A DNA stretch of 57,893 bases, the filler included, from Asterionella formosa (lineage: Eukaryota), in assembly GCA_002256025.1 (NCBI GenBank). It is 7 parts of 7 records of this genome, joined end to end, with 100 filler letters (N's around TTAATTAATTAA, not from the genome) between each part and the next. Parts side by side here need not be neighbours in the genome. Positions count along the whole stretch, not along the records: positions 1 to 8,192 come from NKIB01012306.1; positions 8,293 to 16,482 come from NKIB01012307.1; positions 16,583 to 24,771 come from NKIB01012308.1; 4 more parts are not named here. The stretch is one strand, 5' to 3'. Under the pieces are notes generated by a model that did not search any database, had not been told where the DNA came from, and saw only the letters and a program-made list of their open reading frames with translations. Below, in pieces: positions 1-57,893 of this stretch; the first letter of the stretch is position 1; each line of letters begins with the position of its first letter. A program made the translations under genes and the position numbers.

Positions 1-140
1 TCATGAGTGGACATCTGTGCATGAAGCATATAGATGGCAGTGGCAAGCATGGCAAAGCACAGGGAAATAAAAATCACTAGAATCAACGTGATGCTGACGT
101 TCTTTGGTTTCTTCTTCGTCAATGATTCAATTTTCGCCAT
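1..140 (-). CDS. 5' end of a probable type II membrane (signal-anchor) protein that runs off the window
   Basis: An ATG at 140 opens MAKIESLTKKKPKNVSITLILVIFISLCFAMLATAIYMLHAQMSTH, a basic N-tail followed by one hydrophobic helix. The frame stays open to the window edge. Confidence 0.5.
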   Translation of the reverse strand, partial: MAKIESLTKKKPKNVSITLILVIFISLCFAMLATAIYMLHAQMSTH

Positions 141-589
141 CTTGAGTTGCTCGAAGGATAATTCAAGGCTGTAACAGCTAGACAGCAAAAGGAAGGACGA
201 CCAGGGCGAAATATGATGAAACTCAGCACTGTCATTGCTTATTTATAGCGAGTAAGTACAGGCATTATGTCTTTGGGCAGATTATTCCTCAAGCCACCAA
301 CCAGTATAATGCTTGCTCTCCATTTTTTACACAATTTATGAAGGTTTGGGAAGTACAGAAAAATGTTGAACATATATAGTTTCTGTACGTAAATCTGTGG
401 GGATTTCGTCCACATTTTTCCTAACGGCCAGTTCTGTCAACAGCGGTTTTTGCTTGCTTCCGCCGTGATTCATTTTTTCGGCCCCTGCTTTCCGGAAAAA
501 TGTGGATGATTTTCACCACAGAAATGTGTAGAAAGTGCGTTCAATTTTGTACCACTGTAGGCGTACATAAATAATAGATTCAATACGAA

Positions 590-770
590 TGTCTAGCAGC
601 GGGTACTCCTGCCAGGTATCAGGTACCAGAGGTACCACCAGTACCTGGTAAGTACCTGGTGCCCAGGTACCAGGGTACCAGGTATCAGGTTTGTGGAGAG
701 TTGCTGAGAGTTGAGAGTATGGTACCAGGTACCAGGTACCAGGTACCTGGTACCTGGTACTGGTACCGTG
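590..770. repeat. GGTACC / CCAGGTA / TACCTGG low-complexity palindromic repeat cluster
   Basis: Many copies of ccaggta and tacctgg occur in both orientations, for example ggtaccaggtaccaggtaccaggtacctggtacctggtac at 721-760. Confidence 0.9.
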
Positions 771-833
771 TGCTCGTCATCTACACACCGGTAGCTATGA
801 CCAACAGTCGACTGAACCCATGATTTCATTCTG

Positions 834-1144
834 CTATAATGAGCTGGACAGTATAGACTATTTGGAAGACCGATAGTTTGAATTGAACGATCAATGGTTA
901 TAAAGTTATGATCAATAAGTGTGAGATAGACATGGGTCTATCTATGAATTTATGCTCTGACAAATCATGCAAACAGCATTTGGGAAAATAGTTTGTTTGA
1001 TTACTCAAACTGAACAAACCTAACTAGTTTTCTTAGTAACTCACAATAAGAATCCAGAAACAAAAGATAAACCAAAAAATGTCTCTATCTATAATCTTCT
1101 TTGTCTAACCATAGATCTATCAACTAAATGGTAATACTTTAACA
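834..1144 (+). repeat. ~310 bp repeat, left copy, upstream of the tyrosine recombinase
   Basis: Reverse-complement match to 15543-15843, with shared blocks ggaagaccgatagtttgaa, taagtgtgagatagacatgggtctatctatga, atgcaaacagcatttgg, ctcacaataagaat and ggtaatactttaaca. Confidence 0.9.
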
Positions 1145-1329
1145 CCATGTAGTATATTACAGGTTGTGTGGACGAGGTATACTAGGTAGCTAGAGTACCT
1201 TGTACCAGTAATATTGGTAGTCAAGTGCCGGTGTAATAATGTCTAATACCAGTGGAGGTAATAAAATGAAGCAAGTATGTCCAGTTGATCAGTTATGATC
1301 TTTACAGGAAAATTTTCAATCTGGTTGAT

Positions 1330-2300
1330 TGCTGGTGGTTCTTCACAGGCTATCTTTGTAGAAGAGTTTTTATGCCTGACATGGAACTTGATGTACCATG
1401 ATGTAGACAACAGATTATCGTGTATTTATTGAACAATTGATACGGAGTGTTGAAAATCTGGGTATTCGCTTCTCTCATATGAAGAATGATTAGGATAGAT
1501 CAAAAACTACAAGCCCAGCCAGGTATGTGTACACAAATCCTGAAGACTTCGCTGTGTAGCCAATCCCTGCTTTGTTTGCGTACATGCATGAGTGTTTACC
1601 CAGATATTCTCCAAAAATCCTGAAGGTCCCATATTTCCAGGTTTAAATTAAGAGGATTGTTTAGAAAGATACTCAAGCAAACTTTCACGAAGCAGCAAGA
1701 GGGGAACTTTCATAGCTATGACATTGATGAAATACTAGGCACCCATAGCAAATGAAAAGGTGCAACAACTTTTGCCTCCAGTGGATTTTCGGCAAACTCA
1801 TCAAGTGATGCCATTAACAACTGTAGGGTTGGGTTCTAGCTAGTTAGCTTCAGAGATGTTTATATGTTGTATGAGAAAGCAGACTACCATTATGTTGCTA
1901 GCATTTCAGCAGGCTTCCCAATACTCTCAGCTTGGTTTGCTGTTTCTGAACCAAATTTTTGGGTAAAATGATCATGTTATGATAGTGTTATACATGATCA
2001 GCTAATTCTTGATGGAAAGGTTCTTGCTATCCTGTTGGTCTTGTTTGGTGATGTCGTGCTTTATCCACAAGTTGTTCTTGCTTTTCCACTTGAATGAGTT
2101 GATTTTGCTTGTTTCATGCATTACATCGAGAATCTACAAAAACTTAGGAAGTGAAATTCAGTATCAATGCACTTAGCAGTAGTGTATACATGAAATGAAA
2201 TCGCAGAACTTTCAGATTAGGTTGTTGTTCATCAATTGAAATTATTTTTTTTTGCAATTACATTGACAGACATTCCTCCCTGTATGTCCCTCACCTTGCT
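1330..2300 (+). pseudogene. Decayed tyrosine recombinase of a Crypton-like DNA transposon
   Basis: Motifs appear in the expected order across frameshifts: WNLM (~1382), RFSHMKND (~1467), PARYVYTNPED (~1514-1547), LGTHSK*KGATTFASSG (1735-1785, the H-x-x-R box with Arg replaced by TGA at 1753) and RDVYMLYEKAD..V..I.AGFP (~1852-1920). These match the stramenopile/fungal Crypton YR pattern GTHSxRKGAxT...YxxYExAGDQYVGRxxxGLP. Confidence 0.8.
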
Positions 2301-4295
2301 GCCATAGACTTGAGCAAACGAGAGGGGAATTTCTTCATATTAGTCCTAAATTTCTGAAAGATTTGAGAAAATTTTTCAATGATTAAACTTATGCTGGTGC
2401 ACTAGTTTCAGAAATTCGATTAGTGGCCGCTCATCACTTAAAGAATTATTGGGCAAAAGTTCCTGAGGTTGACTGTATGACTAGAAAAGAAGCAGCAAAA
2501 AGGAATTATACAGCATCAAGCCCAACAACTCTCAACAATAAAAAATTACCATCCTAATTGTTCTTGCATCCTAACTGGTTGGGGTCCCGCTTTGCACTGC
2601 AGCTTTTGCTTACTGTTTATGGCATAGCAAGTATGGGAGGACCAAGATGAGAGGAATAAAATTGGTGTCTTGAATTTTCTATGTAGACAATCATAACATC
2701 AGTTTTGAGAATGGAAAAAGGAAAAATGCCGATGCTGCAAATAGTGAGGAGCAAGCTGGTGGCTGGAAGGATGCATAAGAGATTTCTAGTATAGAGATGA
2801 AGATTATGAAAAGATTGGATGGTTGAGCGAAAAATCGAGATCTTCTGCAATCTTTAATGACAAAAGAAAATGTCTATGTTGATCTTGAGCAATGTGAGGG
2901 TTGCCTTGGTATTTCACCTGTAACTGCTCAAAGGAGTAATAGTGGAACAGCGCTGCTTTTAGACAAATGCAAGCAAACTGAGAGAAAGTTTGCAAACAGT
3001 TGTGATAAATTCTAGTAATGCAATCATATTCCATACATTCATACATTGATTGTGATCAAATGATGGTTATTGCCATGACTTTGCAAGGTGACGAAGCATC
3101 AGCAAACTTGCAAGAAGTCTAAAGGTTCATTCACTTTCTATCTATAAATTTGAAGAATAACCATATTCTTGTACATCTGCATATATTGCTGTGCTAGCTA
3201 ACCTGCAATATATGCATTCAATTAATAGGAGAAGTGTACTTGTTGCTATATATGTACTGCCACATCACTTGATTTGTGCCTCCCAGTTTAGTCGTTGCTA
3301 AAGTTTGCTAGCTATGTTACCATCGATAGAGCGACAAGTGGGTCTCTTCATTGATGTTTGCTCCTGGAAAAGTCGGTGTCCATGTCATCCTCATCAATAG
3401 AGGGACAAGTGTCCTTCATCATTGCGGTTTGCCGCTGGAAAAATTGGTACCTGTGGTATCGTCATTCGCTCGTTGGAACCACTGTCCGTTGCATCAAACC
3501 TGATTAGCGTGTGTGTATGTGCATTGTCGACTTGTTTACATGACAGGAGTGACTTAGCTACTAAAGTGCGCGTTATAATATCATACTCCGTAGTGTGATG
3601 CAGAATACAGTTCCCAATCATCTCATTATGATTGATAAGATGATAATGTGATATCACGATAGGGTTACATCGATGCATACATCACCAAAGTATGATACGT
3701 AATATTGAGTAAAGTATATCACATAGCTATGATACATTGATCATAGAACTATGATGATTTTTTTAAATGTTTATGATGTATTTTTAATCAAAATATGATC
3801 ATGTTATAATAATACAATGATAATAAAATACGATAAAATATGTACGTATGTGTTATCAATACATCATAGAAAATAAATAAATAAATCATCAAGTATGTTA
3901 CCTAATATATAAATTCGACTTTAAATGTATACAGTAAAAGCCAGCAGTTAATATGATAGTATTAAATGGTGGATAGGATCTACGTATACGGATGCGTTGA
4001 TATGTACATCACTATAATATGATTTGTGATATGGATTGATGCATATCACATACCGGTATCCTCAACAACCAGCCATCACGTTCATTGTCGTGTCGTTTTT
4101 CCTTGTTATAGCTATATATATGCCGGCATGTGTATTGTGTAAACACTACGCTGGCGGAACATGCATATTACACAGTGCTCTGTTCAACGATTACTACACT
4201 CGGTTACCATCACACCAGCTGCACCTCCACAAGCGCCGCAAAAAGCTAGCTCCGCGTTTCCCTTCCACTGTTTTACATCATAGTCTTCTGGCCCT

Positions 4296-5286
4296 TTGAC
4301 AACTTTCCAAATGTCATTTCCTGGATTTCATGCAAAGGATCAGTCGAACAAGAAACGTGACTTACTTCCATCGTTTACACTACACGACTTTATGTTTTCG
4401 GAAAAGAAGATGAAGAAACTTATGAAATCAATCAAAGATTCCTTTGAATACAGTCAAACATCAGATGAATTTGAACAGATTCATAATACTCCAGAAAAAG
4501 TAATGAAGCAAGTATGCCGATACAATAGTGGCAGAGATTGAAAAGAAGGAAAGATTGCTTTCGAAGAGGAAACCCAAACAGTTGCTCTTCACGGATGAAG
4601 ACTCTATTCCTACAGAGTCACAGTTCCATCCAGTGTCGTATTTTTCTCCTCATTCTCCTGAAATCGCTGATAATGAAGAAGAAATCAGTGATTCTCATTC
4701 ATTTGATGAACAAATTCATGCGATGAAAGAAAATACCGGCGGAAATGTGGGAGACATCACTTCTGAAGTAGAAATGGTTGAAAAGTTGCAAAACCAAGAA
4801 ATATGTCTCACTATTCGTCCAGAACATCAAGATGAACATCATGAAAGCAGAGAAACTATTCCATTTCTAAAAGAAAGGATATTTAAGAAAAAGTCCAAGC
4901 TAGATCAAGACCTCGAATTCAAGAAGATCAATGCAGACAGAGATGTGATGCTGGCTAAGGCAGTTGATGCACTGAGTCGAGAACGAAGTTTGAAGCAAAA
5001 TATTGAATCTTTTTCCAAATCATACATGGAAGAAAAAGAATTTCTTTGTAAAATCATCGAGAACAATCCCGAAGGCAGCTAGTTTTGTGAAGAGTCGGCA
5101 TGTGAAATGTGTAGAGTTATTATGCAAAAGCAAACTGCATTTTCCTTGAGTTTGCCGAAAACGCATGGACAACTAAAATTGTGGAAAGAGTTGTACACAC
5201 GAATTTATTATGTAACTACTAAATATGCATTGGATTCTATTAGATCCATACAAAATCAACGTCGTCATCAATGTCCCGTTGATTAA
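4296..5286 (+). pseudogene. Unknown cassette gene A, copy 1 (Cys-cluster C-terminus, disrupted)
   Basis: ORFs 4296-4541 and 4528-5082. Reading through the TAG at 5080 gives ENNPEGS*FCEESACEMCR...PKTHGQLKLWKELYTR..KYA, which is homologous to 21650-21830. Confidence 0.6.
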
Positions 5287-7053
5287 TGCGTTCATTGCAA
5301 TCAATATTCTTCTCAGGAACATTTGGTTGAAGTGGTTCAACATATTGATGCATATCCTCTTCACTTACATTGGGAAATGAGAAGTATGAGTGTGGGTAGA
5401 TGATATTTGTTGTGGAAGTAGCAATTCCACTAGGATTCCTTCCATATTCAGATCGATTATTTTTGTGAAAGTCCAGTGTAGATTTCCTTATAATAACCGA
5501 GTAAATCATCAGTCCCTTGATCAGTGAGACAATTTGAAACTGAACTTTCTTCCCTCACACTTTTTTTGATAAGTGGTTTCCCACCAATGTCGACAAAATC
5601 AGTAGAATGACGAATATCGTTCTCTGAAATATCATGCGTATCTGGATTGAAACCCAAATATTTTTGTTGCCATCGGAATTCTCCTTTCAGCACCAAGAAG
5701 AAAAATGTTTCTGTACTGGCATTGATCAGCGAACCAACAAAACGAGATTGCAATTCACATTGTGCCCGAAGATTGAGTTGAAATTTGGTTTGGTCACAGC
5801 AGATTTGTCTCCTGTTAAAAATGGTTCTCCACAGCTTGTCCTGCCTATAAAATACACTGGAGCAAGAACTACACGCCAGACTTGGTATCCTTGGCTTCCC
5901 CTGTAAATGTCCTTTGACTGCGCAAAACGATAAATCATGAACTCCCACCTAATAAAGTCATCAATATCCATAGTAGTCTGGAAGTTATATTCTGTTAGAC
6001 CAGCTGGTGTGTCATGAATTATGTTAGCATTTTTAAATTGAAGCATATTTGATAAGAATATAATCACCGACTCAAAACATCATGCTTTCGGAGCATCTCC
6101 CTGCAAGAACTTACCTAAGATTCCTTTCAATTGATTATTCAATACATTCTGACATTCTCTCAACGTTTTAATGTACATGCCACCAAATGTTGATTTGATG
6201 TAATCTAAACGTGCCTTGTTGGTTCATTCAACGGTCTGATTTATCGTAAGTAGTGCATCAGAACCATTCCATATGAAATCGACAAGCTCTGGCTGGGTCA
6301 CTCTTTACTTCTTTGCCTAACTCCGGTTTCACTGTGTATAGCCGAGTTAGGCAACATTGGGCAAACCAATCCTGTTTGTGATTGGAAATGCCTTTCATAC
6401 TACTTGGACCAGATAGGGCGGAATGTTTGATTCTCTTTTGGGACCAGAAAAAAGCACATTAGATTGATATTCTGTTTTACAGTACCTGCAATTCACGAAC
6501 TATAACCTCAAACTTACATGTTCACAGCAAAACTTCTTGGTCTTGAAAATAAAACTCACAACCTTTGTTACAATTGATGGATCGGTTCAATTTTAGCTAA
6601 GCGGGAATGACGTTCTGATATGGCTGCTGAAATTGAAGATTCTTGATAACCTCGTATAAATGTTTTTCACTCAGTTTGTCATGTACTTGTTGGTCCGTGC
6701 GATTAGATAAATTATGATATGGTACCATGTCGTCCATCTGCATCCGGGAGTTATTAATGGTATCATCAACAGGAGCCATTTTTCTTGTATCAACAACTGA
6801 AAAAGAGACATCGCTCATCATCGCTTTCAGTATCAATTATGGGATCCTTTGTACTAGTAGCTGATGGTTTCCCCATCGATGATGGGGTAGTAACCCCACT
6901 AACTCTTTGTTGCCGATTGGGTTCCTTTGGATAATCGCCTATTCGCTTTTTCTTTGTTAACTCATTTTGGTACTTGCTTCTTTGTTCCATACCGGCAGTA
7001 TTTGACACATGCCGCTTGTTTCCATGAATCTCTTTATGGGCTTTTGAAGACAT
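5240..7053 (-). pseudogene. Unknown cassette gene B, copy 1 (apparently spliced, disrupted)
   Basis: A chain of minus-strand ORF fragments. Peptides GISNHKQDWFA, ELGKE, PELVDFIWNGSDAL and RFAQSKDIYRGSQGYQVWRVVLAPVYFIGRTS match 22471-23220. GTAAGT donors lie at ~6517 and ~6114. Confidence 0.65.
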
Positions 7054-7260
7054 TGTACTACTAGATAACTGTTGTCGTTGTCTTCCTTAAAGTTCGATGA
7101 TCTTAAAATCAGGTGTTCCTAGCTAGCTGCAATGAAATGAATCATCAGCCACTACATAGAATATTTTACACTGTCTAGATATGATACCATAAAACCAACA
7201 GTGCTATTTACATTATCATATACAAAATCAGAACCGAGTTTGAGTAATAGCATATCTTGT

Positions 7261-7592
7261 TTTCAATTATACAATTATACGATCCTGAAACTATGATGCT
7301 TTACTGTCCTACTGTAGTAGCAACAGTCTTGAACATATGATGTTCTGTTGCTTGCTTACTACTCCGACTATCCTTTTTCAATTTTATGATCATATGATCC
7401 TGAAACTATGATGATTTACTGTCCTGCTGCAGTAGCAGCAGTCATGAACATATGGTGCTCTGTTGCTCGCTTACTACTCCGACTATCTTTTTTCAATTTT
7501 ATGATCATACGATCCTAAAACTATGATGATTTACTGTCCCACTGCAGTAGCAACAGTCATGAACATATGGTGTTCTGTTGCTTGCTTACTAC
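7261..7592. repeat. Tandem repeat, ~115 bp unit x ~3
   Basis: gatcct(g/a)aaactatgatg recurs at 7281, 7396 and 7511 with conserved unit sequence between. Confidence 0.95.
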
Positions 7593-8192
7593 CTGGTACT
7601 CTGACTACCCCCAGTATATCACTTCCTACCTGCTACTGGTACTCTGTATATATATGATAAAATGTTATTGTTGTATGATGTACCGGTACACATGAAGAAC
7701 TCCCGCCCCAAAAAGGGGCTTAAACAATTTTCTACCAAAATCCTAGCGTATAAATAATGATACAAATGGGTTATGACTTACACCAATTGAATGGTGTAAA
7801 TAATTAGTTCCAATGGACGTAGAAAATATTGATGCAAACAAATTTCAAAAAAACAGTACCGGTACACAAAGTCGAGGAAAACAATGGACATATCGTGCAT
7901 TGAATATTTTCGAATTATCTATATGCAAATATGATCATCTCAACAATACCAGACGTTCCATATTGAGAGTGCCTATGATTTTTTATAAATGTACAACACT
8001 TGATATATTTATATATTTACAAATTTTATAACTATATACATGGCAAATATAAGCATTTGAAATCGTTCTGTCATGTTAACAAACAATGCCTGCTTCATGA
8101 AAAGAAATATCGTAGTAAAGCACATGACAAGAAAGGAAAGTTTACGCAATAACGAAAAACATTGTGGCTTCGACAAATTGCGTCTTCGAAGG

Positions 8193-8292
8193 NNNNNNNN
8201 NNNNNNNNNNNNNNNNNNNNNNNNNNNNNNNNNNNNTTAATTAATTAANNNNNNNNNNNNNNNNNNNNNNNNNNNNNNNNNNNNNNNNNNNN
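8193..8292. other. Scaffold join with artificial TTAATTAATTAA linker (also near 16527, 24816, 33094, 41378 and 49659)
   Basis: The same 12-mer, which gives stops in all six frames, sits in the middle of each 100-nt N run. Confidence 0.95.
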
Positions 8293-9539
8293 TATACAAA
8301 ATGGACAGTCAACGGCTTCCAAAACCACTCTGTCTTTATTGGTTGGTGGAATTCCTGTTACAGGTCGAAGGGACCTGTCCTCGATACTACTTTCTCATCT
8401 ATTGGGCCCTCGTGCTGGCTGTCCTCCTTCCCTTATCTCCGTCAAAATTCAAGTTCCCCGTCGTTGCTCGCAAGTGGTTCCACGGGATAGCTATTCTCCT
8501 ATTTCTTCCTCCCACCTACGATGACCCAATTTTCATGTCACTGGTATATGCCGTTGCCATGTGTGTGCTCATGGTCGTAGAGCATGTGCGGAAAATTACA
8601 TCCTTCAACCATGTATACATACGTTATCTCGACGTGGATAAGGATGCAGCAGACAAAGTGGTGATTTCACCCATTACATTGATTGCTGGGTGTGCGATAC
8701 CATGTTGGATGTCTGCTATTATGGGGATTGACCGTACTAATGGCCTTGCCCTCTTCGGCATTCTCGTTTTGGGGGTGGGCGATAGCATGGCGGCCATTGT
8801 GGGAACACATTACGGAAAAACAAAATGGGGGAGAAAACGAAGTGTTGAAGGTAGCTTCGCCATGTTGATGAGCATGTTTGCGATTTGTTGGGCGTGTGGA
8901 AGGGAGGATTGGACTATTGCTGTGATAGTATCCACAATCCTAGAAGCAGTAACTTTTCAAATAGATAATCTGGTCTTGCCGTTGACTGGAGCGACTGTCG
9001 TGATGATACAATCTGGATGGGCTGCTTCATACGACCTTTTGAATAACTTGGTCTTACCGGTGATAACAGTTGGCATAGCTGTTGCTGTAATCAACATCTT
9101 TTTTAGCAATCATCACAATGCTTCTGATCGTCAGTCAAAAGTCGCAAAAGAGTTGGGTTCAAAACTTCGTTTAGAAGACTCAGACTTAAACAAGCATAAA
9201 GAAGATTTCACATGCGAGAAAATGTTCATCTCCAACGTTCCAAGGGTTAGTACTGACGAATCTGAGGCATCCACTTATTTAAGGTTGCGGCCTCTTGGTA
9301 TAAAGTTAAATGGAAGAATCATCAAAACGCTTCCAATCATCTGTCCAAATTCACTGAAGAGAATCGTCAATCGAGTTTGGTTCAAATTATCCAGTCGGGT
9401 TGACATTCTTATTTCTGGATGCTCGGACATTCATAATAATAACGAATTCACACGCAAGGAAACATTTTTGTGCGATGTTCAAAGGGTTAGTACAGAAGAG
9501 TCCATCGATTTGAACCTTTGCAGCATGGGACAAAGTTAA
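8293..9539 (+). CDS. DOLK: Dolichol kinase, C-terminal part (5' end lost in the gap), with an atypical C-terminal extension
   Basis: Motifs ARKWFH, GVGDSMAAIVG.HYGKTKW..KRSVEGS and EAVTFQIDNLVLP are typical of SEC59/DOLK. The kinase homology ends near 9020 but the frame stays open to 9539. Confidence 0.9.
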
Positions 9540-9931
9540 TACAGCACAAAAGAATTGAAGCAGAAGGTATCACTAAGATTCTGTCTGCAATGAAGACTCG
9601 TTCATCCAATGCTAATGTGCAACAATTCAGTTGTAGATCACTCCGGAATTTGGTTTATGATGATGACAATCACCAGGTGAAGATTGTTGAAGCAGGAGTT
9701 ATCACTATGACTCTATCTGCGATGCAGAATCATTCCTCCAATGCTAATGTGCAACACAAAATTTGTGCAGCACTTGGTACCTTGGCTACTGATAATGAAA
9801 ACATAGTGGCGATTGCCAGTGCTGGTGGAAAGGTCGCAATTGAGTCTGCTATTCGAAATCACGCATCCAATGCTGGTGTCAATGAAAAAGCCCATGAAGC
9901 ACTAAGCATATTGACCCAAAGTGGGAATTGA
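9540..9931 (+). CDS. Armadillo (ARM) repeat segment, about 3 repeats, with no ATG of its own
   Basis: Repeated ~42-aa units: GITKILSAMKTRSSNANVQQFSCRSLRNL, GVITMTLSAMQNHSSNANVQHKICAALGTL and GGKVAIESAIRNHASNAGVNEKAHEAL. Confidence 0.75.
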
Positions 9932-10299
9932 TCCTAGATGCATTCACTTGTCAAATAGATAATCTGGTCTTGCCGTTGACTGGGGCGACTGTTGTGATGG
10001 GAATTGATCATTATGGTATTATGTAGATTGATGAATTATGTTGATAAGCAGTTAGTGTCCTTTTTGTTAAACTCCGGAATTTACATGTATGCTCTTCTTT
10101 ATTAATTTTTTTTCTGATTGAGCAAAATTTTCGTGTAGTGAGCAAAAAAGTTCGGGATAGAGCAAAAATGATAAGGTTAGAGCAAAAGCAAAATGTCATG
10201 GGCAAAGATAAAACCAAAAAAGGCGCGCAGATAGCGCAATCACCGCACCTTCCAGGTACCAGGGTATCTGGTCGTTTTGACTTGCTATCTTGAGGATAA

Positions 10300-12800
10300 C
10301 ACAAAGCATGAGCTACTCATTTTTCTATAATTTTCACAAGCGAAATTTCCGTCAAGTATGGCTTGTCTCTTTACATTCAAATATTGTGAAATGACTGCCT
10401 CATTTGGATGGACAATGTATCTTTCTTGAGGGATAAAGTATATCTTCTAATTTCTACCTTTTCCAGAACATATAATGCCATGATCAGATACTGCTTGTAT
10501 TCCTCGTCCAAGTTCATTTGTAGATAGGGCGAAGACAATGGCAGGAATTCCATGTGGGTTGCTTACATCTCTGTAGTCCATTTTAAGCCTAAGTATAGAC
10601 CCAGTACTAGTTGCCTTTTGCCTTGACTGCATATGTCTGCCTTTCATGTATTTGCTTTGATCCTTCTGTCGTTATGCTCTAACATATTGTGCATGTTTTT
10701 GTCTTGCATTTTTCTTTGATTTCATGGGAGTTTCTTTAACTGCTCTTTCCATAGCATGTCTTGCATATCTGTTCTCATTCCCATGACATTATAATCTTGC
10801 TACCATTTTATTTAGCATTAGTTCACCATCGAAATCCACTTGCTCAGTATTCACTTGCTGTTTTATTGGAAACAGTATCATGTAGGTCACTTGGTAAGAT
10901 CAATTCAGTATTGAAATGATTAACCATTTCATTGAACATTGTTACAGCAAAGGGGCCATAGTTATGTGGAGAAATAGCTGATATGTTTACAATTTCTGGT
11001 TAAAAAATCGAACCCAGGACAAGGCAAGCAATCGGGCCACAATTGTACCCATTGCTAACCTGTGGCAATGTCAACTCCATGGAGACAGAGTCATTGGGGT
11101 CACTGGGAAAAAGGGTCAAGTCATAAATGGATTCCACAGCAGCACGGAATCTACTGCTAGCTAGCTGCCACATCCATGCGCTCTTGGATAGTTGTGCACC
11201 TGTGGATGCTGTCTGTGGTGTTTGGCATGATGGGATCAAAATCAATCTAAAAAAGGTTTCATATGCAGAAACATCATTTTTGGCCCAACCACATTGTCGG
11301 TTCAGAAATGAATTAAATTCTCCAAGGTAGTTGGTCCATTCTGGACGGAGTTTTCCCTTTTGAACTTCACTTGCAAGTACACTGTTCATTACACGTTTCA
11401 CAAGTCTGTTGATGATATCGACTGAACCCTGATCACTGGGCTTTCGGGGCCTACCAGTGACTGTCAGTATTGTTTGATTCCACCTTTTCAAATACCCACA
11501 ACTTGTTCAGCTGTGAACTCAGAACAATTATCTGTGTGAAAGATATGCGGATATCCAACCAATCCAAAGAGAGAGTTTAACTCAAAGCAGACATACTTTG
11601 CATTTTTGTTTGGAATAGCTCTTAAATAGCATAAGACAGTGAAGTGATTCCCCTTCACAGCCATAATCCATTGCATTACGTGACCATAAACATTGCGTCA
11701 TTCATTGGCACGATAATCAATTAAGTCAATTTGCATGCAATCACGGAATTCACCAGAATGTATAGGACATTGGGCTCCCCTAGATTTCGGAATTTGAGGA
11801 TGCGCATGAATACACACAGGACACACACTGATAAATGCATTCACATGTTGTATTATGATATTGTAAAATGACGATTAACCTCTCTCCATGTAACAGATGA
11901 TTTCAAGTGACTAAGACTGTAGTGAGCATCACATATGGCATCAAACATTTCCTTGTATCAAAGAAGCTTGCTCCCCACATTATCTTGTCCTTCTTTCACA
12001 CTGTCTCTCTTGATAACATAGAGGCTTTTCATTAGATTGCCTTCCACATCTTTCTTTGATCTCACTGTATACTTTTTTACAAGTGAATAACCAATTTGAT
12101 GCTGTCGCCATATCTCTGGTATATCCCAGTTTTCAATAATGTACACAACTTCATTCTATTTCTCAGCAGTCATGTCACATGATCTAGTTTTTCCTGTTCC
12201 TGTTGTGTTATATGCAATTTCATTGTATTTCTCATCAGTCATGTCACATGACCCTGCTTTTCCTGTTCCTGGTGTGTTCTTTTCCCTTGTTCCCGCTATA
12301 ATTCTTGAAGCTTTTTCTTTGTTCTTGATTTAGCATTTTCGATTCTCTTTGCAGCCCATGTTGCAGTTGTTGTTCCGGCCTCCACTTTTGGAGTTTTTTC
12401 TGCTACTGTTGCCTTTTCATTCCTTGTTGCAGCCGTTGCTCCAGTTTCCGCATCAACTGGAGTTGTACCTGTGCCCGCCATTTCATTCCTTGTTGCTCCA
12501 GTTGTTCCGGTTTTGGCATTGACAGGAGTTGTACCTGTGCACGCCTTTTCATTCTTTGTTGCTGTTGCTGTCGCTGTTCCGGATTCCGCATTGACTAAAG
12601 TTGTACCTGTGTATGCCTTTTCATTCCTTGTTGCTCCAGTTGTTCTGGATTCTGCATGATTGACTGGAGTTATACCTGTGCACGCCTTTTCATTCTTTGT
12701 TGCTATCATTGCTCCGGTTTCCGCATTGACTGGAGATGTGCCTGATCCCGCCTTTTCATTGAAAATACCAAAAGCTACAGCGTTGAAATGCATGTGAAAG
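10300..12800 (-). mobile_element. Decayed Ginger/KRBA2-SCAND3-type integrase element with a Ulp1-like protease motif
   Basis: H2C2 zinc motif (DAHYSLSH...CPVC, ~11810-11940), QIDLIDY, HIFHTDNCSEF, TGRPRKPSDQGSVD.IN, then LPQVSNGYNCGPIAC (C48-like Q..GYDCG) and GSILRLKMDYRD. Many stops and frameshifts. Confidence 0.8.
12370..12760 (-). repeat. Coding tandem repeat (~66-69 bp, 22-23 aa) upstream of the integrase core
   Basis: AT(R/K)NEKA(C/Y/G)TGTTPVNAE(S/T)G repeats about 5 times in ORF 12296-12793. Confidence 0.9.
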
Positions 12801-13969
12801 GATTATCACGAAATCATTTTTATGTTTCTACATTTTGTGTGAATAATCAGCCAATGTTCCCCTTTTCTATTCTTGTCTCAATGCTCTTGATGCATGCCTC
12901 CTGCCTCCCCTCAATGGTCGTGAGGATGCATGCCTCTCTCCCATTTCTCTTCAATGCTCTTGAGGATGCATTGCATCCTGCCTTCAAATCTCTTTGATGC
13001 ATGCCTCCTGCCTCCCTTCCACTCAGATTCTGAAACTCATCTGACTTCATGCTGCGAATACCATTTCCTTTTGATCCGATTCTGTTTTATCTATTTTGAT
13101 TTCCTAATCATAAAAACAATGAGAAGGAATTACTCGCTCGTTAGCCATGTCTTGTTTATATCTCAACACTGCAGTCCCGTTTAAGCATGCTCCACTTACA
13201 GGAAATCGATGATCTTTTCGCATAATTCTGTAAATTAATGTGTCAGTCAATGATCACATAATTACAAATCATTAAACCGTTCCACCAATGTCATTTATAA
13301 CTTACAACAAAAATCTTTGATTAAAATTATCCTGAAAGATTGAAAAACAAAAATGTGTCAGTGATGTTCTAACAGCGGCTCATTGATCCAACAAGAGCAT
13401 TTACAAGTTTTTGGTCGACATTGGTGGTATCCCGCTGAATGCAAAATGTGCTTTTGAATTGCTAGGGAAGGAGGCAATCATTTAGTCTTTGTGAACCCAA
13501 CAATTGATCACCTTGGCATGTACTCTTGACATACCAGAGCTAGATTCCATTCACTCTTCCATTTTCAATCCTTCTAAGCCGCAAGGTTTATCATCATTGT
13601 GTGCGTTGAAGTGTCGTTCTTTCAGTTTTCCTTGTCACTGCAGGGCAGAGATTATCTTTCATTTCAAGATAACATGATTTCAAATGTATACATTTATAAA
13701 AATTTGAAAACGTATAAATATATACACATAATGTTTATACTATTATCAATTAAGCTTATACATATTCAAATATATACAATGCATGTGGATATCATTGTTT
13801 CCATGACCTGATGTACTGTCTTTAAATTTTTTCACATCAATTCTTGTACCTCCAAGTAAGTAATTTAATTAAGCCCCTCAATTAGCGGGAGTCATACGAA
13901 ATTTTTCATATGGTACAAATTGTTACATATTTACCGGTAGATGAATCGCTCGAATCAATCTTTATGATT

Positions 13970-14284
13970 TACAGATCATACCTTGTCCTGGTTAGAAATG
14001 ATTGCCAATAAATAAGATCACAGATGACAATTTTTAGCTTTTTTGATCTTACTTTTAACATGAATATATCTTACTACTAAAAATTACAGATCATACTTTC
14101 CAATTAGATATGATTGCCAATAAATAAGATCACAGATAACAATTTTTAGCTTTTTTGATCTTACTTTTAACATGAATATATCTTACTACTAAAAAATTAC
14201 AGATCATACTTTCTGGTTAGATATGACTGCCAATGAATAAGATCACAGATAACAACTTTTAGCTCGTTTGATCTTACTTTTAAC
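13970..14284. repeat. Tandem repeat, ~114 bp unit x ~2.7
   Basis: acagatcatac...tgccaat(a/g)aataagatcacagat...tttagct..tttgatcttacttttaac starts at ~13971, ~14086 and ~14199. Confidence 0.95.
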
Positions 14285-14288
14285 CTAA

Positions 14289-14520
14289 GTACAAGGTGAC
14301 AATAGATATCAATGTCACCTTGTTTGTACGAGAACAACGTGTTATTCTTGCGTCCCCTCCATCACCAATAGACAATACGACTGTCGTCACCTGGTCTGTA
14401 CAAGAACGTGTTGTAGCCTGAGTACGAGGTGACAATAGATACCAATGTCACCTTGTTTGTACGAGAGAGTGTTATTGCGTCCCCTTCATCACCAACAGAT
14501 ACCAATGCCACATTGTTGTA
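14289..14520. repeat. ~133 bp tandem repeat containing an 11-bp-stem hairpin
   Basis: acaaggtgaca-atagatatcaa-tgtcaccttgt at 14291-14323, with a near-identical copy at 14424-14456. Confidence 0.85.
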
Positions 14521-14597
14521 CGACTACGTGATATTTCGTACCCCCAATCACCTCTAGATACCGGCATACCAAAGTCACTCCCTAACCCTATTCCTAT

Positions 14598-14856
14598 CAT
14601 GGGCATGATTCAAATTCAAATCAATAGTACACTTAGTACGTTTACCTACAAATATCTGTGCAACATACCGGTATATAGGTGTCACTATGATGGACATGAT
14701 TTGAATTCAAATCAATCGTATGCATACTGCTGGTACGTACGTTTACATGCAGAAAAATTTGTGCTATATACCGGTAGGTATCCCGATGATGGGCATGATT
14801 AAAACTAAAATCAATCGTGTACATATGTTTACATACAAAAAATCTGTGCAACATAT
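14598..14856. repeat. Degenerate tandem repeat, ~90-100 bp x 3
   Basis: atgg(g/a)catgatt..aa.t.aaatcaat starts at ~14599, ~14690 and ~14789, each followed by tttac..caaa...tgtgc. Confidence 0.8.
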
Positions 14857-15542
14857 TAGTACTACCAGGGTACCAGGTAGTACAATAGATGATACAGTAG
14901 TACCTGGTACTAGTACTCACACACAAGTAGACTCGAACGTGAATATGCACATACCGGTATGAATATCTATCATGTCTTCTAAGCTATAGAATGCTACAGT
15001 AGCTATGTACACATACCCATGTACGACTGTCCTACTCATGCAACACGCATTCAGAATGCGGTTGTTGATGTTTGCAGCCAGTGATGGTATACATGTTAAA
15101 ATTCATGTATGATAAATATTATTCATATTAGATGATAATCGAATTTATATGATCATATGATCGCCATTATAAGATTCATCACACGAATTAGATGTTTTCT
15201 ATTTGCAGACGGTGAGCAATCAAAAGATTTAGTTGTGCATTGACTTCTATTGAAGATTCACTGCAAGTAGTTATTTGACAGGAGAGATTGCTATCACTTG
15301 CTCGTCCTGCTGCTATCTAAATAAATCTAAGTTTTGATAGAGAAAAGAGGTTTTGGGTGAAATAAAAATTACCCTAAAATTAGATAGGAGGAATCACGAG
15401 ACCTGCGTCAGAAATTTATTTACTTACAGCTAATTTATTTTAAGGAACAAAATTACTCACCGGGTTTTGAGTTCTCATATCATTTCTGCTGAATAAAAAA
15501 ATTCAGCTGAAATGACGTAACAAATCGTTGCATCTTTTCCAA

Positions 15543-15843
15543 TGTTAAAGTATTACCTTTTTGATAGATCTATATTGTTAGACAAAGAAGACTATAGATA
15601 GAGACATTCGTTTCTCTTTGCGTTTCTATATTCTTATTGTGAGTTTACTAATCTAGTTTAGGTTGTTCTGTTTGAACAAACAAACAAACTATTCTCCAAA
15701 TGCTGTTTGCATTTCTAGAAACATACAATCATAGATAGACCCATGTCTATCTCACACTTACTGATCATAGGTTATTAACCATGATCATTCATTTTCAAAC
15801 TATCGGTCTTCCGAAATAGCTTATATTGTCTGGCTCATTGTAG
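15543..15843 (-). repeat. Inverted copy of 834-1144, possibly the end of a non-autonomous Crypton-like element
   Basis: Colinear reverse-complement match over ~300 bp. Confidence 0.9.
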
Positions 15844-16111
15844 GCGGAGTAACAAGGTATAATGTGTGGTTGGTGAGAGCATGGTACATCAAAGTTGACT
15901 CATTCGAATCGTTTGACTCGTTTGACCCCGAGTCCTAACTACGTAGATGAGGTGCTCACTTTAACAGTCCGACACTATCGCCTATTCTTGTTTTTTAGCT
16001 TCACCTCAATCCCAATCGACTCGAGATCTTGACATCCTCTTCTTAGGCTTCATCCATTAGCTCTACAATCGATTGCAGGAGACGACGAGATCTGAACTTT
16101 TTTGTTAATTG

Positions 16112-16482
16112 ATGCATCCTGTTTTAGCGAGCATGTCTGAGAAATATTCGGTAATACCGGCTGTACATTACCAGTTACACGAAGTACTCAATCGGTTGAT
16201 TCCGAATATATTGATGATTGAAAGCTATCTATGGTTTTTGGTTCTGTTGTCCTTCTACGCGATGCAGGTAAAGCAGTTGTCGGTGACGAATGTCATAACC
16301 ATCTTTTTATTATTCGGAAACTTGTTTTTGCACTTTTCAATGTTTCAAATGAACCCAACAATTAAAGCCACTTGGAGGTCCCCAAGCAGCGCATCTCAAG
16401 GAGATGCTCAGGGAATCATCATGAGCGCTGTGTTGCCACCACTGGTCATGTTGGTCATGCAGGAACCCGGACCTTTTACAGC
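16112..16482 (+). CDS. Membrane protein N-terminus, probably the N-terminal part of dolichol kinase, truncated by a gap
   Basis: Hydrophobic helices followed by WRSPSSASQGDAQGIIMSAVLPPL, which resembles the N-terminal R....SGI..GAV.LP motif of eukaryotic dolichol kinases. Confidence 0.55.
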
Positions 16483-17817
16483 NNNNNNNNNNNNNNNNNN
16501 NNNNNNNNNNNNNNNNNNNNNNNNNNTTAATTAATTAANNNNNNNNNNNNNNNNNNNNNNNNNNNNNNNNNNNNNNNNNNNNACCAATCATTGCAATGAG
16601 AGCATTGTTGAACATTTTGTACCCACTCAAGATATTGGATATAGAAACATAGAACCATTTTTAAATATAGTTCTAAATTTCGATGCATTTCATTCTATTT
16701 TAGATAGTGATTTCGATGAGAATTACGATCATGTTAAGATAGATGTATGACAAAAGTATACACATCATAGGCCCAAATTTAACTAATTGTATGATGCAAT
16801 GGTATTATAACTATGATAATATCATCATACTTCAAGCTCGGTAAAAGTTTTCAGCATTATCATAATTATATGATACATTGATCATATTTTTGATGCAAAA
16901 ACTATCATATATGTAAAAATCCTGTGCCACTTAGCGTACAATATCCTAGATCCTGTATGCATGACAGTTTTTATTTGTAGACGTGTGTGCAACTTGTTCT
17001 CTTAGGTTGACACTGAAGTATTCAAATAGGGGTTAGTCGAGATCTCTGCTGATAGAGTTTGGTTAAATCTATGTAAGCCTAAACCTATAGGTGTGTCTGT
17101 TGCTGAGCAAGATCACTCCCTCTCCCACACCAAGGGAAAACCTCTCACCTATGAAAAGTTTGGATATGACGAATTTCAATTCATTCAGTGGTAGCTTTGG
17201 TGATGGAGGAGTGATTACGTGTTCATCACGCAATCTTGCTACCGGTACCGGAATGTAAGTTGACAAAAGAAATACGAGAAAACATGGAAAACGAGGTAAT
17301 ATTTTCAAAATTAAATAGTATAAATACATGAGGAAAAATACATGAATGGGTTAAGACCACTAAAATGCAAAATGAATGACTTATAAAGTTCGATATCAAA
17401 ACAAAGTAAACCTTAAATTGTCAAAGTGATTCAACCAGCTAGTTAGTAAATAAGTCGTTTTTGACTGGTATACGTAAGAGTACTGCATGTATATACTAGC
17501 TAAGATACGACAAGCTGGTCTATCTGGTCACATATTTCTTTGTCGCCCGCATCCAGCGCTGGCCGGTTAATTGTATAGGAAGAAGATTTGTTCTTCGAGG
17601 TTCCATTGAGTTGAGTTACTCGGACGCGATGTAGCAGGTACCTGGTACCATGTAACAACAGCACTACCGTATGTACTTAATTCTCCTGAACCAGAAATGG
17701 GATGCGAACCCCAACGAAAACCACGCCAGATTTGACAGCATAAAATTGCTTTTCCAAATGACATTGATGTTCATTTGGAACACATTCTGAACTTCTTAAA
17801 ACACCGATAATTCCAAG

Positions 17818-18483
17818 ATGACGAGTGAAGCAACACCTGAGACTATTGCTCTATTCGGATTGACGGGTAGTACTGGCAGCCACTTTGTTAAGCTCGCACT
17901 TGAGAAAGGCTACAAGGTAAAGGCCTTAGTGCGATCACCTGAGAAGGTCGAAATCAAGAACGACAACCTTGAGATAATCAAAGGTTCCTTCACAGAAGAA
18001 GAGTATATCAAGAATACAGTTGCTGGGACTGATTATGTTGTCTGTATGGCCGGAGGCAAGCTTGGAGATGCAAAGGCCTATCCTAAGGATTTGATGCTCA
18101 ACTTTGTCAACACGCTTGTTCCTCTCATGGAAGCCGAAAACACGAAAGCATTTCTCTATCAAGCTGGTGCCTTTTCCCATGATTTCAAAGGTAAAATTCC
18201 TATGGTGATGAAATTCCTCCGAGGCTCCGCTGGTCGAATGATTGGTATTCTTCCTAATGTCAAGGACAATGACAAGGTGATTCAGTTCCTTGGTTCGCCT
18301 GACATCAAAACTCCTGTTATTATCACTCTACCTGGGGGGATATCTGAGAAGCCTTCCATGAAAGAACTTCATCTTTCTAGCAAACCTAACATGGGAATGA
18401 TCACTTTTTATGATCTTGCCAAGTGCTCGTTGGCAGCAATCAAGGACGAGAGCGCTTATGGCAAGTGTCACTATGTTGCTTAA
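17818..18483 (+). CDS. NAD(P)H-binding Rossmann-fold protein (flavin reductase / biliverdin reductase B-like atypical SDR)
   Basis: Intact 221-aa ORF with IALFGLTGSTG...ALEKGYKVKALVRSPEK. Confidence 0.9.
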   Translation: MTSEATPETIALFGLTGSTGSHFVKLALEKGYKVKALVRSPEKVEIKNDNLEIIKGSFTEEEYIKNTVAGTDYVVCMAGGKLGDAKAYPKDLMLNFVNTLVPLMEAENTKAFLYQAGAFSHDFKGKIPMVMKFLRGSAGRMIGILPNVKDNDKVIQFLGSPDIKTPVIITLPGGISEKPSMKELHLSSKPNMGMITFYDLAKCSLAAIKDESAYGKCHYVA

Positions 18484-18664
18484 CTTTCAACATCGTTTCC
18501 TTGCATTTATGTTGTGTAAAGGTGTGGTGGAAAATGAATCGTAAGGTTGCTGCTTTCAGTATTTATGATAGCTTTTTCAATCTAATTTCCCAGTGAATTC
18601 AGGGTATGCAATGTGGCATGCGTAAGCTTAATTCTTCTAGCTTCAACATGTAGAGAATGACGAA

Positions 18665-19567
18665 CTATATTTTTGTGTCTAATAGGCGTATACAGAAAAT
18701 TTCTTCCAGAGCTTCTTTCATATGCACTGCAAAGTCTGATACAGTCAAGGGTTGCAACAGAAAATCGTTGATGCAGGCTACATCTCGTCCTTCCAAACCA
18801 CAGGGTACAATTCCTTTAAAGTTTGCCAGACTCGAACGTTCGACATTGACAGCGAGCCCGTGCATGGTGATCCATCTTCTTGCTTTGATGCCAAGTGCGG
18901 CGACCTTTCGGTTGTCGATCCACACTCCAGTAACATCAGTTTGCCGCTCGGCGCCATCAATGCCAGCTTTCTTGAGCGCCAATAGCACTGCCTCCTCGAG
19001 GGCACGCATGAACCAGTGTATATCCTGATTATAGCCCCTCAAATCTAATATTGGATACACCACCAGCTGGCCTGGTCCATGATAAGTGACTTCACCTCCC
19101 CGATCCATACGTACAACGTCAATGTCTACAGACAGCACAAAAGATGGATCTGATCCCGTTCCAAGAGTGTAGACTGGCTCGTGTTGGAGCATAATAATGG
19201 AATCTCCGTGTTCAGTTCCGAATTGAGCTTTGTCTGCCTTGATTCGCTCAAAGTGCTTCTCTACGATATACTTTTGAATATCCCAAGCATCTTGAAAGGG
19301 AACAGGATTTCGAGCAGACCAGTCAAGCAAAGCCACCTTTCGACTAGGCAAATCACGCAAGTGGTCTAGTTTTTCAAAAAATCCCAGCTGCTGAGGAGAC
19401 ATACCCAGTCGTGACTGCAGACGACCTACGGGATGCCGAAGTTCCGTGATGCACATTCCTAGCACAAGAGTCTGATGGGTTAGAGCGACTGCTAATGACA
19501 TTGCAGTCCAAAAAGCCCTTTTTGACAGCCGCGGCACTAGCCCTTGCATTCTATCCTTAATATTCAT
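18665..19567 (-). CDS. LIP2: Lipoyl(octanoyl)transferase LipB/LIP2 with an organelle-targeting N-terminal extension
   Basis: Motifs LQHEPVYTLG, RGGEVTYHGPGQLVVYPILDL, KVAALG, WITMHGLAVNV and IVPCG. The exact start codon is uncertain. Confidence 0.95.
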   Translation of the reverse strand: MNIKDRMQGLVPRLSKRAFWTAMSLAVALTHQTLVLGMCITELRHPVGRLQSRLGMSPQQLGFFEKLDHLRDLPSRKVALLDWSARNPVPFQDAWDIQKYIVEKHFERIKADKAQFGTEHGDSIIMLQHEPVYTLGTGSDPSFVLSVDIDVVRMDRGGEVTYHGPGQLVVYPILDLRGYNQDIHWFMRALEEAVLLALKKAGIDGAERQTDVTGVWIDNRKVAALGIKARRWITMHGLAVNVERSSLANFKGIVPCGLEGRDVACINDFLLQPLTVSDFAVHMKEALEEIFCIRLLDTKI

Positions 19568-19974
19568 GACTTCGGAAGGATGTCAATCCATAATTTGCAT
19601 ACAATTAGACCAGGATGGTACCAGGGTACATGCCAACAATTCAACCTCCAGTGCAGCCTTATATGACCGTAGTGAAAGCTAGTACAATAGCAGCCAACTA
19701 CCACAGTGCACACAGCTAGCGAAACAGAATGCATGTACCAGTATGCATACCGGTACAGCCCGGATGTCATAATGTCAGTACCTGGTGGTACGTACCTACC
19801 ACCTGAGGTACATATGATTAGTTTATGATAAATACCGGTATACGGGTTTATACCGGTGTGTGTAAAAGAAATACTCGGAGTACAAGAGAGAATGGAAAAT
19901 ATTGCGTATCCATACTGGGGAGCATACTGTAAATACCGGTATACATGGCCAGTTACTTATACCTACCAGTAGTC

Positions 19975-20592
19975 TGTTAAATTCTTCTGCAGTCTGACTG
20001 CAACACTAGCTCTTTCTAGACAAGCTCAGTGTATTAAAACCTTCTACTCTAATCCCACCTTATTGTGAGCTTATTTGATCTATCTTGTATAATCGTTCAC
20101 ATGACCAATTATGGTTCTCTTCCCAAATTTGTATATAGATTTTCATTGTGTTGTTAGAAATTCAATTCTCAACTGCCAACTCNNNNNNNNNNNNNNNNNN
20201 NNNNNNNNNNNNNNNNNNNNNNNNNNNNNNNNNNNNNNNNNNNNNNNNNNNNNNNNNNNNNNNNNNNNNNNNNNNNNNNNNNNNNNNNNNNNNNNNNNNN
20301 NNNNNNNNNNNNNNNNNNNNNNNNNNNNNNNNNNNNNNNNNNNNNNNNNNNATATTGTGGATATTCAATGCAATCTGCATTGCATATATGCCTTCCTTCA
20401 TTGAAATATTGATTACTTAGAACATTCTACATTCGAATATTTACCTTGCTTGGTTTGCTGTTTAGTTCTTGGCAATCAATGCTGTTCAAATTCTCACATC
20501 ATTTGGCTTCAATACAGTATTTTGGCTTGGAATATTATACAAGATTGATTAGTTCGGCTGAAATAATATGCACACAGTACTAGATCTTGAAA
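19975..20592 (-). repeat. 3' LTR of a Copia element (contains a gap; the left boundary is tentative)
   Basis: Preceded on the minus strand by a polypurine tract GGGGAGGA (20593-20600). 20463-20592 matches 24875-24998. Confidence 0.7.
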
Positions 20593-20599
20593 TCCTCCC

Positions 20600-21265
20600 C
20601 AAATCATTTCCATCAATCCATTGTCCCATTGCAAATATCATATGCGTGCGACTCATGCACCTTCTGAGTTACATTCTTTGAAAGCAGACCAGGTCACTAG
20701 GGTTTTCACATGTCTGTACATAGACCACAACAATATATCCATCTTCAGTCTTCTCACATATAAAATGACATCTGACGTCAATATGCTTTCTCTTTGTTGA
20801 TCCAACTTGTTGGTTTTTCCTTAGGAAGATCGCTCCAGTGTTATCCTCCGCGATTATTGCTGGCGATTCCACATAGTAGGCCTCATCCAATAGATTTGTA
20901 ACAAATGTAGTATCCTTGACTCCATCACTTAGGCTGACATACTCAGCTTCCATGCTTGATGTAGTTTCAATGTTCTGTTCTTTGGATGACCAAGTCACCA
21001 AGGAGCTCTTGCTCCAATAGTTCCGAGATATGCACTTGTACTTTTGTGAGTATCAGGTTTAATTGCAAATGCACTGTCAATAACATCCATTGGACGTATT
21101 TTGGGGGGGGGGTTCGCATCTTCATACGTAGATGCTTCTTGTCTGCGTATAAGAATCCCAACTGATGTTCAACCGCCTTCCAATGAGACTCTCCTGGATT
21201 CTCCAGATGCTGACAATTTTCGACAAGCATTGGCACAAATTAGAGATATCATCCTCTTCACACCC
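20600..21265 (-). mobile_element. Ty1/Copia pol remnant (end of RT plus RNase H)
   Basis: DISN, HLENPGESHWKAV, VTWSSKEQ....SSMEAEYVSLS, EDNTGAI, KHIDVRCHF and VQTCENPSD, all frameshifted. Confidence 0.93.
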
Positions 21266-21276
21266 CCGATTACCTG

Positions 21277-21976
21277 ATGGATGGAGATGATGATGACTTA
21301 GGTGCTGGTCTGATAGATTCTGTTGTCCTTCCAAGAAAAACAACAATTTCCAGTAATGGAAAGATTATAAACAATAATAATTCGTCAAGGATTGGTCATG
21401 AAGAGAAACATCCAGATGAAAATAAAGGAATCTTTGTTTGTGCTACCACTGAAGATCAACCTGTTTTCGAAAATAAAATTTCTGTTCAGGTTATTGTGGA
21501 AGAGATCAAGTTGTTGACGAACAAAAATGCCATAATCAGCCAGACCATGTTGGACCTTTCCTAATTCGTTATGCCTGATGACCGGGATAATCGAAATGGT
21601 ATTTTTATTGAATCATATGAAGCTGAAAAAGATTCTGTCAATAATTCCATCATGGAGAATCCCGAGGGCAGTTCATATGTAGAATAAAAATGCATGTCAA
21701 TTATGTCAACTCATGTCTCCCATTCCAACCTTCATGTATGTGAACATTCCCAAAACAAAGCCACAATTCGAGTGATGGGAAGTACTTTATTCTCGAACTT
21801 CCCAAGAAGTCTGTACTTATGCTGCAAAGACTTGTAACTTGCTACATTTCAAAAAAGAAATTGAGGAGTTTAAATCTCTTGCATATTGGGATTTTCAAAC
21901 AATTCAAAATCTCATTCAATTCATAACTCATGAACTCAATCCATCCAATGTGAGTGTTATTGTGGATGTTGATGAC
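21277..21976 (+). pseudogene. Unknown cassette gene A, copy 2 (5'-truncated)
   Basis: IMENPEGSS...NACQLCQ...IPKTKPQFE*WEVLYSR...TYA aligns with the C-terminus of copy 1. Confidence 0.6.
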
Positions 21977-22470
21977 NNNNNNNNNNNNNNNNNNNNNNNN
22001 NNNNNNNNNNNNNNNNNNNNNNNNNNNNNNNNNNNNNNNNNNNNNNNNNNNNNNNNNNNNNNNNNNNNNNNNNNNNNNNNNNNNNNNNNNNNNNNNNNNN
22101 NNNNNNNNNNNNNNNNNNNNNNNNNNNNNNNNNNNNNNNNNNNNNNNNNNNNNNNNNNNNNNNNNNNNNNNNNNNNNNNNNNNNNNNNNNNNNNNNNNNN
22201 NNNNNNNNNNNNNNNNNNNNNNNNNNNNNNNNNNNNNNNNNNNNNNNNNNNNNNNNNNNNNNNNNNNNNNNNNNNNNNNNNNNNNNNNNNNNNNNNNNNN
22301 NNNNNNNNNNNNNNNNNNNNNNNNNNNNNNNNNNNNNNNNNNNNNNNNNNNNNNNNNNNNNNNNNNNNNNNNNNNNNNNNNNNNNNNNNNNNNNNNNNNN
22401 NNNNNNNNNNNNNNNNNNNNNNNNNNNNNNNNNNNNNNNNNNNNNNNNNNNNNNNNNNNNNNNNNNNNNN

Positions 22471-23840
22471 GCTGACCCTACCTATAAAATGAGCTCGAGC
22501 AAGAACATCAATCCATAGGTGATAGGAATTGCTTGCTCTATCAATGAAACTTGCTTGTGCAAACGCAGACAACTTGCATGCCCAACCAATAAACTCCGAC
22601 GGACCAAGCTTGTTGAAGTAATCTTCTGTAACACCAACTAAGACAAGAAAATGTTTAGAACATCGAAGTAGAAGAATTAAAATGTTTTAACAGTAGAACA
22701 GAACATCACGATTGACTTACTTAAAATCGATTTAAAATGATTGTTGAATTTATTTTTTCATTCTCGCATTTTATTAATACACATACCTCCAAATGTAGAG
22801 TTGATATATTCTAAATGTGCTTTCTTGTTTGTACGTTCCATTCTATTATTATCCGGAAGTTGTGCATCACTTCCATTCCATATATAGTTTGAAATTTCAG
22901 GAACACTCTCTGGTGCTTCTTTGCCTAACTGCAGTTTGAGTTGAAATAACCGGGAGATAAATCGGTTTGCAAACCAATATGCATTCATATCCGATATCCC
23001 GACGGAGTTGCAACATGCAGATATGGCTGGGTGTTTTATAGCCTTTTTGGGAAATGCAAAAATAGGTTTAAGTGACATCCGTTCAGTAACAAAACATCCA
23101 TAGTAAGTCTGATGTATAGCAATACATCACTTACCTGTTCACAGCAAAATTTCTTGGTTTTTTGAAAATATAACTAACAACTTTTGCGACAACAGAGGGA
23201 TCCATTTTAGCTAAAAGCAAACGCCGTGCTGAATTTGCTGCTAAAGCGGATGAATCTTCATATCCACGTAAGGATGAAACTTGAACTGAATGTTGCCCTT
23301 TGTAGTGATTCAGGTCAAATGAGATTTTATAGTAAGAACAAACAAGGTCATTGTGGATTTCTTGAAGACTGGTGTGCTCATCTTTGAGTTTGTTGTGGAT
23401 TTCTTGAACACTGATGTGCTCATCTTTGAGTTTGTCATACTTCACCTGATCAATTCGATTGCAAAGCTTTTCAAAAACAAACGTAGGGTGGTGAATATTA
23501 TGGATGGTCTCAATAGCAGCAACCTTTCTTGAACCGGAGTCGAGTGAATCATCATCTTCATTCTCACTGGCAGAATTCAAGACAGAATCTACTGGAATAG
23601 AACGATTGAAACGAGCCTTTGTAGTATCAGTAGTAAAAGGAAGATTTACATTTGTTGGAATGTACGGAGTGGAAGGTGTGGCACCACCAAAGGCGTCATG
23701 AAGAGTATACTGCTTTTGCCTTTTATTAAAATAACTGGTAGGAAAGGAGGTTCCAAAATCAGCTAGTATCACTCGCTTTGGAGCCAAATCCGGCACTCTC
23801 CTTGCAACTACCGCATCTCGCACTGGTTTTGGAGGCATGA
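22471..23840 (-). pseudogene. Unknown cassette gene B, copy 2
   Basis: GISDMNAYWFA, QLGKEAPESVPEISNYIWNGSDAQL and AFAQASFIDRASNSYHLWIDVLARAHFIGRVS match copy 1. There is a coiled-coil N-terminal repeat KLKDEH.S.QEIHN, and GTAAGT donors at ~23134 and ~22720. Confidence 0.65.
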
Positions 23841-24871
23841 TTGCATAACAGGTGTGGTGAGGAATGACCAGAAGCATATGATGAAGTGTCGCTAAAAAAT
23901 AAGGGAAATGGGGTATCATAATGTAAATGCTCTTATAAGTACCGTTGCGATCGACAAATAACATACTGGTAGCTACTTTCACGACACTTATGGATATAAA
24001 GAAGGTGTGCCTATCTATATATATATGTAGACAAGTGGAAAAGATCATACCTCCAGATACGTAGCTACATCAGCATATCATGTCCTTCCACAAGATGTGA
24101 ACAGTTGTTCATAACAACCGGTACCTTGTTACTACGTACTCCTCGCAGTCTTTACTTGTGAACATGATAGATGTAGATGAAATAGGGCCCTATTTACAAA
24201 AATGCATTTTTTAAATGTATTACTGTACATCACGATAACATAAACACTAGAATTAAGATCATAAACAACTAATCGTAAGATCATTTTACGCCAAATTTTG
24301 TACAACCGCAGTACGTATTCATACTTCGCATTCAAACCCAAACCTTTTTTTACGTATATGTCACATCCATGATGGGGATTAGTTCTATCATTAACTACAA
24401 CTCCATACCGGATTGTCGTACAACCTATATTTATACTTTATATTAGGTTGTGGTAAATAATGAACTCATACAGCATTGTATATATTCGAATATCACTTAC
24501 TGAAAATTTTACTCAATTATATTGTGACTCGTGTGGTGTACATGAATATGTCAGAATATTCAATTGTTGGGTTGACAGTAACTCAATGCGTGCATTCTCT
24601 TCAAGTGTTTATTTGCTTAGCTGTATATGCATACTTTCGGGGACAAATTCAATGTGAAGAAATGACGGTCGCGGTAAGTGCTGTCGTTGAATCAATGCTC
24701 ACAAGAATCACCTGTTAGACGTTCAAGTCATCATATGTCTTTGATAAATCATCATCTACATTGCACAGTATNNNNNNNNNNNNNNNNNNNNNNNNNNNNN
24801 NNNNNNNNNNNNNNNTTAATTAATTAANNNNNNNNNNNNNNNNNNNNNNNNNNNNNNNNNNNNNNNNNNNN

Positions 24872-24998
24872 ATATAGTTCTTGGCAATCAATGCTGTTCA
24901 AATTCTCACAGCATTTCAATACGGGATTTTGGCTGGAATATTATTCAAGATTGATTAGTTCGACTGAACTAATATGCACGCAGTACTAAATCTTGACA
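24872..24998 (-). repeat. Partial LTR of the same Copia family, beginning TGTCAAGA on the minus strand
   Basis: Direct repeat of 20463-20592 with a canonical TG start at 24998. Confidence 0.75.
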
Positions 24999-25123
24999 CC
25001 AGGGTACCAGGTACTATTATTAAATGAATGGGACGAAATCCAGAAAGTGATCCTTCATAGTGGAAACCAATCAAAACCATCATCATTGTCGTCTCTACAG
25101 GAACGCTAAAATCGACCATAACT

Positions 25124-25636
25124 ATGTTCAAGTATCTATTGGCTTGCCTTTCCTTGTCTGAAGCGAGCGGCTACAGCATTGGTGGCAAGCGTGATGTGTC
25201 TCGTCGGACAGCTTTCGCCGCGGGGAGTGTCTTTCTCGCTTCTTTGGCCACGCCTAATTCGGTATTGGCTCAAGATGAAATTGAATGGACTGCCTTCAAT
25301 GGTCTTATCTTTAACTACAGAGGTGGACAATTTGGAGGTCTTGATGGGAGTACGTTGACTGAGCCCTCTGTTCCATACAGAGAATTCGGAGAACGATTGA
25401 AGAATGGTGAAGTCGCCTTTGTCGAATTCATGGCTCCTGACGGAGATAAAGCCTATGTCACTTTCAAGCCTACGAAAGAAGGAGAAGCTGCACCAAAGCC
25501 TATTAGAATCGGGGATGGATATCCTATTGAGCAGCATGATGGTTGGAGTAGCCCAGCTTTTGTAATTCGTGCAGTCACGAGGTACAATGTTCCTTACAAA
25601 TTCACGGTGCCGGGGCTGGCAGCATATAGTCAGTGA
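25124..25636 (+). CDS. Probable plastid/thylakoid-lumen protein resembling the FtsH lumenal domain
   Basis: Signal peptide, twin-Arg motif VSRRTAF, hydrophobic stretch and VLA-Q cleavage site. The mature part has VPYREFGERLKNGEVAFVEF..DG. Confidence 0.75.
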   Translation: MFKYLLACLSLSEASGYSIGGKRDVSRRTAFAAGSVFLASLATPNSVLAQDEIEWTAFNGLIFNYRGGQFGGLDGSTLTEPSVPYREFGERLKNGEVAFVEFMAPDGDKAYVTFKPTKEGEAAPKPIRIGDGYPIEQHDGWSSPAFVIRAVTRYNVPYKFTVPGLAAYSQ

Positions 25637-27045
25637 TAATCGTTATTTAACCCGCAGGAATCGGCCATTAAGAGAGAAAGAGTTTTAAGATCCTTTTGAA
25701 TATCCTTTGTAACAAAGCTTCCAGATTTGAGGGGGTTGGATTCCAACGGTTCATCGCTGCCATGGAAAAGTTCGCGAAGCGTAGGACCGTCATCGTGATC
25801 TCGATCGATTTCGTCCGCCGTGGGAGCATGTACAACTTTAATGGGAAGCTCCAACTGTAGGTTAGTAAACCCTCCGTTAGTGTCATCAACCGTCAGATCC
25901 AATCCACAGCTTATTTCCACTTTGACCAAGTCACTCTGTACGGAGCACGGACAGTGAAGAGGAAGCAACAAGCTAAACGAAATGCGTTCGGTATACCCAA
26001 ACGCGACAGTCTCGTGATACGTGTCAAATACGTAGGATCGGGTTCGCCGTTGCGACTTGTCTTCATAAATGGCGATTTCTTGACCTTTTAGGCATGCACT
26101 GACTTGATGACAGGGTAACCATGAGTCACCAGCGATGGGAAAGTCCAGTTGAATCAAAAGCCGGCCGCCTGGAAACATGCATCCTCCTCCAACATCAGTC
26201 AGGACGCAACAGGGTCTACCAAGCGGATCAGCAACACGAAGCGTTTGTATATCGCGATATTTGGCCATGAGTGATGTGTGCCTGTTCACAGTCACCTGTC
26301 CATTTGGTTCCTTCATCTCGTCGATTGATACATGACATGGAAGACCGTTTGAGTGTGCCATGGCCGAGCAAGACCCCAACATCACACGACCTGTTGATTC
26401 AACCTTGTCGTGACCATTCAAAGGCGAAAGTACTTTAAATGGTAGCATAGACACAAGATTCTCTCCGGAATAAGTCTTAGCTTTCACGACAACGACATAT
26501 GAATAGCGACAGCAATTTAACGATGCGGAATGAGGAAGATCCTTAGGTAACTCAGCGCGAAAGGTGAAGGCCATTTGCCTTCTCTCAAGCCCACTAATTT
26601 TATCGTCAACTGCTTGCTCCTCACGTTCCAATTTGTTTCTCAGCTTGTGAGCAAGTATGATGGGCTTTGGTCTCACATCATTCCAATTGCCGTCTCGCCG
26701 CTCTTCCAGACCCAGAAGCGGAATGACATTGGTGGCCCAGAAACAAACAGTATTGTCTTGCCTCAGTTTTGGCTCGGTTCGCTCATATTCTTCCACATGT
26801 GGATGAAAGCCATACAGCATTTGGTATTCATCAGCATTGTGCCATCTGGAATCGATCTTGCAGATTCCCTTTACATACAAGTATGCAGATTCAAAGCATG
26901 ACCTGGGCGATACTTCCAGATTGTTGGCAAGCAGGCGAACCGTGCCGACGACGGAGGCTCCTAGTCGGTAGGCAGGCCTAGATAATGCTATCTCCGCCGA
27001 AGGTTCGATGGAGAGCGGAACACCATTCGAAACAACTGATGCCAT
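25630..27045 (-). CDS. RGP1: RGP1-like protein (Rab6/Ypt6 GEF partner, arrestin-like fold)
   Basis: Intact 471-aa ORF with FTFRAELPKDLPHS....CRYSY and FSLLLP..CP.S.QSDLVKV. Confidence 0.75.
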   Translation of the reverse strand: MASVVSNGVPLSIEPSAEIALSRPAYRLGASVVGTVRLLANNLEVSPRSCFESAYLYVKGICKIDSRWHNADEYQMLYGFHPHVEEYERTEPKLRQDNTVCFWATNVIPLLGLEERRDGNWNDVRPKPIILAHKLRNKLEREEQAVDDKISGLERRQMAFTFRAELPKDLPHSASLNCCRYSYVVVVKAKTYSGENLVSMLPFKVLSPLNGHDKVESTGRVMLGSCSAMAHSNGLPCHVSIDEMKEPNGQVTVNRHTSLMAKYRDIQTLRVADPLGRPCCVLTDVGGGCMFPGGRLLIQLDFPIAGDSWLPCHQVSACLKGQEIAIYEDKSQRRTRSYVFDTYHETVAFGYTERISFSLLLPLHCPCSVQSDLVKVEISCGLDLTVDDTNGGFTNLQLELPIKVVHAPTADEIDRDHDDGPTLRELFHGSDEPLESNPLKSGSFVTKDIQKDLKTLSLLMADSCGLNNDYH

Positions 27046-27634
27046 GATGATTGATGGTTATAATTTATTGCCGGTAAAAGTAGCAACAACCTTTGGAAGT
27101 ATTGCTTTTGAATAAGCAAATGAATTAATGTAGGAATATTTTTAAATTGATCACACAAATTGAGAAAGTTACAAGTTGTAGACTGTCGTACCGGTAGTTT
27201 CAGTTACTCCGTAATCAATTCATACGAATTTCTTCAAGGACCTCGAAGGTGAAATCACGCTTTTTTTGTTGTTGTTATCTAGAGTACCTGGTATAACACC
27301 TGGTACCAGGTACCTTGGCCTTATAGTTTGTACAAACCTGGTACCAACAATAAAAATAGAGCCGGTATAGTGCAGTTATATATTGCATTCCGTTTGCCGG
27401 TATATGACTGTTTTCAATTTTTATTATGTGATGAGCGACTCCATATCACTGTCTGCCGACACCCCTCGTGTGTCGGTTCAAACCCCAAAGGTCTCACGAA
27501 GTGGCGCAAGGGATGAAAGCAACCATCATCCGTTCGACCATCACTCGCCCACTGATGAACGATTCATCGGTGCTTCTGGCAAATTGCATGCATTGATTTC
27601 GTATTTCAATCTGTTCCTTCCAATTTTCATGAAA

Positions 27635-28171
27635 ATGAGCGCTGAACAGAGGTAAGCTTCTTCTCGCATGTATAAAATCAACAGTTCTACCGTACTGATG
27701 CTCTATTACTTCTTATGAATGAAACAAGAATAGCATCCTAACAAATTCACGTGTGCAAATCCTTCTCTTATGTTGGAATATTTCATATTTAGGTCACACA
27801 ACATCAATAATATTCCGGCGAATCTCTTGGAGTCTGGGGAAATGGAAAGGTAAATTCCTGAGACTTCCCCGTATAGGGTGCTCAGTGTATTCCACAGTTT
27901 GTACTGATAGTAGTTCTCCTTTCTCAGATTGAAGGTCTATATGCTCGCCAAACTTGTCGAAGCAGACTGGAAAGGCGAATTCATCCTAAAACAAGCTAAA
28001 GAAGCAGTTCGAGAGCACGATGGGCAAAGCGACATGACAATCGAAGATTTCACCTTCAAGGTAGTAAAAGCTGGATTCTCTGCTGTTCCTGACAACGTTG
28101 AAGAGCTCACAAAGGCAATGATTAGGGATGTACTCATAGTGGAGTCTAAGGGCAACAATAAAATGCTTTAA
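27635..28171 (+). CDS. ENY2: Transcription and mRNA export factor ENY2/Sus1; exons 27635-27651, 27793-27849 and 27928-28171
   Basis: Splicing two GT-AG introns gives MSAEQRSHNINNIPANLLESGEMERLKVYMLAKLVEADWK...MTIED...AVPDNV, which matches L.E.GE.ERLK..L..KL.E.GW. An alternative ATG lies at 27629. Confidence 0.88.
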
Positions 28172-28189
28172 ATCATTAGTTACGTTTTT

Positions 28190-31100
28190 CTATTGTTGCA
28201 GGGTCTCTTGATTCATATCATTGTTCTGGGTCACTCCAACAAAGCTTGGCTCGCTAGCAACTGAGCGATCGTTTCCATCGCGTATGCTATTGTAGGATTC
28301 CGCTTCCACGCAGTCGTCAAAAACACGATCAATGCTATCCACCATGATGGAACCTGTAAGTGGACATTCTGCAGCAATTAAACCATCTAGCTCGGTCTGA
28401 AGGGCATCGCTCTGAGAAGACTCGTTGGTCGGTTTGACTCCCAGTCTAGCAATTTCTTTCTGAATCTCGTCGACCCGTGCTTTTTGGCGTTCGTTCAAAT
28501 ATGGCATCACTTCCCTTTTCAACGCACTTTCAAGAAATACATAACCGGATGGAAACACATAGAAGGGCTCTCCAGCATTCAGAACCAACGTGTTGGTCAA
28601 TGCGCATCGCGCGTCGGCCTTCATCTGCATTCGGTGAGTGCTCAACCGACTTATTTCGTCGCGCAGAGCATCACAGGTCTGATCACAATCGTTCATTTCC
28701 TTTAAGAGGCCGTCAATTTTGGAGGAATACGAAGTGAGAGCGTCACAGATCTCATCTTTGATTTGGTCAATCTGGGCGAAGTCTGGAAGAAAGGGAAGAA
28801 CATCTTCGATGGAAAGCACATCAGGACCACAATCCTTCAGAACAGCAACCACCTTCGCCACAATATCTTTACTCCCCCGGTTGTCGCCGACGGCATTTTG
28901 AGCAATCATCAACCACAACCGTTTTCGCTCTTGGTCGTCAGTGGCTTCTCTAGCCATGTCACGGGCCAACGACGGATCAACCTTTAATGCCAATTCGACA
29001 GCTTGCTGTCGCATCCCGAACCCCATGTAGAGCTTAATGGCAGAGCGAAAGTGACGCCCAGTTTCAAGAATAGTGCGAAGAGCATAGGACATATCCAACG
29101 GCGATGTGATTCCATCATCATAACTATTGATTCCATCGTTTGTAAGTAAGACTCTGGCGGTTGCATTTGATACAGAGGCGGCACCAGGTACCTGAGACAC
29201 CAAAAACTTGAAAAGAGGCTCTTCGTCTTCCATTGCAGCGTACAACGAAATCAAATAGCTGTAGATTGCGCTACTTCGACACCCAAGTTTGATAACTCCT
29301 TCAAGGTACTTGAAAGAAGCATTATCGTCGTCAACAAAAGGAAAGTACGGTCTGGATACTATTTCAGCGATGTGGATTTCCACCCCGTCACCAAGCAACT
29401 GGCTGCCTTCAACTCGAAGACCTTCCAGTGCATCTTGCTTGATATGCTTTTCCTTGGCTTTCTCCGGGTGCAGGATCAATGATTTCTTCCACTCCTTCCT
29501 TTTACGTTCATATTGCATGATTGAAGGCAGAAGCTTGGTCGGACTAAGCCCTTGCGAGTATCTCGACAGAAAGCTTTTGGAAGCAGCAAGTGGAGCCTTT
29601 GCAAGCAGCGATGGTGCGTGTTTATAATAATATGGCTCAGCGGCTTCAAAAGTCGCGTCGTTAAGAATACGTAGAGCATCATGTGCACCAGTATTTTCGT
29701 CGTTGCCTACACAAAGGGCAGCATTCACTGCAGTTCCAAGGTCACCAGATGACGACGCATATTCTGCACACTCAGTTGCACTCACATCATGCGAGGAGAG
29801 AACGCGCATAATTGTCGTGGCATCCATGTTGTGAACATGACTGGACAAGAAGGGATGCAGCAACGCCAAATGCTTCTGCTGGCCTCGTTCACGTTCATGC
29901 AAATATAGTTCTGTTAACCAGGCTCCGATCATAGTGCAGGTGACTGAATCGTCATTGAGCTTACCAACTCTCATCTTGTCACTTAGATAATTAATTAGGG
30001 CCATATTAGATCCAGCCAATGCTGCCGTTGCTTTTGCTGAAAACCCACGAGAGTCGTCGATTCCAAGCATCGGGAGGGCAAGTCGAATGGCCGTGTCGCA
30101 AAATGGTGCAAGTGCTGGTGGACACTGGGCCAAATACTTCGCAGCCAGTTCTGCTCGTCCTTGCGAAAGATGATATTCTGCTCGTACCGCAGTGACTACT
30201 GCCTTTTGAGTCGAGTTCGTGCACAAGGATTTGGCATGTGCAAAGAGAGCTTCTTGAGTTTTTTCTTCTTCAGACAACCCGTTTGGACGATGATCCGTTG
30301 TTATTCTATGTCGATTGGACGGCATATCCAGACAATTTTGGAGTGTAAACTTCCACACATCCCTGTCCTCAGCGGACGACGAAATATGAACCAAAGTTCT
30401 CGCTTTGCGCAACCATACTTGATCCGGCCGTCGAATGTCCATAAGGAGTTCACCAACTGCTAAACTTGTTTCATCCAGGCTTTGCGACGAGATCCAATCT
30501 ACTCGTTCCTTTTGAATAACCTTTTGTGCCACTCGATTTATGAAGCGAACCTCCATTGATTCACCCAATGTAATTAAGTGGTGAGGCGTCAGTGCAATTG
30601 AGACAGGAAGTTCTGGAATAATATCACTGCCGTACACCATCATCCCAGCGTCCACGATGATGCCTGTAGTTGGCGACGGTGCTGCATTTCCTCTGTCCAA
30701 CCGACCGTAGTATATTCCTGTAGCCGTTCGCAACGCGAATTGGTCATTGCACAAGTGCAGTTGGCAATAATCAATAGATCCTGGTAGCTCCAAAAGCGAG
30801 GAATGAGCCCATTCGGTCGTTTGATTTGTTGATTTCGTCAAAACTTCCCTAAACGTATTCATTGCAGCATAAAATGAAAAGAGTCGAGTTCGTTTGTTTC
30901 GTCCCGAAGTGGTCGCAAGTATGATCATCCCATTCGTGACAACCGATGTAGTCCGTTCAAAGTACAAACCCGATACGGATGCAATTTCATGCTCCGTGGA
31001 TTGCGAATGCAACTTGTGCAGTAAGACCGGAAGTTTGGGAAGTTCTTCAGGCTCCTCGATACTTTCAGTCGCAGCCGACGGACTTATCAGAGCATATTCA

Positions 31101-31906
31101 TACAATTCCCCAAGATTTGTTCCAAGCAATATCTTTTTGGTATATCCCTCTGTTCCTCGCTCACGATCCCACGCCACAGAAGTAATAAACGATCCTGGAG
31201 TGAGTCCCTGTTGTATGGCGGGCATAGTCTCCACCTTGCGGGCCGTCGCCGAAACACCCGTGAGTCCCGCAGTTGCAGTGTCAGGTCCAAAGCCCGTCAA
31301 CTTTTGAATTTGCCGTGTGCTCGAATGCAAATAGTAGGCTTCCCCGTTCTTGGCGCTCATGAGAGTGTGGCAGCCGGTCGGATCGCAAAAAATGTGCGCC
31401 ACGCGACTCATTTCAGTCGAGGTTCCCCGATGAGGAGGTGGAATGGGCAGGATATGTTCTGCTCCTCCCGATGATCGTCTGACGTTCCATCGACTGACAA
31501 GTCTAAGTCCCGGTGCTTCCAGGACAGTAACGATCCATCCGTTGGCGGTTGCGACACACCGAGGTGCCTTGAGCGGGCGGGAGCGAGCCTCGTCGTCGAC
31601 AGCCCCGTCCGCCGATTTGGCCGATCCGCTGGTCGTGGAAGAGACCCCCAAGCCCTTCATCAAGCCGCTAAAGTATCCGTCTTCTTGAGGGCCTTGCTCC
31701 TCCGAGTGTTTGAGCAATTTCTGGTAATTAGAGAGGGAGATACTGGATGGAAGGGGCCATTCTACATTGCGAGCGGCCCAAATGGCAGGTTCCGCCAGGG
31801 ACTCGGGCTTTTGCTTGGACGCTCGATAGGTCCGCGACGATGGAACTTGACGTTTAGAGCGAGCTCGCGTTGGGACGTGGTCGTCATCAAAGGGATTCGT
31901 CGACAT
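28190..31906 (-). CDS. VPS18: Vacuolar protein sorting 18 (HOPS/CORVET subunit), intronless
   Basis: IFCDPTGCH, ILLGTNLG.LYE, EDRDVW, AVELALKVD..LA, RKRLWL.IA, LSIEDVLPFLPDF..ID, FYVFPSG and AAECPL.G..M. The first ATG is at 31906. Confidence 0.95.
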   Translation of the reverse strand: MSTNPFDDDHVPTRARSKRQVPSSRTYRASKQKPESLAEPAIWAARNVEWPLPSSISLSNYQKLLKHSEEQGPQEDGYFSGLMKGLGVSSTTSGSAKSADGAVDDEARSRPLKAPRCVATANGWIVTVLEAPGLRLVSRWNVRRSSGGAEHILPIPPPHRGTSTEMSRVAHIFCDPTGCHTLMSAKNGEAYYLHSSTRQIQKLTGFGPDTATAGLTGVSATARKVETMPAIQQGLTPGSFITSVAWDRERGTEGYTKKILLGTNLGELYEYALISPSAATESIEEPEELPKLPVLLHKLHSQSTEHEIASVSGLYFERTTSVVTNGMIILATTSGRNKRTRLFSFYAAMNTFREVLTKSTNQTTEWAHSSLLELPGSIDYCQLHLCNDQFALRTATGIYYGRLDRGNAAPSPTTGIIVDAGMMVYGSDIIPELPVSIALTPHHLITLGESMEVRFINRVAQKVIQKERVDWISSQSLDETSLAVGELLMDIRRPDQVWLRKARTLVHISSSAEDRDVWKFTLQNCLDMPSNRHRITTDHRPNGLSEEEKTQEALFAHAKSLCTNSTQKAVVTAVRAEYHLSQGRAELAAKYLAQCPPALAPFCDTAIRLALPMLGIDDSRGFSAKATAALAGSNMALINYLSDKMRVGKLNDDSVTCTMIGAWLTELYLHERERGQQKHLALLHPFLSSHVHNMDATTIMRVLSSHDVSATECAEYASSSGDLGTAVNAALCVGNDENTGAHDALRILNDATFEAAEPYYYKHAPSLLAKAPLAASKSFLSRYSQGLSPTKLLPSIMQYERKRKEWKKSLILHPEKAKEKHIKQDALEGLRVEGSQLLGDGVEIHIAEIVSRPYFPFVDDDNASFKYLEGVIKLGCRSSAIYSYLISLYAAMEDEEPLFKFLVSQVPGAASVSNATARVLLTNDGINSYDDGITSPLDMSYALRTILETGRHFRSAIKLYMGFGMRQQAVELALKVDPSLARDMAREATDDQERKRLWLMIAQNAVGDNRGSKDIVAKVVAVLKDCGPDVLSIEDVLPFLPDFAQIDQIKDEICDALTSYSSKIDGLLKEMNDCDQTCDALRDEISRLSTHRMQMKADARCALTNTLVLNAGEPFYVFPSGYVFLESALKREVMPYLNERQKARVDEIQKEIARLGVKPTNESSQSDALQTELDGLIAAECPLTGSIMVDSIDRVFDDCVEAESYNSIRDGNDRSVASEPSFVGVTQNNDMNQETLQQ

Positions 31907-32726
31907 GACTAAAGCAATTGAGAGCAACAGCACTCAGAGTACCTGCCTGAGCCGGTTGTTGCTCTAAATGGTGGCTTCTTATGAGTTGTAAACCTGTACC
32001 AGGTACCCTGGTACTCCGAGTAGGGAATAGTGGATTCAGAAAACAAGGCAGGACTTCGATAATTCACAACTCAGTTGCCCGTAGCTACCGGTAGGGTGAA
32101 TCATACCACTATGGTAACAATCATGGAATAAACAAGTTAGATAATTTCTGGTACCTGGTACCACGTACCAGGTACTGTGGACTTGGCTAACAGTAATGTA
32201 CCAGGTACTAGCTCGAGGTCTATCGTTCACCAAACTATTGATTAATGTAACCCAACCCACACTTTACTTACATAAACCAATAATTGTTAAAGGTAAAATT
32301 AGCTTTCACCACTCTCACTGTGCAGACTGGTTGTTGCTTTAGTTAGTGTGTACCGGTTGTGTACTTACCAGTACTACCGGTTGTTGGTACCATATACCGG
32401 TTACTCCGTATATCCTACCAAGATTCCTGTAAGTGCTTAATTCCCGTGAGTACTGGTCCCTCTACAGCTAGTTAAATACTACTTTAGAATCTCAGTTCCT
32501 TGTTAATGTAGCTGCCGCTGGCATCCGTTGCAAGCGTTTCTCCCTCTCAACACACACAGGTTACTGATCCCTTACCAGACTTCCCTCCATCATGCGATCT
32601 CCATCGCCTCATGATGCCAATGACACTGATGCAGCTGCATTCAGTGGCGAATTGGCTGCATGGCAACAACACAATGCTGGTGCATTATTTCCCCATCCCC
32701 ATGGTGAACTTTTGGTGGCACCGCTT

Positions 32727-32794
32727 AACCCTAACCCTAACCAGAACCCTAACCAGAACCCTAACCAGAACCCTAACCAGAACCCTAACCCTAC
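32727..32794 (+). repeat. Telomere-like (CCCTAA/CCAGAA) microsatellite inside a Pro/Ser-rich ORF truncated by a gap
   Basis: aaccctaaccctaaccagaaccctaaccagaaccctaaccagaaccctaaccagaaccctaaccct encodes NPNPNQ repeats in ORF 32592-33049. Confidence 0.9.
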
Positions 32795-33275
32795 CTGCCA
32801 TCACCAGTTCTCCACTAATGCTCAACTTCCGCATTTTGTCCCGCCCTCATCATCCGAGTTCGCTATGGACCCCCGCACGTCTGCGCCTCCTCTTCGCTAT
32901 TCAGCCCCGTATTCTATGAGTCCCTACCCACCAACCCATATTTCACCCCGGGCTCTGCCTTCGGCTTCCCCGGCATCCTATCTACACCTTTCTGACCATG
33001 CCTCTGCCTGGTCTGCCCTTTCCGGCCCTTCCTCCCACTCCCACAGCTCNNNNNNNNNNNNNNNNNNNNNNNNNNNNNNNNNNNNNNNNNNNNTTAATTA
33101 ATTAANNNNNNNNNNNNNNNNNNNNNNNNNNNNNNNNNNNNNNNNNNNNTAAACCTTGGTATTTAATTGTGCGTTGTTCCATCAAACACAACGACTAGTA
33201 GGGAAATGTTTTTCTTCATGCAAAGTGGAGACCTAACTGGGAATCAGGAATCAAGAATTCTTCTGTGTTTCAACT

Positions 33276-33422
33276 CCCGGTGTAAATAGTGCGAGGACAG
33301 GTTCTCATCAGCCGGAACTTGGTACTATACAAAATCCTACATATCGATACTGTAGGTAAATAGAGTTGTACCCCACATGCCCGGTGTAAATAGTGCGAGG
33401 ACAGGTTCTCATCAGCCGGAAC
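33276..33422. repeat. Exact 43-bp direct repeat (33276-33318 and 33380-33422)
   Basis: cccggtgtaaatagtgcgaggacaggttctcatcagccggaac occurs twice. Confidence 0.95.
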
Positions 33423-33479
33423 CAACAGTGCCAGGTACAGTACCTTGTGTACCTGGTAACTGGGGGCGGAGCAGTAAAA

Positions 33480-34090
33480 GACGGTTCTTACTACCGGTAT
33501 ACTTACGATTTGGAACACTCATATCAGCTACCAGGTAGCTTAACTTGTTCAGTTTCTTGTCACACGAAGTGGTCGTTGTTCAATCCTTCGTGTCCCCCCG
33601 AATGACTCTTGTCCTACATACGGGTATTTTGTCTTGATTCCATCGCACATGATGTATGCCCATCATGTCGAACTGACATCGTAATGATATGTACAAGGTA
33701 GCGTACTTGGTGCAAAATATTAGCCGTACACATCATGATCACATTCGGTTGTCAGCGAACGCCCAACAACAGCACATTTTTGCATGCATGATACCGGTAT
33801 GCCTCCAAGTATGGGTACTCGGAATACAGCAAAAAAACCCAACAAGACTGACTACCTACCATATCGTTAGCATTGATACCCGGGTAGGCATGATGTTTGG
33901 TACACTGATGGATACAATCTTCTTGTGCAAGTTGTGGCCTACCTATATTGAGCAGTTTTTCCAAAGGACACATGAATGCGATCTGACATGTACTTTGCTG
34001 TACAATGATGACAAAATTGAAGGGATTGGGACCCACAAGTCAGAGGCCTTTTATCAATTGTTGGCAGATCTTGTACACAGAAAGGTTCCA
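33480..34090 (+). pseudogene. Heavily decayed PIF/Harbinger-type transposase
   Basis: LTIWNTHISY/PGSL (compare LWIWH..G.PGSLND), YKVAYLV, FGTL, CTLLYN (compare C.ILHN) and YQLLADLV (compare HQL..DLIEH) occur in the expected order. Confidence 0.45.
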
Positions 34091-35313
34091 ATTGTTGGAG
34101 GAACAGTTGGAGGAGGCAGGGGTTCTGTTGGAATCTGAGTTTGACGACAAAGGTAGTCAAGGGTTGAAGGAGCTGACACAGATGGAGGTGGCAACTCCCA
34201 ACCAGATTGGGAGCAGTCAGCTAGTAGTACTTAACTAGGCAAAAGATTGAATGGGTAGTAACATGCATTGAATAAATACAAAATGTATATTGTTAAAATT
34301 ACAAATATGCAATGTTGACTTGGTTAATCATCCATTGATGGATATTTTGGTCTCAGTGTCATGTTGTATGCTGCCATTCCAAAAATGGTACAAGCTTGGC
34401 AATACCCCACAATACATCAAGCTTGTCTACAAGCGATCCCTGAAATAATGCAAAAATGACAAGATCCATCAAAAAGGATGACACCCCTTGATAGATGCTC
34501 ATCAAATCCCAAAAGCTACTAATGCAGTCATTCCACCCTCCAAAGTCTGTTGCACACACTAGATTACCCCATCCCAATGAACAAACTCGTACTACTTCAA
34601 GGAATGGACCAACAATCTTGCTCTTCCCTATTGGTATATCCAAGTCTTGCTATAACAACAGAATTTTCTGTTTCTGTACTTTGTGTTGCCTAATAGGGGA
34701 GTAAAAAGGCGGAAGTTAGGAATTGCATCAATACTGGATGTTTTGACTGACATGGGGGTCTCAATGAATTTGTTTGTGTCATTGAATTTTGATTTGTCAT
34801 CATCATTTGAGTAATGATGATTGTCAGACAGGTTGTTTTATTGATGAAGTTCACATGATTGCTATATTTTGCTGAATGTGATGCACATGTTTGTGGAGAC
34901 CAAAAGAAACAGCTAACTGTTTTGCCTTTGTGAAATGTATCTCTGTAAAGATTCATTTTTTCTTCTGAAGATTCAAAAAATAATAAATTATTTGTATCTC
35001 TGTTAAGATCGCTCATAAGACATATATGTTGTATTTTTTGTATATCATAGTCTGTATATACTGGTATAATATATATATGCTTGTTGCTCAATATATTTGA
35101 ATTGAGAGAAGGAATCCTCTTTCATTCCATTGGGATTTGAAAGTTGAATGGGGCAACCACACTTCATAGTTAATAGTTTACAAAAAACTATTTATGTATG
35201 CCGTACTTGCAGAGCAACAGTTCAGCCATCAGTCAAGAGCTTAAAACAGCGATGCATAGGTGTGATGATGATGATGTTTGACATGAATGATTTTAAAAAT
35301 GATCAAAACATGT

Positions 35314-36021
35314 TTACTTGCCTTTTCTATATCCACTGCGATCATAGGTTAGACCATAATCAATGAACAACTCCTCCCCTGGATACAACTGTCGTTCCGT
35401 CACGAACTTTACTAGTCTTTTGTCCAAATCTTCGTCAGTGCAAACATTCCGATCCATGCCGATGGGCGGTTCATTGATTCGACACAAAGTAGTGGGGACT
35501 CTGAATCCAGACAAAATTGTTGTACATAATTGTACACTTGCCCACGTACTTGGATTGCCACCCAACGTATAGTCCTGCAATCGTCCCATGGAATCAGTAG
35601 GGTCAATTATGAATTTTGAATCACTAAACCGCCAAATGTACGTTTCACAACATGGCGCCATGTTCAATTTCACCAATCCTTGATCCAATGGCATGACAAC
35701 ACCAGGATAGGTTCCTAATATAGTATTCTTGGGGATTGTGCTTGTGGCGTATAGGCCCAAACCAGCTCCAGGTACTTGTGATGGTGCAATTTTAAGAGAA
35801 GACGTGGCTGTAAGAGATCCCTTTGGCCGGTCAAACCATGCAACCAGACCAACATAGGACGCAACCCCGGCAGTAACTTGCAAGGCGACGGATTCGACAT
35901 TAGGAACGACAAAGGCTGCTTTTGTGGAAGTTGGAAAATGTGCCTCTGCGCAATTGGAGAGACAATACGTTATTCCAAGGATGAGAATGATGCTTCGTCT
36001 TGCTGATGATAGGGCTGACAT
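35314..36021 (-). CDS. Small SET-domain protein with a signal/transit peptide
   Basis: PSQVPGAGLGLYA...I.K...LGTYPG, RINEP and GEELFIDYG. The likely start is MSALSS at 36021, although the ORF extends to 36105. Confidence 0.88.
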   Translation of the reverse strand: MSALSSARRSIILILGITYCLSNCAEAHFPTSTKAAFVVPNVESVALQVTAGVASYVGLVAWFDRPKGSLTATSSLKIAPSQVPGAGLGLYATSTIPKNTILGTYPGVVMPLDQGLVKLNMAPCCETYIWRFSDSKFIIDPTDSMGRLQDYTLGGNPSTWASVQLCTTILSGFRVPTTLCRINEPPIGMDRNVCTDEDLDKRLVKFVTERQLYPGEELFIDYGLTYDRSGYRKGK

Positions 36022-37363
36022 GGTGGTGATGGATCGTGGTGAGTTTTGTGTCGGACGTTTTTCTTCCAAAAAATTTATTATGGTCATGGATAATAAATAC
36101 CGCATGATGATTTTATTATTTTATGTTTTGTTATGAAACAAACGCAACGGCACTGTACGGTCATCCTCCATCATGTGTACATACGTAAACATACGATAGG
36201 CCTACCCGATAGCCCGACACCGAGTGCCCCTGCATCGCTACAGTCGCTATTTTGTACCGGAACTATGCTACAAACCGAAGTACCTGTACTCGAGTACTGG
36301 TAACAGGTACAATACAAGGTGGTTGGTACCTGACCGGGCTAGGACAATGATACAATTACAAAGCAAAGAACTGAGTCTACCGGAGTAATGTGTATCGGTA
36401 GACAACCTTGTAATGGCATTCTCGATTACCCTTTACTCCGGAGTACCAGGTACTTCCTTCATCTACAATCGGTAACCAACAAATGAGGGAATTTGAATCC
36501 GATGCAAGGTCAGTTGAAGGAGGTCGAGCAGTAGCTAATTCTACTATTGGTATGCACAACATGATTAGCTAGACTACCGGTAGCACTTCTAATGGCTGGT
36601 TAGAATCATGTATCTTGAATACTTGCTTGCTCAACCAATGGGCTATATAGCTAACTTATCTCTAAAAGTAAACATCCACCCAAAAGGTAAATGGCTGATG
36701 GTGGCCATAGAAGCACCACGACGATTTGAGTTCCATTTCACTGATGCTTGGACTTGGCAAACTCTTCGTACTTGCAGTCGTCGACTTCCATCATGTTAGT
36801 AGTAGCTGGAATAGTCATGGGAAGAGCCTTGTCTTTCTTCATTTTCTTTTCGGTCATGCGTTTCGCTCTCCGGGCTTCTGCTTTGCTAATGGCAGTAGAT
36901 GGAAGAATTTTAGGAGCTTGAGAATGCATAGTAGCGATTAAAAATAGTTTGTTGTAGTAGTAGCACCTCGGATTATTGTGAGATAATGCGAAGTATTTCA
37001 GCAAGAGCCAGCATCAACACGCTTCGTGGGAGTTTCGGCGAGACTGAACGATGTGAGAGCTGAACATTTATACCAAAGCATCACTTGGTAGCACTTGTTA
37101 GGTTGAGGTGACGAGGCCCGGAGTCGATTCTATTTTGTAATCCTCCCTGTAGTGGACACGATTCAGTCAAAGTGTAGAACAGATAACTGGCTCACTTTGC
37201 AGCAGTCCCTGTGCTGAGCAACCCGGGCCTCTATGCGGGATCTATATTTCGTCCATTCAAAGACTGCCGCAGGAACATTCGAAATAGCTAGTGAGCAATT
37301 CATTGACCAGGGTTTCTGTGTAGAAAAAAAGACGACCGACCCGCAAGGAGGGAACAAAAGAGA

Positions 37364-37435
37364 AGACTGACGTGGGGCTCGAACCCACAACCTTCTGTTC
37401 CGAAGACAGATGCTCTGCCATTGAGCCAGCCAGTC
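37364..37435 (-). tRNA. tRNA-Arg(TCG)
   Basis: Cloverleaf with acceptor GACTGGC/GTCAGTC, D arm GCTC-AATGGCA-GAGC, anticodon arm TCTGT-CTTCGGA-ACAGA and T arm GTGGG-TTCGAGC-CCCAC. A T7 Pol III terminator-like run lies at 37324-37330. Confidence 0.93.
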
Positions 37436-37770
37436 ACTTGATGTCAACAAACTAATTTTGTTAATATAAAAACGCTAAAGTCTGTCTGAGGTGCAAGTTT
37501 GTTTATGTACTTATGCACTTTTAGAACTGTTCACAAGCTGCACACCGATACTAAGTAGAGGACTTGGTACCTGGTACCGGGTACAAAACCCGGTACGGTA
37601 CCCCATGTGCCTGTACCGTACTCCAAGAAGGCAAAACAAGAATGACCATACCGGTACTCGTCGTGGTCCTTGCTTCAACAATAATGACGTCAACAGGTTG
37701 CTTTCCACTTGGAAGCACCTCATAAAATTGGCCAATTGTCACCAGTTATTTTCACAAATATTAAATCACC

Positions 37771-39343
37771 ATGAGATTCGTCTCCGCCTTGATCCTATTC
37801 ACTTCCTGCTGCTGCACAAGCAGTGGTGCCTTTGCACCCCGATCTAAAGGTCGCAAGATGTCGTTTGGACTGAAGGTGACGAAAGAAGAAGACCTTGATC
37901 TCACAAGACAAGTAATTCTTGATTTCATGGATCGTAATGCGGAATGCGACGAGACTGCTTTCGCTGATAGTGGCGTAATTAATGTGTCCTTTGATCGCAA
38001 GGAATCCTACCAAAGCCATCCAAGACCTGTGAATGATCTCATGATTCGAGCCGCGTTGGGAGAAACCGTCGAACGAACTCCCGTGTGGCTGTTTCGCCAA
38101 GCCGGTCGACATCTACCAGAATACCGAGCGTATAAGGAAGAAACCGGACACAACTTCCTCGAAATGTTGGAGCATCCAGAGGTAATGTACCAATTATGAT
38201 TTTTCTCCAAATTTGCATTCTCCTTTTCTTTATGTTTCGTTCCTCAATTCCTGGAAATTGACATTTCTTTCTCCTCCTGCCTACATAACCAATGCTGCAA
38301 TACCCACACACCCAAATAGGACGTCGCAGAATGTACTATGCAACCCATTCGTCGCTATGATCTTGATGCTGCCATTTTATTTTCCGATATTTTGGTCATT
38401 TGTGAAGCCTTGCAAGTTGATGTTACTATGCCAGGTGGGGTTGGAATTTTAGTGCCAAATCCCCTTACGGAACCCGAAGAAGTTGAACGACGCATTTTCC
38501 CCACGGAGTTCATGACCGAACAATACGTATATACCCATTTGGGAACTGTCATGGAATCCATTCGTCAAATTCGTGAGCAAATGGCAAATGAAAACAAGTC
38601 AATCCCATTGATTGGTTTTAGTGCTGCTCCATGGACGTTGTTGTACTACATGGTTGGGGGTTCATCCAAGAAGGATACCGAGATTGGGATGACATGGTTG
38701 AGAGAGTATCCTGCTGAATCAACTCGATTGTTGGAAACCCTTACCAAATTAATTGTGGAATACATGTCTGCTCAAGTTGAAACTGGAGTTCATATGCTGC
38801 AAGTCTTTGAAGCCATGGGGATGATGATCGATGAAGAAAACTTTGACAAATATTGCATGCCCTGTTTGAAGATTATTTTTGATGAACTCAAGGGAAGGTT
38901 CCCTGATGTTCCCTTGATGGTGTTTGCACGGGGTGCTAGGTAAGGACCAAATGCATTACACCGGACACATGCATGTTTTGTCAATGATCATTCACGCCCT
39001 TCTTTTCAGTTTCGCCAATACCAAACTTGCCACGATAGGCTATGATGTGATTACAATGGATGGAGATGTCCTACGAAGTACAGCTCGTACCACTATTGGT
39101 AATGATGTAACTCTACAGGGCAACTATGATCCAAAGGAATTGATTGCTGAAAATGGCAATTCCATCGAGACAGTTCGTGCCACAGCCAAACAAATGCTAA
39201 AGGAATTGGGACCTCAAAAGCTAATTGCCAATCTGGGAGAAGGTTTAGGTGGAAGAGAGTCGCCAGAATTGGTTGATGCCTTTGTTACAGCTATTCATGA
39301 AGAAAGTGAAATCATGATTGCAAATAGTGTTGTTACAGTATAG
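37771..39343 (+). CDS. hemE: Plastid uroporphyrinogen decarboxylase; exons 37771-38181, 38320-38939 and 39010-39343
   Basis: [52 protein letters not shown] and IANLG. Two GT-AG introns restore the frame, and the presequence contains SSG-AFAP. Confidence 0.96.
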
Positions 39344-42300
39344 ACCATATTTTCTATCTAATACAATATTTCAGGTGGTTTAATGGGTATGAAGCTGTCA
39401 CAATTTCTTTTATGATTAAGCCCATCCGATTCAATCAAGTCAACCCTAAAAGTCATGGATTGAGTATTTTTGTTGCTGGAAGTTGGAAAGAAAATACGAA
39501 GTGTCTGATTGATATAAGTAATAGGTTGGACGTTCATTTATTAAAGAAGATAAATGTATGATAAAATGTAGCAAGGACAGGCGTTGATAAAACCATGCAA
39601 CAATTGGCTTCCTCAACTGCTTTCATCCTTGATTATGTTGAACAATCAATATACATTCATAGCTAGCAATGAAGGTTGGGATGAAGTGGGTGGCTCTTAA
39701 GACTTAGTCACTTTATGTTGAGAACTACAACTGAAGATATTTGTGGAAGAAAGACAAAAACTTAAGCTTTATCTGGAACAATTCTAAGAATAAACCTGGA
39801 CGCAACGATGCTACAAGTGGGTTAATGTTCAACGTTTGCAAATTATGATGGCAGTATGTTGTTGTGAAAATAGTTGGGCCCATTATGATGGGTCCAACGC
39901 CGTGTAACCACTTCGAGAGCATCAAGGCAAGGCTTATTGAAATGCCATTGAACTATTTTTGGGAGACAATCCGGATTTTTTGGTTATGAGAATGCCTTCT
40001 ATCATATTAGTATTCAAGTTAGCAGGGGCTGGATAGTCCAGTTGGCAACAGTCCTGGTACCAGGAAATCAACACAATGATTTGGGCTCTTGTGTTGCTAT
40101 GCACGGCTGGGGAACGGCTTGGTGGTAAGCACACCTTCTGCGGTGGTGGCAGGCTCGATTCCTGAATTCTCCACCTGTTTTTTCATGTAGTCCCTATGGT
40201 TTTGGGACAGATTCCAGTGTATTGCATGGACGAAAAAACCAAATTCTTTAGAGGGACAAGGAGTGGTTTTAGCATCTGATGGCTCTGTAATAAAGAGCCC
40301 ACCAAAAGTAGCTGCCATGATTGCCTGCTGCATCCTTTGTTATTGGCCGAATTTTTTTGAGTGACAATAAGAATACTGCTTTGGAAGCAGTATCAGTATA
40401 CTGGTATACTGTCATTTCAATATTAAAATACTTAACAGCTCGCCAAGTCAATACGGTATACCAGTAACTGTCTTTCTCTAAGAAAAGCCCGCAGTATTAC
40501 TGCAGTATAATATCACCTCTCATTGTATGGGAGGTTCGGGTGTGGTACCAGGGTACAAGGTACCCGGAGCAGGCTATGGATCTGGTACTGGTACCAGTAC
40601 CTGGAGGACCGCGTAATACTCCTTGCCATGAACAAGAGCCATGAATGGCTGAGCTGATGATCTTAGCCTTCTGCTTCTTGGCACTAAATACTTGTATTGT
40701 AATGTACAGTATTACATATTCATGTACCACCATACCGGTAGTAAAGGAAAGTGGGAACACGATATAAACAGCTGTAGCGCAAATGACGACTAAGGGCCGT
40801 TCTTATCATTCTGTTATTTGTTGTCATTGGTGTATCATCACCGAAATATGATACAAAAATGGCGGTTTGGTTTTTTTTGTGTATCACCAACGGTTTTTTT
40901 GGTCTGATCACCGGTGTATCATGGGTGTATCACTGATACAGTTTTTGGACCCCTGACCAATGCTGTATCACTGATCAAGCCGTTGATCACTGTGTATCAC
41001 GTCCGTTGCCACTGATAAAATAACTGTAAATACGCAAGCACAACACTATTAAATATTGCGCCAACTATTTTTTGTTATATATATACTACGGTACTCTGTC
41101 TACATTACCTTTCAGCTTCGTGAGTCATACAAGAATCAGTAGTCCGCTCATCTCTATACCAATCTTCCAACATCGACTAAATCTCGATTAATTGGCGCAA
41201 TGAGCTGCAAAGTAGTGGGTACGGCTGAAACTTCTGATGCTGCCTCTATTCGCATTGATTCGGAAGAGAAGCAATGCGTTGTAGCTGATGAGGACGTCGA
41301 AGATATTGTTGAGTTGTCTACTGCTGATCCAACNNNNNNNNNNNNNNNNNNNNNNNNNNNNNNNNNNNNNNNNNNNNTTAATTAATTAANNNNNNNNNNN
41401 NNNNNNNNNNNNNNNNNNNNNNNNNNNNNNNNNTACCGGTAACGTCCTCGGTTTCTTGATTGTGCTCTTCAGATAGGTCATTAAGACCTCAAATGATCCA
41501 TCACTAGCAACCGATAGCTCATCGTCACTGTATTCTTCATAAGCGTACTTCCTCATCTGGATGCTGTTGGTTTTAGGTATTGAGTTTATATGAGTTCTAA
41601 TATGAGCTGCTTGTACTCGAAATCAGAATTTTCGTCTGTCGGTGCGTTTCGTTCTCCTTCAACCGAAACCGATGATATGCAACTAATCATGCGTTGTATA
41701 AAATGCATTTTGCCAAAAAAGCCGGGACACATATAGCAAAATAGAGGAACAAATACCGGTTGTCTATTGAGCGCACCGAAGGAACCGCCCATAAAACGGT
41801 GATGAATTGAGAATTGAGGTAGGTTGGGGATAAAATGGAAACAGCAGATGAAAACCGCAATTGGCTGGCGGGAAACAAGCGAAATCAGCGCGAAATCCCT
41901 CAAGAGATTTAAAATTGGAAGCAGTTGCAAAACCCCCTTTTTGTGCTGGAAGTATACCGGTATATTTCTTGTTCATACTGCCTCCGGAGTATCTCCTTGG
42001 TGATGTTCGGAGCTTGGATTGAGATGCTGCTTGCTAACGGTTTATGATGTCCTACCAGGGTACCATGATACGGGGTCATATGTACTTCGTTTACTTCGGA
42101 ACTGCGAATGGATCACTTCATATGTACAAACTCGAGCATTCCTGCAGCTGTTTGTTATACTATATAAGCAACTGAAAACGTGTATAAAAAATGATACTTG
42201 GAATAATAAATATTAATTTAGCTTGTTCACCCTTTTTTATGTAATGGTTAACAACCACGTTTTGGTTGTGTTGTCGCGGCCCAGGCTTAAAACCCTACCA

Positions 42301-43110
42301 GCAAGTTGCGGTACCTGGTACACATGGAGCACTGGCCGTGTGTTAACTCGAACATTGCTCTGTTATGTTTCAACTTGAAACGTGTAGTAAAAAATGATAC
42401 TTAAATAAGTATATTATTTTAGCCCAGTCTTTTCCTATAGTAAACGAAGTTTGATTTAATTAGTAGCCGACTACCAGTACATCGCCTCCACAATGTTGGT
42501 TGCAACAAATGATGGAAAATTGCAGCTGAAATGGAAAGAGTTCTAGTAACTACAAGTGCTAGTCAATTAGAGGTAGTTGCACTACTTTATTGGAATGCTT
42601 CTAGATACATAGACCATCGAAGCATTGCTCTTCAGAACTCCAATGTGTTTGTTTGGTTAATTGTTGTCATGATTATTGAATCTACTGCCAATCGTCGTCC
42701 CATAAGATCATCAAGGCGAAGATTCCAAAACATTTGTTCGATTGAATCCTACAATACAAGGTATTTTCTTGCATTTCGAGATGATGCGCCGTCTCCGAAA
42801 TTAATATCGCTCAAGTTTTCTCATTTGTTTGTACATTAGATAGAAACAATTAATAATTATCTAGTAAATGTTATTACGATAGGCATCGCGGACTCAAAAC
42901 TGTTGCTACTTTGGTCATATCTTAAAAACTGAGCAAACGGCGACAGAAACAAGTTCTAGCAGCAATTTCTAATTTTTGTCGTCAATATTGGCGCAAAAAA
43001 TTTATTATTGAACGGTTAACTCGTCTATGTTCGGCTTGATTTATGTACGAAAAAGCAATAGTTGATTGTTATTTTTTGTGGAGATATTCAGTCCAATAAT
43101 TTCGTCATGG

Positions 43111-43212
43111 TCAGGACGGAGTTGCTGTCTCAGCGTCCCCTACTACTACAGAACATCGCTCAGGACAGAGTTGCTGTCTCAGCGTCCCCTACTACTACAG
43201 AACATCGCTCAG
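43111..43212. repeat. Tandem duplication, 49 bp x 2
   Basis: tcaggac(g/a)gagttgctgtctcagcgtcccctactactacagaacatcgc occurs twice. Confidence 0.95.
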
Positions 43213-43419
43213 TGCAAATCAAATTTACTTACCGGTATGTATGTGGCTACTATGTGAAACATATGTAATATACCGGTATATATATTCGTATAATTTGAAG
43301 TGGTACCAATAGTCCTACATATGGATATGAAACGATGCATGCATATAACAGTACTAGTACTTCTTACCATAGGCAGAGTGGTGTAGCCCAACATGTGTTG
43401 GATGTGTTGTACACATTAA

Positions 43420-44645
43420 GGTTGCTGCATTTGAACCCCTAGCTCGAGGTAGGGTTAATAAAATAATATTGAGTCAGACTAATCAAACACATACTCTCCA
43501 AATATAAATCAAATATGTATAACGCTCAACGGAGCTTTCACCAATACACACCCTTTCCATATGCTTACATACAGTCTTCGGACAAAGTAGGGGTGTAGGT
43601 CCACTCTATATATTGTCAGTATATAGGATCTGGTCAGAAACTGCAGAAAGGAACTTCGGTTTTTTAACTAGGCTAAAAAACTCGAAAATTTGGGGGAAAT
43701 CTGTTTATTTGCTTGGCATAGTAAAAAAACCGAAATTCCTTTCTGCAGTTTCTCGCCAGAAGTTATATACTGATGCTATTTGAAAGTTACCGATGTATCA
43801 AAATCGCCGTCAGACCCAGCCAACGTTTAGCTATTGTCGTCCAAAAACTCGACAAAATCGGCCTTTTCTACAGTCGCCAAAATATCGGAATCAGAATTAT
43901 TATGTACCGAAACGTCATCATCGGAATTGTAGTCATGTGCCAGAATTTGTAGTCCTAAATTCTCCTATCCAAAAATTCTATTGTAAGTGCCCGCTTCCAC
44001 ATATATAATATGATTGGTGAACGTGAATTACATTCCTCTGTTTGATTGGCCTGGTTTGCGAGGTCTTGCAAACCCACGCCGGCCACATTGGTTAAACATG
44101 TAACATTTTCTTGGGTGTTCTGACAGTCCAGTACTATATTCACGATGGGTACCAGTTGATGATCATCATTGGACATATGCGTACCGCTCGTTGAGTGCGC
44201 TTTCAAATATTTGCCGAGCCGCCAGGTCATATATATGACCCAAAGTCATCGATCGGAGTATAGATTGTAGTACTGGTGTATGCACATCAAGCGGTGTAGA
44301 ATCTAAATAAATATATATATAATATATATATTAAACGATTTGAATATGTGGAACAGATTCAATGCATGGCATATAAAATCGTTAATCGGAGTATAGAGTG
44401 TCCATGCATACATGTTGATCGTATTTTTAGCGTATATATACATACAGCGACTAAGAGTGTCAAGATATATATTTAGCGATTTCGACAAGGAATCTATGTA
44501 CGTATTATCAAATTTCCACTGATAAAAATATTTCAAATGGAATCACGCCATTCAAAAATAGCTAATTAAATTCTTAATTCCAGGGAATTTTGGCAACCCT
44601 ACTAAGCAATATTAAATTTTGCCTAGGGTTTCAAATGCAGCAACC
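43420..44645. mobile_element. Non-autonomous TIR element flanked by TTAA, with GG...CC termini (Kolobok-like)
   Basis: TTAA-GGTTGCTGCATTTGAACCCCTAG ... CTAGGGTTTCAAATGCAGCAACC-TTAA forms a 23-bp TIR with 1 mismatch. No credible ORF inside. Confidence 0.85.
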
Positions 44646-44989
44646 TTAATGTGAATTACGTAGATGTACACATTTACTACCAATAATACCGGTAGTACGA
44701 GTACCAGTATTGTATTATGATGTCAAGGCATGTCAATAACTTCTTATGTGGAATCGGATACGGTACATTCTTATGCATCTGATTTTGTGTCGATTTGGAC
44801 ATCCAGCCAGTGCATATTATCGATGATAATACAAAAAAAAAATTGTAAAAATTCTCGATATTCCATTAGTAAACAAAAATAGTCACTAAAATTTAGTTAG
44901 GAAAATATTCTATCATTGATAGAAAGTATTCTTGATTTGCTACATATTTAGTCAAAAAGTAAAAATCATGAATTCCCAAAGAAGGCAAT

Positions 44990-46720
44990 TGTGCATTTAG
45001 AAACACTTTTGTGCAAGGATGGTATTTTCTCCAGTGAGGTTTCCTCCACCTTCCAATCTCCTGCCTTCAATTCTGCAATATGTGAAAACATCGTCCGCCA
45101 ACAAGAACTAGTTTTCCATTTCACTCCCCCTGATCCAACACATGACGAGTCGTCCCACCCCACACAAATGATGCCTGGGGGGCGGGACTACAGAATATTC
45201 ACTTGGCAACTCTGCTCCACGTGGGGAGCAGACAGCGCCCACTCACAACCATGGCCCCCTTCTCCTTTCATCTCTCAACTCTTCCCTCCTAGAACCAATT
45301 TATCTCATTTAAGAACCAAAGTCCAACCCTATATTTTCTGGGGCGACGCCCTTATTGATCCATCATCTCTACACATGCGAGTGGTTTTCCAGAACTGCAA
45401 TACCTTTAAGAAGGACAACTTTGAACGGTTCACTTACCTTAAACAGCTTGCATTCCTTCAACCTACCATCATTGGACTATCTGAGACAAATGTTAATTGG
45501 TCAAACTCCTCTATCCGCCAGTCCATCTCTGATTCCATAAAAGCCAGATGGCCCCATCGACATCTTTCCACTGCCCACACTCCCAATGCTGTCCCTGCTA
45601 CCACGACTACAGTCTCTCAAGGCGGTGGGACCCTTCAGCTACTATCATTCACAGGCCGCAGTGGAGGCAGAGTTCTCCAAACTGGCAGCGATCCTGTGGG
45701 TTGTTGGTGCTTCCAAATTCTCAGATCATACAGTAACCATTGCATCACATTTATCACAGCCTACTGTGTGTGTCAGAACCAAAGTACTGGTCCTCAGACT
45801 GCTTATGAACATCAATGCTCCCACTTAGCTAATTCACCGAAATCATGAAAAGTCACCTCACCCCCGCGCAGCAATGCTCCAGGCCCTCCAAGCATTTATA
45901 CTCTCCCTCATCACTGATGGTCACAAGTTCTCCTAATGTGGGACTCAGACTCCCTGCTCTCCAGCAACTCTGATATTACCCAATTCCTCCAACAATGCTC
46001 TCTTACCAATTTTCTTAGCAATCGTGGTGCCATCCCGCCAGATGCCTCTACCTCCTCCTGGGGTCGCTTCATTGACTTCATTCATGGAACATCCCTACTT
46101 CTCAGCGCCATCTGCAGGAGGGGCAGCGGCATCCTCAGCTTTTACCAAAGCCCTCACAGCAATCACCATGCCATTTATGTCGACAAAGATGAAACCGTTC
46201 TCTTTCAGCCAGGGAAGTACCACTGACCCCATTGCTCCCAGTCAACGCCTTTTGCATCTACGAAGTCCAGAACAATGTACATGTTACCTACTAGCAGGAG
46301 CAGTCCATGAATATATAGTTTCGCACCAAGTTTTCTCTTGTCTTGCTGATCTTCGAAACCTGCTAGACATCACAACTGCTCCTTCTGCTATTCAATGAAC
46401 TTATGAATCCATCGACAGAGACATCACAGCCGCACTACTTAATGCTGAGCGTCGATCTGCCCACTTTCAATAAATGGATATCCATGGTCACCCCAACTGA
46501 TGAAATGCAGGCAGGAATTCTTATTCCGGAAAAAGGGCCACTCCGATCTCCTGCGATTTGGCGACTCCATAGCCAGCATTTCAGATCCAGCAAAACTTCA
46601 ACACCAAGACTGCGCCACCATTCTATCCAATCGTTTTAATCAACAGTTTATTCTCAACTGCATCTACAACTCCGATTACTGGTACAGTCGCCACAAAAAA
46701 CACCACCCTACCGGTAGTCA
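44990..46720 (+). mobile_element. Decayed, truncated non-LTR retrotransposon (APE endonuclease region)
   Basis: MRVVFQNCN, IIGLSETNVNW, QGGGT, DPVGCW, ITAYCVCQ, IDFI and SNHHAIYVD (the SDH motif), with stops and frameshifts. No RT domain is seen. Confidence 0.88.
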
Positions 46721-47828
46721 AATATGATCACCCATATTAATTATTTGGGTGGCCCAGCAATATGACGAATTTAGCTATGTACATAATTTAAGGGTATGAC
46801 ATCACATAAAAAATATGATGCATCATACAATATACATGGACGGAGTGAACTAAAATAGTTTCGACAACTTCCATAATTATTTTAGAAACTCACATAATTT
46901 TTGGGGCCAAATGACAATATTTGCTGGCGACACGAAGAAAAATTGGTTCAGTAATAATCTCTATAATACGGTACTTTTCTCTACAATTTGCAACATTTCC
47001 GTTCACAAATATTCTTCACTCTGACTACCATTAATTCTGTTACTTTGCTCCAAATTTATCTTTACTTTGATCACATTAATACCTCAAAGTTAAACAAATA
47101 TTTATGCTACTAGTCAAACAAATAATTATGTGTAACCAATCAACGTTTAAATTAAATTCTAGCTACAATCGCAAAATCAATCAAATTAATCGCTTCGCTA
47201 TATAGTTTATATTGATACTTTCTATAGAATGTGATTCTCAAACCAATGTGACAAGCAATGGATGTTCATTCTTGCAGCTGGATGCTGTAATGGCTCGCAA
47301 GATTGCCTGGCTACTCATACTTGCAGGAGTCCTTGTTGCTACTATTGGTAGATCAATTCATAGCAAATGAGCCTGCTGCTCATTCTCATTGCTCAGATTG
47401 CTTGTCTGTTGTAGAAAGAGGGCAACATTTGCAGAGTGAGTTGATGAGAAAACAAAAGTTGCGAAGCCATGATTTTGGTTCTGTTGTGCTCCTTATCGTG
47501 TTCCCCAATGGTCAACCCAGCCCTCATCAAATTGATTGTCTGCAATCAGTGAACAATGGTCGCAGAGTGACTTAATGGACAAACAATTGTTACAAAGGCA
47601 TTGTTCTCGTTGTGCTTACCATGCCGCCTGATTCCCATCAAATCCCTTGCTCAACAGATTGATTGTTTGTAGACAAAGAACAGAATTTGCAGAGTAAGTT
47701 TGTGATCAACAATTAGCAAGCACACAATCAAGCCTTTTCTTCTAATTCATTACAAATAAGCAATGCCTGCACTAACAATTCCGAACAAAGACAAAGGGAC
47801 ATAAATTCCGAACTCCGAAAAGTCATGT

Positions 47829-48022
47829 AGTTCCAAATAATATTTAGATTAATCTTATTTCAAGCCAAAAATATTGAGACCAATCTGTTTTGCTGATTCT
47901 GCCATTTTCTTCCATTGATTTTGCTAAAAGTAGGACCGTTTTGCTTAAAGTAGTCTTGCTTTAAGCAGCAATTTTACTTTATGTGTGATGTCACCATTTC
48001 AAGCAACCCTTCACTGCCATCA
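47829..48022. repeat. ~190 bp dispersed direct repeat; the second copy is at ~51352-51554
   Basis: Shared blocks gattaatcttattt.aagcc.aaaatattga, ttccattgattttgct.aaagtaggaccgttttgcttaaagtag and atgtgtgatgtcaccatttc..aacccttcactgccatca. Confidence 0.9.
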
Positions 48023-48029
48023 ATCCCTC

Positions 48030-48330
48030 GTAGATTTTTTGAAAACCTTCGTAGCCCCTTTTTTTGGGATAGTTACAAATCCAAGAGGGATAACCGCCAC
48101 TTCTCTCCAGAAATGAGTTCCTTGCTATATCTGTACCGCATGTAGATCATACCCAAAAGTCGAGCAGTGACTACCGGTATATCTAAGGAAACCGGTATGT
48201 AATGTGGTCGTATTGGTGAAAGCTAATTTTACCTTGAACTATTTTATTTAGTTGTACGTACTGTATGTGTGGATTTAAGTTCATCAAAAAAAAAAAATTT
48301 GGAGAAAAACTGACCTCCCCGCAATCTTAA
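48030..48330. mobile_element. Partial right end of the TTAA-flanked element family
   Basis: Colinear with 53350-53649 (ccagaaatgag, gtggtcgtattggtgaaagctaatttt, ttgtacgta..gtgtggatt) and ends in ccgcaatc-ttaa. Confidence 0.75.
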
Positions 48331-48534
48331 AAATGTAAAAAATTGGGTCAACACAAACACAAATTTTTGGGATATGTGTACAACCATTAGTTTCAAATTA
48401 TATACGGAATATTATAATTTTTGGTAACTTTTTATTGTCAGAGCACGCCCATTTATAACGTTCACTAACACATTTTTATGTTAAAATATATTTGGAATCG
48501 CCGTCGCCGATAGTGTCCTTTCTTCTTGTAGGCA

Positions 48535-49614
48535 ATGGCAACCACTGATAAGTATGATCGCCAGCTCCGCCTTTGGGGAGCCGCAGGTCAACGAGCGCTT
48601 GGAGAAACGACTGTTATTCTCTTGAGAGCGACAGCATCCGGAACGGAAACACTGAAGAACCTCGTGCTTCCAGGTGTCGGCAAGATACTTGTGGTGGACG
48701 ATCATGCGGCGGTCCACGATTATGCGAGTAACTTTTTCGTCACAAAAGCAGTCAATCAATCACGGGCCCAAGTTGCCATGGAACTATTGCAAGAGCTCAA
48801 TCCAGATGTACGATGTGAATCTGGAAGAAGTAGTTCTGACGGCTGCTCCGGATAAACGTTACCTTCTTGTCATTGGAGCAGATCTAGAACCACCATTGTT
48901 CAAGAAGATTTCCAAAATTTGTTCAAGTCATGCAATTCCTCTCATTTGCGTACATTCCTATGGACTGATTGGATCTGTAAGACTTCAGATTCCGCCTCTC
49001 CCGTTGCTACAACCAAAGCCGGCCACAGAACAACCGGATTTGCGCCTCGTTGCTCCCTTTCCTGAATTTATTTATTTGGCAGATTCAATACATTTAAATG
49101 ATCTCGACGACGCCGACCATGGTCACGTGCCCTATCCCATATTGTTGTACAAAATTGCACAAGACTGGAAATCCTCCCACGACGGTGCTTTACCTCTGTC
49201 GACTGCCGACAAACAAATATTTCGCAAATTGATTCGTGATGCGGCTCGTAAACCAGACATGGAAATCAACTTTTCAGAAGCCCAAGACAATTCATATCTT
49301 GCATACACAGAAAAAAAGATTGATGTTGCCCACCTCAAATCTTTGCTTGAAATTTCGATGCATTCATGTCCCAAATTGCATGCCATGATCACCGGTCTCC
49401 TGCAATTCATGGAAGATCACGATCAGCAAGGCCCTTTAAATGGTACCATTCCCGACATGACATCCTCCACAAATCTATATGTCGAACTCCAACAAATATA
49501 CCATGGCAAGGCTGTCGCTGACATTGAGGCTATGCGATCAATAGTGCCACTTACGTTGGTTGACGACGACGAATTAGATGTATTTTGTAAAAATGTGCAC
49601 CACTTAGATCTTTT
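48535..49614 (+). CDS. NAE1: NEDD8-activating enzyme E1 regulatory subunit (NAE1/APPBP1/Ula1), with a frameshift near 48812 and a 3' end lost in the gap
   Basis: KYDRQLRLWG..GQ..L, ETLKNLVLPGVG and LQELNPDV in one frame; SYGLIGSVR, DLRL..PFPE, HGHVPY, NFSEA and GTIPDMTSST..YV.LQ.IY in a second frame. Confidence 0.9.
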
Positions 49615-51170
49615 NNNNNNNNNNNNNNNNNNNNNNNNNNNNNNNNNNNNNNNNNNNNTTAATTAATTAANNNNNNNNNNNNNNNNNNNNNNNNNNNNNN
49701 NNNNNNNNNNNNNNGAGCAAGCCATTTTGAGTATGAGCAAGCAAGTCTTGAAATATTCCGGGAAATTCTAAATAGTCATTCATGTCTAAACATCTTTTTA
49801 TATAATGCACTGTTATTTATAACTGTAAAAAATTTGTGTTTTGGGGTGTCTACCAGGTTTACCAAATTTGGTCAACACAAACGCAAATTTTGGGGTTATG
49901 GGTACAACGATTTGTGTTATAATACACATGATATAATAATTTTTTATTATCAGAGCGCGCCCAGTAGCATCAAATGAGAAATAGAAAAAATTGTTTTGGG
50001 TTAGAAATGAAGTAAAAAATAAGAGTTTCAATGGAGATGTATGCATTGTGACATTGTAGTACTAACACAGGCAATTGAATTTCCATCACCACACAATCAA
50101 CGACCAAAATAAGAAGGGAAAAAGCTGAACCCAATCTTGACCTGCATCGTTATGTAGCGTAGATGATCTGCTTGCTGTAATCATGCACATCTCTGTAGGA
50201 GCCTGACACAAGTTGCATTCCTTCCGCCCACAGTCCTCGTTCCTTCCACCAAACAACCCTGATCATCATTCCATTCCAATACATTCTGATTGAGTAGAAT
50301 CGCCAGGCTGCTCCAGCACTATCAACTCCCTCTAGCTGAATATACGTAGCTTCTGATTCGAACTCGTAGTAGAAATGTAGCAAAGTGTGTAAGTACAAGA
50401 AAAGCATTGCTTGGCGGCAACATTGACATCATTGTCAACGACTTGACAAATCAACAAATACGATCAACAACGGCACAATACCACATCTTCAATGAGTAGT
50501 CATTGATAAATGCATTGATTCTTATGTAGATATATACAATCGAAACAAAACGACGGTGCGGAACGACAAACAACGACGGAATTGATCAAAACAAACCATG
50601 GAAGCAATCAAATCGGAAAGTCGATAAATACAATCTACAGTCCACATTCAGTGTTTCACTGTTGTACTCACATCCGCTTCAACTAGCATAACAAGCAGCA
50701 GACGATGTGATCAAAGAAAGACAAACGTTGTCAATTGCAAGCCCGAATAGAGCAAAGGCAGGCAAGATAGAATGAGAACTATAATTGTGAGGATGAAATC
50801 GGGCATACGGTACATAAAATCAATGAACATGTGAAAAAATATAATTTAACATTCAGGTCTCGTAAAAATAATACCGAGTCTACAGAGATAATATTATAGC
50901 GTGTTCAAAGTAAGCATTAAAGTATACCTTAAACCATGTATGGTTGTTTTTAGTACCACGTACGTATGTAGACTAGATGACTGCCGGTACCGGTAGAATA
51001 TCCGTTAAGCATCATCACATGCATGACCGGAGCAAAAACGTGCCACCACCATCAGATGTATCAATATCATCGTTTGTCCGACGAAATATGGACGCATCCG
51101 TTAGACAACGAATAGCTACTGGCGTCATCGCGGAACTGATTTCGCTTCAAACCGGTCATGATGGACGATG

Positions 51171-51365
51171 ATTGGCATGGTGAAAGGTGAATTGCCAGAG
51201 TCCACTGTATCTCTTTGACGGCCGTTTGATTAATCAACCGGCCGGCTTGTTGTTCCAAATTATATCGACAATTGGCATGGTGAAAGGTGAATTGCCGGAG
51301 TCCACTGTATCTCTATGACAGCCGTTTGATTAATCAACCAGCCGGCTTGTTGTTCCAAATTATAT
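51171..51365. repeat. Tandem duplication, 100 bp x 2
   Basis: attggcatggtgaaaggtgaattgcc...ttgttccaaattatat starts at 51171 and 51271. Confidence 0.95.
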
Positions 51366-51819
51366 TTTGATTAATCTTATTTTAAGCCTAAAATATTGAC
51401 ACCAATCTGTTTGCTTATTCTGCCATTTGCTTCCATTGATTTTGCTTAAAGTAGGACCGTTTTGCTTAAAGTAGGTTTGCTTCAAGTAGGTTTGCTTAAA
51501 GTAGCAATTTTGCTTAATGTGTGATGTCACCATTTCAACCCTTCACTGCCATCACACCCACCTATCACCGGTACCTGTCGTAATATAATCATATTATACT
51601 ACCGGCAAACACAAGACAGGTAACAGTGATATTATAGAGTCAAACAAAATATATTTTCAAACAAACCCATAATGCATCAGTGATTCCATGAACAAATTGA
51701 ATGAAACAAAATCGCCTGTCCTTTCCTTTGCTCCAACACACCATGCTCCCTCTCTCTGCTTCCGATTTTCTTGATCTGGGCCTTCTTCATGCAGGATTTG
51801 ATTAGAATAGAAATGAAAG

Positions 51820-52030
51820 AACTTGCGATGCAACGAAACTTCGACAATTTCGTTCATTCTTTGGTCTCAGTCCACAGAGTTGCATGAAGATATTTTCTGC
51901 ATTGGAGTCAATGGATCATATTGGTGCAGATCGACTTAACAAGCCCAACCCTCTTTTCTTCTTGATCACAATGGATTGGTTGAGTACTTACTATAAGACT
52001 GAAGAGGAATTGGCCAGATCCTTTCCCATC
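51820..52030 (+). pseudogene. Possible N-terminal (HTH) remnant of a Harbinger-like transposase
   Basis: TKLRQFRSFFGLSPQSCMKIF...KPNPLFFLITMDWLSTYYKTEEELA resembles FRS.FG.SP...L.AL.FLK.Y.TE. The catalytic core is absent. Confidence 0.4.
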
Positions 52031-52495
52031 CAGCAAAACACGAAGAACAAGAGAAAACGAAATGAGGGAAAAAATGATGGTCACAGCATGATGGAGCAGA
52101 ATGTGTTGGCAATATACAACAATACGGCTGTCGAAGAACAGGCTTCCATCAAACGCGTTCGTGGCAGTAACATCAGTTAAAGCGGTAAACGTACCAATGT
52201 CAACAACAAGAATGTTACAAATACCACAACTTAGAAGTTGCGATTATGTAGGGACACCAGAATAGAAAGCCGAAGTCTCGAATTGCAATACTGGTACCAT
52301 AGCTGGTAAATTACTTTCCTTCTCTATAAGTGACACAGGCAGCTATAGCGGCATGTACATATGAAAAAGGCTCACCGGTATACCGGTAGGTATGTTTGTC
52401 TACCGACATAAAGTTTTAGCAGCCAGAATATGAATTAAGGACTTCTACCGGTAGTTTAAGCAAAATATTGCTTAAAGTACCGGTAGTTTGATTAA

Positions 52496-53645
52496 GGTTG
52501 CGGCCCCGGCTTAACCCTAGTTTGGAGAAAATATCGCTAGGGTTGTAAAAACGGCGTGGAACAGGGAGTTTTCTACTATGAATTCCCATGATTCGAGTGT
52601 CCATTTGAATTTTTGAATTAGATAGGAATCGGCGCCAGATAGACAGAGTTCCATTTTAAACAAACAAAAATGATATTTAAACGTAAATACTATATCTACA
52701 TTGCTGACTGTAGACATTGTTCTGCTCAACGCAAAAACACATCTATAAATCAGGAGTACGCCTACATGTCCGCTCATCGTTCGTGTTTATACGTTGTATT
52801 GAATCTTCGCTGCTGGATATTGGTTTAATAAAGATCAGCACGGTACCAGGTACCGGTGTACCAGAGTACCGGTGTACTGCTAGTACATATTCTCGGTTCA
52901 TGACGATGGAAGACAGGATAAAACTAGTACCGGTGTACGGGTACTGATTTTACATGCTGGTATGGTACATCCAATATGTGTGGTTCAAGTGTGGCTGGCG
53001 TGATTTTACAAGACCAGAATACTTCAGCCAATCTGGAGCAGGTGAGGAAATTCAATTCAACCAATCAGAATATGTGTAGTGATGCGGCAATGTGCCCTGG
53101 AGTCTTTTCGGACTGAGAGTTAAGCAGCAAAACATACCTACGCAAGACTCTAAGTCTACAAGAACATTTTGCACATACAAATTCCGATTCCAATATTTTG
53201 GCGACTGTTGAAAAAGCTGATCGGGTCGACTTTTTGGAGGAGGATTGCTCTACATCTGCGGGGTTTCATGAAGATTAAAGTAGATAGCCGTGTACCCTAG
53301 CTATAACGTCAGGAGTTAACTTCTGGAGAGAAACTGCAGTTATGTATCTTAGATTTTTAGAAAAGCTTTGCAGCCCCCTTTTTTGACTATTTTTGCGATA
53401 GTTACAATTCTACGATACATAACTGCAGTTTCTTTCCAGAAATGAGGTCCTTAGCATATCCGGAGATAGAACATACCCCTAAGTTGACCCATGACTGTAT
53501 CTAAGCATGTGCAAAGTGGTCGTATTGGTGAAAGCTAATTTTTTAACTATTTTATGTACTTGTACGTAATGTGTGGATTAAGGTACATCATAAAATTATT
53601 TTGGGAAAAAAGGACCTTGCAATGTGTAACTGCAGGGCCGCAACC
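52496..53645. mobile_element. Second TTAA-flanked non-autonomous TIR element, same family as 43420-44645, opposite orientation
   Basis: TTAA-GGTTGCGGCCC ... GGGCCGCAACC-TTAA. Internal blocks gattccaatattttggcgactgt and tattggtgaaagct are reverse complements of blocks at ~43869-43892 and ~43533-43546. Confidence 0.85.
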
Positions 53646-54524
53646 TTAAAGCAGTTTTTCTTAAAGTAGAGCCCATTTGCTTAAACTAAAATAGTCCTTC
53701 ATTACTTTAACCCGAAATGACGATTCATCAAATCAGATTTTTTCTGAATTATCTGAAAATATCGAATTTTGCATAGTCTTTGTTTATTTCGGCCGGCGGT
53801 GCCAGCCGTTATAAGTTTTGAACTAAGATTTCTCAAAGCCTGCCGAGTCGGAACACATCTTTCAGGTGGGGGAATGACACGAAAAAGCAAAATTACCGCA
53901 ACTTGCTGGTACCCTGCAGCACTCTTAGGCGCTTGTATATACCGGTATTTATTTAGCTTAGATAATTCGATTCTTTTCCATATCTATATTATAGTTACCG
54001 ATATAGCACTACATACGGAGTAACTGTGTAGTCGTCATGAGCAGCTGGAGTATGCATGATGCACCATGTCGTCTCAGCCTTGACAATGACGAAATCAACA
54101 AATATCTCCTTGAGATATGAAAACGACGCTTTGCTATTGGGTACATAAATTAAGCACGATATAGAAAATACAGTTGTAAAAGAAAAGTTGTAATAAATAT
54201 AATGTTGACAACGAAAATTGAAATAGCCGATATTCACAGTTCAATACAATGATGTTCTCAGCAGATTTGACACTTTCACAGTAGCTGTACAACGACTACA
54301 AAGACAACTAAACCAATAACATGATTAAGTAAAGCAAAAGATTTGAAACAAGTTATTTATAAGCTTAGATTTGATCTCTTGTCTAGACGCCGCAAAATGG
54401 AGTCATTGTGAGATGGGAATGATGGAAGCGTGATGGTGATGAGATTTCAAAACTATTTGCTTACCAGTAAGTACTATTCATAACATCAGGACCGGTATAC
54501 TATTGCCTTCATAATTCGACAGAC

Positions 54525-54700
54525 GATATAGTGTATAGTATACATTCATAAGGGTATATAACATGCGTGGGTGCTGTAAATATGAACCGGTAGTTTATTA
54601 CAGTTATATCGGGTCGTTCCTATGATGACGCTGGCAGTTACGAATTTCCAATCCCAACGACTTTGAAACCGTTGATTAAGATAGTAGGTTATTTTGATAA
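54525..54700. repeat. ~170 bp dispersed direct repeat; the second copy is at ~57550-57720
   Basis: Shared agttatatcgggt, atga.gctggcagttacgaa.ttccaatcccaac.actttgaaa and taagatag. The motif gcaaa(a/t)ttacc(g/c)caacttg also recurs at ~53887, ~55442 and ~57487. Confidence 0.85.
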
Positions 54701-57700
54701 CTTGAGCCGGAAAAGGAGAACGATTTTGAGTTTGGAGAGAACAAAGCAACGTAAGCAAGACTTGCTTACTTTTGCTTCGGGTCGCCCCTCTATTGCCCCG
54801 AGAGGTACTACGGGAAACTACGTACTTCCTCGCTACGTGGAAAATTCCTTATGTGTATTGTGTACAAACCTTGCTGTTTATATTCGAAATATCATTCGAA
54901 ATTCTAGTCACGCATTCTTCTGCAAAGTTCGCGTTCTTTTGCGAAGCTCGCGTACTTCTTGAAAAGTACGCGCAGCTATCATTTCGTCAAAGCAAGTTTG
55001 AGCTCTGATATGGCATTAAACATCCAGGGGCAGTATGAACATTGCTTCCAGTACTCGGCAAGATATCAGTGAATAAGAAAATTTGAGAGTACGCTTTAAT
55101 AAACTCGACTAAATGTACTTGGCAAGATATCATATATACCTGGTAGTATCACACTGAGAGAGTTCGAACGAAAAGGCCGCAAAAGAATCGGGAAACCCGG
55201 ATATGCGATTTCTGCGCGTTCTTTTGTGGTCCTTTTGAAAAATATGATGATGCGAGGTCAATTTTATATAAAACGAGGTTTTTGCATGTGTTGGTCATTG
55301 TTGTATTTTTTGGACGGTTCCCTGTTTTGAAGAAAAAAATCAGCATAAAAGCAAGTATGTCACTGAGTGGTGATTACCATGCATACAGACGATGTTTTCT
55401 ATGTAATTAAACGCCTGTCCTGCATCGCATTATCAATCTCAGCAAATTTACCCCAACTTGGCTGCAGGTACCACCAAGGTACCTGGTATCCTGGAAGGTC
55501 CAGCAGTGCACTTTTCATGCGCATTTTTCCAGTTTCGACTCACTCCCAATGATTTGCCCCATACCTACCAGAAGGGTTAGGCTGGCTTTCCATTCCAAAT
55601 TCTCTTAAGTAACTTTCTATGCCATTAAATCATCATTCAGTAAATCGAAGTCGTGTTCTGATCATCGAAATTGTGTTCAACTACTTCTACAGGTGATAGT
55701 ATTCAGGAACTGGAAGACAATTGGTTTGCTTATATAGTTCACAAATCGCTCATTAACTTCTAGTCATAGTCAGCGAATCAGCAAATTTCTAGCCATATGT
55801 AGTCAACAACTGGATCAGTACTCGTAAGCAAAAGAGTCATTTTGAAAATATTGATGGACTATTAAATGATGTTGTTAAATTTGAATGAAACAAAATTTGG
55901 TTCGTCCTATAGATTACTGTGGTGTAGCATGCTGTAAAAGTGATAAAACTTGGCCGACACAACTTTTCGTCATTTTGAATTCCACTATGTAAAGAAATGC
56001 GCCATCGGCGACTTCAATTTCCGCAGTCAATATTATTGTTATTAAAATTTTTTACGATTGTATTATCAATGTCGTGTTAGATTTATTTACCAAACAGCAT
56101 AGTGTCGCTTTCGTTTTCCATGGAGAAATTCGTTATTTTCGTCATGGTCAAGGCGGAGACGGTATGTTAGAGGATTCTCCAGCTGCTCACAACAACTACA
56201 CTGTAGGGTTTTATGTATGGAAACAAATCGCAACATCTAAGCTACGTAATTATATACTTTCATCGTCTACATGGGGTGCCTAGTACCTCGGGTACCCTGA
56301 GCCTATATCCTAGCTATCTAGATATGTATGATTTTTTGCAAATATGCTGGTACTTGGTGGCTGATGATACGCTGTTGCATCAGGCGTGATAATGACTGTG
56401 ACTATATGTATATAGTAGACATAATGTCACATATGCTCATAGCAGTATTACTGTAGCATGGCTATTAGGGGGAATATAGTACATAGTTGTGTATGTTCAT
56501 GTATATACCGGTAAAAGGTATGGTAGCAGAACGGTCATTCAGAAAATCTACGGTATTCATTTTCATCCTCAAGTTCTATTAGTCGTAGTCATCAAATTCT
56601 AGTTGTAGTCAGCGAATTCTATTCGTACTAGTCAGCAAATTCTATTCATAGTCAGCAAGTTCTCAATTTAGAACGATTCCTATTTTTTAAGCAAGAAGAT
56701 GGTTTGCTGAACCGGTTGCTCAGGCAGCAAATTTGATTCATGTTCAGAGTTTGATTCTGCAAATCGTCATCGGTCAATAAAAGTAACATTTTCCAAAATT
56801 ACTTAAGGATTTTTATTTTTATCAAAATCTGGCCTATCTCATCTGGCAGGCATAAATACTATAGCTACCTGGGCTTTGAAGGGACTGAGCGCGACTACAA
56901 CAAAAGAAAAGTGATGACGATGGGGATTTTGCTAGCAATAGTAGGCGTGAAAGAATAATATTTAGGGTTACGGTTTATTGAAATACCAGGCCTACGCAAG
57001 GCTACCCACTCTTTCTGGAATTTGCATCAGCCATATGACTTAGGACCAGTGTGTCCCAACGTATGAGAGATACTACATACCGGTACTCAAAGTTCATGTT
57101 TCGCGGCTCTTGTTAGTAATTGGCAACCTCACTTCATTTTGCTGGCTGACAGCACCAGTAGTGCTGGTAGATAAATGTTGGTTGTTTTGATCACTTTTGC
57201 AGCTATAGCAAAATATTTTGATTTGGCAGATAAAAGTAAACTTTACATGAATTGAGCAGTGAACCAATTACCCAAAGTTAATTTTACTCGATTTGAGTAA
57301 AGTTTACTTAATCTGCCGAATGAAAATATTTTGCTACATCTGCCAAAATGATTATATTTAGAGCTTAAAAACTTATTCAAAATCATGCCACAAATGATTA
57401 GCCGCATTATGCACGGGCCAGAATATTGCACTAAGTATTGGGTCAAAGGTGTGACTACATTTTATATCGCTGAGAACGTGATGTCTGCAAATTTACCGCA
57501 ACTTGCTGCAGTAAGTACGAGGATACTATTATCTTCATAAGTTGACAGTCAATATAGTAGTATACATAACATGCATGTGCATGTACTTTACATAGCTGTG
57601 TAGTTTTTAATAGTTATATCGGGTAGTTGGTATGCATGATGATGCTGGCAGTTACGAAGTTCCAATCCCAACAACTTTGAAAACGTTAAATAAGATAGAT

Positions 57701-57893
57701 AGGTTGTTTTCATATTGATATGTTAGTTAAATAAGGTGTTTCCAAACCAATCTTTGGAATCAAACAAGATCGAGTTCTCTAGAGGCAATAAGGTGATCAT
57801 GGTATTCCAACATGAGTATCAAACGAAGGGCAAAAGTAGACAAAGATTTGTATCTATGTTACAGGAAATTCATTATTAGCAGTTACTAAGCTC

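Follow-up and report, generated by a model that had tools for sequence, protein, structure and literature searches.

What kind of genetic unit is a pair of convergent, unrecognised genes that occurs twice in a stretch of Asterionella formosa DNA? The preliminary description of this stretch (57,893 nucleotides; hereafter, the window) had taken genes A (plus strand) and B (minus strand) for an uncharacterised two-gene cassette, belonging to an old mobile or virus-derived family. We found that the pair is no stand-alone unit: relatives place it within a CACTA-related (Plavaka/CMCT) transposon, and A and B are probably accessory genes of a Plavaka-lineage cut-and-paste element of which the window holds derivatives lacking parts. 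The window consists of seven ~8.19-kb chunks separated by linkers of the form N44-TTAATTAATTAA-N44; copy 1 lies in chunk 1 and copy 2 in chunk 3, so the two need not be 17 kb apart, or neighbours, in the genome.

The convergent A(+)/B(-) pair is present in the window as two diverged copies, as blastn and tblastn searches within the window confirm. When six-frame ORFs of chunk 1 were compared with the window by tblastn, gene B gave six collinear minus-strand segments (6666->5900 versus 23271->22471; 39-91% identity over 11-56 aa, E 5.9e-10 to 4.4e-4) and gene A a single plus-strand segment (5092-5202 versus 21686-21796; 32% over 37 aa, E 3.9e-5). At the nucleotide level only 6109-6656 and 22715-23270 match (blastn, 65%), so the similarity resides mainly in the proteins, as had been proposed. 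Every peptide string quoted in the preliminary description was found in the ORF lists, and the minus-strand GTAAGT donors indeed start at homologous positions: copy 1 has them at 6517 and 6114, copy 2 at 23134 and 22720. The tail-to-tail arrangement also stands, but the direct contact of A and B in copy 1 does not, being a deletion junction; in copy 2 an assembly gap, a run of N, separates the genes (Table 1). Both copies are pseudogenes with frameshifts, in-frame stops and deletions, most likely dead derivatives from two subfamilies of about 50% protein identity.

Table 1. Coordinates of features of the two gene-pair copies and their surroundings in the window.
Feature	Position	Strand	Details
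Candidate terminal inverted repeat, A side (CATCATAGAAAA)	3862..3873	+	TA before it at 3860-3861
Copy 1 gene A remnant	4311..5201	+	first ~305 of 729 codons, cut off at 5201
Deletion junction	5201..5205	.	L004 has 5,173 nt here (L004 4376-9548); blastn, L004 ORFs, alignment
Copy 1 gene B exon 3 (pseudogene)	5240..6003	-	+3, +5, +1 nt insertions versus intact L004
Copy 1 gene B intron 2	6004..6114	-	111 nt, GTAAGT...CAG; RNA joint 6003>6115 in X19, X16, X17
Copy 1 gene B exon 2	6115..6434	-	+4 nt tandem duplication near 6290; in-frame TGA after ..TINQTVE
Copy 1 gene B intron 1	6435..6517	-	83 nt, GTAAGT...AAG; RNA joint 6434>6518 in X19, X16, X17
Copy 1 gene B exon 1	6518..7053	-	ATG at 7053; +4, +5 nt insertions; 79-nt deletion 6657/6658
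Tandem array upstream of gene B	7260..7592	.	2.9 copies of 115-bp unit (Tandem Repeats Finder)
Candidate terminal inverted repeat, B side (CATCATACAACA on minus strand)	7669..7680	-	outside flank TA 7681-7682
Copy 2 gene A remnant	21277..21976	+	ATG at 21277; frameshift near 21685; in-frame TGA 21773-21775; ends in N gap
N run, copy 2	21977..22470	.	494 N; borders A on one side and B on the other
Copy 2 gene B remnant	22471..23837	-	compared with P0008, and with L006 at 94%
Copy 2 gene B exon 3 part	22471-22637	-	
Copy 2 gene B intron 2	22638-22720	-	
Copy 2 gene B exon 2	22721-23042	-	in-frame TGA 22758-22760
Copy 2 gene B intron 1	23043-23134	-	
Copy 2 gene B exon 1	23135-23837	-	frameshift in A-run near 23160

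The lesions of copy 1 can be read against environmental RNA, in which near-intact copies are transcribed and spliced. Gene A carries an in-frame TAG (5080-5082) and a 4-nt insertion near 4506, absent from RNA contigs: residues 1-75 of the L004 protein align by tblastn with window 4284-4508, and residues 75-325 with 4510-5244 in a different frame. In gene B, the exon 3 insertions at 5460 and 5971 are absent from RNA contigs in all four runs, and the 79 letters deleted from exon 1 are present in RNA contigs. The insertion at 5784 is absent in X19, X16 and X17; X15 matches the damaged version of the window here and at 6579, so the decayed copy may also be represented in an RNA library. Both introns, whose donors had been predicted earlier, are removed in RNA contigs of three of the four runs (X19, X16 and X17, from two studies), with joints reading CT..AC on the plus strand, equivalent to GT..AG on the minus strand; neither joint is seen in X15, for which no listed contig exceeds 229 nt. 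Among public predicted proteins of the copy 2 type, intron 1 has been spliced out of P0001 and P0006-P0008, and P0003, P0004 and P0011 still contain it. Copy 2 gene A matches its intact relative P0023 in two frames (85-91%), and comparison with L006 and P0023 shows the coding sequence missing at the N gap to amount to 1.2 kb or more; the gap could possibly hold the remainder of A, the terminal part of B, and a transposase.

The nature of the missing DNA is revealed by metagenome contigs L003 and L004, which carry near-intact versions of copy 1 in which a further 5.17 kb separates B from A. L004 aligns with window 3953-8192 at 84-94% identity (blastn), with 5,173 nt extra between 5201 and 5205, and the ORFs of the extra piece and its surroundings are an intact B, a transposase and an intact 729-aa A; the piece itself (L004 4376-9548) consists of the gene for the transposase plus 1.27 kb from the 3' end of gene A. 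L003:3150-4109 matches PF18759, the Plavaka-family DDE transposase, with E 2.1e-15 and 57.2 bits (cut-off 26.3 bits). PF18759 is found in 7 of 10 sequence relatives of this transposase, five of the six that were rescanned scoring above the cut-off; the GDTE aspartate, C-x2-C, H-x3-H and ..LES glutamate are kept, and the ESM Atlas score against Plavaka clusters is 0.97. By its sequence, then, the transposase on L003/L004 is a Plavaka member. Plavaka is part of the CACTA/EnSpm-Mirage-Chapaev-Transib group. The transposase is absent from the entire window (tblastn), and its link to A and B depends on three related contigs (L003, L004 and L005), maybe a single locus. The lesions differ between L003 (one stop) and L004 (two frameshifts), so the family was active recently. 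Thus the earlier assignment to a mobile-element family is supported; "old" fits the decayed window copies but not the near-intact, transcribed and spliced ones. Contrary to the reading in the description, the unit falls inside a CACTA-related transposon; A and B themselves match no named family.

Where would such an element end? The sequence CATCATA, preceded by TA, occurs in inverted orientation at 3860 (+) and 7682 (-), so that candidate ends TA/CATCATA...TATGATG/TA bracket copy 1. The A-side end matches 7669-7682 inverted at 12 of 14 positions, seven bases perfectly; these candidate ends are short, their surroundings are AT-rich, and they emerged from an inspection of suspected boundaries. 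A second identical motif at 4276-4283 offers an alternative or subterminal site. The 9-mer TACATCATA occurs five times in the window (0.93 expected), four of them within 3772-7682, and CATCATAG ten times (2.84 expected), a count reached in 0 of 100 shuffles. Every 115-bp unit of the array contains the terminus-like motif CATCATAGTTTYAGGAT, and the array is likely to consist of subterminal repeats; homology between the window and the paralogous contig L010 begins within it. We infer that the two candidate repeats are the element ends with a TA duplication, which is putative, as no empty site was seen for them. The B-side site recurs with its outer flank in L004, L007 and L009.

Neither A nor B matches any Pfam family, in agreement with the preliminary description, which recognised neither protein, and gene A gives no Peptidase_C48 match even at E<=10. 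Gene A conserves a His...Asp/Asn...Gln...Cys pattern reminiscent of Ulp1-like proteases, and its CxxC, the putative zinc-binding cluster of the preliminary description, is kept between subfamilies; gene B is a member of a small unnamed family. The structure models predicted for the two proteins are unreliable (pLDDT 33 and 46). Between the two subfamilies, both of which retain the A/B arrangement, dN/dS is 0.15-0.42 with saturated dS, which supports the protein-level selection proposed earlier.

These observations must be weighed against other origins of the pair. A and B could form an independent convergent unit, either another mobile element or a multi-copy selfish pair, with a Plavaka unit landing in the 122-nt spacer in the L003/L004 lineage and copy 1 arising by excision with loss of adjacent DNA. 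RNA contig X19 record 22 speaks for this: it carries intact A and B ~122 nt apart, hence expressed without the transposase, and the stretch it has from window 5197 to 5205 is only 1,364 letters long, which the 1,277 nt absent from A and another 87 nt account for in full, leaving no room for one. Moreover, three variants (the window, an X19 variant and L007) are broken separately within about 15 nt just behind B, 22-36 nt from its stop codon, which is also compatible with a transposase unit that inserted and later left. Yet the 3.8-kb transposase piece (L004 4376-8188) has no bounding inverted repeat or target duplication (the best match, 12/14, lies elsewhere and is at chance level), and A-rich microhomology, ATAAT, is present on both its sides; the candidate ends of Plavaka type flank the whole A-B pair rather than the transposase. 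Internal deletion of the transposase is, besides, the usual route to non-autonomous derivatives, as in En/Spm and Ac/Ds. We therefore consider an independent unit unlikely, though the most credible of the alternatives.

It is considerably less probable that A and B are ordinary host genes, copied as a pair by segmental duplication with at least one copy decaying and nothing mobile. At the B-side end, most copy-1-type contigs have a common outer flank and therefore represent one locus rather than many insertions; the introns of B are normal spliceosomal ones, and its transcripts are poly(A)-selected. Against this stand the Plavaka transposase between A and B in relatives, the other contexts in L007 and in L010 (where B follows an unrelated gene, so that at least one copy lies elsewhere), the many damaged copies with dN/dS of 0.54-0.89 among those of the copy 1 type, the terminal-motif fragments at window 16763-16990 and L007 2066-2232, and the public B-like proteins, 60 in number and for the most part fragments belonging to many clusters. 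An origin of the pair from an integrated large DNA virus, as entertained in the preliminary description, is very improbable. Among the ESM Atlas clusters nearest to A are poxvirus protease C57 and two unnamed Nucleocytoviricota clusters, but only at 0.81-0.84, within the chance range; on L002, B is linked to oxygenase and helicase genes resembling those of viruses or phages, but this contig diverges within the coding sequence of B and has the look of a chimeric assembly. Two spliceosomal introns interrupt B, the neighbouring gene in relatives is a transposase, and viral hallmark genes were not found near either copy.

If A and B are accessory genes of a Plavaka-lineage transposon, the complete element, modelled on L003/L004, would be ~8.7 kb long and ordered as follows: inverted end CATCATA, 115-bp array, gene B (three exons, 558 aa), DDE transposase (about 1,160 aa), gene A (opposite strand, 729 aa, intronless) and the other inverted end. 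The transposase, judging from its family, would cut and paste the element at these ends. The roles we propose for A and B are guesses. B, which adjoins the repeat array, would most likely be a repeat-binding or chromatin-directed helper like TnpA of En/Spm; A would most likely be a divergent Ulp1/adenain-type cysteine peptidase with an upstream CxxC, acting on host modifiers, a reading drawn solely from the conserved His...Asp/Asn...Gln...Cys pattern. In copy 1, a single 5.17-kb deletion would have removed the transposase together with two-thirds of A at its 3' end, with small tandem duplications, the 79-nt deletion and stop codons following later.

It is instructive to compare this element with known systems. 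Maize En/Spm (CACTA) produces the TnpD transposase and the repeat-binding protein TnpA from one transcription unit by alternative splicing. The present element likewise combines a transposase with a second protein, has a terminus-like motif within putative subterminal repeats and shares the frequency of internal-deletion derivatives without transposase; in contrast, it has three separate genes, one on the other strand, and B, whose DNA binding is putative, shares no sequence similarity with TnpA. Fungal PlavakaB transposons carry a TET/JBP dioxygenase as cargo and have CATCA..TGATG termini with 2-3 bp target duplications (Kojima 2025, PMC12730594). The L003/L004-type transposase resembles theirs in PF18759 and in the D, D, E plus C-x2-C plus H-x3-H pattern, the candidate CATCA..TGATG ends with their putative 2-bp TA duplication are consistent with those termini, and additional genes lie beside the transposase; the host here, however, is a microalga, to judge by the run labels ('algae metagenome', and freshwater or lake metagenomes), and the cargo is two proteins without a Pfam family. 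In red algae, too, Plavaka elements carry accessory genes with tandem arrays next to them; the giant ones span 17-19 kb, with PAG2 (DNA methylase and SET domain), PAG3 (ParB-like and oxygenase) and PAG1 of unknown function (bioRxiv 10.1101/2025.02.11.637652). Several accessory genes, an array beside one of them and mostly degenerate copies are common to both, whereas the PAG2 and PAG3 domains are absent from A and B and the present element is about 8.7 kb. Plant MULE (KAONASHI) and CACTA families contain ULP1-like regions, which are recognisable Peptidase_C48 copies of host genes (PMC2528002). As there, a cysteine-protease-like gene sits in a DNA transposon, often reverse to the transposase, but gene A lacks a C48 match and its resemblance is at the level of motifs. 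The element type itself is thus fairly ordinary; what is unusual is its cargo, two proteins without a known family.

The window holds eukaryotic nuclear DNA, with host genes that include those for Vps18, uroporphyrinogen decarboxylase, a lipoyl transferase and a SET-domain protein, and consists of seven chunks of ~8.19 kb joined by six N44-TTAATTAATTAA-N44 linkers at a spacing of ~8.28 kb (table). Because it is a chain of separate chunks, adjacency across the linker points is not real; the two copies of the A(+)/B(-) gene pair lie in different chunks (copy 1 in chunk 1, copy 2 in chunk 3), so that the window does not give the genomic distance between them. The preliminary description of a diverged two-copy cassette with GTAAGT donors in both copies was accurate: when ORFs from all six frames of chunk 1 were compared with the window by tblastn, gene B gave six collinear minus-strand matches between the copies (E 5.9e-10 to 4.4e-4) and gene A a single plus-strand match (E 3.9e-5), whereas blastn aligned the copies at 65% identity over only ~550 nt. 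All four donors are present, and both genes carry lesions in both copies (table).

An ORF that by eye resembles the RNase H and integrase end of a Ty1/copia element (..AEYVSLSDG..) lies directly upstream of gene A of copy 2, and had no Pfam match at E<=1. Dispersed repeats of 67-84% identity occur in other chunks, as do two ORFs with the appearance of retroelement or transposon remnants, judged by eye, for which Pfam gave no match at E<=0.001. Short GGTACC-type repeats flank copy 1 on both sides; in other copies they adjoin gene B directly upstream, according to the loose ends of RNA contigs (TTTACCGGTACCGG.., at 7111 and 7578). Near them the window contains a 303-nt piece, comprising part of a tandem array and the sequence upstream of it, that is present neither in the related metagenome contig L004 nor in the contigs of RNA runs X15 and X17, and which represents a polymorphism in length rather than an intron.

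Positions of the cassette copies, their lesions, related genes and repeats
Feature	Sequence	Position (strand)	Details
Linkers	window	8193-8292, 16483-16582, 24772-24871, 33050-33149, 41334-41433, 49615-49714	44 N + TTAATTAATTAA + 44 N
Copy 1, gene A lesions	window	near 4506; 5080-5082; 5201	4-nt insertion; TAG; truncation
Copy 1, gene B lesions	window		insertions +4, +5, +4, +3, +5, +1 nt (mostly small tandem duplications); 79-nt deletion; TGA
Copy 1, GTAAGT donors	window	6517; 6114	
Copy 2, gene A lesions	window		one frameshift; one TGA
Copy 2, gene B lesions	window		frameshift in A-run; TGA
Copy 2, GTAAGT donors	window	23134; 22720	
Intact gene B	L004	2470-3075, 3159-3474, 3586-4340	three exons; 558 aa; splice sites read
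Middle gene	L004		two large ORFs, 374 + 786 aa, same strand
Intact gene A	L004		opposite strand; 729 aa
TA followed by CATCATAG	window	3860 (+); 4274 (+)	
TA followed by CATCATAC	window	7682 (-)	
TA followed by CATCATAGAAAA / TA followed by CATCATACAACA	window	3860 (+) / 7682 (-)	inverted match 12/14
Tandem array	window	7260-7592	115-bp units
303-nt piece	window	7112-7413	
GGTACC-type short repeats	window	590-770; 7590-7700	
Clustered break sites	window / L004 / L007	5205 / 4362-4376 / 2064	
~170-nt repeat	window / L007	16763-16990 / 2066-2232	82% identical
Ty1/copia-like ORF	window	20669-21239 (-)	by eye
Remnant-like ORFs	window	44952-46398; 51806-52180	by eye
Dispersed repeats	window	834-1144/15543-15843; 43533-43905/53173-53536; 47826-48316/51348-53617	67-84% identity

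A word-indexed protein search with exon 2 of copy 2 returned one cluster of 12 public proteins. In some copy-2-type public proteins, exons 1 and 2 are joined precisely where the intron was predicted, in others the reading continues into the intron, and one protein (P0023) is an intact gene A of this type. Metagenome contigs were scanned as well; of 224 pattern matches, 10 were confirmed as loci: L001 and L006 belong to the copy-2 type (94-98% identity), and the remaining eight to the copy-1 type (77-99%). One of the copy-1-type loci, L004, is collinear with window positions 3953-8192, its match ending exactly at 8192, and has 5,173 additional nt between window positions 5201 and 5205; it carries an intact gene B, a middle gene and, on the opposite strand, an intact gene A (table). 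An outer flank is common to the window, L004, L007 and L009, so that these represent one locus, and in L010 a different, unrelated gene lies upstream of B. One contig, L002, departs within the coding sequence of gene B and continues (2093-5467) into ORFs resembling a 2OG-Fe(II) oxygenase and a helicase of phage or virus type, and the predicted protein P0035 is a fused reading of its gene B with the sequence that follows; L002 is probably a chimeric metagenome assembly and was set aside.

The middle gene encodes the transposase of a Plavaka element, a family of CACTA-related DNA transposons. In the related contigs, L003:3150-4109 matches the Plavaka transposase family PF18759 (E 2.1e-15; 57.2 bits against a gathering cut-off of 26.3), while the whole 896-aa transposase ORF and the frameshifted pieces of L004 had no Pfam match. 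ESM Atlas places the middle gene beside Plavaka clusters (score 0.97); sequence searches found 10 relatives, 7 with PF18759, and on rescanning 5 of 6 scored above the Pfam cut-off. Kojima 2025 (PMC12730594) describes a set of residues (D, D, E, C-x2-C and H-x3-H) that the transposase of the related contigs conserves. In an alignment of seven transposases (A7), GDTE (D448), C473 (within C470-x2-C473), H796 and H800 are invariant, the glutamate of ..ES is present in all six sequences extending that far, and the first D (SDG/DDG) is present in five of the seven, counting the shifted D of P0022. The L003 and L004 transposases are 99.2% identical and carry different disabling changes: L004 has lost 1 nt in an A-run and gained 4 nt 160 nt later, two compensating frameshifts that restore the frame, while L003 lacks both and has one in-frame stop elsewhere. 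In the window itself, tblastn with the three transposase ORFs of L004 and the public protein P0013 found no transposase remnant at E<=0.01; the site is deleted in copy 1 and falls in an N gap in copy 2.

These results indicate that A and B are paired accessory genes of a DNA transposon of the Plavaka type, which the window holds as two dead derivatives. The mobile family proposed in the preliminary description is supported by the Plavaka transposase that lies between A and B in the relatives; a self-standing cassette of unknown class is not supported. How the pair travels can be read in two ways. We favor, with some reservation, the reading that A and B move inside the Plavaka element. Alternatively, A-B would be an independent unit, with the transposase only a visitor, which we regard as unlikely. 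One contig of run X19 (record 22) has 1,364 letters between window positions 5197 and 5205, the 1,277 nt that copy 1 gene A is missing plus 87 nt; there is therefore an intact A-B pair free of transposase, and poly(A) RNA contains it. The break sites of three independent variants (the window deletion, this RNA contig and L007) fall within ~15 nt of one another, 22-36 nt behind the stop of B (table); this clustering could reflect a hotspot or a true boundary of the unit.

As candidate ends of copy 1, two sites on opposite strands, each preceded by TA, match as an inverted pair near the points where homology and contigs stop (table). The window contains the motif TACATCATA 5 times (expected, 0.93), 4 of these within 3772-7682. 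For CATCATAG the count is 10, where 2.84 would be expected, and none of 100 shuffles reached it; 6 of the 10 lie within 3749-7528, 3 of these inside tandem units. Homology to L010 begins inside the 115-bp tandem array. For PlavakaB, the account of termini in PMC12730594 gives CATCA..TGATG, for PlavakaA TGT..ACA, and for the target duplication 2-3 bp; judging from this short repeat, the candidate ends of copy 1 would fit the PlavakaB termini with 2-3 bp duplications as that account describes them. The terminal motif is enriched and has the right orientation, but it is short, and a second candidate end on the A side lies at 4276. Chunk 1 as a whole, scanned for inverted repeats, showed no long TIR, comparison of the far left of L004 with window positions 1-4320 gave only short chance-level matches, and such repeats did not exceed chance level around the 3.8-kb transposase piece either. 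A ~170-nt repeat shared by the window and L007 (table) carries CATCATAG and ATGATACATTGATCATA, two motifs also found next to copy 1 (3735-3756), and might represent a solo end of this family or one of its miniature derivatives.

To follow transcription, we aligned the contigs of four RNA runs to chunk 1, and hence to copy 1; being assembled, such contigs show presence and splicing, not level or strand. Of 24 public runs found, 20 contain part of copy 1, 5 of them recorded as RNA; they come from 13 studies and are labeled as algae, freshwater, lake, river or estuary metagenomes. In X19, X16 and X17 (two studies), contigs omit precisely 6004-6114 and 6435-6517, so that both gene B introns predicted for copy 1 are seen spliced out, while X15 yielded only short contigs, which show neither splice joint. 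The X19, X16 and X17 contigs lack the small insertions of the window copy and retain the 79 nt deleted there, indicating as the source of this RNA an intact copy with ~93% identity to the window, not the window pseudogene. X15 matches the window version at 5784 and 6579, and the damaged version may therefore be in that library too. Parts of chunk 1 have no cover in single runs, for example 7212-7355 in X19, X16 and X17.

Protein-level selection, which had been proposed from the sequence of the two copies, is borne out by dN/dS values (Nei-Gojobori, custom script). Between the subfamilies the ratio is 0.15 for B exon 2, 0.42 for B exon 3 (dS about 1) and 0.38 for A, a range of 0.15-0.42 that shows long-term constraint; among copies of the copy-1 type it is 0.54-0.89, as expected from decaying insertions.

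Neither protein had been recognized at the outset, and both remain without a Pfam family: every ORF piece of both window copies, intact B and the relatives of A and B gave none, and gene A, whole or as its conserved part, had no match at E<=0.1 or at E<=10. In A, H153/H156 (NNHFVHY), RD/NP at 170, and Q249 with C258 (QPE.D.GWSCGPFT) are conserved between the subfamilies (alignment A3), as are the CxxC pair C19-x2-C22 and C58. This resembles the residue order of clan CE peptidases (His, Asp/Asn/Glu, Gln and Cys, the Cys beginning a helix), with putative catalytic roles assigned by eye. Searches for clan CE or C48 (Ulp1, adenain-like) gave no significant C48, C5 or C57 profile or solved-structure match, the A profile had 0 matches to PDB sequences at E<=10, and ESM Atlas leads to C48 and C57 scored 0.81-0.84, in the chance range. 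The AlphaFold2 model of the conserved part, from a two-sequence alignment, has a mean pLDDT of 32.8, with a low-confidence helix at 260-275. A THAP zinc finger was rejected for the CxxC of A: by the signature C-x2-4-C-x35-53-C-x2-H, neither subfamily has a His at +3 after C58, and there was no PF05485 or other Pfam match.

For B exon 3, a profile search of 1.84 billion representatives returned 60 matches (E<=0.001), mostly fragments; 38 reach E<=1e-10, and seven are longer relatives at 19-34% identity. The exon 3 model (pLDDT 46.2) had no Foldseek match to the PDB at E<=0.001, the rows listed being noise, and the only PDB sequence matches to the B profile were three MYST chains over 37-65 residues. 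We regard a MYST histone acetyltransferase as no more than a weak lead: these matches (E 0.55-0.59) give no significant similarity to the MYST domain with its acetyl-CoA motif, no Pfam match was found and Foldseek was empty. PIF/Harbinger, suspected from the string IWNGSDA, was rejected: A and B in the window, the loci and the relatives had no DDE_Tnp_4 or Myb/SANT Pfam match.

What the pair does for the element can be proposed only tentatively. A and B would form an undescribed CACTA-related accessory module, with A a divergent Ulp1/adenain-type peptidase and B a repeat- or chromatin-directed protein of a new family, jointly countering host silencing; we consider this improbable. On this reading, the intact, spliced, poly(A)+ A-B pair without transposase would suggest that the module also serves non-autonomous copies in trans, or that a host takeover is underway. 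Described Plavaka cargo consists of TET/JBP and PAG genes, from which the A/B cargo differs, and none of the Plavaka papers listed in a literature search deals with such cargo, nor, by title, do those on diatom EnSpm DNA transposons; these searches, with one on ULP/CACTA proteases, yielded no account of A or B. In genome annotation, the two window copies should be masked, as pseudogenes of a transposon, and not treated as host genes. What was a two-gene cassette of unknown kind can now be classified as a Plavaka transposon, from a host that is neither a fungus nor a red alga. Should the proposed roles of A and B prove correct, the pair would add a new type of helper or anti-silencing module, carried by a transposon of microalgae.
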